This document shows positions 1 through 64,000 of a stretch of DNA of 64,000 nucleotides, piece after piece. The notes under the pieces were generated by a model. It ran no database searches. It was not told where the DNA came from and saw only the letters and a list, made by a program, of their open reading frames with translations. Location of the stretch: assembly GCF_004010195.1 (NCBI RefSeq), contig NC_057719.1:749417-813416 (forward strand), given 5' to 3'. Numbering within the stretch: the first letter of the stretch is position 1; every line of letters starts with the position of its first letter. The position numbers and the translations under genes are program-made. Source of the DNA: Chiloscyllium plagiosum. Lineage: Eukaryota.

Positions 1-475
1 GTTCAGAAAAGATTTACAAGGATGTTGCCAGGATTAGAGGATTTGAGCTACAGGGAGAGGCTGAACAGGCTGGGGCTGTTTTCCCTGGAGCGTCGGAGGC
101 TGAGGGGTGACCTTATAGAGGTTTGCAAAGTTATGAGGGGCATAGATAGGGTAAATAGACAAAGTCTTTTCCCTGGGGTCACGGAGTCCAGAACTAGAGG
201 ACATAAGTTTAAGGTGAGAGGGGAAAGATATAAAAGAGACCTAAGGGGCAACTTTTTCACGCAGAAGGTGGTACGAGTATGGAATGAGCTGCCAGAGGAA
301 ATGGTGGAGGCTGGTACAATTACAACATTTAAAAGGCATCTGGATGGGTATATGAATAGGAAGGATTTGGAGGGATATGGGCCAAGTGCTGGCAAATGGG
401 AGTAGACTAATTTAGGATATCTGGTCAGCATGGACGAATTGGACCGAAGGGTCTGCTTCCATGCTGCACATCTTA
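1..475 (+). mobile_element. CR1/HER1-type LINE 3' fragment (ORF2 C-terminus plus 3' tail)
   Basis: ORF 22-405 has the CR1 C-terminal motifs [18 protein letters not shown] and FFTQKVVRVWNELP; tail ggaccgaagggtctg. Confidence 0.9.
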
Positions 476-479
476 GTCA

Positions 480-1250
480 TTAAGAAGGCAATTGGAGTTT
501 CGGCCTTTATTGCTAGGGGTTTGGAGTTTAAAAATAGGGAAGTCTTGTTACAACTGTACAGAGTATTGGAGAGTCCACAGCTAGACCACAGTGTATTCCA
601 TGTTTAAGAGTCTGATATTGGAGACAGTTCAACAGAGATTACAAGGCTGATTGCTGGGATGAAGGGGTCGACTTGTTAAGAACAATGAAGGAGGTTCAGC
701 TTTAATTCATTGAAGTTTAGAAGGATGAGGGGTGAACTTATTGAAACATTAAGTTTCTGAGGGGTCTTGCCGGGTGGGTATTGAGAAGATATTTCTCGTA
801 GGGGAGTCTCGAAGAGGGGGGTGTTGGGGGGTGACATAGTTACAGTTGAAGGGGACTCTCATTTAAAACTGAGATCTGAAGGGATTTCTTTTTCCAGATG
901 GTAAGGAATGTCTGGAACACTCTATCCTCAAGACTGTATGGATGTATGGAATGAGCTGCCAGAGGATGTAGTGGAGGCTGGTACAACTGCAACATTTAAG
1001 AGGCGTTTGGATGGGTGTATGAATAGGAAGGGTTTGGAGGGAAATGGCCAAGTGCTGGCAGGTGGGACTAGATTGGGTTGGGATATCTGGTCGGCATGGA
1101 CAGGTTGGACCGAAGGGTCTGTCTCCATGCTGTACATCTCTATGACTCTATGACCTGTGGAGGTTAGATCAGTGGAAGTAGTTAAAGAGGAGGTAGATAT
1201 CTGAAATATCAGGGAGTTGAGGACTATAAGGAGTTAGCTGGAATTGCTGG
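480..1250 (+). mobile_element. Older degenerate CR1 fragment with a younger CR1 3' end nested at ~935-1153
   Basis: Decayed CR1 ORF2 sequence broken by a WNELPEDVVEAGT block ending in a ctctatgactctatga tail. Confidence 0.75.
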
Positions 1251-1329
1251 ATCTGTTTGAAGTCTGTGAAAGTGTCACACAGCAAGATAGAGGTTATTGT
1301 CCATGTGAAGGTGGGACTTCGTCTCCACA

Positions 1330-2400
1330 AGGACAATGCGGTGGTCACTCTTACTGATACTGATTGGTAAGGATGAGGTGAAGGATGTTGTCCCCTCACC
1401 ACCTGCTGCAGACCCAGTCTAGCAGACCAGCTTTCTCTGTAGCACTGCAGCCAAGCCACTTTTGGTGGTGGACATTGAAGTCCCCCACCCAGGGTACATT
1501 TTGTGCCCTTGCCACCCTCAGCACTTCAGCTAAGTATCCTTCAACATGAAGGAGTACAGATTCACCAGCTGAGGGATGTCAGTATGTGTAATCTTGCCCA
1601 TGTTAACCTGATGCTGCGAGATGTCAGGAGGTCCAGAGTTGATGTTGAGGTCTCCCAGGGCAACTCCCTCCCGACTGTATCCCACTGTGCCGCCCCCTCT
1701 GCTGGGTCTATCCTGTTGTGGGACAGGACACAAATTTATCTCTGAAAGTTGCCACCCAGGTAAATAGTGCGGTGAAGGAGGCATATGGCGTACTGGCTTT
1801 TATTGGTAGAGGAATTGAGTTCCGGAGCCCTGAGGTCATGTTGCAGTTGTATAAGACTCTGGTGCGGCCGCATCTGGAGTATTGTGTGCAGTTTTGGTCG
1901 CCATACTATAGGAAGGATGGGGAGGCACTGGAACGGGTGCAGAGGAGGATTACCAGGATGCATAGTTTTAAATTAAGGGGTGGTAGGTATAGGACAGATG
2001 TTAGGGGTAGGTTCTTTACTCAGAGAGTCGTGAGTTCATGGAATGCGCTGCCAGTAGCAGTGGTGGACTCTCCCTCTTTAAGGGCATTTAAACGGGCATT
2101 GGATAGGCATATGGAGGATAGTGGGCTAGTGTAGGTTAGGTGGGCTTGGATCGGCGCAACATCGAGGGCCAAAGGGCCTGTACTGCGCTGTATTTTTCTA
2201 TGTTCTATGTTCTATAGGATATATCCACAGATGATGATGGTGGCGTCTGGGACACTGTCTGTAAGGTATGATTCCATGAGTATGACTGTGTCAGGCTGTT
2301 GCTGATCTAGTATGTGTGCTAACTTTCCCAATCTTGGCACTAGCCCCCAGACGTTACTAAAGAGGAATTGTGCAGGGTCAATAAGGCTGTTTCCGCTATT
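1330..2400 (-). mobile_element. Second CR1/L2-group LINE, AP-endonuclease region, interrupted by a CR1 insertion at ~1735-2215
   Basis: Minus-strand QDRPSRGGGTVGYSREGVALG is an APE-like R..RGGG motif; the host sequence resumes after 2215. Confidence 0.6.
1735..2215 (+). mobile_element. CR1 3' fragment with an internal deletion
   Basis: [19 protein letters not shown]...ITRM is joined directly to HSFKLRGG...FFTQRVV; tail (ttctatg)n. Confidence 0.88.
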
Positions 2401-2600
2401 GTCTTTCTCAGTGCCTTAATAAATGTCCAGTGGTCCATATAGATTGCAGCTTAAGACCTTTTTGTAGTTTGATACAATTGAGTGTTTGGTAGGCCATTTC
2501 AGAAGGAAGTGAAAACCCATCTGGGTCACTAATGTCCTTTAGGGAAGGAAATTGTCATCTTTACCCAGTCTGGCCTACATGTGACTCCAGACCCACAGTA

Positions 2601-2935
2601 GAGTCATCAGGTCATAGAGACGTACAGCACAGAAACAGACCCTTCAGTCCAATTCATCCATGCCAACCAGATATCCTAAATTAATCTTATCCCATTCGCC
2701 AGCAGTTGACCCATATCCCTCTAAACCCTTCCTATTCATATACCCATCCAGATGCCTTTTAAATGTTGTAATTGTATCAGCCTCCATCACTTCCTCTGGC
2801 AGCTCATTCCACACACGTACCACCCTCTGTGTGAAAAAGTTACCCCCTCAGGTCTTTTTTAAACCTTTCCCCCTCTCACCCTGACCCTGGGCCCTCTACC
2901 CCCCCCCCAGGGAAAAGACCTTGTCTGTTTACCAA
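2601..2935 (-). mobile_element. CR1 3' end inserted in a SINE fragment (~2510-3030, +)
   Basis: Reverse complement of the tail seen at 1-475. The flank ggcctacatgtgactccagacccacag recurs at ~37850 and ~41170. Confidence 0.8.
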
Positions 2936-3954
2936 AGTGACGATTCTGAACAACATTCTGAAATGCCTGAGTAAGCCACATGATGCACGATCAATTAACA
3001 ACTGGGCAACAAGTGCTGACTTTGGCAGCAATGAATTAGATTGATTTGAATTGAATTAGTTTTATTGTCAAATGTACTCACAGGAGTGCACCAAAAAAGT
3101 GCATCAGTTGCCACTTATGGCCATCTTAAGTACAAAGGTCCCTGGGTACCGATCATTGAGAGCAAATTCTGAGGGAAAAATGTTGGAAAAATAAATAAAA
3201 ATTACACCGTTTCAGACCTTTAAGAGTACAAAACCACAGTAATAAATAAGTAAAAGACAGAGAAATAAAATGGTCAGAATAATAGTCCCCTTGATAATCT
3301 AGAAAAAAAAAGAAATTTTACAAAAAGAGAAATTTGTCCATTTCACGACTCTGGGTTTGAACTTATTGAAACGTACAGGGTTGTTTGGGGATTTGACGGG
3401 GGAGATGTGAAGAGGTTGTGAGATTCTCTCTATCTCAGTCTCAAAACACACACAGAAGATCTGTCTCCACCTCTCCATAGACACTTCATCATCTGTAAGG
3501 TATCTCTTTACCTCATCTATGTCTTAATTGGGCAAAACCTTACTTTGAAATAATGATCCCTAGTTCTAGCCTTCACATTGCAAAGGGTGTCACAGAGGAA
3601 AGGTTGAGAGCTGATCTCACTTTTGTGTGAAAGGTATTTTGGAAAGAAAATTCATTCTGAAAATAAAATAAGTTGATGCAACTCACCAATTGTCAGTTTG
3701 CTTTACAAAGAGAAATGCCTGCTCTGTGAATTTATCAGATAATCTGGAAGAGGTTTCTGGTGTTATGATGGGAATATGGAATATTGTGTTGTTGTGGGAA
3801 TAAGGATAGTAGTTTTCTGATGACTGCTTTGTAACTTTTTTCAACTTGTGTAAAAATAAACTTTTTAAAGAACAAATAATGGAGGGTCTTTTACTAATGG
3901 GTTGTATTCTAATGCGTGCTATAAAGGGGAAACAACAACACATTTATTTCTTTG

Positions 3955-4990
3955 ACCATAAGATATAGGAACAGAAGTAGGCCATTCAGCCCATCGAGTC
4001 TGCTCGAGTATTCAGTGTAATCCTGGCTGATCTGATAATCCTCAACTCCACTTTCCTGCCTTCTCCCCGGAATCCTCAATCCCTTCCTGATTAAAACCTG
4101 TTTCTCTCAGTCTCGATTATACTCAATGCTCCAGCCTCAACGGCCCTTGGTGGGAAGGAATTCCTCAGATTCACTCCCCTCAGAGAGAAGAAAGTCCTCC
4201 TCATTCCCAGCCCTAACTTGGCAACCCCTTACTCTGAGAAGCTGCCCTCTGGGCCTATACTCTCCCACAAGGGATCAACCTCTCCACCTCTGCCTTGTCA
4301 AACCCTCTAAGAATCTTGTCTGTTTCAATAAGGTCGCCTGTCATCCTTCTAAACTCCAGTGAGTACAGGCCCAACCTACTCAACCTCTCCCCATGAGATA
4401 GTCCCTCCATCTCTGGAAGCAGCCGAGTGACCCTGCTCTGGACTGCCCCCAATGCCAGCCTGTCTTTCTGTAGATAAAGGGGAATTAATCTATTCACAGT
4501 ATTCGAGATGTGGTCTGACTAGTGCCCATTTTTATACTCCACTGAATGTGCATGTTGGCTCTCTGTGATTCATGCACAAGCATTCCCAAATCCTTCCGCA
4601 GTCTTTCCCCGTGTAAATAATATTCAGCTCCTCTATTCTTCCTGCGAAAGTGCTGAACCTCACATTTCCCTACATTACATTCCATTGGCCAAGTTTTTGT
4701 CCAGTCGCTTAACCCTATTTCCAGGCAGGTTAACAAAGGTGAACAAGTTTCTCTCTGCAGATACTGTGCCATCCTCATTATCTGCCTTCCCAACTATTTG
4801 GCTCATCCATTGACTTGGCAAGAAAACACTTACTTTCCTCAACATTAAGAAATGTTGTAAATAATTGTGGCCCCAGCATGGATCCCAGTGACATCCCACT
4901 ACCCCAACATTCTCCATTCCCTCAGCTAACAAATCCTCACTCTCCATGGTAATATATTAACCTCAACATCATGGACTCATTATTAACTGC
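3955..4990 (-). mobile_element. Degenerate CR1 fragments (3' end plus RT region)
   Basis: ERLSRLGLYSLEFRRMTGDLIETDKIL and WPMECNVGKCEVQHF on the minus strand. Confidence 0.8.
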
Positions 4991-5061
4991 AGGTCTACTT
5001 TTTTTTATATAATAGTCTCATGTTTATATATATTTTTAAATTAACCCCCCCACCAAAGTGA

Positions 5062-5508
5062 TTCACTTTGGGAAGAAAAACAAAAAGATGGGGTACTGGG
5101 CTAATGGTCGGATACTTGGTAGTGTGGATGAGCAGAGGGATCTTGGTGTCCATGTACACAGATCTCCGAAAGTTGCCACCCAGGTAAATAGTGCGGTGAA
5201 AAAAGCATATGGCGTATAGGCTTTTATTGGTCGAGGAATTGAGTTCCGGAGTCCTGAGGTCATGATGCAGTTGTATAAAACTCTGGTGCGGCCACATCTG
5301 GAATATTGTGTGCAGTTTTGGTCGCCATACTATAGGAAGGATGTGGAGGCACTGGAACGGGTGCAGAGGAGGTTTACCAGGATGTTGCCTGGTATGGAAG
5401 AAAAATCGTATGAGGAAAGACTGAGGCACTTGGGGCTGTTTTCACTAGAGAAAAGAAGGTTTAGGGGTGACTTGATTGAGGTGTACAAGATGATTAGGGG
5501 GTGAGATA
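5062..5508 (+). mobile_element. CR1 ORF2 fragment running into an assembly gap
   Basis: ORF 5262-5504 [38 protein letters not shown]. Confidence 0.9.
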
Positions 5509-6186
5509 NNNNNNNNNNNNNNNNNNNNNNNNNNNNNNNNNNNNNNNNNNNNNNNNNNNNNNNNNNNNNNNNNNNNNNNNNNNNNNNNNNNNNNNNNNNN
5601 NNNNNNNNNNNNNNNNNNNNNNNNNNNNNNNNNNNNNNNNNNNNNNNNNNNNNNNNNNNNNNNNNNNNNNNNNNNNNNNNNNNNNNNNNNNNNNNNNNNN
5701 NNNNNNNNNNNNNNNNNNNNNNNNNNNNNNNNNNNNNNNNNNNNNNNNNNNNNNNNNNNNNNNNNNNNNNNNNNNNNNNNNNNNNNNNNNNNNNNNNNNN
5801 NNNNNNNNNNNNNNNNNNNNNNNNNNNNNNNNNNNNNNNNNNNNNNNNNNNNNNNNNNNNNNNNNNNNNNNNNNNNNNNNNNNNNNNNNNNNNNNNNNNN
5901 NNNNNNNNNNNNNNNNNNNNNNNNNNNNNNNNNNNNNNNNNNNNNNNNNNNNNNNNNNNNNNNNNNNNNNNNNNNNNNNNNNNNNNNNNNNNNNNNNNNN
6001 NNNNNNNNNNNNNNNNNNNNNNNNNNNNNNNNNNNNNNNNNNNNNNNNNNNNNNNNNNNNNNNNNNNNNNNNNNNNNNNNNNNNNNNNNNNNNNNNNNNN
6101 NNNNNNNNNNNNNNNNNNNNNNNNNNNNNNNNNNNNNNNNNNNNNNNNNNNNNNNNNNNNNNNNNNNNNNNNNNNNNNNNNNNNNN
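5509..6186. other. Assembly gap (others at ~24322-24345, 25445-25914, 27193-27959, 28754-28811, 34315-35194)
   Basis: Runs of N. Confidence 1.
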
Positions 6187-6580
6187 CACTGCCCTTCACA
6201 TCAGAGGGCAGTGCTGTGTGATCAAAACAGTGAAGGGGTGGGTAGGGACTAAATCAAAATAGAGTTGGAGGGAGAAATGATGCACTCCACTCCCTGTGGC
6301 GCCCACCTCTCCCTGAACAACTCCAGGGTGTTGGTCGACGCCGCGTGCTCCTTCTCCAAGGACACCCGGGCTCTAACGTAACCGCGGAAGAGGGGCAGGC
6401 AGTCGGCCGTAATGACCCTCTCCACGGCCCGCTGCCTGGACCTGTTTATGGCCAGTTTGGCCAGGCCCAGGAGCAGACCCACGAGGAGGTCTTCAGACCT
6501 GCCCTCCCTCCTCCGTACCGGGTGCCCAAAGATCAGGAGCGTGGGACTGAAGTGCAACCAAAAACAGAGGAGGAGGTAAC
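6187..6580 (-). mobile_element. Tx1-clade LINE, ORF2 C-terminus and 3' UTR
   Basis: ORF 6249-6557 (LLLGLAKLAINRSRQ...DCLPLFRGYVRARVSLE...FRERW) resembles the Tx1 ORF2 C-terminus; GC-rich with CpGs retained. Confidence 0.75.
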
Positions 6581-6659
6581 TGCGGGTCTAATGTGCAGTG
6601 CCTTGTTAAATACCTTTTGTGAAGACAATTTCCATAAATCCCATAATCAATCAACATAA

Positions 6660-7366
6660 TCTGTTAACATATGGTTAATGGCATTGATAAAATGAGGTTG
6701 ATGACATTGTCAATGTGTGGCTAATGACATTGTCAGCATGTGGTTAATAGCATTGTTAATGTGTGGTTAATTACATTATTAATGTGTGGTTAATTACATT
6801 CTTAACGTGTGATTAATGACATTGTTAATGTGTGATTAATGACAATGTTAATGTGTGGTTAATTACAATGTTAATGAGTGGTTATCCACAATGTTCACAT
6901 GTGGTTAATGACATTGTTAAACTGTGATTAATTACACTATTAACATGTGGTTAATTACATTGTTAATGAGTGGTTATCGACAATGTCCACATGTGGTTAA
7001 TAACATTATTAATGCGTGGTTAATGACATTGTCAATGTGTGGTTAATTAAATTATTAACATGTAGTTAATGCCATTGTTGATTTGTGGTTAATTACATTG
7101 TTATTGTTTGGTTAATTACATTATTAACGTGCGGTTAACGACATTGTTAATGTGTGGTTAATTACATTATTAATATGTGGTTAATTACTTTGTTAATGGG
7201 TGATTAGTGACTTTATTATCGTGTGTTTAATGACATTGTTAATGTGTGGTTAATTACATTATTAACATGTGGTTAATCACATTGTCAATGTGTAGATAAT
7301 TGTATTATTAATGTGTGTTTAATGACATTGTTACCGTGTGGTTAATGACATTGTTACCGTGTGGTT
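6660..7366. repeat. AT-rich minisatellite, 23-bp unit ~GTGTGGTTAATTACATTGTTAAT, about 30 copies
   Basis: tggtt recurs at 6741, 6764, 6787 and onward. Confidence 0.95.
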
Positions 7367-7555
7367 CTATACAGTACGGAAACAGACCCTTGGGTCCAAC
7401 TCAGCTTTGCTAACCACGTTTCCCAAACTGGACAGGTCCCATTTGCCAGCATTCGGCCTGTATCCTGCTAGACCCTTCCTATTCATATACCCATTCGGAT
7501 GCCTTTTAAATGTTGTAATCGTCCCAACCTCGATCATTTCCTCTGGCAGCACACT

Positions 7556-7862
7556 GAGTGGCACAGTGGTTAGCACTACTGCCTTATAGCACCGGGGACC
7601 CTGGTTCAATCCCTGCCTTGGGCGACTGTGTGGAGTTTGCACGTTCTCCCCATGTCTATGTGGGTTTGGTCCAGTTTTCTCCCACAATCCAGGGATATAT
7701 TGGCCAAGCTATGTTGCTGATAGTTTTCAGGGATGTGTAGTTTCGGTGAATTAGTCAGGGGTAAGTGCAGGGAGATGGGTCTGGGTGCATTACTGTTTGG
7801 TGGGTCAGTGTGGACTTGGTTGGCCAAATGGCCTGTTCCCATGCTGTAGGGAATCTAATCTT
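7556..7862 (+). mobile_element. HE1-type V-SINE
   Basis: tRNA-like A box tggcacagtgg, B box ggttcaatcc, V-domain gtggagtttgcacgttctcccc, tail aatctaatc. Confidence 0.85.
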
Positions 7863-8181
7863 AATAGAATTCTACACAAGCACCACCTTCTGCATGAAAA
7901 TGTTACCCTCAGGTCCCTTTTAAATCTTCCTCCTCTCCCTTGATCTCTCAGTTTGAATTCCTGTACTTTTTGCTATTTACCCTAACCTTGCCCCTCATGA
8001 TTTTATTCACCTCTATAAGGTCACCCCTCAGCCTCTGACAATCCAGGCAAAGATGTCCCAGTCTATCCAGCCTCCCTTTGTAACTTAAACCTCCAGTCTA
8101 CGTAGCACCTTTGTCAAATCTTTCTGCACCTTTTCTAGTTTAACAACATCTTTCCTTTGGCAAGGCGACCAGAATTGCGTA

Positions 8182-8331
8182 CAGGTCGTTCTGCTATAAC
8201 ACGCTATTTCATTAACAAGAATTCGCAGTAATGTGATTGATGAACTGGGGACACTGTTCCTAAAGCACAACCTTTTAAGATAAGTGTTGGCTGGCATGCA
8301 ATTATCTCGCCAACACTTTAAGCACTGTTTC
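8182..8331 (+). mobile_element. One end of a Tigger/pogo-like (Tc1/mariner) DNA transposon
   Basis: Begins TA|CAGGTCGTTCTGCTATAAC and interrupts CR1 sequence; no second TIR seen. Confidence 0.5.
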
Positions 8332-8894
8332 CATTCCAAAAGTGGCCTCACCAATGTTTTGTACAGCCGTAACCTGCTGTCGGAACTCCTGTACTCAATG
8401 TACTGATCCCACAGCTTGCAACCCCTGGACAATGTGGTCAACCTAGCCTGCACATCTTTGGACTTTCAATAAGTAAGGACATACTCATTAATATGTTACA
8501 AACTGTGTATATTCCTTATTATTTTTCAATTCACCAAAATAAAGAGTTAAATGTGTACCTCATGTATAAGTGATGTAACATTAATGCTGATTTTCTGAGA
8601 GTTATGATTACTGTCACTGGGCAAGATATAATTTGTAAATAGCTTCCCAAAAACCTTCATAAAAATTGAGTGCAGGATGTAGTGTGTCAGCTCAGTAAAC
8701 AATTCACAGACTAGCTGCCTCTTTGTACCTTGTGTCTCAATACATCAAAATATTCAGTTCAATTCAGTTCAGTTCAATATTGAACCTCTCTGCTCTCCCT
8801 GATCGCCTCCTCATTCCCACCTGTCCTCTCCTTTCAGTCTGCTAATTATTTGAGTGCTTTTCTATTTATCTTCCATTGGAAGGGTCACACACAG

Positions 8895-9680
8895 AGTCAA
8901 CATTTATTGCTTGTCCCTAGTTACCCTTGAGAAAGTGGTGGGAATTGCATGCTGTGGGTTGACCCACAATGCCCTAAGGGAGGGAATTCCAGGATTTTGT
9001 CCCAGTGACACTGAAGGAATGGTGATATATTTCCAAGTCAGGATGGTGAGGGGCTCGGAGGGGAACTTGCAGGGGCTGGTGTTCCCATGTATCTCCTGCC
9101 CTTGTCCTTCTAGATGGAAGTGGCCGTGGGTTAGGAAGGTGCTGTCTGAGGATCTTTGGTGAGTTTCTGCAGTGTATCTTGTAGATGGTACACACTGCTG
9201 CTACTGAGTGTCGGTGGGGGAGGGAGTGGGTGTTTGTGGATGTGGTGCCAATCAAGTGGCTGCTTTGTCCTGGATGGTGTCAAGCTTCTTGAGTGTTGTT
9301 GGAGCTGCCCCCATCCAGGGCAAGTGGGGAGGATTCCATCACACTCCTGACTTGTGCCTTGTAGATGGTGGACAGGCTTTGGGGAGTCTGGAGGTGAGTT
9401 ACTTACTGCAGTATTCCTCTAGGTAAAAACCCTATTCCTGACAAAGGGCTTTTGCCCGAAACGTCGATTTTCCTGCTACTTGGATGCTGCCTGATCTGCT
9501 ATGCTTTTCCAGCACCACTCTAATCTAGACCCCGCAGTATTCCCAGCCTCTGACCTGTTCTTGTAGCCACTGTGTTTATGTGGTGAGTCCTGTTGAGTTT
9601 GTGGTCCATGGTAAACCCCAGGATGTTGATGGTAACACCATTGGATGTTAAGAGGTGATGGTTAGATTATCTTTTCTTGG
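8895..9680 (-). mobile_element. 3' part of the second CR1/L2-group LINE family
   Basis: HSLPHRHSVAAVCTIYKIHCRNSPKILRQHLP; same family at ~42380-43190, 52320-52875, 55660-55875. Confidence 0.8.
9418..9533 (+). mobile_element. Short Penelope-derived insert with a degenerate hammerhead motif (9438-9465)
   Basis: CTGACAA-AGGGC-TTTT-GCCC-GAAACGTC; TSD gcagtattcc at 9408-9417 and 9534-9543. Confidence 0.75.
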
Positions 9681-10147
9681 AGAAGGAGAAGGTCTGGCCC
9701 CGATTGAGAAGGATGGCAGCATGATATTAGTGAGAGGTCTCAGGCTGAATCAGTCCAGCTGGAGATTAGGAACAGCAGGAGTCAGGAATCTCTGGCCCAG
9801 ACAGTGTTTCTATCGCTGGAACAAAGCAAGAAAAACCCTATTGCTGAAATGAGGAGCAAAGTCACCGTGAACACTGTCTGCCCTGGTTCTCAGCTCTGGC
9901 TGCTTTTAAATCTCTGGGTTCACGCCCAGCTTTGGTTTCCAAAATGGCCATCTTCATTCATGTTGTCATTCCGGATACAGCCACCCTGCACGTTTATTCC
10001 CTACATTTGTCTACCGCCAGATTTGTTTGAATTTGAATCTGAATCCACACCTTCCTCTTCAGTGATGGATGGGTTCAGGGTTCTGAATGTCATGAATCGC
10101 ACTCTGGGCAATCAAAGCTGAGAAAGGGCTGGCTTTAACAATGCTGA

Positions 10148-10366
10148 GGCGAAAGTGGGGACTGCAGATGCTGGAGATTAGAGTCAAGATTAGAGTGGTG
10201 CTGGAAAAGCACAGCAGGTCAGGCAGCATCCGAGAAGCAGGAAAATCGACGTTTCGGGCAAAATCCCTACATTAGGAATGAAGGCAGGGAGCCTGAAGGG
10301 TGGAGAGATAAATGGGAGGGGGGTGGGGGGTGGGGAGAAAGTAGCATAGAGTACAATAGGTGGATG
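10148..10366 (-). mobile_element. Penelope terminal-repeat fragment with a decayed hammerhead (10248-10275)
   Basis: Same family as 9418-9533 and 60913-61113; minus strand reads CTAATGT-AGGGA-TTTT-GCCC-GAAACGTC. Confidence 0.7.
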
Positions 10367-10384
10367 GGACTAGTAATCCAGAGG

Positions 10385-10529
10385 TGAAAATGTGTTGCTG
10401 GAAAAACGCAGCAGGTCAGGCAGCATCCCAAGGAGCAGGAGAATCGACGTTTCGGGCATGAGCCCTTCTTCAGGAATGAGGAAAGTGTGTCCAGCAGGCT
10501 AAGATAAAAGGTAGGGAGGAGGGACTTGG
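10385..10529 (-). mobile_element. Penelope-derived insert inside a tRNA-SINE head
   Basis: Perfect 12-bp TSD gtaatccagagg at 10373-10384 and 10530-10541. Confidence 0.8.
10446..10473 (-). ncRNA. Minimal type I hammerhead ribozyme motif with an intact core
   Basis: Minus strand CUGAAGA-A-GGGC-UCAU-GCCC-GAAA-CGUC; all core nucleotides and a GUC triplet are present. Confidence 0.8.
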
Positions 10530-10844
10530 GTAATCCAGAGGCCCTGACTCATTCTCTGGGATGAGGGTTCAAATTCCAGCTGGTGGAATTTAATTTCAAA
10601 CATTAACATCCGAATGAAAAGGCTCCTCTTTGTTATGACCATGATCAACAATCATTCGTTGCTGTAAAACCCCATTGGGTTCACAAAGGCCAGCAGGTCA
10701 GTAGCCACTCCTGCTTATATGTCACCTCAGATCAATGTGGTTACTCTGACCTCTGCCCTCTGCCCTCTGAAATGGCCCAAGCCGGTCACTCAGATCGAGG
10801 GGAATTAGGGAATGGTGCCAAATGCTGGTCATGTTCCGTTTGGG

Positions 10845-11020
10845 GCGCAGGGTAGTCAGTGAGTAGCACTCTTGTCTTTTTGCCTGAGGTTTAAACCACC
10901 TCCAGCATCCAGCCCAGCGGTGCCCGTGCCAGGGTTGGGGGAGAGCAGCACTGCCAGCAGTACCATCTTTCTGTTAAGACACTAATCCGAGGCCCAGTCT
11001 GTGCGGCTGATGAATAAAGA
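10845..11020 (+). mobile_element. Old DeuSINE (SacSINE1-like) fragment
   Basis: Degenerate match to my recollection of the consensus (gcactg...tctttc...aatccgaggcccagtctg); a similar minus copy lies at ~30600-30770. Confidence 0.4.
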
Positions 11021-11589
11021 CCAACTGAGGATGTAACACTTGAGACAGGCGACAATAAACAGGAACCTTACCTGACTTTATCAGGAAGTTAGCTGGCGAA
11101 ATTATTTCAGTCTGTGAGCCAATGGGTTTGAATGAGCAGCTGAAGAATCATTACAGCTATTATAGATCTCACCGACAAATTACATTGAATTCAGGAATCC
11201 AAACCTGCCTTATAACAATGGCTGTTCCTGCTCACGGTGTCATCTCGCAATCAGATATTCTATTATCTCTTTAGAGAGTTACATCTCTCCTCTAATGGGA
11301 GAAAGATAGAGAGAGGCCACTCGTCCCTTTCAATTTGAATGGTTTATTGTCACTTTGCATTTCACGGTGAATTTACAGTAAAATACATTGAAAAGCCTCT
11401 TCCATTGTCCCAATCCGAGGTTATTTTGAATAATTTAAGAATAAAGAGAAGCCGACACAGAGTCTACCTTCGCTCCACCGTCTCCACCGCGGGCCCTGAG
11501 CTGGTTCACCAGTGACACCAGCCCCTCCCCCAACCACCAAACCCTGGCCTGCCCAGGCCCACCCATCTCTGAGGCACTACACCTCAGGC

Positions 11590-14500
11590 ACCACCTACCT
11601 CACCGCCACTGGATCCACCTCACTGACACTGGATCCACCTCACTGACACTGGATCCACCTCACTGCCACTGAATATACCTCACAGCCACTGGATCCACCT
11701 CACTGACACTGGATCCACCTCACTGCCACTGAATATACCTCACGGCCACTGAATATACCTCACAGCCACTGGATCCACCTCACTGACACTGGATCCACCT
11801 CACTGCCACTGAATATACCTCACGGCCACTGGATCCACCTCACTGACATTGGATTCACATCACTGCCACTAGATCCACCTCACCGCCACTGGATCCACCT
11901 CACTTCCACTGGATTCACCTCACTGCCACTAGATCCACCTCATTTCCACTGGATCCACCTCACCGCCACTGGATCCACCTCACTGCCACTGGATCCACCT
12001 CACTTCCACTGGATTCACCTCACTGCCACTAGATCCACCTCACTGCCACTGGATCCACCTCACCGCCACTGGAGCCAACTCACTGCCACTGGATCCACCT
12101 CGCCATCACTGGATCCACCTCGCTGCCACTGGATCCACCTCACCGCCACTCAATCCACCTCAACCCAACTGGATCCACCTCAACCCCACTGGATCCACCT
12201 CAACCCCACTGGATCCACCTCACTGCCACTGGATCCACCTCACCGTCAGTGGATCCACCTCACTGCCACTGGATCCACCTCACCATCACTGGATCCACCT
12301 CACTGCTACTGGATCCACCTCACCGCCACTGGATCCACCTACCCGTCACTGGATCCATCTCACTGTTACTGGATCCACCTCATTGCCACTGGACCCACCG
12401 TGGGCCCTGAGCTGGTTCACCAGTGACACCAGGCCCTCCCCAACCACCAAACCCTGGCCTGCCCAGGCCCACCCACCTCTGAGGCACTACACCTCAGGCA
12501 CCACCTACCTAACCGCCACTGGATCCACCTCACTGACACTGGATCCACCTCACTGCCACTGGATCCACCTCACTGACACTGGATCCACCTCACTGCCACT
12601 GAATATACCTCACGGCCACTGGATCCACCTCACTACCACTGGATCCACCTCACTACCACTGGATACACCTCACTGCCACTGGATCCACCTCAACTCCACT
12701 CTATCCACCTCACCATCACTGGATCCACTTCACTGTCACTGAATCCACCTCACCGCCACTGGATCCACCTCACTTCCACTGGATCCACCTCACTGCCACT
12801 AGATCCACCTCACCGCCACTGGATCAACCTCACCGCCACTGGATCCACCTCACCGCCACTGGATCCACCTCACGGCCACTGGATCCACCTCACTGTCACT
12901 GAATCCACCTCACCGCCACTGGATCCACCTCACCTCCACTGGATTCACCTCACCGCCACTGGATCCACCTCACCGCTACTGGATCCACCTCACCGCCACT
13001 GGATCCATCTCACTGCCACTGGATCCACCTCACCGTCACTGGATCCACTGTCACTGGACCCACCTAACTGCCACTGGAGCTACCTCACAGCCACTTTATC
13101 TACCTCACCACCACTGGATCCACCTCACCGCCACTGGATCCACCTCACCGCCACTGGATCCACCTCAACACCACTGGACCCACCTCACTGCCACCAGATC
13201 CACCTCACCATCACTGGATCCACCTCACTGTCACTGAATCCACCTCACCGCCACTGGATCCACCTCACGTCCACTGTATCCACCTCACGGCCACTGTATC
13301 CACCTCACCACCACTGGATCCACCTCACTGCCACTGGATCCACCTCACCGTCACTGGATCCACTGTCACTGGACCCACCTCACTGCCACTGGATCCACCT
13401 CACCACCACTGGACCCACCTCACTGCCACCAGGTCCACCTCACAGCCACTGGAACCACCTCACTATCACATCTACTTCACGGCCACTGGATCCACCTCAC
13501 GGCCACTGGATCCACCTCACCATCACATCGACCTTATGGCCACTGGATCCACCTCACTGTCACTGGATCCACCTCACCGCCACTGGATCCACCTCACCGC
13601 CACTGGATCCACCTCTCTGTCACTGGATCGACCTCACTGCCACTGGACACACCCCTCTGCCACTGGATACACTCACTGCCACTGGATCCACCTCACTGTC
13701 CCTGGATCTACCTCACCGCCACTGGATCCACCTCACTGCCACTGAATCCACCTCAGTGTCACTGGATCCACCTCAGCGTCACTGGATCCACCTCACTTCC
13801 ACTGGATCCACCTCACTCTCACTGGACCCACCTCACTGCCATTGGGTCCACCTCACTGCCACTGGATCCAACTCACTACCACTGGGTCTACCTCACTGCC
13901 ACTGGATCTACCTCACGGCCACTGGATCTACCTCACTGCCACCGGATCCACCTCATCGCCACTGGATCCACCTCACGGCCACTGGATCCACCTCACCAAC
14001 ACTGGATCCACCTCACTGTCACTGAATCCACCTCACCGCCACTGGATCCACCTCACCGCTACTGGATCCACCTCACCGCCACTGGATCCACCTCACTGCC
14101 ACTGGATCCACCTCACCGTCACTGGATCCACTGTCACTGGACCCACCTCACTGCCATTGGGTCCACCTCACTGCCACTGGATCCAACTCACTACCACTGG
14201 GTCTACCTCACTGCCACTGGATCCACTGTCACTGGACCCACCTCACTTCCACTGGATCCACCTCACAGCCACTCGATCCACCTCACCACCACTGGATCCA
14301 CCTCACCACCACTGGATCCACCTCACGGCCACTGGATCCACCTCAACGCCACTGGATCCACGTCACTGTCACTGGATCCACCTCACTGTCACTGGATCCA
14401 CCTCACCGCCACTGGATCCACTTCACTTCCACTGGATCCACCTGACTGCCACAGGATCCATCTCACTGTCACTGCATCCACCTCACCGCTACTGGATCCA

Positions 14501-17500
14501 CCTCACTTCCACTGGATTCACCTCACTGCCACTGAATCCACCTCACCTCCACTGGATCCACCTCACTGCCACTGGATCCACCTCATCGTCACTGGATCCA
14601 CTGTCTCTGGACCCTCCTCACTGCCACTGGATCCACCTCACTACCACTGGACCTACCTCACTACCACTGGATCCACCTCACCACCACTGGACCCACCTCA
14701 CGGCCACTGGATCCACCTCACCGCCACTGGATCCACCTCACCATCACTGGATCCACCTCACCGCCACTGGATCCACCGCACTTCCACTGGATTCACCTCA
14801 CCGCCACTGGATCCACCTCACCGCCACTGGATCCACCTCACTGTCCCTGGATCGACCTCACCGCCACTGGATCCACCTCACCATCACTGGATACACGTCA
14901 CTGTCACTGGATACACCTCACTGTCACTGGATCAACCTCACTGCCACTGGATCCACCTCAGCATCACTGGATCGACCTCACTGTCACCGGATCCACCTCA
15001 CTTCCACTGGATCCACCTCACTCTCACTGGACCCACCTCACTGCCACTGGATCCAACTCACTACCACTGGGTCTACCTCACTGCCACTGGATCTACGTCA
15101 CTGCCACCGGATCCACCTCATCGCCACTGGATCCACCTCACGGCCACTGGACCCACTTCATCGCCACTGGATCCAATTCACATCCACTGGATCCACCTCA
15201 CTGTCACTGAATCCACTTCACCATCACATCTACCTTACGGCCACTGGATCCATCTCATGGCCACTGGATCCACCTCACCATCACATCTACCTCACTGCCA
15301 CCGGATCCACCTCACTGTCACTGGATCCACCTCACTGCTAATGGATCCACCTCACTGTCACTGGATCCACCTCACCACCACTGGATCCACCTCACTGCCA
15401 CTGGATCCACCTCACTGTCACTGGATCCACGTCACCGCCACTGGATCCACCTCACCGCCACTGGACCCACCTCACTGCCACTGGATCCACCTCACCACCA
15501 CTGGATCCACCTCACCGCCACTGGATCCACCTCACTGCCACCGGATCCACCTCACCGTCACTGGATCAACCTTACCGGCACTGGATCCACCTCACCGCCA
15601 CTGGATCCACCTCACTGTCACTAGGGACACCTCACCGCCACTGGATCCACCTCACTGTCACTAGGTACACCTCACTGCCACTGGATCCACCTCATCACCA
15701 CTGGACTAACCTCACTGCCACTGGACCAACCTCGCCATCACATCTGCCTCACGGCCACTGGATCCATCTCACGGCCTCTGGATCCACCTCACCAACACAT
15801 CTGCCTCACTGCCACCGGATCCACCTTACTGTCACTGGATATACCTCACCGCCACTGGATTCACCTCACCACCACTGGATCCACCTCACTGTCACTGGAT
15901 CACCCGCACCACCACTGGTTCCGCCTCACTGCCACTGGTTCCACCTCACTGGATCCACCTCACCGCCACTGGATTCACATCACCGCCACTGGATCCACCT
16001 CATCACAACTGGATCCACATCACGGCCACTGGATCCACCTCACAATCACATCTACCTCAAGGCCACTGGATCCACCTCACGGTCACTGGATCCACCTGAC
16101 CGTCACTGGATCCACCTCACTGCCACTGGATCAACCTCACTGCAACTGGACCCACCTCACTGCCACCGGGGCTACCTCTTCGCCACTGGATCCACCTCAC
16201 TGCCACCAGATTCACCTCATCGCCACTGGATCCACCTCACGGCCACTGGATCCACTCCACCATCACATCTACCTCACGGCCACTGGATCCATCTCACGGC
16301 CACTGGATCCACCTCACTGTCACTGGATCCACCTCACTGCTACTGCACCCCCCCAAACAACCACTGGATCCACCTCACTGTCCCTGGATCCACCTCACTG
16401 CCACTGGATCCACCTCACCATCACTGGATCCACCTCACTGTCACTGGATCCACATCACCTTTACTGGATCCACCTCAATGCCACTGGATCCACCTCACTG
16501 TCACAGGATCCACCTCAATGCCACTGGATCCACCTCACCGCCACTGGATCCACCTCACTGCCACTGGATCCCCCTCACAACCACTGGACCCACCTCACTG
16601 GCACCGTGTACACCTCACTTCCACTGGATCCAACTCATCGCCACTGTATCCACCTCACGGCCACTGGATCCACCTCACCACCACTGGATCCACCTCACAG
16701 CCACTGGGTCCACCTCACCATCGCATCCACCTCACTGTCACTGGATCCACCTCACTGCCACTGGATTCTCATCACTGTCACTGGATCCAACTCACCGCCA
16801 CTGGATCCACCTCACCACCACTGGATCCACCTCACCGCCACTGGATCAACCTCACTGCCACTGGACCCACCTCACTGCCACTGGATCCACCTCAACTGCC
16901 ACTGGATCCACCTCACCATCACTGGATTCACCTCACTGCTACCAGATCCACCTCACTGCCACCAGATCCACCTCACTGCCACTGGATCCACCTCACTGCC
17001 ACTGGATCCACCTCACTACCACTGGATCCACCTCACTTCCACTCAGCGCCACCGGATTCACCTTACCATCACTGGGTCCACCACACCATCACTGGATCTA
17101 CCTCACTGCCACTGGATCCACCTCTCCACCGCTGGAGCCACCTCTCCTCCACTGGAGCCACCTCACTGCCAGAGGATCCACCTCACTACCACTGGATCTA
17201 CCACACCTCCACTGGATCCACATCTCCACCACTGGTCCACCTCACTGCCGCTAGATCCACCTCACTGCCACTCGACCCACCTCACCAGCACTGGATCTAC
17301 CACACTGCCACTGGATCCACCTCTCTGCCACTGGACCCACCTCACTGCCACTGGATCCACCGCACCTCCACTGGGGATCCACCTCACTGCCACTGGATCC
17401 ACCTCACTACCACTGGATCCACCTCACTTCCACTGGATCCACCTCACCTCCACGGGATCCATCTCACTGCCACTGGATCCACCTCAACTCCACTGGATCC

Positions 17501-17952
17501 ACCACACCTCCACTGGATCCACCTCACTGCCACTGGATCCACCTAAACCCCACTGGATCCACCTCACTGCCACTGGATCCACCTCACCACCACTGGATTC
17601 TCCTCACTGCCACTGGATCCACCTCACACCACTGGATCCACAGCACCACCACTGGATCCCTCTGACTGTCACTGGACCCACCTCACTGCCACTGGATCCA
17701 CCTCACCGCCACTGGATCCACCTCACTGCTACTGGATCCACCTCACCACCACTGGATTCTCCTCACTTCCACTGGATCCACCTCACTGTCACAGGACCCA
17801 CCTCACTGCCACTGGATCCACCTCACCACCACTGGATCCACCTCACCACCACTGGATCCACCTCACCACCATTGGATCCACCTCACTGTCACTGGATCCC
17901 CTTCACTTCCACTGAATAAACGTCACCACCGCTGGATCCACCTCACTGCCAC
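11590..17952. repeat. Satellite, 20-bp unit CAC(T/C)GCCACTGGATCCACCT, roughly 300 copies
   Basis: Direct 20-bp periodicity over ~6.4 kb; BamHI site GGATCC in most units. Confidence 0.98.
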
Positions 17953-18025
17953 TGCTGCCAAGCCCCACTCACCCCACAACCAGGAGTTCCCGCTCTGGTC
18001 TTACTGTAACCAGGAGTCCCCAGTC

Positions 18026-18083
18026 CAGGCCCATGGACAGGCCTATGGACAGGCCCATGGACAGGCCTATGGACAGGCCTATG
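18026..18083. repeat. 12-bp tandem repeat CAGGCC(C/T)ATGGA, ~4.8 copies
   Basis: Units start at 18026, 18038, 18050, 18062 and 18074. Confidence 0.95.
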
Positions 18084-19202
18084 ATCACATGGATACAGGA
18101 ATAGTGCAGGAGGGAGGGTTTCAGATATATGGATAATTGGGGCTCATTCTGGGGAAGGTGGGACCTGTACAAACAGGACGGTCTTCACTTGAACCAGAGG
18201 GGTACGAATATCCTGGGTGGGAAATTTGCTGGTGCTATTCGGGTGGGTTTAAACTAGCTCAGCAGGGGGATGGGAACCTGAGATGTAGTTGCAGTGTACA
18301 GGAGGATGAGAGTAGGGAGGACAGGGGCAGGATTTCAGGGTCACAGGAACGTGCTGGCAGACAGCGAAGTGGTTTGAAGTGTGTCTTCTTCAATGCCAGA
18401 AGTATTTGGAATAAGGTAGGTGAGCTTGCAGCATGGATAGGTACCTGGGACATCGATGTGGTGGCCATTTGGGAGACATGGATAGAGCAGGGTGAGGAAT
18501 GGATGTTGCACGTTCCAGGGTTTACATCTTTCATTAAGAACAGGCAAGGTGGTAAAAGAGAGGGAGGTGTGGCCTTGTTAGTCAAAGATAGTATAACAGT
18601 GGCAGAGAGAACTTTTGAAGAGGACTTGTCTACTGAGGTAGTGTGGGCTGAGGTTAGAAACAGGTGAGGAGAGGTCACAGTGCTCCGAGTTTTTTATAGG
18701 CCTCCGCAGAGTTCCAGGGAGGCAGAAGAGAGGATTGGCAAAACAATTGTGGGTAGGAATGAAAGGAACAGGGTGGTCATTATGGGGGCCTTTAACTTCC
18801 CCAACATTGACTGGAAATGCTATAACTCTAGTATGTCGGATGGATCAGTTTTTGTCCAATGTGTGCAGGAGGGTTTCCTGACACAGTATGTCGAAGGGTG
18901 GACAAGAGGGGAGGCCACACTGGATCTGGTGCTTGGTAATGAACCAGGCCAGGTGTTTGATTTAGTTGTAGGTGAACACTTTGGTGAGTGACCATAATTC
19001 AGTTAGGTTTAGTTTAGCGATGGAAAGGGATCGGTACATTCCACAGGTCAAGAGTTATCGATGGGGCAAGGGCAATTATAATGTGATTAGGCAAGAATTA
19101 GGATGCATAGAATGGGGTAGCAAAATGCAGGGGATGGGGACAATGGAAATGTGGAGCTAGTTTAAGGAACAGATATTGCGTGTCCTTGATAGGTATGTCC
19201 CT

Positions 19203-19687
19203 ATACCCAGCATGAGCAAAACCAATGTAGTGTACAAACTCCCATGCAAGGACTGCACAAAACACTACATAGGACAAACAGGAAGACAGCTAACGATCTG
19301 TATCCATGAACATCAACTAGCCACGAAACGACACAACCAGCTATCCTTAGTAGCCACACATGCAGATGACAAGCAAAATGAATCCGACTGGGACAACACT
19401 ACTATTATAGGACAAGCAAAACAGAGGACAGCCAGGGAATTCCTAGAGGCATGGCACTCATCCACAGTTTCTATCAACAAACACATTGACCTGAACCCAA
19501 TATACCGGCCACTACAGCGGACAGCTGAAACTGACAACCGGAAGCGGCAGGGACAGGCCACTATAAATGCCGGAGGAAACACCACAGAAGCGCTTCACAG
19601 GAGGCTCCCAAGCACTGAGGATGTCACCTAGACAGGGGACAAAACGTCTGCAACACAAATTCCCAGCTCGGCGAACAGAACCACAAC
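19203..19687 (+). mobile_element. Penelope-like element 3' fragment (GIY-YIG endonuclease plus hammerhead) nested in CR1
   Basis: VVYKLPCKDCTKHYIGQTGRQL...HEH...REFLEA; 12-bp TSD aggtatgtccct at 19191-19202 and 19688-19699. Confidence 0.92.
19612..19651 (+). ncRNA. Hammerhead ribozyme motif with one core substitution (GAAA to AAAA)
   Basis: GCA-CUGAGGA-U-GUCACCU-AGAC-AGGGGAC-AAAA-CGUC-UGC; stem I GCA/UGC, stem II 6 of 7 pairs. Confidence 0.72.
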
Positions 19688-21694
19688 AGGTATGTCCCTG
19701 TCAGGCAAGGAGGAAGAATAAGGTAAGGGAACCATGGTTTACCAGAGAAATTGTATTTCTTGTTAAGCGGAAGAGGGAGGCTTATGTGACGTTGAGGCAA
19801 GATGGTTCTGATGAGGCGATGAAGAGTTACAGAGTAGCTAGGAAGGATTTAAAGAGAGAGTTAAGAGCAAGGAGGGGAAGTGAGCAGATAGAATAAAGGA
19901 GAACCCTAAGGCTTTCTATAGGTATGTGAGGAATAAAAGGATAACAAGGGTAGGAATATGGCCAGTCAAAGACAGAAGTGGGAAGTTGAGTGTGGACCCT
20001 GTGGAGATCGGAGAGGTGCTAAACGAACATTTCTCATCGGTTTTCACTCAGGAAAAGGAGAATATTGTAGAGGAGAAGAATGAGATAGGGGATATTAGAC
20101 TAGAAAGGATTGAGGTTACTACAGAGGAGATGTTATCAATTCTAGAAGGAGTGAAAGTAGACAAGTCCCCTGGGTCGGATGGGATTTATCTGAAGATTCT
20201 CTGGGAAGATAGGGAGGAGATAGCAGAGCCTTTGGCTTTGATATTTGAGTCGTCATTGTCTACAGGTTTAGTACCTGAGGACTGGAGGATTGCAAATGTT
20301 GTGCCCTTGTTCAAGAAGGGCAGCAGAGATGACCAAGGTAGGTGAGCCTTACTACTGTTGTAGGAAAGGTTCTGGGAAGGATTATAAGAGATAGGATTTA
20401 TAATCATTTAGCAAGCAACAATTTGTTTGGAAATAGTCAACATGGCTTCGACAAGGGCAGGTCGTATCTCACAAACCTCATTGAGTTTTTGAGAAGGTGA
20501 CCAAGCATGTGGATGAGGGTAGGGCAGTTGACGTGGTGTACATGGACTTCAGTAAAGCCTTTGATCGAGATTCACATGGTAGGCTGTTGGAGAAAATGCA
20601 CAGGCATGGGATCGAGGGTGATTTAGCAGTTTGGATTAGAAACTGGCTTTCTGAAAGAAGGCAGCGAGTGGTGGTTGATGGAAAATATTCAGCCTGGAGT
20701 CCAGTTACTAGTGGTGTGCCACAAGGATCTGCTTTGGGACCACTGCTGTTTGTCATTTTTATAAATGACTTAGACGCAGGCATAGGTGGATGGGTTAGTA
20801 AATTTGCAGATGACATTAAAGTCGGTGGATAGTGGACAGTTTGGAAGAATGTTACAGGTTGCAGGGGGACTTGGATAAACTATAGAATTGGGCAGAGGTG
20901 GCAAATGGAGTTCAATGCAGCTAAATGTGAGGTGATGCACTTTGGGAAGAATAACAGGAAGGCAGAGTACTTGGTCAATGGAAAGATTCTTGGTAGTGTG
21001 GATGTGCAGAGGGATCTTGGAGTCCATGTATATAGATCCCTGAAAGTTGCCACCCAGGTGGATAGTGCTGTTAAGAAGGCAATACAGTGTGTTAGGTTAC
21101 ATTGGTAGAGGGATTGAGTCCCGGAGCCGCAATATCATGCTGTAACTATACAAAACGCTAGTGCGGTCACACTTGGAATATTGTGTACAGTTCTGGTCGC
21201 CATATTTCGGGAAGGATGTGGAAGCATTGGAAAAGGTGCAGAAGAGATTTACCAGGATGTTGCCTGGTCTGGAGGGAAGGTCTTATGAGGAAAGGCTGAG
21301 AGACCTGGGTCTGTTCTCATTGGAGAGAAGAAGACTAAGAGGGGATAGAGACATACAAGATGATCAGAGGATTAGATATGGGAGTCGCTGAAAGACTTTT
21401 CCCTAGGATGATGATGTCAGCTTGTACGAGGGGGTATAACTACAAATTGAGGGGTGATAGATTTAAGACAGATGTCAGAGGCAGGTTCTTTACGCAGAGA
21501 GTGGTAGGGGCATGGAATGCCCTGCCTGCTAATGTAGTTAACTCAGCCACAGTAGGGAGATTTAAACAATCCTTAGATAAGCACATGGATAATTTTGGGA
21601 TAGTGTCGGGGGGTGAACTGGGAATAGTTCACAGGTCGATGCAACATCGAGGGCTGAAGGGCCTGTTCTGCGCTGTCTTGTTCTATGTTCCAAG

Positions 21695-22300
21695 GTAATC
21701 CTGGGACTCACCAACAATCTGTCCTGGTGCACTCACACTGGTACGACAGTCAAGAAAACACAACGTCTCTACTCCCTCAGGAGCCTAAGGAAATTTAGAA
21801 TGTCCAGAAGGACCCTCACCAATCTTTATCGGTGCACCGCTGAAAACATTCCATCTGGATGCATCACAGCCTGGAACGGCAACTGCTCTGCCCAGGACAG
21901 TAAGGAACTACAGAGAGTTGTGGACACAGCCCAGAGCATCACACAAACCAATCTTCCATCCACTGACTCCATCTACACCACTCAGTGCCACAAGAAGGCA
22001 GCCGACATCATCACAGACCCCTCCCACCCCGATTATAATCTATTCTGTTGGACAGAAGATACAAAACCTTTGAACACAGAGACCAACAGGTTCAGGAACA
22101 GCTTCTTCCCCGCTCTTATTACACTGATGGATGTCAAATGTAATGTTGGTCTCACTCTGTGTGCACCTTCCCTGCAGCTGTAACATTGCATTCCTCGCTC
22201 CGTCCTATTACCCTAATGCATTTTGGGCGATCTGTCTGAACTGCACGCAAAACAAAACTTTCCACTGTGGCTAGATGCATGTGACAAAAATAAATCACAT
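21695..22300 (+). mobile_element. Rex1/Babar-type LINE 3' fragment
   Basis: LTNLYRCTAENIPSGCITAWNGNC...LQRVV...DPSHP...FRNSFFP. Confidence 0.85.
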
Positions 22301-22639
22301 CAAACCTCAGCAGCGTTGGAGAGAATTCCACAGGTTCACCACCTTCTGAATGGACACAGTTATTCCTCACCGCAGTCTGAAATAGTCTATCCCATCCCCT
22401 GAGCCAGTGATTTCGCGTTCTCCAATCAGGAGAAATATCTTCCCTGCATCTAGTGTGCCAACCTTTTCAGATCCCCTCAAATCCTTCGAAACTGAAATGT
22501 AATTCTGTGATTGGACCATATTTGCTCAATATTCCTGAATGTGCAAAAAACTATCCTGACGGTCAATTAATGGTCAAGCTCACAGTGTGATGCATGGAGC
22601 CTCCACAGATTAATACAGAGGGCACAGTTTCTTTTGATT

Positions 22640-22970
22640 TTGATTTGATTTATTGTAGCCACATGTCCCCGAGCACAGTGAACAGTTTTGTTTTGCAAGC
22701 AGTGCAGGCAAATCACTCCATATCAGGACATCCAGCTCACAGGGTGCTTCGACAGTGTGATTACACGGCACAGTAAGTGCACAAAGCAAGATCGACATTA
22801 TTTGGAGTTGGAGCAGTCCATTCGGCAGTCTAATAAAGGCAGGGAAGAAGCTGTTCTTGAACCTGTTACTGCGTTTCTTCAAGCTTCTGTATCTTCTGCC
22901 TGACAGAGGAGATAGCATTACTGGGGCGGGAGGGGTCTTTGATGATGTTGGTAGCCTTTCTGTGGCAACC
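22640..22970 (-). mobile_element. Rex1/Babar-type LINE 3' end
   Basis: IIKDPSRP...PLSGRRYRSL...RFKNSFFP; (aaatc)n tail. Confidence 0.8.
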
Positions 22971-24239
22971 TCCTAGATGGTACATGTGCACACACAACTG
23001 AACAATGTAGGTGACTGCTGTTCTCTGGTTCCTGGGGCAGTTAACTGTCAATCATCGTATAACTGGTGTATTCCTCAAGGCAACCCCTTTAGCAACCTGA
23101 AGAAGCTCTGAAAAAGATTCCATGTTAACTCTGCTTTCTCTCCACAGATGCTGCCAGACGTACTGAGTTTCTGCAGTAATTTGTTTTTATTCCAGATTTC
23201 CAAAATCTCTGTCTTTGGCTTTTAGTTTCCTCTCCTGATCTGGGTCCAGTTGCCATCCTCATAACTCCCTGCTCCTGCGGTACGACGTCGATTTCCCTTC
23301 ACTTTCATAACCTTGCAAATTATCCTGATCGGTGCAAGATGAAAAGTCTTTCCTTTTGCAAAAATGTGTCATTTCTTTTTTTGCAACACTGAGGCAGGTC
23401 TCTGTCTTTCCAGCAATATCCTCCGTGGCAGCCAGCCTGCTTTTCAGATGAAGGGGAGTTATGTCCCTTGCCTCAGACTGCCCTTTTTCCTTCCTTATCT
23501 TCCCATGAGTTTGGATCAGATTTAGCTTTAACCGGGAGCTCCGTCTCTGTCAGATGGAAACTGCTCTGTTCTTTTGGCTGAGGTTTACTGGAGATGTTTC
23601 AAGAAACCAACGACAATATATAAGTTCTGGGCTTGCTATGTCTTGCAGCCTGATATGAAGCCGTGAGTTATCAGGGCTTGATGAAGGAGCGTTTTGTAGG
23701 GATATCTTTCAGACTCAGAGTCAGTCAGATAGAAAACAAGAAAGTATATCATCCCGACTTGCCTGGAATTTAATGACTCTGTCCAGATAGCAATCTGCAA
23801 AGAATCTAGATTCATATTTATAATTAAAGGCAGATTAGTGAGATGCTTTGAAGTCAGTTTTAAGACTTCAAATTAATTTGGGGATTGAGATTAGATCAGG
23901 AACAACAGGACCAATATGTGAATATTTTGGAGAGATGTTCACCATGTCGAGGTAACAAATCAATCGGTAAGGTTGCTGCTTAATGCAGTGACTCCCCTCA
24001 GACGGAGCTGGGAGTTTGAGGCTTGTTTCAGACAGGGAGCATCTCAGGACAATGGCACAGCTGCTGTCATCCTGATATCCTGCCTTTCGCAGTCACTGGC
24101 TCCTCAGCCCCTTGACAATGTCCAGGACATTCCCACACAGCACCTCGGATACAGACGGCCGTGCGGTCAATCCCAATCTCAGGATTTAGGAGAAATTAAA
24201 TATTGGTGCTGCACTGTCAGAGGTACTGCGTTTATATAC

Positions 24240-24580
24240 CACTCTCCCCATCACCCTGTATCAGTCCCCACACTAATCCCACTGCCCCGCTCTCTCCCCA
24301 TAGCCCTGTATCAGCCCCCACNNNNNNNNNNNNNNNNNNNNNNNNCACTAATCCCACTACCCCACTCACTCCCCATTGCCCTGTATCAATCCCCACACTA
24401 ATCCCACTGCCCTGTTCTCTCCCCATCGTCCTGTATCAATCCCCACAGTAATCCCACTGCCCCACTCTCTCCCCATAGCCCCCTGTATCAGTCCACAAAC
24501 TAATCTCACTGCCCTGTTCTCTCCCCATCGCCCTGTATCAATCCCCACAGTAATCCCATGGTCCCGCGCTCTCCCCATTC
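24240..24580. repeat. 50-bp C-rich minisatellite (cactaatcccactgcccc...gccctgtatcaatcccca)
   Basis: Units at 24271, 24346, 24396 and onward; contains a small gap. Confidence 0.9.
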
Positions 24581-25225
24581 TTCTGTAGCACTCTCTGTCT
24601 TGAATGTAAGAGGCACTCAGTAAGTGCTGGCTCTTCAGCACATGCCATGGGAGAATATGCTTCTTCCTCAAGTGGCCTCCATCTCTTGCCAAGCCTACCT
24701 TTGTCTCTTCTTGCTCCTGGGGCCATCATCGCCATGGAGACCTTGAACAGATCGCCCTCCGATCCCCTTCCTCCCAAGGAGAACACCAGCTTCTCCAGAA
24801 CTAACCTGGACCCTCTCAGAGAATATGATAGCCTTTGTGTAACATTGTTGGCTATAACTGGCCCCAAGACCCTGGGGGTGACCTGACCATCACAAAACCT
24901 CAGCAGGTCGGGCGTCATCGGAGAACAGGAAATCAGACCCTGGCCTGGAACTGACAGTAACTGGGAAAGGCTGGGATGTATGCCTGGAAGAACATAACCT
25001 CACGTCTGCTTGAGTAGCCTGTAACCTTCAGGACTTAATATTGTGAACAATAACTCACAGGTCTGGGAGGTCCCTTACATGGACTTGACCCAGTCCCTGG
25101 CATGATACTGGCTGCGTTCAGTACGGCCAATCATTTCCACTCACTAATGGTCCCTGCCATCAGCTCTTCTGTCTCCTTGGTCCACCATTATCCATCCCTT
25201 GGTCTGACAAACTCTCCCCCAATGG

Positions 25226-26022
25226 CAAAAGTGAAGTCTGCAGATGTTGGAAACTAGAGTCGAGGTTAGAGTGGTGCTGGAAAAGCACAGCAGGTCAGGC
25301 AGCATCCGAGGAGCAGAGCGCTTTAGGGAACATCTCCAGGACACCCGCACCAATCAACCCCACTGCCCCGTGGCCCAACATTTCAACTCCCCCTCCCACT
25401 CTGCCGAGGACATGGAGGTCCTGAGCCTCCTTCACCGCCGCTCCNNNNNNNNNNNNNNNNNNNNNNNNNNNNNNNNNNNNNNNNNNNNNNNNNNNNNNNN
25501 NNNNNNNNNNNNNNNNNNNNNNNNNNNNNNNNNNNNNNNNNNNNNNNNNNNNNNNNNNNNNNNNNNNNNNNNNNNNNNNNNNNNNNNNNNNNNNNNNNNN
25601 NNNNNNNNNNNNNNNNNNNNNNNNNNNNNNNNNNNNNNNNNNNNNNNNNNNNNNNNNNNNNNNNNNNNNNNNNNNNNNNNNNNNNNNNNNNNNNNNNNNN
25701 NNNNNNNNNNNNNNNNNNNNNNNNNNNNNNNNNNNNNNNNNNNNNNNNNNNNNNNNNNNNNNNNNNNNNNNNNNNNNNNNNNNNNNNNNNNNNNNNNNNN
25801 NNNNNNNNNNNNNNNNNNNNNNNNNNNNNNNNNNNNNNNNNNNNNNNNNNNNNNNNNNNNNNNNNNNNNNNNNNNNNNNNNNNNNNNNNNNNNNNNNNNN
25901 NNNNNNNNNNNNNNTCTTTGCTACCATCTCCCCAGCGCCCCCACCCCCCCATTTATCTCTCCCGGAGCCTCCCTGCCTCCATTACTGATGAAAGGCTTTT
26001 GGCCGAAACGTTGATTCTTTCT
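25226..26022 (+). mobile_element. Penelope-like element: inverted terminal piece, GIY-YIG C-terminal part, gap, then hammerhead
   Basis: ERFREHLQD...PVAQHFNSPSHS; 25226-25315 is the inverted terminal-repeat sequence; flanking cccaatgg at 25218-25225 and 26023-26030. Confidence 0.8.
25985..26012 (+). ncRNA. Minimal hammerhead ribozyme motif
   Basis: CUGAUGA-AA-GGC-UUUUG-GCC-GAAA-CGUU. Confidence 0.65.
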
Positions 26023-26111
26023 CCCAATGGGTCCATCTTCACCTCTCACGCCGCTACCCCCCGTCCCGACCCCTGTCCTCAACGTAAATCACCACCTTTT
26101 CCCAAATACAA

Positions 26112-26220
26112 TCAGTTCTGAGAAAGGGTGATTGGATCCTAAACATTAACTCTGCTTTCTCTCCACCGATGCTGCCAGACCTTCTGAGTTTTTCCAGCAA
26201 TTTTGGTCTCAGTTTCAGAA
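26112..26220 (+). mobile_element. Older Penelope-derived repeat (second family) with a decayed hammerhead
   Basis: ttaactctgctttctctccac-gatgctgccagac is shared with ~23120-23200 and 51330-51390. Confidence 0.55.
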
Positions 26221-26669
26221 TTTATCTATTTTCATTTGCAGGATGTGGGGGTTGCTGGTTGGTTTCAGTATTTATTGCCCCGTCCCTAGTTGCCCCTTGA
26301 GGGGATGAGGGTGATCCTCAGAATCTGGGGTTCTTCATTTTATTTTAGCTTTGTGAAAGCTCAGCGCAACTGCCCTGTTTCAGCGAGTCCTCTGTTGATG
26401 AAAGCTATGACCCTGCGTGCTTTATTATTCACTCTCTCCTTACGTCTGGTCGTCTTCAAAGCCCCGGCTCCCCCAATCCCCATCTACTCTCTAGAACTAA
26501 GTCATTAAAATCTACATCGCCTCCCTTCACCTTTTCTACTCCACACTTGACAGAATTCAGAGAATGATTGCGGTGCAGAATGAGGTTGTTTGGCCCATCA
26601 TGCCTTTACTAGCCCTATCCCCCTTGTGCCAATCTCCCACTTTCCCCCCATATCCCTGAGACACCATTT

Positions 26670-26810
26670 CTAGCCAATCCAATTGAACGAGCAGGGGGGG
26701 GTGTGCAGTGGTGCTGAATGACACCTGCAGATGGCGCTGCCTGTCCAGGCCACAGAGTGGGAGTGGACAGGGAGTGAGTAAATAGACTGGGAGCTGAGAG
26801 CCCTTCCCAC
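26670..26810 (+). promoter_or_regulatory. Putative Pol II promoter: CCAAT (26672-26679), CTCF-like site (26721-26739), TATA-like TAAATAG (26779-26785)
   Basis: Motifs are in the expected order upstream of a GA-rich leader and a Kozak ATG. Confidence 0.55.
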
Positions 26811-27046
26811 AACGCTGGCACTTTGCACCGACAGCTCTCCCTGTCTGTCTCCGTGTGTGTGAGAGAGAGAGACACAGAGAGAGAGAGTGTAACCAGCTCA
26901 CACCGCAGCCCCGAGCCCCGAGCCCCAGGGAACAACCCCTGAGACACAGACTGAGAGTCACAGAGACAGAGAGGCAGCAGCCGCAGAGTGTGAATGCGAG
27001 AGGTCAGCAGTGAGACGCTGAGTTTAACACAACTTTCACCTGGACC

Positions 27047-27075
27047 ATGGACCGGGAGGAGCTGCTGAAGAGACG
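27047..27075 (+). CDS. First coding exon of an unidentified host gene (MDREELLKR-R, phase-2 intron)
   Basis: ggACCATGG strong Kozak; GC3-rich codons; ACG|GTGAGT consensus donor at 27076-27081; non-repetitive context. Confidence 0.7.
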
Positions 27076-27959
27076 GTGAGTACCTGACAACAGCCTGCCC
27101 CTGTCCACACTCTGTCTCTGGGTTCTCTCTTTCTCCCCTCTTCCCCCCCCCTCCTTGTCCCTTTCCCCTCCCCTCTCTATCTGTCTCCCTCTNNNNNNNN
27201 NNNNNNNNNNNNNNNNNNNNNNNNNNNNNNNNNNNNNNNNNNNNNNNNNNNNNNNNNNNNNNNNNNNNNNNNNNNNNNNNNNNNNNNNNNNNNNNNNNNN
27301 NNNNNNNNNNNNNNNNNNNNNNNNNNNNNNNNNNNNNNNNNNNNNNNNNNNNNNNNNNNNNNNNNNNNNNNNNNNNNNNNNNNNNNNNNNNNNNNNNNNN
27401 NNNNNNNNNNNNNNNNNNNNNNNNNNNNNNNNNNNNNNNNNNNNNNNNNNNNNNNNNNNNNNNNNNNNNNNNNNNNNNNNNNNNNNNNNNNNNNNNNNNN
27501 NNNNNNNNNNNNNNNNNNNNNNNNNNNNNNNNNNNNNNNNNNNNNNNNNNNNNNNNNNNNNNNNNNNNNNNNNNNNNNNNNNNNNNNNNNNNNNNNNNNN
27601 NNNNNNNNNNNNNNNNNNNNNNNNNNNNNNNNNNNNNNNNNNNNNNNNNNNNNNNNNNNNNNNNNNNNNNNNNNNNNNNNNNNNNNNNNNNNNNNNNNNN
27701 NNNNNNNNNNNNNNNNNNNNNNNNNNNNNNNNNNNNNNNNNNNNNNNNNNNNNNNNNNNNNNNNNNNNNNNNNNNNNNNNNNNNNNNNNNNNNNNNNNNN
27801 NNNNNNNNNNNNNNNNNNNNNNNNNNNNNNNNNNNNNNNNNNNNNNNNNNNNNNNNNNNNNNNNNNNNNNNNNNNNNNNNNNNNNNNNNNNNNNNNNNNN
27901 NNNNNNNNNNNNNNNNNNNNNNNNNNNNNNNNNNNNNNNNNNNNNNNNNNNNNNNNNNN

Positions 27960-28838
27960 TTAATGCCCCACGTCTGGGGGCGTTAATGCCCCATGTCTGG
28001 GGGTGTTAATGCCCCGTGTCGGGGGGGTTAATGCCCCATGTCTGGGGGGGTTAATGCCCAATATCAAGGGGGTTAATGCCCCGTGTCTGCGGGGGTTAAT
28101 GCCCCGTGTCTGGGGGAGTTAATGCCCCGGGTCTGGGGGCATTAAGGCCCCATGTCTGGGGGCGTTAATGCCCCGTGTCGTGGGGGTTAATGCCCCATGT
28201 CTGGGGGGGTACCCCGTGTCTGGGGGGGAGGTTAATGCCCCGTGTCTGGGGCGGTTAATGCCCAATATCAAGGGGGTTAATGCCCCGTGTCTGGGGCGGT
28301 TAATGCCCAATATCAAGGGGGTTAATGCCCCGTGTCTGCGGGGGTTAATGCCCCGTGTCTGGGGGAGTTAATGCCCCGGGTCTGGGGGGCTTAATGCCCC
28401 GTGTCGTGGGGGTTAATGCCCCGTGTCTGCGGGGGTTAATGCCCCGTGTCTGGGGGAGTTAATGCCCCGGGTCTGGGGGCATTAAGGCCCCATGTCTGGG
28501 GGCGTTAATGCCCCGTGTCGTGGGGGTTAATGCCCCATGTCTGGGGGGGTTAATGCCCAATATCAAGGGGGTTAATGCCCCGTGTCTGGGGCGGTTATTG
28601 CCCAATATCAAGGGGGTTAATGCCCCGTGTCGTGGGGGTTAATGCCCCGTGTCATGGGGGTTAATGCCCCGTGTCTGGGGCGGTTATTGCCCAATATCAA
28701 GGGGGTTAATGCCCCGTGTGTGGGGGGGGGTTAATGCCTCGTGTCGTGGGGGTNNNNNNNNNNNNNNNNNNNNNNNNNNNNNNNNNNNNNNNNNNNNNNN
28801 NNNNNNNNNNNGGGGGGTTTAATGCCCGGTGTCGTGGG
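27960..28838. repeat. GC-rich 22-24 bp minisatellite TTAATGCCCCGTGTCTGGGGG(G)
   Basis: Periodic ttaatgccc; second unit type gcccaatatcaagggg; adjacent to and containing gaps. Confidence 0.95.
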
Positions 28839-29696
28839 GGAATGGGGTTTGCTGAGAGAATTCCTGCTGTGTTGTGTTTAATTTGGGATTGGCCTGGACA
28901 CCTCTACGTCCACACTCAATGGGTTCCAGTTCCCTCCGATTCCAGGCTTGGATTTGGAGCCAGGTCTCACTGCCACTTTCAGTTACCCCCTTGAGGGGGC
29001 ACCAAAGGGCTGGCATCTGAGTGCACGCAACCCCCTCCCCCCAGACTCCACCGTGAATGATGACAAGCAATTTGGTCACATCAGGCATCACAGCAGAATG
29101 TGATCCTCACACTTGCCTCTGTTCCACACACACCCTCACTCACCCCTCTCCCTCTCTCCCTCCCCCCCTCTCCTTCTCCTCTGTCTCTCACCCTCTCACA
29201 CAGTCGCTCGCTCATTCATTGTCTTGTACACTCATTCATTCACCCATCCTCATCTCACTCATACTCACTCAGTCTCTGGTCTGCCTCCAGCTCTGTACCA
29301 GTCGGGGGTAATATTCAGAGTGGTGTTTGAAGTTGATCGGGGCTGGAACCTAATAGTTCCCCAATTTTCCCCCGGGGGGGGGGGGCTAGTAAGACAGGTC
29401 GCAAGCCACAAATATCTGATTCTCACTCTGCTGTCATTTTTGATATTGCTGTCAAATGTATTTTCTGTACCAACACTGACCCTCTGCATCCCCAGACAGA
29501 CCCATCCCCACAAACAGCAGGTAATCCCTGTGACAGACTGGCAAGTTTCTGCCATTGGCCCTGTCACCTGTCCAGGTGAGACTCCCCTGAAAGGTGGTCC
29601 CAGTAAAATAACTCCAAACATTTTTGGCTATGTGCTTGCTGATCAAGACATTGTGTTGGTTTTGTGAATATGATCTTGAAGCCTTGGAAATGGACT

Positions 29697-30005
29697 TGTG
29701 TGTTTGTGTGTGTGTCTGTCTCAGTGTGTCTGTGTGCCTCGGTATCTCTATCTGTGTGTCTCAGTACCTTTGTGTGTGTCTGTCTATGTGTCTGTGTGTA
29801 TCTATGTGTCTCAGTATCTGTGTCTGCATGTCTCAACGTGTCTCAGTGTGTCTCAGTATCTCTCTGTGTGTCTGTCTGTGTTTGTGTGTCTCAGTATCTC
29901 TGTCTGTGCGCATCTGTGTGTCTTAGTGTGTCTTAGTATCTCTGTCTCTGTCTGTCTGTGTGTGTCTGAGTGTGTTTGTGTGTGTCTCAGTATCTGTGTG
30001 TGTGT
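29697..30005. repeat. Compound (TG)/(TC) microsatellite with recurring ctcagtatc
   Basis: Direct inspection. Confidence 0.9.
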
Positions 30006-30552
30006 TCCCTTGTTCCTCTGGGTGGTGGTATTACTGAGTATTTGAGAGAGCTGCAGTTTATTGTAACACTGTTAAATCGCCATTAACACTGCATCCTTAC
30101 AGTGCTGTCAAAGTATTGCACGCTCAGTCACCTGTTAGAGTGTTGCTACAAATCCAGCCACAAGCTGTGCTCAAGTAGAGCTTCATTGAGTTTGGAATCT
30201 TTTCTTTGTTTTAAAAAAAACCTCTCTTCTCACTTTCTTTCCTCTGTCTGTGACATGCCACAGAGAGTGCACATACCTCTGTGTCCCCTTCTCCCCTCTG
30301 TCCAGCCTGGCTTTACAAGCACGCCTGCTCTCAGCTGATCTGCTCGAGGGTCAGTAGGAATTGCATTTTAGTATCACCTTTCTCACCCCCAGGATGTCCT
30401 CAAGTATTTGCGGGTGATATATTTTTTAAAGTGTGGTCACTGTTGAAAATATTGGTCAATGAATTTGCACAGAGCAAGCACCACAATCTGTCCTGTGATA
30501 ATCAGAATGCCAGCTTCAGAAATATTGAGAGATGAGAATTGGTCAGGATACT

Positions 30553-30602
30553 GGAGAGAGAGAGAGAGAGAGAGAGACAGAAACAGAAAGAGAGAGAGAG
30601 AG
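30553..30602. repeat. (GA)n microsatellite
   Basis: Direct inspection. Confidence 0.95.
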
Positions 30603-31892
30603 CTCCCTTACCCGTTTATTAAATCCTGGCTGTTTTGCTTCCACCTGCTTGGCATGTAGAAGACAGCACCTCAGAGTGAAACATTCCCTCAGAATTGCAC
30701 CAGAGGGTTGGACTGATGTTCAGATTGAGACTGAGGGAATTTTAGAATTATGCCTCCCACCTGTTTAGCCGCCTCTTTTAAGACCCGAGGATGGAGTCCC
30801 CCTGGACCTGGAGACTTGTCAGATCCCAGCTCCATCAGTTTGCTCAGGCCCACTTCCCCAGTGATTGTAATTTCACCAAGTTCCTCTCTGCTTTTCCAGT
30901 TCCTGATTTACAGCTGTTACTGAGAGCTTCGACAGCGGAAACTCATTGTGCATTTCATCCCCCATTTCCTTATTATCTGCTATTAAACACCAGCTCTCCC
31001 TCCCTATAGGACCAACACTCACTTCACTTACTCATTTCCTAGAAAACCTTTTTAATAAAATAATCCAAGCTAGCTGTGTCTCATTGTCTAATTTATTTTT
31101 CCTCTTGATTAATATTTCAGTCATATTCTGCTGTTCTTTATGCTCATACTAATTGTTTGACCTTCTACTTAACTTTGCATTGTGTGCTTTTTCCTTCAGT
31201 TTGATGCTTTTCCTAATTATTAAAAAATTAACCACAGATGGTGGGTTATACCTTTTAGAATGTGTCTTTATTGTAGGAATACGCTTATTCTGAAATTCCA
31301 CTTGAATGTCTGTCATGGTACCTCTATTGATCTGTCCTCTGGCTCCATATACCAGCTCAATGCAGCTCGCTTGGATTTCCCTCTCTCACAGATGGATGAG
31401 TTTAGGTTTAAAATTTAGTCTTAGACCCACTCTCCTCCCTTTCAAACCGGGTGTAAAATTTGCATCATATTGTGGTTGCTGATAGCCTGTGGGTGTTTTT
31501 ACTCTGAGATCAGTGATTCATCCTGTTCCATTACCCAATGCCAACTCTAATATAAACCTGTTCCCTGAAGGTTCCAAAACGTGCTGCTTAAAGAATGCTT
31601 TTGAGAGTTTCTATCAACTCCTCATCCAGCTTCTTATTCCCAATCTGGTTTTCCAGTCTATATGTAGATTAAAGTCACCCATGATTATTGCCATCTGTTT
31701 ATCACCAACACTTCACCATTCTCCTCTTCCACTTTCCTTCAGGCTGTGGTTACTGTTAGAGATCTGAGACTCCCAATAGTCGTTTACTCACCCTACTGAC
31801 CCTCCCAACCCAATTCTACATCTCCATCTCCTGAACAAATGTCATTTCTGACTGTTGCATGATTACTGGTGCTTTTCCTCCATCTATTTTTA

Positions 31893-32237
31893 AAATTAGA
31901 ACCCCTACAGTGTGGAAACAGGCCCTTCAGCCCAACCAGTCCACACTGACTCTCCGAAGAGTAACCCACCCAGACCCATTCCCCTACCCTATATTTGCCC
32001 CCGACTAATGCACCTAACCTACACATCCCTGAACGCTATGAGCAATTTAGCATGGTCAGTCCACCTGACCTGCACATCTTTGAGCTGTGGGAGGAAACCG
32101 GAGCACCCGGAGGAAACCCACGCAGACACAGGGTGAATGTGCAAACCCCACACAGACAGTCACCCGAGGGTGGAATCGAACCCGGGTCCCTCCTGCTGTG
32201 AGGCAGCAGTGCTAGCCACTGAGCCACCGTACTGCCC
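31893..32237 (-). mobile_element. HE1-type V-SINE
   Basis: Reverse complement of the HE1 head, V-domain and tail. Confidence 0.88.
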
Positions 32238-32249
32238 TTTTCGAAAAGA

Positions 32250-33450
32250 ACATCAGAACTAGAGGCAGGAGGAGTCCATTCAGCCCCTTGAGCCTGCTCT
32301 GTCATCTGATATGATCATGGCTGATCTCAACTCCACTTTCCTGCCCACTTTCTATAACCCTTTCACCCGTTACACATCAAAAAGCTGTGCATCTCCTCCT
32401 TAAATTTACTCGATGGCCCGGCATCCACCGCACTCTCGGTTAGAGAATTCCACAAATCTTTGAAGCAAATAATTTCTCCTCATCTCGGATTTCCCTCTGC
32501 TCCTCTTTATCCATATCTATGACCTCTTGTTCTAGATTGCCTCTTGAGGAACCATCCTCTCTATCTCTACTACTTTGTCAACCTGTTTTAGCATCTTCTA
32601 TCCCTCCATTAGATTTCTCTCATTCTTCTAAACTCCAGAGAGTATTGGCCTAAATTGCTCAACCGCTCTTCACAAGACAAGCCCCTCATCTCTGCAACCA
32701 ATCTGGTGAACAGTCTCCGATATAAAGATGCCACTAGGTAGCAGTGATCATAATATGGTTGAACTTTACATCCTGTCATCTAGTCCCTTCCTTTTCCCCG
32801 ACTCACTGTCACAACTTCCTGTCCCTCCCCAGGTAAGGGAGTAGGAGGCGGCCATTCGGCCCTTTGAGCATTCTCTACCATTCAATAAGATCCTGGCTGA
32901 TCATCCAACTCAATAGTCTGTTCCTGCTTTCTCCTATAACCTTTGACCCTAACTGCTATATCTAATTCCTTCCTGAAAACATTCAATGTTTTGGCCTCAA
33001 CCATTTTCTATAACAGAGATCTCCCCAGGCTCCCCACTCTCTCTGGGAGAAGACAGTTCTCCTCATCTCAGTCCGAAATGGGTCCTTAGACTATGACCCC
33101 CTTAGTCATTGCGAATATCCTTCCTGTGATTACCCTGTCTAATCCTTGTAGAATTTTATAAGTTTCTATAACCTTGCCCCAACTCCCTCATTCTTCTAAA
33201 CTTCTATAATACCATTCCAACCGATCCGAAATCCCTTCATACGTCAGCCCTGCCATCCCAGGGATCAGTCTGGGAAACCTTCGCTGCACTCCCACCATCA
33301 CCAGAACATCCTTCCTCAGATAAGGAGACCAGAACTACAAGAGCCCTGCACAGTTGCAGTAAGATACCGTGCTCCTTGTACCATTTACCTCCTTCACTGT
33401 CTGCTGCACCTACACGGCCACCTTCAGTGACTGGTGCGCAAGGACACCCA
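32250..33450 (-). mobile_element. Two older CR1 3' fragments
   Basis: Both start with the ggccattc(a/g)gccc tail and continue into cattcttctaaactcc (EFRRM on the minus strand). Confidence 0.7.
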
Positions 33451-35414
33451 GGTCTACTTGTGTTGTGGCCAACGACCACCAGACCCTTTCCAACCCACAG
33501 CAAGTTCCTGTCCAGGTCTGAGGCCTGGCATTGGGCAGACAAGCCCTTGGTTTGATCTCTCTGGTTACTCTTTACTGAGGAAAACAGTGTCAGCCCTTCT
33601 CAGCGTGCTATCCCATAACTTTGGTCCTACGGGATTCCTCGTTACATATACCACAGTGCAAAGCCAGTTTGTATATGCATGCCCTGGCACCAATCTCACC
33701 CAGTCAGCCTGAGAACCCCCCAGCCCTGCTGGACACCTGCAGACCGGCATGCCAATAATCACCGAAAAATGGAAACTGAGAAATCCCATTGGTTATAGCA
33801 GCTTGGATGGGGAGTGGATTGAATGCATTTGAGAGTTTACGCAAGCAACACATTCTAGAGCAGACTTGGTAATGTCAGGGATCTCTGAGGAAACGTGTCC
33901 CGAGGCAGTAGTGATCATAACGTGGTTAAAGTTTACAGCCTGGTTTCTGGGTTCCCTTGTCTCCACCCACAGTCACTGCCTCCTGCCCTCGAACCAATCA
34001 GAAGGGCCTACTGTAAGTGAGGTGGCTGCCTGTTGGTACAAAGTATCAAGGCAGCTATTACCCCGCCTCTAATATGTCACAGTGTCAAGGGTTCAGCGTC
34101 CACCTCAAAGTCTGAGCCAAAGCTGTTCAAGGGCAGCGAGGGACGGGTAATAAATCCTGTCCACCCGGCGTCACTCACACCTCAGGGTGACCTGAAGAAA
34201 AGATGCTTCCTGCACGTGTGTGTGTCTTGGTATCCAGGGACTCCCACATGCTGCAGCTTTGACGCATCACTCTTCCGACCACCCCCCCCCCACCGACACT
34301 GACCCCTCCCCCTCNNNNNNNNNNNNNNNNNNNNNNNNNNNNNNNNNNNNNNNNNNNNNNNNNNNNNNNNNNNNNNNNNNNNNNNNNNNNNNNNNNNNNN
34401 NNNNNNNNNNNNNNNNNNNNNNNNNNNNNNNNNNNNNNNNNNNNNNNNNNNNNNNNNNNNNNNNNNNNNNNNNNNNNNNNNNNNNNNNNNNNNNNNNNNN
34501 NNNNNNNNNNNNNNNNNNNNNNNNNNNNNNNNNNNNNNNNNNNNNNNNNNNNNNNNNNNNNNNNNNNNNNNNNNNNNNNNNNNNNNNNNNNNNNNNNNNN
34601 NNNNNNNNNNNNNNNNNNNNNNNNNNNNNNNNNNNNNNNNNNNNNNNNNNNNNNNNNNNNNNNNNNNNNNNNNNNNNNNNNNNNNNNNNNNNNNNNNNNN
34701 NNNNNNNNNNNNNNNNNNNNNNNNNNNNNNNNNNNNNNNNNNNNNNNNNNNNNNNNNNNNNNNNNNNNNNNNNNNNNNNNNNNNNNNNNNNNNNNNNNNN
34801 NNNNNNNNNNNNNNNNNNNNNNNNNNNNNNNNNNNNNNNNNNNNNNNNNNNNNNNNNNNNNNNNNNNNNNNNNNNNNNNNNNNNNNNNNNNNNNNNNNNN
34901 NNNNNNNNNNNNNNNNNNNNNNNNNNNNNNNNNNNNNNNNNNNNNNNNNNNNNNNNNNNNNNNNNNNNNNNNNNNNNNNNNNNNNNNNNNNNNNNNNNNN
35001 NNNNNNNNNNNNNNNNNNNNNNNNNNNNNNNNNNNNNNNNNNNNNNNNNNNNNNNNNNNNNNNNNNNNNNNNNNNNNNNNNNNNNNNNNNNNNNNNNNNN
35101 NNNNNNNNNNNNNNNNNNNNNNNNNNNNNNNNNNNNNNNNNNNNNNNNNNNNNNNNNNNNNNNNNNNNNNNNNNNNNNNNNNNNNNNNNNNNNNCCCCCT
35201 CCCCCTCTCACCGACACTGACCCTCACAGGGTCCCTCCCTCCCCCCCACCCCGGTGGAAACGAGCTTCACCGGTGTATAACCAAATGCAGCACCAATGAA
35301 GCCGAGTGAAGATATTTGGACAGGTCACCAAGAGCCTGAGGGAAGGTTTAAGCAGGTCATTGAGGTGGTAATAACAAAGACTGGAGATCATGGAGGGACA
35401 CGTCAGCTAACGTC

Positions 35415-35545
35415 ACCTCTGATGGAGAGTCATCTGGCCTCGAAATGTTAGCTTGCTTTCTCTCTCTCCATGGATACTGTCTGACCCGCTGTGATCTCCA
35501 GCATTTGTTGTTTTCAGTACAGATTCCAGCATCTGCAGTAACTTG
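35415..35545 (+). mobile_element. Old Penelope-derived repeat with a decayed hammerhead (35419-35449)
   Basis: CTGATGG-A-GAG...CTC-GAAATGTT followed by the family tail ccagcatctgcag. Confidence 0.5.
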
Positions 35546-36274
35546 CAGGTCGAGAGGTGGTCAGTGTTGTGTTAGCTGCTGGGACTGAGCAGGGGTGTCA
35601 TTTTCCTCTGTTGGTGTCTGATGAGGGGGATAAGTTAACCATCACTGTGTCAGGTAGTGCCGTGGCATTCCACATGCCGGTTATCCCAAGAGGAAAATGC
35701 AAAATGAGGAAGGTTTCGGGAGGAATCTCTGGGTGGGGAGGCTGTGCAGTCTGGAATCAGATTCACAGGAACGTGGGCAAGCTTGCTGAATTCCCAAAAA
35801 GGGAGGGTCAATTTATCCTGGGGCTCTGCAGCCTGTGTAAGGAGGGAAAATACCCTGTGGCTTGTGTCCCTGGGCACACCGCATGAAGGATTGTGTATTC
35901 AGTGTACTCTTCGACTACTATCCTTTAGCACAGAACACACCAGCTCCTTATAAGCAACATCTGTGCAAATGAAATCGCTATAAATTTATGTTTTTGAGAG
36001 GAAAGAAAACATGCAACAGTGCGGCAGAATTGTATCGTCCTGAGCTGCAGGACATCAGCATCGTGTGAGGTATGTGAATTTTCCTTCCTTTGTGTTGTTG
36101 GAGATTTGTTATGGTTTAAATAACTTAGACGTCAGTCTGTGAGAGACAGAGGGAGGTTTGAGAATCCCACAGACCGAGGGATCCTGGGCACGATGTCAAT
36201 TCAGTGATAGTTCAAGGTGGCCTGGAACATCCTCTCCCTGCCACCACTCATGCTGACTCTTTTTCAACCTAAGA

Positions 36275-37320
36275 AACAGGCGCAGGAGGAGGCCATTCAG
36301 CCCCCATAGACTAACCCATCGTTCAGAGAGTTCATGGCTGATCTGCCCCAGGCTTCAACCCCTTCCTTCCCAGCTCCTCCCAACCCTCAACTCCCCGATA
36401 TTTCAAAGACCTAACTTCCTCATCTTTAAACGCCTTCATTGATCTAGCCTCCAGCACTGTCGGGGGAGGGAATTCCAGATGTTCGTGACCCTCTGGGAGA
36501 AGAGATGCCTTCACTTCTCTGTTTTGAAAGAGGGTCTCCTGATTCTGTAACTCTGCCCCCTCGTCTGAGAATCCACACTTCATCCCCAATCAATGGAAAC
36601 ATCTTCTCAATATCTCCCCTGCCAAGACCCCCCTCAGAATCTTGCATGTTTCAATTTGTTCACACCCCGCCCCCCCCCCCCCCCCCTCACACACTTCTAC
36701 ACTCGAATTAATAAAGGCCCCTTTAGCCATTCTTAATAAGTCAGCGCCTTCATCCCAGTCAGGCTCCTGAGAACTGCCTTCAATTGTCAGTCTCTGCTTT
36801 TTTTAAAGTATGGGACCAGGATCTTTTCCCTGGGGTGGGGGAGTCCAGAACTAGAGGGCATAGGTTTAGGGTGAGAGGGGAAAGATATAAAAGTGACCTA
36901 AGGGGCAACATTTTCACACAGAGGGTGGTATGTGTATGGAATGAGCTGCCAGAGGAAGTGGTGGAGGCTGGTACAATTGCAACATTTAAGAGGCATTTGG
37001 ATGGGTATATGAATAGGAAGGGAATATAGGCCAAGTGCTGGCAAATGGGACTAGATTAGTTTAGGGTATCTGGCCGGCATGGACGAGTTGGACCAAAGGG
37101 TGTGTTTCTGTTCTGTACATCTCTATGACTCTAAAACTGTACACAGTCATCCAGGTGTGACTTTGCCAACACCCTGTACAGTTGAATCAAGGCTTTCCTG
37201 TTTTTAAACTCCAACCCCCTCACTGTAAAGACCAATTCTCCCTGTGCTGCCTCAATTACTTGCTGCACCTGCATGCTAATATTTTGTGCTTCCCGTACAA
37301 GAACACCAAACTCCCTCTGC
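36275..37320 (-). mobile_element. Older CR1 (minus) interrupted by a younger CR1 3' end (36817-37133, plus)
   Basis: The ORF track shows both orientations; the host resumes at 37134 (HLDDCVQF). Confidence 0.8.
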
Positions 37321-38825
37321 CCTGCTCTCCTCAATAGTCACGCTCCAATAGTCAGCCTCCTGATCCTATCCTAATCAAGTACATTAGCTCACATGTTTGG
37401 ATGCTAATCTCCCTCTGCTTAGGTTCTGACCTTTGCTCAGAAATGAAATCTGATTGGGTGAAGGGTAGAACCATCCCTGTTTCCCTTTGCAGGGGGTCTT
37501 CTGTGGATTCAACTGCGGATCCTTTTGCTAGTTCCTAACTCCCATAACCCTGACAGTGAAACAGACATCACCACAGATCTCCTGGATTCCTGCCATATCC
37601 ACTATCACACTGGGACATCTCTGTGTGTTACATTGGAACCACAGGCTGGTTGTAATGTAGCCAAACTTCCAACCACGTACCTACAGCATGACGATCATCA
37701 ACCACTCCCTACCCCAGTCACTCCTGCCTCTGTCCTGTCCTTGCTCCACTACTACTGAAAGCCCCATTCATCCCTCTGCTTAATCTACTCACACACGGGA
37801 TCAGGGCATCACTGGCTGGGTCAGCATTTATCCCCATCCAGAGTTAACCACATTGCTGTGGGTCTGGAGTCACGTGTAGGCCGGACCAGCTAAGGATGGC
37901 AGTTTCCTTCCCTGAGGGACGTTAGTGAACCAGATGGGCTTTCTTTTACGACAATCAACAATGTCTTATTCCATTTTTTTAAAAAATGGCATTTGGATTT
38001 AGTTATCAACCGTGGAAGGATTTGAACCCATGTCCTCAGAACATTAGCCAAAGCCTCTGGGTTACATTTTCATTGAATCCCTGCTCACTTGGTCTTGACT
38101 GTCCCAACACCGTCTTGCTGGTCTCTCACTTACCCCCCCCCTCTCTGGAAACTGGAGATCATCCAAACCACTGCTGCCTTGTACCAGTCACCCCCTGATT
38201 GGCCCACACGAGTTCTTAACCTAATAACATCTCTGTGTTTAAAAATCTCACCCTTGTTTTCAAATCCCTCATCAGCTTCACTCCCTCCTGATCTCCAAAG
38301 CCTCCTCCAGTTCTCAACCCTCTGACATCTCAGTAATCCTTTGGGGTTCCCCAGTCGATATCGCCCCACCATTGGCAGCTACAACTTCAGTTGCTGGGAA
38401 CTGAGCTCTGCCATTCCCAATCTAGAAGGACAAGGGCAGCAGATACATGGGAACACCACCCCCTGCAAGTTCCCCTCTGAGCCACTCATCATCCCGACTT
38501 GGAAATATATTGCTGTTTCTTCAGTGTTGCTGGGTCAAAGATCCCCCCCCCTAAAGGAATTGTCTACCTACAGCACATGGGCTGCAGCGGTTCAACAAGG
38601 CAGCTCACCCCCAGCAACTCAAGGGGCAACTAGGGATGGGTAATAAAATTCTAGCCCCGAGCCAATGACATCTATGCCCCGTGAGTGAATAAAGAAAAAT
38701 CCTCTGCCTCCGTCTTCCTGTTAAAGAAACTTTTAAAACTCTTTTCCATCTTTGAACAAGCGTTCTGTCACTTTTCCTACCATCTCTCTCGGTGGTTCAC
38801 TGCTTTATCCTGTCTGATAACACTC

Positions 38826-39142
38826 AGAGTCATTCAGCACTGAATCAAACCCTTTGGTCCAACCAGTCCTTGCTGACCATAACCACAAACTAAACTAGTC
38901 CCACCTGCCTGCTCCCATATCCCCCCAAACCTTTCCTAATCATGTATCCATCCAAATGTCTTTTAAACATTGTAATTGTCCCCACATCCACTGCTTCCTC
39001 AGGAAGTTCATTCCACATGTGAACCACCCTCCATGTAAAAAAAATGTCCCTCATGTCCTTTTTAAATCTCTCACCTCTCACTGTAAGAAATGTGCTCCCT
39101 GGTTTTGAAATCCCCCATCCTAGAGAAAGGGCAACTACCATT
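38826..39142 (-). mobile_element. CR1 3' end
   Basis: FFTWRVVHMWNELPEEAVDVGT. Confidence 0.85.
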
Positions 39143-39409
39143 AAGAACATAGACCATAAGAGCTAGGAGCAGGAATAGGCCGTCCGGCCCTTCGAGCCTG
39201 CCCCGCCCCTCAGTAAAATCATGGCTGATCCTTTTGTGACCTCAGCTCCACTTAACCACGTTTTCACCATGTCCCTCAATTCCTTTATTTTTCAAAAATG
39301 TACCTACCTTAGCTTCAAAAGTGATTATTGAGGTAGACCCAACTACTGCCCTGAGAAGTTGCCGCTACCTCAGTAATTGCTTTTAAAGCTGAGGTAAATA
39401 GTTTTTCGA

Positions 39410-40270
39410 CTGTGTACAATTCTGGTCTCCTTCCTATCGGAAAGATGTTGTGAAACTTGAAAGGGTTCAGAAAAGATTTGCCAGGGTTGGAGGATTTGAG
39501 CTATAGAGAGAGGCTGGGGCTGTTTTCCCTGGAGCGTCGGAGGCTGAGGGGTGACCTTACAGAGGTTTACAAAATTATGAGGGACATGGAAAGGGTAAAT
39601 AGACAAAGTCTTTTGTGGGCGGCACGGTGGCACAGTGGTTAGCACTGCTGCCTCACAGCGCCAGAGACCCGGGTTCAATTCCCGCCTCAGTCGACTGACT
39701 GTGTGGAGTTTGCACGTTCTCCCCGTGTCTGCGTGGGTTTCCTCCGGGTGCTCCGGTTTCCTCCCACAGTCACAAAGATGTGCAGGTCAGGTGAATTGGC
39801 CATTCTAAAGTGCCCGTAGTATTAGGCAAAGGGGTACATGTAGGGGTATGGGTGGGTTGCGCTTCGGCGGGGCGGTGTGGACTTGTTGGGCCGAAGGGCC
39901 TGTTTCCACACTGTAAGTAATCTAATCTAATCTAATCTTTTCTCTGGGATCGTGGAATCCAGAACTAGAGGGCATAGGTTTAGGGTGAGAGGGGAAAGGT
40001 ATAAAAGAGACCTAAGGGGCAACTTTTTCACGCAGAGGGTGGTACGTGTATGGAATGAGCTGCCAGAGGATGTGGTGGAGGCTGGTACAATTGCAACATT
40101 TAAGAGGCATTTGGATGGGTATATGAATAGGAAGGGATTGAAGGGATATGGGCCGGGTGCTGGCAGGTGGGACTACATTGGGTTGGGATATCTGGTCAGC
40201 ATGGCCGGGTTAGACCGAAGGGTCTGTTTCCATGCTGTACATCCCTATGACTCTATGGCTGTATGACTCT
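39410..40270 (+). mobile_element. CR1 3' fragment split by an HE1 SINE
   Basis: ...RVNRQSL | SINE | ...ESRTRGHRFRVRGE. Confidence 0.9.
39615..39935 (+). mobile_element. Young HE1-type V-SINE
   Basis: CpG-rich; intact A/B boxes; (TCTAA)n tail; tctttt on both sides (39609-39614, 39936-39941). Confidence 0.92.
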
Positions 40271-41479
40271 CTCTCTTCTAAGTCTATCTATACCCCTCAT
40301 CATTTTATAAACTATACGGTTGCCTCTGGTGTGATATTTGCTCCTTAGAACATTTCAGTTTGGTTGCCGGTGCTCTATAAATGCACATTGCAGTTACCCA
40401 GGGAGTTTTAACTGATGCAAAGCCCCTTGGGTTGAGCAGAACGTGTTGCTAGCTTGTAAATGGACACTGGGGAAAAGTGTGTTCACAGTCTGAGCAAACT
40501 CCATGGTCGGAGAGTCACTTTGAAGCACTCTATTTGTGTGAACCTTATGTGATTGCTGCTTACTCACCTGCTCCAGACCCAAACCCTGCAATTTTTTACC
40601 CTTTTTCAAGTATTTATACAATTTTCTTTTTGCTGACTTCCATTGAGTCTGGTCCCACTCAGACTGCCTCTTCTACATCACAACATCACACTACATTAAA
40701 TAACTTTGCTCAGCTGCTTCCTCTTGACAACCACTTTAACTCCTTTGTCTGTCTCCATCCTGCCTGTGGAAACAATCTCCTTCGTTACTCCAACAAAACG
40801 CTTCATTAATTTTCACCGTAATTAGACCTTCCCCGAACATTCCCTAACTTGATCCATCCCGGGTCCCTGCTGTGACAGGAGAACGTGCATATGGACATGA
40901 CCCAGCGCAGATTGCTGCACGCCAAGTTATCTTTGTTCAGCTCACCTGAAGTATCGGAGAGGGTCACTGCGGGTCACTGTGTCGATGCTGAGAATGAGGA
41001 TTTTCAAAATCCCACAGGGTGAGACTCTCAAATCCCCGGTTGAAGGGACAGTGACTGCATGGGGTTTGTAATCATTGAGATTTTCCTGGAAGGAGTAGAC
41101 TTGGTTGTCCATTTCCGAATCCGCTGTGAACTGATGACCCTCTCTAGGCCATTTCAGAGGGTGGTTTACCACATTGCTGTGGGTCTGGAGTCACATGTAG
41201 GCCAGACCAGTAAAAAATGGCTGTTTCTGACGGGTTTTTTATATGTCAATGGACAGAGGTTACATGTTAACTGTTATGGGAGGTTTTTATTCTAGATTCT
41301 GTTTTAATTCTAGTCCCATCATCTACCACAAGAATTTAACATGTAGGAGCAGATATAGCCATTCAGTGAGGTAATGGCTAATCTGATAATCCTCAACTGC
41401 ACTTTCCTGTGTTTTCTCTATTGCCCCTTGATTCCCTTCCTGATTAAAAATCTGTCTGTCTCAGCCTTGAGAATACTTT

Positions 41480-41803
41480 GGCACAGCACGGTGGCTCAGT
41501 GGTTAGCACTGCTGCCTCACAGCACTAGGGTCCCAGGTTCAATTCCAGCCTCAGGGTGACTGTCTGTGTGGAGTTTGCACATTCTCCCCGTGTCTGCGTG
41601 GGTTTCCTCCAGGTGCTCTGGTTTCCTCCCACAGTCACAAAGATGTGCAGGTCAGGTGAATTGGCCATGCTAAATTGCCCGTAGTGTTAGGTGCATCAGT
41701 CAGAGGGAAATAGGTCTGGGTGGGTTACTCTTCGGAGGGTCGGTGTGGACTGGTTGGGCCGAAGGGCCTGTTTCCACACTGTAGGGAATCTAATCTAATC
41801 TAA
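41480..41803 (+). mobile_element. HE1-type V-SINE nested in an older minus-strand CR1 (~41340-42100)
   Basis: Same head, V-domain and tail as 39615-39935. Confidence 0.9.
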
Positions 41804-42379
41804 AACTCAGCCTCTGCAGCCCGCTGTAGTCAAGAATTCTGTAGAATCCTTACTCTCTGAGAGAAGAAATTCCTCTTCATCTCTGTCTTAAATGTGTGAT
41901 CCATTATTCTGAGATTATGGCCACTGGTCCTAGACTCTCCCACAAGGAGAGACAACGTTTCCATACCTTCCCTCTCTAGTCCCCTAAAAAACTTCTGTGT
42001 TTCAATATGGTCACCTCTCATTCAAAACTCCAGTGAATACAAACCCAACCTACTCAATCTCTTCTCGTAAGACAGTCCCTCCATTCCCGGGATCAGCCCC
42101 AGGAGAGCAGGAGCCTGCTTCAGTGGCTCTGTGATGTTACTGCACTCTCAATCCAAGGCCACATAGATCAGGGCCAACCACTGCAGTTGGAGAATTTACA
42201 TTCAATCATTGAATAAAAGTCCTGTCTCTGTATTGGTGAAAATGACATCACTGGATTGTTGTAAAGACCCTTCTGATCCACTTGGAGGGGGAGAAATCTC
42301 TCATCTTATCACACTCAGGCCTATGTGTGACTCCCAACACAACAACTTAACTGATAATCCTCTGAGGAACTCCTGCAGA

Positions 42380-43190
42380 GATGTCAGTCATTTCAGCTCT
42401 TGGATCTCCAACAACCACAACCATCTTCCTAAGTGCCAGGTATGACTCTGAGCAGTGGGAGGGTTGACCCTGATACCCATTGACTCCAGTTTTGCAAGAG
42501 CTCCTTGATGCCACACTTGGTCAAATGTGGCCTTATGTTAAGGACCAGGTAATGACCATCTCCAACAACAGAGAATCTAACCACCACCACTTGACATTTG
42601 ATGGCATGACCTCACACAATGCCCCCATTATCAACATCCTGGCGATTACCATTGATCAGAAATTCAACTGGACTTGCCATATAAACACAGTGGCTACAAA
42701 TACAGGTCAGAGACTAAGAATCATGCAAAAAGTCACATTCCCTGACTCCCCAAAGCCTGTCCACCATCTGCACGGCACAAGTCCGGAGTGTAATGGAATA
42801 CTCCCCACTTGCCCTGGATGGGTTCAGATCCAAGAAGCTGGATACCATCCAGGACAAAGCAGCCACTTGATTGGCACCACATCCACAAACACCCACTCCC
42901 TCCACCACTGACGCTCAGTAGCAGCAGTGTGCACCATCTATAAGATACACTGCAGAAACTCACCAAAGATCCTCAGATATCACCTTCCAAACCCACGATG
43001 ACTTCCATCTGGAAGGTCAAAAGCAGCAGGTACATGGGAACACAACCATCTACAACATCCCCTCCAAGCGCCTCACCATCCTGACGTGAAAATATTTTGC
43101 AGTTCCTTCAGTGTCGCTGGGTCAGAATCCTGGAATTCCCTCACATGGACTATAGTAGTTCAAGATGACAGCTCACCACCACCTTCTGAA
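42380..43190 (+). mobile_element. Second CR1/L2-group LINE, 3' part
   Basis: INILAITIDQKFNWTCHIN...GTTSTNTHSLHH; same family as 8895-9680. Confidence 0.8.
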
Positions 43191-43781
43191 TGGAAATTGT
43201 GCAAAGTCTTCATATTGATCCCTGGTTCCATTCCTTAGGAAGGGTTTTAGAGTGTGATCACAGTTACTTCAATGGAATGGTCCCAGCGATGAGAGACTGT
43301 GGGATACCGGATAACCTGGTACCTTTCTTCTTGGGGTAGAGAGGATTTGGTGCAATTGTTCCAAATGCTAGATTTGCAAATGTATCCACTGTCATATTTT
43401 ACCTAGTGAATGGTTGTGATAAGGAGGTGGAGATAGATTAAGAAGTAATTTTCAAAAGGAAATTGCATTGATTCTTGAAGGGCAAAGATTTTTAGGATTA
43501 GAGGCAGAAAGCCTGTAGGCAGGATCAATCGAAGATTCACTCATTGAACCAGGATAGATTCGCAGGGCTGAATGCACTCAGCTGTACAATTCTTTTGAAT
43601 CCAACTGAGCTTTTAGCTTTCTGATGTTTGTGGGATCCTACAGTGCACCTTTCCATTTACCCACAGTACAACCATGAGCACATTTTCGAGGTCTTTTCAA
43701 AGACACTGAAGCTTGTTGGATGTCTGGAGGATGTATTGCAAAGTGCTGTAAAAATCTTTCAGTCTAGGTACTGTTGCCTCA

Positions 43782-43838
43782 GGACGTCCCTGTCATCTCT
43801 GGACGTCCCTGTCATCTCTGGACGTCACTGTTATCTCC
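43782..43838. repeat. 19-bp tandem triplication ggacgtccctgtcatctct
   Basis: Two exact copies and one diverged copy. Confidence 0.9.
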
Positions 43839-44224
43839 AGATCAGCTGGGAGACAGGCCTGCAGCAAGAACACAGAGTTCCTTCAACACTGAGAGCAGTT
43901 TTACTGAAGTAACATTCACGGCAAACTGCTTCAATACATCACACCAAACCCACTGGTGTACAAGAGCTTGCTGCTTGCTCCCTTCCTCCCACCCCCATTT
44001 CTCAAAAACCAACTTGGAGACAACAAAACCAAACAAAATAAATCTACAACAAGAACTGAAAATGCTGGGAATACTCAACAGGTCCGGCAGATCCATGGAG
44101 GGAGAAAAATGGGATCACTGTTACAGGGCGTTTTTGGTCCTTTTAAAGGAAAGATGTCATTTGATCGGAGGCAGTTCAGAGAAGGTTCACGAGGGTGATC
44201 CCTGGGATGGGGAGGGAATGACTT

Positions 44225-44780
44225 ATAGAGTCATAGAGATGTACAGCATGGAAACAGACCCTTCGCTCCAACCCATCCATGCCAACCAGATATCCCAACC
44301 CAATCTAGTCCCACCTGCCAGCACCCGGACCATAACCCTCCAAACCCTTCCTATTCATATACCCATCCAGATGCCTCTTAAATGTTGCAATTGTACCAGC
44401 CTCCACCACATCCTCTGGCAGCTCATTCCATACACGTACCACCCTCTGCGTGAGAAAGTTGTCCCTTGGGTCTCTTTTATATCTTTCCCCCCTCACCCTA
44501 AACCTATGCCCTCTAGTTCTGGACTCCCCAACCCCAGGGAAAAGACTTTGTCTATATACCAAACGCCTTCTTCACTATCCTATCTACCTGCGACTCCACT
44601 TTCACGAAGCTCTGAACTACAAGGTCTCTTTGTTCAGCAACACTCCCTAGGACCTTACCATTAAATGTATAAGTCCTGCTAAGATTTGCTTTCTCAAAAT
44701 GCAGCACCTCGCATTTATCTGAATTAAACTCCATCTGCCACTTCTCAGCCCATTGGCCCATCTGGTCTAGATCCTGTTGT
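44225..44780 (-). mobile_element. Young CR1 fragment with an internal deletion, nested in an older plus-strand CR1
   Basis: WAEKWQMEFNSDKCEVLHF...KKAFG is joined to YRQSLFPGVGESRTRG. Confidence 0.85.
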
Positions 44781-45024
44781 TATGAGCAAAGGCTGAACAG
44801 CCTGGGGACTCATTGGAGTTTAGAAGAACGAGAGGCAATCTCTTTGAAACGTATAGGATGCCGAAGGAGCTTCACAGGATAAATGCTGAGAGGATGTCTC
44901 CCCAGTTTCAGACTGAGATGAGGAGGAATTTCTGCTCTGAGGATTGGCAGTCTTTGGAACTCCTTGTCGCAGAGAGCTGTGACAGCAGAGTCCTCGGGTA
45001 TATTTAAGGCTGAGATAGATTCTT

Positions 45025-45460
45025 GAGGTCTGTCCTGGCTAACTTGTAACTCTCAAATGCCCTAACTGAGCCTTCACATCATATCCTAACATAAGCCTCC
45101 TTCTTCCTCTTGTCAAGAGATTCAATGTCTTTAATAAACCATGGCTCTCTCGCTTGGCCACTTCCTCCCTGCCTGACAGGTACATACCTGTCAAGGGCCC
45201 GCAGTTCCTTGAATAAGCTCCACATTTCAATTGTGCCAATCTCCTGCAGTTTCCTTTCCCACTCTATGCATCCTAAATCTTGCCTAATCACATCACAATT
45301 GCCTTTCTCCCAGCTATAACTCTTGCCCTGCGGTATATACCTAACCCTTTCCATCGCTAAAGTAAACATAACCTAATTGTGGTCACTATCACCAAAGTGC
45401 TCATCAACCTCCAAATCTAACACCTGGATGGGTTCATTACCCAGTACCAAATCCAATGTT
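45025..45460 (-). mobile_element. CR1 ORF2 fragment (end of APE and linker)
   Basis: ...IEMWSLFKELRALDRYVPVRQGG...PWF; an uninterrupted homologue of the 19.2-kb site. Confidence 0.85.
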
Positions 45461-46557
45461 GAGAAGATTAAGGAGAATCAGTAGATGTCATGTATTTGGA
45501 TTTTCAAAAATAATTCAGTGAAATGACACACGAGATTATTATGTAAAATTAGGCCCCAATGGGATTGGGGTAATATATTAGCATGGGTGGAAGGTTCATT
45601 CATAGGCAGGGACTCTGAGGGTTAGCAGTGTATAATGAGCAGGGAACCACAGGGGACACTGCTGGGCTCTCAGCTCTTCATCATCGACATGGGTGAGACT
45701 GACTGTAGTGTACCCAAGTTTCCTGATGATACCAAGCTCAGTGAAAATGTAAACTGTGAGGGCATGTCCGAGGGATTACAAAGGGTCAGTGGACAGTGAG
45801 GAGCAGACAGAGCCCCTGTGATATTTCTATTTAAGGAACATTAGGAGTAGGCCATTCGGCCCCTCCAGCCTGCCTTGCCATTTGATACGATCATGTCTGA
45901 GCTCACCTCTGCCTCAACTCCACCTTGGAGTTGATATACTCATTATATACTGGCAGCGCTCTATAACCCTCCATCCCAGTCCTAATTAAACATCTGCCTG
46001 TCCTTGAGGAAGGATGATTTTTGTGCTGAAGGCGGTGCAGTAAGGGCTGGTAAGAGAGTTCCCTCGGGATGAAGGGGTTGTGCTGTCTTGAGAGATGCAG
46101 GGATTTGGGCCGATACTCTCCAAACGAGATTCTGAAGGGGCCGGGCAGGGTTCATATCTTGACCATACCCCCCCTCGGCTGGGGAATCGAGGACCCCTGG
46201 GGGTGTGGGGGGGGGGGGGGGGGAAGGGAGGGGCGTGGGGAAGCCTGGAGATTAGGTGAGGATCATTTGAAACTAAGAGAAATGTCTTCATGCAGGTGGA
46301 GGTGACTGGTTGAGATTATTTACCCCAGAGACTGGTGGTTGCTCAATGAGTACATTCAAAGCTGAGATAAGACATAGGAGCAGAAATAGGGCCATTCAGC
46401 CCATTGAGTCTGCTCCCACCTTTGACGGAATCATGGCTGATCTGATATTCCTCAGCTGCACTTTCTTGCCTTTTCCCATGTAACCCTTGATTCCCTTCCT
46501 GATCAAAAATCTGTCTCAGCATTGAACACACTGAATGGCCCAGCCTCGCCCCTCAGG

Positions 46558-46868
46558 AGCGTCACGGGGCTCAGTGGTTAGCACTGCTGCCGCCTCACAG
46601 CACCAGGAACCTGGGTTCGATTCCAGCCTCGGATGACTGTCTGTGCGGAGTTTACACGTTCTCCCTGTGGCTGTGTGGGTTTCCTCTCGCAGTCCAAAGG
46701 TGTGCAGGTTTGGGTGGTTTGGCCGTGCTAAATTGTCCATTGTGTTCTGGGATGTGTAGGTTAGGTGCATTAGTCAGAGGAATGGGTCTGGGTGGGTTAG
46801 TCTTCAGGGGATTGGTGTGGACTCGTTGGGCTGAATGGCCTGTTTTCACACTATAGAGATTCTAAATT
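46558..46868 (+). mobile_element. HE1-type V-SINE, diverged
   Basis: ggctcagtggttagcactgctgc...ggttcgattcc...V-domain. Confidence 0.85.
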
Positions 46869-48077
46869 CAGAATTTTGGGTCTTGGGATAAGTGGAGATA
46901 AATCAGCCATGTGATGGTACAGGTCTGAAGGGCTGAACGGCCTTTGTCATCAGCCAATAACAATAGAGTCAGCTTTCAGGAATAAAGTTCAGAGATGTTT
47001 CCTCTATTACAGAGTCAGAGGAATTCAGAACTCGGCCACAGGTGCAAGATCGATTGTTGGAGTGTAAATCTGAGAGAGACTTTTATTATTGAAAGATATT
47101 AAGGGACAATGATGGGTTTAGTAGGTTATGTCTGATCTCAGTGAATGGCAGAATAGATTGAAGGGAATGAATGAGACAGCTGAGTGAGTCACTCTGTTCA
47201 GGGACAATTATGACAGGCAACAGATACTGCCAGTGGCACCTACATTACACTGAGTGATCTTTATAAAACATCCCACAGACCTTCCCTGAACTGAGCCCAG
47301 ACTTTGGTCAGAAGCCAGCAGTGTGGTCAACATTGACTTGACTAGAAAGTGATCGCTCAGTTGTACAAAAGGACCAAGCGTTCCAGGTGGTCACTGAGCG
47401 AAGTGAAGACCCTTTCCGAAAGTTGACTGTGGGATTGTTGACAGATGTTGGATGCTGTCCACATCCTGAACATGAATTATAAACAGTTGTGATGCTCTCT
47501 GTGTTTCTGCTGAGTCTGGTGTTGGTTTGTTTTGGCAGTTGGTGTTGTTATACTCGAGTCATTACCTACCTCTGAGCTGACCTGGCAATGACAGTCAAAC
47601 CATTGCAGCGTCACTGGCCCAGAGGGAGAGCAGGTAAACCTGCAACAGCCTCCACCCCAGCATTGAATAATGGCACCGTCTAGACCTCCCCTCCTGCCCC
47701 CCCACCCCCTGCCCTTGTATCACTCTGTGCTTGCACTCCAGCTGAAACTGCAGCTACAAAACACTTTGCCAGAAAGTAATTATAACTTACTTCCCGTGTC
47801 CTTGCCAGCACATTAACTGTAATTACAGCCTACAACAGCTTTAACCAAGACTCCATCTCACTGAGCACAGGTACACGACTGAATACACCTAGCATTCAGC
47901 TCCACCAACCCCAGCACTGAGTCACAGATTTAATGGATTTTCTCAGGTGGTTTGTAAATAGCACAAGGCACATTTGTGTAGTGCCTTTAACATGGTCAGA
48001 CTTCTCAAGGGGCCTCACAACTACCAATTATCTGAAGAAAAATTTGACAGTGAGCCTACCCAGGAGACATTGGGACT

Positions 48078-48550
48078 GTTCTGGTCACCACATAACAGGG
48101 GGGGTGTAGAGGTTTTGGAGAGGGTGTGGAAGGGGTTGCTGCCTGGATTGGAGGGTATGAGCCATAAGGAGAGGCTAGAAAAACTTGGGTTGTTTTCTCT
48201 GGAGCAGCGGAGGCTGAGGGGGGAACTCGATAGAAGTCTATAACATTATGAGATGCATGGATAGGGCTGACAAAATCTATTTTGGCAGAGTTGAAATGTC
48301 TAAAACTTGGGGGAACAATGGTGAGAGGGGGCAGGTTCAAAGGAGAGGTGAGGGGCACGATTTTACACCGAGAGTGGTAGGAGTCTGGAATGAGCTGCTC
48401 GGGGTGGCGGTGGAGGAAGTTTAAGAGGTTTTTAGATAAGTTCATGAAATGCAGGAAATGGAGGGATTAGTTTAATTTGGCATCATGTAGGGCACACCAT
48501 CGTGGGCCGAAGGGCCTGTTCCTGTGCTGTACTGTTCTGTGTTCGATGTT
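48078..48550 (+). mobile_element. CR1 3' fragment
   Basis: ERLEKLGLFSLEQRRLRG; tail gggccgaagggcctg. Confidence 0.85.
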
Positions 48551-49214
48551 AAAAGCTTGATCAGAAAGGGAGGGTCAGAAGACTTTTTCCCAGGAGGAAA
48601 GAGATTCTGAGGAGTTTTGAGAGAATTGCAGAAAAGTGTTCACCACTCACAGTGAGCTTATTAAAACCAACCATCAGCCAGAATGAGAGGAGCATAGAGA
48701 TCTCGATGGGTTGTGGGGCCGGATATGAGGGGCTTCTGAGGATTTTGAAAATAAAATGATGAGTTTGACATCAAGGTGTTTCTGGAGTGGGAGCCGCTGC
48801 AGGCACTGAGTGGGTAAGGGGGGGGTGAGACATGGACAGCAGAGTTTGGGATATGGTCACGTTTCTGGAGGGGGGGAGGAGCTGAGGCCGTTTGGGAGAG
48901 AGAGGGGTGGTAACGACGAGAAGGTTGACATTTCCTGTAGTGGAGGGGCTGACGCAGTGAGGACTCGGGAATTTTACGGAGGTGGAATTCTGTGCTGGCG
49001 ATGGTTGGAAGCTCATGTTTGCGGCAGGAGGTCAAGTACAGCAGCGAGATTGTGAACGGTCAGGATCAGAACTTGCTCCCAGGTGGAGAGGAGGCCATGA
49101 TGAAGGAACAAGGGGGGGTGGGCACTGAAGGCACTGGCTATTGGGAGAATGCCTCTGCTCCTAAAGCACCGCATGTCAGACCTGTCACTGGTGATAATGC
49201 CTTAGCCCTTTTCT

Positions 49215-51045
49215 AGAACAGTGAAGCACAGGAACAGGCCCTTCAGCCCATCATGTCTGTGCTGACCATGATGCCATTCTAACCTAATCCCACCTGCCTG
49301 CACACGGTCCATATCCCTCTCTTCTTTGCCTAAACGTTGCTGTTGTTTCTGCATCTACCACCTCCCCAGGCAGCGCATTCCTACCACCCTCTGTGTAAAA
49401 ATAAAATTCCCCTCACACATCTCCTTGAAACATCCCCCTCTCACCTTCAACCTATGCTCCCTCCTATTTGACACTTCCCACCCTGGGAACAGACCATCAA
49501 TGACCCACCCTACCCTCTCACCATTTTATACACTTCTCTCAGCCTCCAACAAAAACAATCCATGTTTGTCTAACCCCTCCTTATAGCTCATACACTCCAA
49601 TCCAGGCAGCATCCTGGGAAACCTCTTCTGCACCCTCACCAAAGCCTCTACGTCCTGCCTATAGAGTGGGGACCAGTACTGCACACGACACTCCAAAACA
49701 TGGCCTCACTAAAACTTTACACAGCTGTAACATGACTTGCCAACTTTTTTACTCAGTGCCCCAACTGATGAAGACAAGCGTTCCATACGCCTTATTTATC
49801 AGCTTACCCACTTGTGTTGCCACATACAGGGAGCTATGGACTTGCATCCCAAGATTCCTCTGTATATCAATACTCCTAAAGGTTCTGCCACTTACTGTAT
49901 ACTTTCCTCTTGCATTTAACCTCCAAAAATGCATCACCTCTCACTTGTCATTTTAAACTCCATCTGCTATTTCACTGCCCAACTTTCTAGCTGGTCTATA
50001 TCCTGCTGTATCCTTTGATAACCTTCCTCAATAGCCATAACTCCATTAATTTTCATGTCATCTGCAAACTGACTAATCAGACCACCTACCTTTTCATAGA
50101 ATCATAGAATCCCTACAGTATAGAAACAGGCCATTTGGCCCATCAAGATTTACAAGGATGTTGCCAGGGTTGGAGAGCGATCTAAGGGGCAACGTTTTCA
50201 CGCAGAGGGTGGTACATGTATGGAATGAGCTGCCAGAGGATGTGGTGGAGGCTGGTACAATTACAACATTTAAGAGGTATCTGGAAGGGTATATGAATAG
50301 GAAGGGTTTGGAGGGATATGGGCCGGGTGCTGGCAGGTGGGACTAGATTGGGTTGGGATATCTGGTCGGCATGGCCGGGTTAGACCGAAGGGTCTGTTTC
50401 TGTGCTGTACATCTCTATGACTCTAAGTGCTCACTGACCCCGCAAAGAGCATCCCACACAGACCTATCTCCCTACCCTAACCCTGTAAGCCTGCATTCCC
50501 TGTGGCCAGCCCACCCTAACCTGTACATCTTAATGATGGTGGGAGGAAACCCATGCAGATATGGGGAGAATGTGCAAACTCCACACATTCAGTCTGAGGC
50601 TGGAATCAAACCTCTGGGGCTGTGAGACAGCATTGCTAACCACTGAGCCACTGTGCCACCCCAATCATCCAAGTCATTTCTCTATATTACAAAGAATAGC
50701 AATCCCAGAACTGATCCTTGTGGAACACCACTGGTCACAGACCTCCAGTCAAAACAAACACTGCTCCACAAGGACCCTTTGTCTTCAGTGACCAAGCTGG
50801 GTTTGTACCCAAGGTACCAGCTCACTGTGGATCCCATGTGAGTTTACCTTCTGGTGCAGCTGACCAGGTCTGTGTAGACAACATCCACTGCACTACCATC
50901 ATCTATCACCTTTCTCGCCGCCTCAAAAACCTCAATCAGATTTGAGACGAGATGCCCTTCCCTGTGCACAGTCATGCTGACTATCCCTAATAAGTGAGTA
51001 AATCCCGTCCCTAATAATCTTTCCCAATAATGTCCTACCACAGGT
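49215..51045 (-). mobile_element. CR1 ORF2/3' fragment containing a nested HE1 (~50095-50660, minus) that itself contains a CR1 3' end (~50146-50425, plus)
   Basis: The RT sequence breaks at ~50095 and resumes at ~50665 (gatccttgtggaacacc = GVPQGS on the minus strand). Confidence 0.8.
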
Positions 51046-51047
51046 GC

Positions 51048-51392
51048 AATGCTCACTGGCATTAATTTCGCAATTTCACTTCCAATTTCCACCTTGCCCT
51101 CACTTTCACCTGGTCCTCCCTTCCTTGTCATCTCCGTTTCCATTTTTGGGGATGGACTGGCCACCATTATCCGTTACAAACCCCACCGGCTCCCACAGTT
51201 ACCCGGACGATACATCCTCATACCCTGCTTCCTGGAAAGACTCTATTCCATTCTCCCATTCCTCTGTCTCTGTCACATCCGTTCCGAAAAAAAGGATTTG
51301 TGAGGAAGGGTCACTGGACCCGAAATGTGAGCTCTGATTTCTCTCCACAGACGCTGCCAGACCTGCTGAGCTTTTCCAGCAACTTCTGAGTT
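51048..51392 (+). mobile_element. Penelope-like RT C-terminal remnant followed by a hammerhead-bearing repeat (51300-51329)
   Basis: Frameshifted PFLVISVSIFGDGLATIIRYKP / SHSY...SSYPASWKDSIPFS; GTGAGGA-A-GGGTC-ACTG-GACCC-GAAA. Confidence 0.7.
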
Positions 51393-51458
51393 ACAGCATT
51401 CACAGTTTCTTTTGGTTGTTTCCTGGTACCTTCTCTGTTCTGATGACTTCCATGGGAT

Positions 51459-51817
51459 CCCTCTACACTGTCCCCATCAAACACTCCCAGGACAGGGACA
51501 GCACGGGGTTAGATACAGAGTAAAGCTCCATCTACACTGTCCCCCATCAAACACTCCCAGGGACAGGGACATCATGGGATTAGATACAGAGTAAAGCTCT
51601 CTCTACCCTGTACCCATCGAACACTCCCAGGACAGGGACAGCACACGGTTAGATACAGAGTAAAACTCCCTCTGCACTGTCCCCATCAAATACTCCCAGG
51701 ACAGGGACAGCACAGGGTTAGATACAGAGTAAACCTCCCTCTACACTGTCCCCACCAAACACTCCCAGGAAAGGGACAGCACGGGGTTAGATACAGAGTA
51801 AAGCTCCCTCCACACTG
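51459..51817. repeat. 69-bp minisatellite, 5 copies plus a partial copy
   Basis: tctacactg-like anchors at 51462, 51531, 51602, 51671, 51740 and 51809. Confidence 0.95.
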
Positions 51818-52319
51818 TTGAGAGTCAGTAATGTGGATGTGGCGTATGAGATTCGATGGTTCCATATCCAGATTGAATCCTATCAGCCTCTCGTGAGAGT
51901 CAGGTCCCTGTCTCTGAGAGGGAGGAATGTGGTTGGTGCGCTGTTGGGATCAGATTGTTTCACTCATGGTCAGGGGTTATCAGAGGCAACTGATTCAAAC
52001 TTCATTTTCTTCAGCTTCAGAGAGTTTGTAACGATGAACGGAGCAGTTAGCCGAAGCTATCAGGAGTTAGTTATTGCTGTTTAACCCTTTAAGCATGTCA
52101 GGGTCTGTAATAAATCTCACTGGCTGCTGAGCTGAAAATTCTGTCTGCAAGGAGTTTAATGGGGCCATTAGCTCTTTCAGAAGATCCATTAGTGCTCTTT
52201 GCGAAAGCAATAACTTTGGATACATCTTAACCTTCAAATAATATATACTTTCAAATCTGTCTTAATTCTAGATGTTCAAGTATTTTCTTCTGCCAATAAC
52301 TCAAAAGTTTTTCTTTTCT

Positions 52320-52875
52320 CAAGCAATGTGGGTGTCACTGGCTGGGCCCAGCATTTACTGCCTGTCCCTAGTTGCCCCCCTTGAGAAGGTGGGGGTGAGC
52401 TGCCTTCTTGAACCACTGCAGTCCACGTGCTGTGGGTTGACCCACAATGCCCTTAAGGAGGGAATTCCAGGATTTTGACCCAGTGACACTGAAGGAACGG
52501 CGATATATTTCCAAGTCAGGATGGTGGGTGGCTCGGAGGGGAACTTACAGGGGGTGGTGTTCCCATGTATCTGCTGCCCTTGTCCTTCTAGATGTGAGTG
52601 GCTGTGGGCTTGGAAGGTGCTGCCTGAGGGTCTTTGGTGAGTTTCTGCAGTGCACCTTGTAGATGGTACACACTGCTGCTACTGAGCGTCGGTGGGGTAG
52701 GGAGGGGGTGTTTGTGGATGTGGGGCCAATCAAGCGGCTGCTTTGTCCTGGATGGTGTCGAGCTCCTTGAGTGTTGTTGGAGCTGCCCCCATCCAGGGCA
52801 AGTGGGGAGGATTCCATCACACTTCTGACTTGTGCCTTGGAGATGGTAGACAGTCTTTGGGGAGTCAGGAGGTGA
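52320..52875 (-). mobile_element. Second CR1/L2-group LINE, 3' end
   Basis: SLPHRRSVAAVCTIYKVHCRNSPKTLRQHLP. Confidence 0.8.
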
Positions 52876-54284
52876 ATTTTGGATGTTGGTTACTTTCAAT
52901 GAGTGAACAAATATTGACAGTATACTCCTGCTTTGAGGAATGGAGTTATTGGACTGACTGAGGGCTTGGGAGCTCCCATTCTGTCTGTCCGCTCTGGGGC
53001 TAAGCAGAAGCAATTAGTTCAGTCGCCGTCTGCCTGCAGTCACAGTTGGAATTCTGTCCTTGGTCAGCAGGAAATTCCTGAAGGTCCTATTCCACTGATG
53101 CAAGGAGGGCTCTCTTTGAAAGGCATGAATACAATGTGCCCCTCGGAGGGTAAGTGCCAGTCTGCCCCATGGAAGATCAGTGTAGGGCAGCCTGAACTTG
53201 ACCAAGAGCAGGTCAGAGGTCAAGGTCAGGGCCAATTAGTCAAGAGTGTTCAGAATCTGGACAAGGAAGGAAAGAGGGAAGGAGGAAACAATTGGAAGAA
53301 TGTGGGAGAGGGCAAGTTCAGATCAGAGTCTGAGTAAGGGGTTTGACTTCCAGTGTGGGGAAGCTGAATGGGGAATGTTTAGAAAGTCAAAGGGTCACTC
53401 CTTGTAGCATGAGGAGTCAAATGGAGACACAAGGCACGTTGTTGAAAGGCTAAATTTAAGTGGTCTTCGGATATCACATTCTGCCTTCCATGTCAGGCCA
53501 GTCCAGCGGTAATTCCACATTAGCGTTGTGATTGGGTAGAGGTATGATGGTAGATGCTGGAGTGTAAGGGTTGTGATGGATCCACTGCCTTGCCCTCACC
53601 TGGAGGGTGGGCTGGCCCTGTTACAGGCTCAGGGTCTTGCCTGGTCCTTTACATTTTGTGCAATCTTCATCCCATCAAGAGAAACATAAAACTCAAAGGA
53701 ACAACCATGCCAAGTCCATTCTGGATGTAGTCTGGGTCACTGTGACCCAGAGCTCTCTGCTTGATTATAGCCAGCATCCTGGGATTACAGTTTCACGGAA
53801 CGATTCCTGTTTCTCTGAAGCCAAGGATTTGTGATCATGTCCTGTGAGTGAATCAGATAGTGAATCCAGGTTAGCACCTCCATCCACAGTCACAGGTCAC
53901 TGGGGACAGAGCTGCGAGCTCTCCTGCTGTGACTCTCTGTAAATAACAAACAAACGAGGGTCCCTGCAGGAGCTCCCACATCCTGAATGCCCCGGAAAGA
54001 ATTCACCAACCCCAACAAACCCTCATCACAAAGCAATGAGCCAGTCACTCCAATTCAGCCCCTCACCCAGGTCACAGCACCCAACCCCTGGATTATTTCA
54101 ATCCAGTCTTCAGTTAATATAACCTTTCTCATCCACTTATACTGATTTCCGAACTAGTAAACACCCCCAAACCCTTTGAGTAGATCCCACTCAGTACTTC
54201 ACTGCTGGGTATCTGTTATTCTGTATATAAACCACCTTGAACCCCTCGATTAGATTCCAGTCTGTAACTCACCCAATCCAATGA

Positions 54285-55655
54285 AGGAAAGCATGCCATA
54301 TGCCTTCTTGACCACTCTATTGACCTGCGTTGCCATCTTCAGACTCTTTGTACATCAATTTTCCCCAGGGCTTTTCCATTTACTGTATAGTTCGCTCTTG
54401 AGTTTGATCTTCCAAAATACATCACCTCACATTTGCCTGGATTAAACTCCATCTGCCATTTCTCTGCCGACCTCTTCAATCTATCTATACTCTGCTGTAT
54501 TCTCTGACAGTCCCCTTCACTATCTGCTACTCCACCAATCTTAGTGGCATCTGCAAACTTGCTAATCAGGCCACCTATACCTTCCTCCAGATCATTTATA
54601 TCATATCACAAACAGCAGTGGTCCCAGCACGGATCCCTATGGAATACCACTGGTCACAGGTCTCCATTTTGAGAAACTCCCTTCCACTACTACTCTCTGT
54701 CTCCTGCTGTCCAGCCAGTTCTCTATCCATCTAGCTAGTACACCCTGGACCCCATGTGACTTTACTTTCCCCATCAGCCTACCATGTGGAATCTTATCAA
54801 ACGCCTTACTAAAGTCCATGTATTTGACATCTACAGCCCTTTCCTCATCAATCAACTTTGTCACTTCCTCAAAGAATTCTATTAAGTTGGTAAGACATAA
54901 CCTTCCCTGCACAATACCATGCTGCCTATCACTGATAAGCCCATTTTCTTCCAATGTAAATAGATCCTATCCCTTAGTATCTTCTCCAGCAGTTTCCCTA
55001 CCACTGACGTCTGGCTCACCGATCTATAATTACCCGGATTATCCACGTTACCCTTCTTAAACAAGGGGATAACATTACCAATTCTCCAGTCCTCTGGGAC
55101 CTCACCCATGTTCAAGGATGCTGCAAAGATATCTGTTAAAGCCCCAGCTATTTCCTCTCTCACTCCCCTCAGTAACCTGGGGTAGATCTCATCCGGGCTG
55201 AAAATGTGTTGCTGGAAAAGCGCAGCAGGTCAGGCAGCATCCAGGGAACAGGAGAATTGACGTTTTGGGCATAAGCCCTTCTTCAGGAGGCCCGAAACGT
55301 CGATTCTCCTGTTCCTTTGATGCTGCCTGACCTGCTGCGCTTTTCCAGCAACACATTTTCAGCTCTGATCTCCAGCATCTGCAGACCTCACTTTCTCCTC
55401 ATAGATCTCATCCGGACCTGGGGACTTGTCCACCTTAATGCCTTTTAGAATACACAGCACTTCCTCCCTCCTTATGCCGACTTGACCTAGAGTACTCAAA
55501 GATCTATCCCTAACCTCAACATCCATCATGTCCCTCTCCTCGGTGAACACCGATGCAAAGTACTCATTCAGAATCTCACCCATTTTCTCTGACTCCACAC
55601 AGAACTTTCCTCCTTTGGCCTTGTGTGGGCCAACCCTTTCTCTCGTTACCCTTTT
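54285..55655 (-). mobile_element. CR1 ORF2 RT fragment with a Penelope-derived insert
   Basis: [28 protein letters not shown] and KFAD motifs. Confidence 0.92.
55197..55401. mobile_element. Fold-back Penelope-derived insert with 74-bp inverted arms and hammerhead sequence
   Basis: 14-bp TSD tagatctcatccgg at 55183-55196 and 55402-55415; arms 55197-55270 and 55290-55363. Confidence 0.88.
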
Positions 55656-55962
55656 GTTACCATCCACGTGCTGTGGGTTGACCCACAATGCCCTTAGGGA
55701 GGGAATTCCAGGATTTTGACTCAGCGACACTGAAGGAACGGTGATGTATTTCCAGGTCGGGATGGTGAGTGACTTGGAGGGGAACTTACAGGGGGTGGTG
55801 TTCCCATGTATCTGCTGCCCTTGTCCTTCTAGATGGAAGTGGCCGTGGGTTTGGAAGGTGCTGTCTGAGGAGTTTAGTTGTGGGTGCTGGAATTTAGTGT
55901 GTCTGTCTACCTATTAGCTAGGACCCTGGACTTAGGCACTGCCCCTCTGCTGAGTGAACTCA

Positions 55963-56290
55963 AGAGTCATAGAGATGCACAGCACGGGACCTCAGTCCAC
56001 GCCGACCAGATTCCCAACCCAATCTAGTCCCACCTGCCAGCACCCGGCCCATATCCCTCCAAACCCTTCCTATTCATATACTCATCCAAATGCCTCTTAA
56101 ATGTTGTAATTGTACCAGCCTCCACCACATCCTCTGGCAGCTCATTCCAGACCCGTACCACCCTCTGTGTGAAAACATTGCCCCTTAGGTCTCATTTATA
56201 TCTTTCCCCTCTCACCCTAAACCTATGCTCTCTAGGTTTGGACTCCCCTACCCTGGGGAAAGGATGTTGTCTATTCTCCCTATCCATGTC
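55963..56290 (-). mobile_element. CR1 3' end
   Basis: Reverse complement of the tail family at 1-475. Confidence 0.85.
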
Positions 56291-57289
56291 TGTCAGGGGA
56301 TGGAAGATTATTGAAATATGCAGGAATGTGAATGTTGAGGTTAAAATCAGAGCAGCCATAATTGTATTGAATGGGAGAACAGGCTTGGATTGCGGAGTGG
56401 CCTCCTCTTGTTCCATGTATGTGTGCAGTTTGTGGATGTATGTGTGGGTTGTGGTTCGTTTGTGTGTGGGTGTGTGTGTGCGCACGTGCATGTGTGTGTG
56501 TTGGTGTGTGTTGTGGATGTTTGTTCAGTGTGGACTGTCTGAGGTGTTAGTGCCCCATGCCACAGGGAGTACACTTCAGAACCACTTCACTTCCTATTGA
56601 GTATTTTGGTGATGGTGAGGTTGTGAAAGGTTTGTTTTCACCTGCAGTCTGTCCCTGGGCCCCTTGTCCAGTATGTCCCAGAATGCTGTGGGCCCTCTCC
56701 CTTCCAAGTCCCTCACTAGAGAATGCACCCACCTTGTGTGGCCCCTTCTTCCATTTTCACACGGCCCATAACTTGGGCAGCACAGGCCATTTTGCCCATC
56801 TGTGTCGGTGCTCTATACCAGTTTGCTCCCAGTCCCTTTCCCCACCTCCATTTCCTTCACCCTCTGGTTTAGAGTGTGGAACTCTGTGATCGGCAACCAA
56901 TGGCCTTGGGATTATTTCAGACCGAGATGAGAAGATTCTCCAAATGAGGAGGTCATGACTCGTTGGGGGTTCCCTATCTTGGAGGGTTGTGGATATTCCG
57001 ACTCAGGGAGAGACGGAGACTCGATTGGTCAGTGAGTCCAGGGAGGCAGTAAGAAAGCAGAGGTGTGAGGTTAGCTGTGATTGGACTGAAACAGCTGAAT
57101 GGGCAATTTCTCCAATTGCTCACATTCCTTACTCCATCACACGTTTCTGCAGCTTCTCCTACTCGTGGTGGTTAATGTGGGGCTCACGCTGGAGAGATTT
57201 CACATCAGTCTCTAGGTGAAGAGATTTCTCCTGAATCCCTGACTCCAGTGACTGACTGTTTCACAACCATAAACCCCTGCTTGGATTGT

Positions 57290-57655
57290 CTTGATTTATT
57301 ACAATCACGTACCTAGGTACAGTCACAAGTTTTGTTTTGCGTGCAGTACTGACGGATCTTACCCTATAAAGTACATGAAGGTGATTGAACAGAGTAAGGA
57401 ATATGATGTTACAGCTGCAGGGAAGGTGCCTAGACAGTAAAATCAACATTAAATTTGAAATTTGAGAGATCCATTCAGCAGTCTAATGACAGCAGGGAAG
57501 AAGCTGTTCTTGAATCTGTCGGTCTGTGTGTTTAAAGGTTTCGTATCTTCTGCCTGATGGACGAGGCTGGAAGAGAGGATAACCGGGAGGGAGGGGTCTT
57601 TGATGATGTCGGCTGTCTTTCCACGATAATGGGCAGTGTAGATGGAGTCTCCTCA
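57290..57655 (-). mobile_element. Rex1/Babar-type LINE 3' end
   Basis: agggaagaagctgttcttgaa (FKNSFFP on the minus strand), as at ~22840. Confidence 0.75.
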
Positions 57656-57883
57656 CAGGTCTACCACCAGCCTTCTCTCCCCCCCCCCAGAGAAAGCAGT
57701 GTAAACCTTTCCGAAACTTTCCTGATAGTTATAGACCTGCTGTCCCATTTGAAATAAGAAGAACATCACTTTGGAAGAGGAGTCGGATCCTCCACTCAAT
57801 GCGATCTTAGCTGAAGATCTACCCCCAACTCCACCCCTGCCATCTCTCCAATATCTCTCAGCATCCCCAAAATCCTGCCATTC

Positions 57884-58178
57884 CACACGGTGGCACAGTG
57901 GTTAAGCACTGTTGCCTCACAGCACCAGGGACCCGGGTTCAATTCCCACCTCAGGCAACTGACTGTGTGGAGTTTGCACATTCTCCCCGTGTCTGCGTGG
58001 GTTTCCTCCCACAGTCCAAAAGATGTGCAGGTCAGGTGGATTGGCCGTGCTAAATTGCCCATAGTGTTAGGGGTAAGTATAGGGGAATGGGTCTGGGTGG
58101 GTTGCTCTTTGGAGGGTCGGTGCGGACTTGTTGGGCCGAAGGGCCTGTTTCTGCACTGTAGGGAATCTAATCCAATCC
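57884..58178 (+). mobile_element. HE1-type V-SINE
   Basis: Head, V-domain and tail present. Confidence 0.9.
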
Positions 58179-58371
58179 CCTTCAAAAACCATTTGTCTGT
58201 GAAAATCCAGGTAGATACACAATGGTGGTGACCCCACAGCTCTCTCAGGTTGAGGGTTTCCAAAATCCAAAGCACTCTTTTTCTCAATCCAAAATGGGCA
58301 CCTCCTTTACCCTGAGACTACATTTTAGGTTCTCCAAGCAGAAGAAGCCTTCTCTTTGCATCTTGCCCAGT

Positions 58372-58815
58372 CCGCTGTATCTAAGGAAAGACAGACTGGC
58401 ATTGGGGGCAGTCCAGAGCAGGGTCACTCGGCTGCTCCCAGGGATGGAGGGACTGGCTCATGGGGCGAGGTTGAGTAGGTTGGGCCTGTACTCACTGGAG
58501 TTTAGAAGGATGAGAGGTGACCAGATTGAAACGGGCAATGATTCTTAGGGCTGATGTGGGAGAATCGAAGGACCAGAAGGGTATCATCTCAGAATAAGGG
58601 GTCACACATTTCAGACCAAGGGGAGTGAATCTGTGGAACTCTCTACCAGATAGGGATGTCAAGGCTGGGTCATACAGTATATTCAAGGCTGAGAGAGACA
58701 GGTTTTAATCGGGAAGGGGGTTAAGGGGAAAAGGTAGGAGAGTGGAGTTGAGGATGATCAGATCAGCCACGATCCTATTGAATATTACCTGACTGCTCCG
58801 ATGTCACCTGGTCTT
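58372..58815 (+). mobile_element. Older CR1 3' fragment
   Basis: KDRLALGAVQSRVTRLLPGMEGL; same subfamily as ~4255-4475. Confidence 0.8.
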
Positions 58816-59003
58816 ACTGGCTTCAGTATTTGAATGGAGTGGGCGTTTGAAATGTGACAGGACTCCAAACGTGTGACCTAAGCACGTTTGATCTCCGTGT
58901 TTGACTGATCGCCTGCTGGAGATGAGGCTGATTGATCAGGTATCACTGGGGAAGCAAGTGCAGGCACTTACAGAACCTATAAACTGCTCAGCAAAGCATG
59001 TAC

Positions 59004-59842
59004 AGTCAGAGAGACGTACAGCACGGAAACAGACCCTTCGGCCCAACAAGTCCGTGCCGACCATAATCCCAAACTAAACGAGTCCCACCTGCCTGCTCCT
59101 GGCCCATATCCATCCAAACCTTTCCTATTCATGTATCCATCCAAATGTCTTTTAAACATTGTAATTGTACCCACATCCACCACTTCCTCAGCAAGTTCAT
59201 TCCAAACACGAACCACCCTCTGTGTAAACAATTTGCCCCTCATCTCTTTTTTAAATCTCCCTCCTCTCACCTTAAAAATGTGCCCCCTCATCTTGGAGTC
59301 CTCCATCGTGGGGAAAAGACAGCTACCATTAATTAGATTCCCTACAGTGTGGAAACAGGCCCTTCAGCCCAACCAGTCCACACCAACTCTCCAAAGAGTA
59401 ACCCACCCAGATGCATTTTCCTACCCTATATTTCCCCCTGACTAATGCACTTAACACTATGGGCAATTTAGCATGGCCAGATCACCTGATGTGCACATCT
59501 TTTGGATTGTGGGAGGAAACACATGCAAACACTGGGAGAACATACAAACTCCACACAGAGGCTGGAGTCAAACCCGGGTCCCTGGCGCTGTGAGGCGGCA
59601 GTGCTAACCACTGAGCCACCGTGCCAACCTATTAGCTCTGTCTATATCTCTCATTATTTTATAAACTTCTATCAGGTCACCTCTCAACCTCTACGCTCCA
59701 GTGAAAACAGTGCCAGCCTATCCAGCCTTTCCTTATAACTCAAACCCTTCATACCCGGCAACATCCTGGTAAATCTCTTCTGACGCCTCTCCAAGCTAAT
59801 AACATCCTTCCTGTTACTGGGCAACCAGAACTGGGCACAGTA
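59004..59842 (-). mobile_element. CR1 3' fragment split by a minus-strand HE1 SINE (~59330-59625)
   Basis: ORFs 58977-59306 and 59684-59947 flank the SINE. Confidence 0.85.
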
Positions 59843-60723
59843 TTTGTTGCTGAAACTCACTACCGTGATATTTGTACATCTTTTTAAAAAGAAAATTGTG
59901 AGGCAGTTTTGTGGTAAAGTAAGGTAAAGCAATTGGCCCATTAGCAATCCATATTTATACGGAGTTTTCCTGTTAATTCAGTTTGGATTCTGTCGACAGG
60001 GAGTGCATGTTAACAGGTACTGCTATGGGAGTGACCCAGTAATGACTTGGTATCATATCTACCTCTGTAAACAGCCAAAGTGAATGCTGAACTCTAGGCA
60101 TGATATCCCCAGGATCATTGTTTATCTTCACTCTTCTCACCTTTTTAATTAAGTTGAACACACTGTTTGTTTTCCAATTTAGTTGTTGTACCTGATGCCA
60201 ACTTGCAGAATTTCACATTTCACAGCCTTGCTAATTTGCCTGCATTTCGTCTTCCAGGGTGGATAACTGCAGAGCCAGGTTCTATCTAACACGCACTGAC
60301 CCATTCATACAACCCATCAGTAACCCTCTCACATTGCCTCCTTTCTTACTTTCCCTTCTGTGGATCATCGGGATGTGTGGGAATGTGTCACTCAGTCTCC
60401 TCATTCATTCATTAACGTCAGAATGTAAATAGCTGAGCCTTCAGTGCTGACCGTTGCTGCATTCCACTGGTCACAGCCTGCCAATTTGAAAATGAGTCGT
60501 TCCCTCCTCCTCAGTTTTCTGTCGACTGGCCAATCCTACATTCCTGATACATTATCACCCTCAATCCCACAAACCCTAACTTGTAATTATTCCCACTTGG
60601 CCAGCGTCCCCCTGTGCATCTCACTGCCTATTTCTGAATCCTTTCATCCCTTCAGACCTCACTGACGCTGACCCCTTATGTATCTCCACCTTTGATATCA
60701 ACTACTTGGGCAATATGATGTTG

Positions 60724-61330
60724 ATCAGAAAAGATTTACAAGGACGTTGCCAGGGTTGGAGGGTTTGAGCTACAGGGAGAGGCTGAATGGGTTGGGGTTG
60801 TTTTCCCTGGAGTGTCAGAGGCTGAGGTGAGACCTTGTAGAGGTTTATAAAGTCATGAGGGGCATGGATAGGGTAAATAGTAAAAGTCTAGAACTAGAGG
60901 GCATAGGTTTAAATCAACTAGGCAAAAGTGAGGACTGCAGATGCTGGGGATCAGAGTCTAGATTAGAGTGGTGCTGGAAAAGCACAGCAGGTCAGGCAGC
61001 ATCTGAGGGGCAGGAAAGGATTTCTGATGAAGGGCTTTTGCCCGAAACGTTGATTTTCCTGCTCCTTAATGCTGCCTGATCTGTCGTGCTTTTCCAGCAC
61101 CACTCTGATCTAAGCATAAGTTTAAGGTGAGAGGGGAAAGATTTAAAAAGGGAACATAGGGGCAACGTTTTCACGCAGAGGGTGGTACGTGTATGGAATG
61201 AGCTGCCAGAGGAAGTGGTGGAGGCTGGTGCAATTGCAACATTTAAGAGGCATTTAGATGGGTATATGAATAGGAAGGGTTTGGAGGGATATGGGCTGGG
61301 TGCTGGCAGGTGGGACTAGATTGGGTTAGT
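60724..61330 (+). mobile_element. CR1 3' fragment split by a Penelope-derived insert (60913-61113)
   Basis: TSD gcata(g/a)gtttaa at 60901-60912 and 61114-61125. Confidence 0.88.
61024..61051 (+). ncRNA. Minimal type I hammerhead ribozyme motif, intact core, GUU triplet
   Basis: CUGAUGA-A-GGGC-UUUU-GCCC-GAAA-CGUU. Confidence 0.78.
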
Positions 61331-61514
61331 CTCAGAATAACATGGTCAGGCTGCTGAGTTGGACTGAAGGGGCTGTTTTTGTGTGAGGCTAGTCTGGGTT
61401 AGGCTGTTTGACCACCCTTACACCAGTGTTCAGTATGATTATGTCTGATCTCGTGGTGGCCCCCGTCCATTTGTACGTCAACCCTGCTGCCTTCAGAAAC
61501 TTCATTGACAAGGA

Positions 61515-61860
61515 GTGGAATAGATAGAGTCAATAGCCAGAGACTTTTCCCCAGGGCAGGATTGACTGGTACAAGAAGTCATAGTTGGAAGTTTATTAGG
61601 AGGAAGGTATAAAGGAGACGTCAGAGGTAGGTTCTTTACACAGAGAGTTGTGAATGCATGGAATGCGTTACCAGCGGTGGTGGTGGAAGTGAAGTCATTG
61701 GGGTCATTTAAGTGACTGCTAGACATGCACATGGACAGCAGTGAGTTGAGGGGTGTGTGGGTTAAGTTACTATATTTTACATTAGGATTAAAGCTTGGCA
61801 CAACATCGTGGGCCGAAGGGCCTGTTCTGTGCTGGACATTTCTATGTTCTTCTATGTTCT
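61515..61860 (+). mobile_element. CR1 3' end
   Basis: ttctttacacagagagttgtgaatgcatggaatgcg; (ttctatg) tail. Confidence 0.85.
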
Positions 61861-62569
61861 AAGGAATTCAATCACACCCAGACTGTAAGATATTCAGTGA
61901 CTCTACCTCCACTGACAGATTGGCTTCTCCTTGTCTCTGTAACAGTTGACCCACAACTTGTTCAAAAAATACAAGGGAGAGTGTCTGAGCAGCGAGTGAC
62001 AGAAGGAGGAGGAGCAGAGATTTAGTAGGAGAATTTCAGAGCTTAAGGGAGATTTAATTCAGTAATCGCCCCCACCTCCCCGTGAAATGCCTTGGGATGA
62101 TCTCCTCTCTTGGAGGTGTGATGTAAATATGAGTTGTTGTTGTAACTGGTGCCGCCTGGAACTCTGACAGGGGTGGGGATTTGGTGGAGACTCTCAAGTG
62201 AGAACCATGGACCTGATCACCGGCTGTTAGCTGCTGGTCACAGCGCAACTGGACAGTTCCTAGCAGAACGTCATCGCTCCTCACCATCTCGACCTCCCAG
62301 ATCCAAGGGCCATTAGCTTCCACGCTGCCCCCTCACTTGCCCCCAGCTCCTAGGCCCACCAGCCACCTTGCTTGCTGACCTCCCTAATCCCCTCACCCCT
62401 GTCCCTGTGCCATCTGGACTCTTTATCCCTTACCCCACATTCACTGCCCTCCCAGCTCCACCCCCATCCCCATCTCCTTAGACCATCTTATCTCCCACCC
62501 CTTTGTTCCTGCCGCCCACTCCTCCCTCCTAACCTACATTGCCTTCATCTTACTCTCATCCGTGGGCCT

Positions 62570-64000
62570 ATCCAAGAGTCACTTAAATGTCCGTGATGTC
62601 TCTGACTCTACTCCCACCGTTGGCAATGCATTACACACACCCACCACTCTCTGAGTAAAGAACCGACCTCTGACATCTCCCATAAACCTTCCACCAATCA
62701 CCTTAAAATTATACTCCCTTGTGACAGCCATTTCTGCCCTGGGAAAAAGTCTCTGGCTATCCACTCTATCTCTGCCTCCCAACATCTTGTACACCTCGAT
62801 CAAGTCACCTCTCATCCTCCTCCACTCCAATGAGAAAAGCCCTAGCTCTCTCAACCTTTCTTCATAAGACACACCCTCCAGTCCAGGCAGCTTCCTTGGA
62901 AAGCTCCTCCGCACCCTGTCCAAAGCTTCCACATCCTTCCTATAATGAGGTGAACAGAACTGAACACAATATTCCAAGTGTGGTCTAACCAGGGCTCTAT
63001 AGAGCTGCAGCATAACCTCGCGGCTCTTAAACTCAATTCCCCTGTTAATGAAAGCCAACACACCGTACACCTTCTTAACAACCCTATCAGCCTGGGTGCC
63101 AACTTTGAGGGATCTATGCAAGATCTCTCTATTCCTCCACACCGCCAAGAATCCTGCCTTTAACCCTGGGTAATCTGCATTCAAATTTGACCTTCCAAAG
63201 TGAATGGCATCACACTTTTCCAGGTTGAATTCCATCTGCCACTTATCAGCCCAGCTCTGCATCCTGTCAATGTCCCATTACAACCTACAACAGCCCTCCC
63301 ACACTATCCACCACTCCGCCAACCTTCGTGTCATCGGCAGACTTACTAACCCACCCTTCCACTTCTTCATCCCAGTCATTTATAAAAATCACAAAGAGCA
63401 GAAGTCCCAGAACAGATCCGTGCAGAACACCGAGCTCCAGGCTGAATACTTTCCTCGCTTTTCAAAGTTTTCAGCACATCCTCCTTCCTAACATCAACCT
63501 GTTTGAGCATATCAGCCTGTTTCACGCTGTCCTCAAACAACAAGGCCCCTCTCAGAAGTGAATACTGAAGCAAAGTATTCATTAAGGATCTCCCCTACCT
63601 TCTCCAACTCCAGGCACAAGTTCCCTCCACTACCCCTGATAGGCCCAACCCTCACTCTGGCCAACCTCTTGTTCCTCATAAGTGTTGAATGCCTTAGGGT
63701 TTTCCTTGATCCTACCTGCTAAAGCTTTTTCATGCCCCCTTCTCACTCTCCTAAGTCCATTCTTCAGTTCCTTCCTGGCTACCTTGTAACCCACTAGAAC
63801 CCTGTCTGATCTTTGCCTCCTCAACCTAAGTAAGCTTCCTTCTTCCTCTTGACTAGATGTTTCAGATCCCTTGTCCCCCAAAGTTCCATCACCCTACCAT
63901 CCCTTCCTTGCCTCAGTGGGACAAACCTGCCCAGCACTATCAGCAAGTGCTCCCTAAACAACCTCCACATTTCTCTCATGCATTTCCCTGAGAAAATCTG
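62570..64000 (-). mobile_element. CR1 ORF2 fragments with an internal deletion, running off the window end
   Basis: ORF 62579-63262 WADKWQMEFN...[19 protein letters not shown] further right. Confidence 0.92.

Follow-up and report, generated by a model that had tools for sequence, protein, structure and literature searches.

Hammerhead ribozyme motifs dispersed in a bamboo-shark genomic window are very probably, for the most part, decayed ends of Penelope-like elements

The 64,000-nucleotide stretch analysed here (the window; Chiloscyllium plagiosum, NC_057719.1, positions 749,417 to 813,416) had been described as carrying ten dispersed minimal hammerhead motifs, all of which we found at the coordinates and strands reported, with the one correction that the copy at 26118 ends at 26147 (Table 1). 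A profile search of the window recovered an eleventh, decayed direct copy at 23097, giving one direct copy per 5.6 kb of non-N sequence (n = 11), as well as the inverted tail arms and tail-only remnants listed in the table. The motifs had been sorted into three families, but we count four, because 35419 has a separate stem II and tail; judged by sequence, these are a Poseidon-type family (B), a Neptune-type family (A), a likely Neptune-type family (C), and family D.

Table 1. Hammerhead copies, arms, and remnants in the window (positions are those of the whole stretch; + and - numbers give distances from the cut site).
Position (strand)	Family	Hammerhead	Other features	Target-site duplication
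9418..9533 (+)	A1 (Neptune-type), stub	9438-9465; G8>A	Short tail; likeness to sister copies begins ~4-5 nt 5' of core	10 bp, 9408-9417 / 9534-9543
10147..10372 (-)	A1, copy	10248-10275; dead: G5>A, A9>U, stem mismatch	~90 nt upstream UTR; long tail ending ~+101	
10385..10529 (-)	A2, stub	10446-10473; intact	Short tail (+61); same strand as 10248 copy, 198 nt upstream	12 bp, 10373-10384 / 10530-10541
19203..19687 (+)	B (Poseidon-type)	19615-19648; G12>A	5'-truncated; GIY-YIG endonuclease end, its stop codon (19629-19631) inside hammerhead; ATG at 19621 is start of stem II, 28 nt 5' of cut site; 39-nt tail; within LINE fragment	12 bp, 19191-19202 / 19688-19699
23097..23200 (+)	C, remnant	Heavily decayed	Tail; absent from earlier list	
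24894..24930 (-)			Short tail-like remnant without hammerhead; E 0.0024	
25226..25316 (-)	A1, inverted tail arm (long end)		5' side of 25985 insertion; halts ~8 nt before cut site	
25313..26022 (+)	Neptune-type	25985-26012; core intact, stem II broken	GIY-YIG fragment 25313-25441; N gap 25445-25914; 3' UTR; copy end <=10 nt from cut site	8 bp, 25218-25225 / 26023-26030
26118..26215 (+)	C	26118-26147; decayed	4-bp helix I readable; tail	
35419..35540 (+)	D	35419-35449; A9>G, C15.2>U	Long tail	
44041..44131 (-)	C/D-like		Tail without recognisable hammerhead	
50980..51395 (+)	C	51300-51329; C3>G, C15.2>U, H17=G	Old frameshifted Neptune-type reverse-transcriptase remnant (~50980-51300) abutting hammerhead; tail	
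55197..55401 (-)	A2, fold-back	55259-55286; G12>A	Inverted long arm 55290-55401, then direct short arm	14 bp, 55183-55196 / 55402-55415
60913..61113 (+)	A1, fold-back	61024-61051; intact (GUU site)	Inverted long arm 60920-61017, then direct short arm	12 bp, one mismatch, ~60901-60912 / 61114-61125 (by eye)

As had been proposed, the motifs are type I hammerheads of the minimal kind, whose helix III is palindromic and has no loop, and they show the published consensus features. All ten copies compared have an extra nucleotide after A9, nine have the G10.1-C11.1 pair, and the 15.2-16.2 palindrome lacks loop 3 and reads ACGU in seven, AUGU in two, and ACAU in one. The full CTGANGA...GAAAC-GTH consensus, however, is not matched by most copies: there are core changes at 9438, 10248, 19615, 26118 (three changes), 35419, 51300, and 55259, the CUGANGA, GAAA, and UH boxes are unchanged in only 3/10, and core and stem II are both kept in just two (10446 and 61024). 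Helix I is poor: its third pair is unpaired in 8/10, and in family A a U.U mismatch separates just 2 bp from a single further pair. Reads from other family A copies restore G5 (421/452), A9 (531/571), and the stem II C (660/789), with loop II variable among them; most of these reads carry an intact core.

The claim that stem II keeps its pairing while its sequence changes holds between families but fails within them. Between families, changes on both sides occur at 3/5 stem II pairs and 2/4 helix I pairs (5/9 together). Over helices I and II, 78.6% of 84 cells are paired, and the covariation score is reached by 0/500 shuffles, with slid controls lower; the set comprises 10 related sequences, and the shuffle figure is therefore not a probability.

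That the motifs are chance matches within repeats might be argued from the Rfam search, in which none of three matches at E<=5 is to a hammerhead family, and from four of the five folded motif regions being no more stable than their shuffles. Against this, a structure-aware descriptor (core boxes plus a stem II of at least 4 bp, designed after the motifs had been noticed) gives five matches with 0-1 core mismatches and none at that level in 30 block-wise dinucleotide shuffles. At two mismatches the shuffle mean is 1.3, and three of the four real matches resemble chance. The motifs also sit at a constant site after the reading frames of Penelope-like elements (PLEs), and the core is common to four families with unlike stems. 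With the descriptor shuffles, read mapping, and covariation test all refuting it, we regard chance as a negligible explanation. Tail-motif searches outside the genome gave no matches in viral contigs; 81 tail-motif loci in metagenome contigs had no likeness to the window beyond ~34 nt around the seed and were taken as chance.

Remnants of PLE proteins precede three motifs: 19615, 51300, and, beyond a gap of 470 N, 25985. They support the earlier suggestion that several Penelope-like lineages are the carriers, being 83-91% identical to bamboo-shark Poseidon- and Neptune-type proteins. Specifically, 19161-19628 shares 83% identity with P0002 over 156 aa, 25313-25441 shares 91% with P0010 over 43 aa, and 50980-51307 has weak reverse transcriptase (RT) matches; a Pfam search of 24 window ORFs found no RT or GIY-YIG match, and the remnants were detected through relatives only. 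From these alignments, the PLE location appears direct for families B and A1 and weak for C, and for D follows from tail similarity alone. A CX2-5CXXC linker is present in P0010 and 117/120 relatives and missing from P0001-P0009, including P0002, which does have an RT. Family B is assigned on this protein comparison to the Penelope/Poseidon clade (RT plus C-terminal GIY-YIG without the linker). Family A likely belongs to the Neptune clade, and C likely does too, with the linker known from P0010 and its relatives, lying outside the piece present in the window, and common to Nematis. The family A tail may conceivably be the ORF start: its frame is open in 3/4 long arms, although the tail is near the N-terminus of none of the fetched proteins.

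The copies have the structure of individual insertions. Target-site duplications of 8-14 bp flank 6/11 direct copies, there are three fold-back junctions, and the 3' ends fall in two clusters past the cut site, at +53 to +65 and at +97/+101, with an AT-rich flank consensus at loose 3' ends in the DNA run. No inverted arms lie beside 9438, 23097, 26118, or 51300, and a candidate decayed arm beside 35419 (~35370-35413) has an alignment score of 36 vs a shuffled maximum of 50.5. The preliminary description had taken the short noncoding copies as separate derivatives; they appear instead to be fold-backs or independently 5'-truncated ends of PLEs, each insertion having duplicated its own target site, rather than tandem retrozymes.

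A related possibility is that they are nonautonomous retrozyme-like elements, spread as ribozyme-cut circular RNA and mobilised by PLE proteins. Most copies do lack an ORF and measure 115-230 nt, there are two pairs of neighbours on one strand with spacings of 198 and 133 nt, and retrozymes are reported from one cartilaginous fish in a 2026 preprint (10.64898/2026.07.22.740005). However, 0/18 tandem-repeat rows bear a hammerhead, the members of each close pair belong to different subfamilies, and a separate duplication flanks 10446; moreover, 5' ends vary and lie upstream of the core rather than at the cut site, which the copies span. In addition, 96% of family A RNA reads continue into unlike sequence on both strands, in a polyA single-cell library that would miss circles. 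We consider this explanation very unlikely.

Read mapping, which covers family A only and uses a DNA run that may be from the same sample as the window, locates where most copies stop. Depth drops to 0.31 (~70% loss) just 5' of the core in both family A copies (A1 and A2), with DNA contig depth ratios at the 5' edge of the core of 0.35 and 0.32, and is flat beyond the step (0.94 in A2, 0.80 in A1); summed contig depths were not taken as copy numbers. At the cut site, depth holds at 0.95 in A2, the one copy where this is testable; in A1 it does fall, from 1532 to 792, but clipping of A2 reads at loop II confounds this figure. With depth stepping down immediately before the core but not at the A2 cut site, the element RNA likely starts just upstream of the core, and cleavage is likely not what shapes the copies. 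This suggests that the template is uncut RNA, in agreement with the in vitro result that insertion does not need hammerhead cleavage. We note that the depth step may be partly explicable by subfamilies alike in the motif but unlike upstream, together with clipping at the damaged 10248 core.

The stop could alternatively reflect reverse transcriptase stalling or template switching at the folded hammerhead, with helix I serving as microhomology. The inner ends of three inverted arms are no more than ~12 nt from the cut site, the 61024 junction is on helix I, and stem II has a pair probability of 0.97-1.0. Stem II, though, is the sole stable hairpin and must be passed before the stop, helix I is weak (pair probability <=0.02 in 61024), and depth is flat past the step; we therefore think stalling unlikely, if the most plausible of the alternatives.

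Whether any copy works as a ribozyme in its present place is doubtful. The proposal that these loci are self-cleaving motifs is weakened by damage to 8/10, by neutral-looking decay, and by the fact that, in the single RNA run yielding reads, no ends pile up at the cut site, although a fragmented polyA single-cell library makes this a weak test. Substitutions number 4/71 in the core and 14/346 in the tail (p=0.52; few sites, low power), and decay looks neutral, without selection; CpG-driven decay (4/42 vs 19/466, p=0.11) is not established. Family A is present in polyA RNA (4,417/12,955,460 records), and with two fully intact copies it could be supposed that the host keeps some dispersed copies to cut surrounding transcripts. 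We give this little credence: core and tail decay alike, neither intact copy forms helix III alone, and the cross-helix probability for the 10446-10248 pair is ~0.001. For both intact copies a dimer can be drawn, though the best alternative structure is more stable than this two-copy fold by 8-9 kcal/mol.

The explanation that we consider very probable is that the motifs are mostly decayed PLE ends, each with its family's minimal hammerhead, likely made numerous by priming close downstream: reverse transcription likely starts only 55-100 nt downstream, so the shortest copies still include the motif. By analogy with the Anolis carolinensis Poseidon element PAc (Frangieh et al. 2024, PMC11167929), the PLE protein would bind its own RNA near the pLTR/ORF junction, nick both target strands, and prime at two internal sites, the longer start yielding an arm with the 'tail' and the shorter an arm without it, and head-to-head joining of two arms would give the fold-backs. 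The template RNA would itself begin a few bases ahead of the core, which would explain why about two-thirds of family A copies end at that point. Cleavage in the active element would occur only as a two-copy hammerhead through the ACGU palindrome, probably protein-aided, and the genomic copies would be passengers decaying without selection. A further idea, which we regard as a long shot, is that intact stubs are live half-ribozymes in host transcripts, pairing through ACGU either among themselves or with RNA of active Penelope elements for protein-aided trans cleavage. If true, conditional cut sites would be very numerous in a shark transcriptome and would act on the element, host RNA, or both.

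The pairing of these motifs with PLEs has already been described in other animals: Cervera and De la Peña (2014; PMC4209133) report minimal hammerheads in the pLTRs of metazoan PLEs. The motifs described there share with those in the window CUGANGA-H, G10.1-C11.1, a stem II of 4-7 bp, GAAA-CG-UH without loop 3, and a short helix I, as well as a pLTR position following the endonuclease, the presence of more than one family in a genome, mostly dispersed singles, and opposite-strand pairs. The stem II start of its Acropora Neptune entry is near-identical to that in the window, and several entries resemble family B, whereas the window's Neptune-type families differ from those hammerheads in the mismatch at the third helix I pair. 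No cartilaginous fish is among the entries consulted in Table S1 and Fig. S3 of that study, and relative to those lists our addition is this host group only. We found no paper on shark hammerheads in a search thin on subscription papers, and the supplements of Li et al. 2026 may treat shark PLE hammerheads.

PAc resembles the window copies in its AT-rich flanks, in an optional tail delimited by a pair of 3' ends, and in the absence of RNA reads ending at the cut site; as in family B, its ATG opens stem II, with an ATG-to-cut distance of 26 nt vs 28 nt in family B. It differs in that reverse transcription starts 111-118 nt into the ORF, whereas the distance from cut site to copy end is 39 nt in family B and 53-101 nt in family A, and in that PAc cleaves with protein aid (PMC11167929), whereas the window motifs are known from sequence only. 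Endonuclease-bearing PLEs (Craig et al. 2021, PMC8557442; Arkhipova et al. 2013, PMC3846280) likewise are described with 5' truncation, an inverted 5' copy, a tail of 30-40 bp that only one end carries, target-site duplications of 8-14 bp, and the CX2-5CXXC linker in Neptune and not Poseidon, as here. The window inserts differ from those elements in being reduced to their smallest form (100-200 bp), and for the apparent beginning of most family A copies within a few bases of the core we found no counterpart in the available text of these two papers. Non-LTR retrozymes (PMC7229834; 10.64898/2026.07.22.740005) are also small, noncoding, and PLE-linked with type I hammerheads, but they are tandem repeats giving circular RNA (with canonical hammerheads in Cervera and De la Peña 2020, PMC7229834), in contrast to the dispersed single or inverted stubs with minimal hammerheads in the window.

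The copy population documents both the start points of reverse transcription, as two 3' ends, and its stopping point immediately ahead of the core, and sharks are a good test ground for the role of PLE hammerheads. In the zebra-shark Neptune-type protein P0016, the reading frame continues, by eye, into a hammerhead-like peptide at its end.

All ten motifs lie at the positions given in the preliminary description. A descriptor combining the two core boxes with a stem II no shorter than 4 bp matches the window twice with no mismatch, three times with one and four times with two; 30 shuffled controls gave no matches at zero or one mismatch and a mean of 1.3 at two. Three two-mismatch matches (22870, 44821 and 48267) have no family tail, the PLE sequence 3' of the cut site, and are treated as chance matches, and four listed copies not caught by the descriptor (10248, 25985, 26118 and 51300) were picked up through their tails. 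Using the 14 non-B rows of one motif-tail alignment as a profile, a search found 15 places at E<0.01: ten direct motifs (including 23097, absent from the preliminary description), three tail arms in inverted orientation and two remnants consisting of tail alone. With the 19615 copy, direct copies total 11, or one per 5.6 kb. An Rfam search did not recognize the hammerheads of the window.

Hammerhead copies (by motif start), tandem arrays and LINE fragments in the window
Feature	Position	Family or unit	Target-site duplication
Hammerhead	9438	A	10 bp
Hammerhead	10248	A	
Hammerhead	10446	A	12 bp
Hammerhead	19615	B	12 bp
Hammerhead	23097	C	
Hammerhead	25985	A	8 bp
Hammerhead	26118	C	
Hammerhead	35419	D	
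Hammerhead	51300	C	
Hammerhead	55259	A	14 bp
Hammerhead	61024	A	12 bp, one mismatch (read by eye)
Tandem array	6672-7366	23-bp unit	
Tandem array	24346-24578	50-bp unit	
Tandem array	27960-28752	23-bp unit	
Tandem array	43778-43837	19-bp unit	
Tandem array	51458-51818	69-bp unit	
LINE ORF2 fragment	1649-2131		
LINE ORF2 fragments	18668-19190 and 19700-20340		
LINE ORF2 fragment	21617-22180		
LINE ORF2 fragment	62582-63277		

Alignments resolve four families, with the six A copies forming subfamilies A1 and A2. When the ten motifs are aligned, 78.6% of 84 cells are paired and both sides have changed in five of nine pairs; the covariation score exceeds that of every shuffled and slid control. 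Eight of the ten motifs lack pairing at the third position of helix I. The earlier proposal of three families with a covarying stem II holds in that pairing is kept despite sequence change, but the families number four and all double changes lie between them.

PLE protein pieces lie at three of the motifs, as had been proposed for Penelope GIY-YIG or RT remnants, and a window scan with all retrieved proteins found them at these three places only, plus one 15-residue match (20981-21025) to the N terminus of P0002, a database PLE-related protein, within a LINE. For the ORF ending inside the 19615 motif, nine of 30 candidate proteins match at 72-95%; they bear the labels Chiloscyllium, Hemiscyllium and Rhincodon, which makes a carpet shark the likely host. 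P0002 has an RT domain and no CX2-5CXXC linker, an absence that marks the Penelope/Poseidon type in PMC8557442. P0010, a protein with RT, GIY-YIG and linker, shares 91% identity with the 25313-25441 piece; 117 of the 120 listed relatives of P0010 have these three features too, and by this resemblance the carrier of the piece appears to be of Neptune type. The 51300 motif is preceded by an RT remnant that is older, frameshifted and apparently also of Neptune type; at 50980-51329 it is fused directly to the hammerhead, with the remaining ORF gone and no duplication found, through either internal deletion or a template jump. PLE-derived pieces inside database proteins named as shark or ray host genes (P0001, P0008, P0014 and P0022) are likely annotation read-through or exonised repeats.

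The motifs belong to an already known kind, the PLE minimal hammerhead; they have all of its sequence characters and would be predicted to work like it. Non-LTR retrozymes, as described in portions of PMC7229834 and 10.64898/2026.07.22.740005, differ by a tandem test that the window copies fail. The latter already records retrozymes from a single cartilaginous fish and finds both Neptune and Poseidon elements in five vertebrate classes; PMC8455134 places Penelope among whale-shark repeats. The 2014 minimal-hammerhead lists of PMC4209133 have no shark entries in the portions at hand, and a literature search for shark PLE hammerheads found no paper.

Target-site duplications flank six direct copies, and none convincing was found at the remaining five. 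Three inserts are fold-backs, with the long end on the inverted 5' arm and a shorter end on the direct arm, in agreement with the inverted copy and one-sided tail (PMC8557442 and PMC3846280) and the two priming sites (PMC11167929) in the available parts of those sources. Three of the six family A copies start 2-5 nt 5' of the core. In the 25985 insertion the direct arm stops at most 10 nt from the cut site (26012-26022) and the inverted arm starts ~8 nt past it; this single case is the sole copy whose end could reflect cut RNA. About 16 nt of filler of unexplained origin (9418-9433) separates the duplication from the 9438 stub start. The family A tail frame is open in three of four long arms (10147-10232, 55320-55401 and 25226-25307), and A1 and A2 tails differ by an in-frame 3-nt step; this frame was found at the beginning of none of the retrieved proteins.

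To sample copies elsewhere in the genome, four sequencing runs were aligned to 10090-10600 at 80% likeness. Matches comprised 152,387 of 22.7 million contigs in a DNA run, 11,864 of 1.8 million contigs in a putative RNA run, and 4,417 of 13.0 million reads from RNA, with 0 reads placed from a further RNA run on that sample. The family majority carries the core, since most reads over the damaged 10248 copy have G5 (421/452), A9 (531/571) and the stem II C (660/789), and the core-less consensus that would have counted against the preliminary description is not seen. Among the 40 rows listed (with 114 more outside the listing), other changes within the 10248 and 10446 motifs are in loop II. Loose read ends cluster 97-101 and 53-65 nt 3' of the cut site. 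At the 5' edge of the core, depth in each of the two copies drops to 0.31 and then changes little. Over the cut site, A2 keeps 0.95 of its depth; A1 depth halves over its cut site plus loop, a stretch in which A2 reads get clipped. Subfamily differences upstream and clipping could contribute to the step. RNA reads represent both strands, 96% of them extend into dissimilar sequence, and no pile-up of read ends is listed on 10090-10600, the library type making this a weak test of cleavage.

In folding, stem II forms reliably and helix III cannot form within a single copy. Two-copy forms with one active site reach -14.7 kcal/mol for 10446 and -13.7 kcal/mol for 61024, while their best alternative folds reach -24.1 and -22.1 kcal/mol, respectively. 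For the natural 10446-10248 pair, the probability of cross helices is ~0.001. This fits the low minimal-hammerhead activity and the protein requirement described in parts of PMC4209133 and PMC11167929, respectively. Anatomy, families, carrier and end clusters are established here; as to mechanism, two internal priming sites 3' of the motif would give rise to the tail and fold-backs, most short copies would stop at the RNA start, the template would be uncut RNA, and the motif would cleave in an active element only as a protein-assisted pair.

Damage affects eight of the ten listed copies (core boxes changed in seven, stem II broken in 25985), leaving only 10446 and 61024 whole. Nine family A arms, compared with the family majority after exclusion of seven subfamily-diagnostic columns, have substitutions at 4/71 core, 3/52 stem II and 14/346 tail positions (core versus tail, p=0.52, a low-powered test), a pattern compatible with neutral decay.

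About half of the non-N sequence is repeated within the window. A 20-bp satellite (11597-17954; ~320 copies, 80% matches) accounts for its longest stop-free frames. The 19615, 55259 and 61024 inserts lie within LINE ORF2 fragments, which by resemblance we take to be CR1/L2-like.
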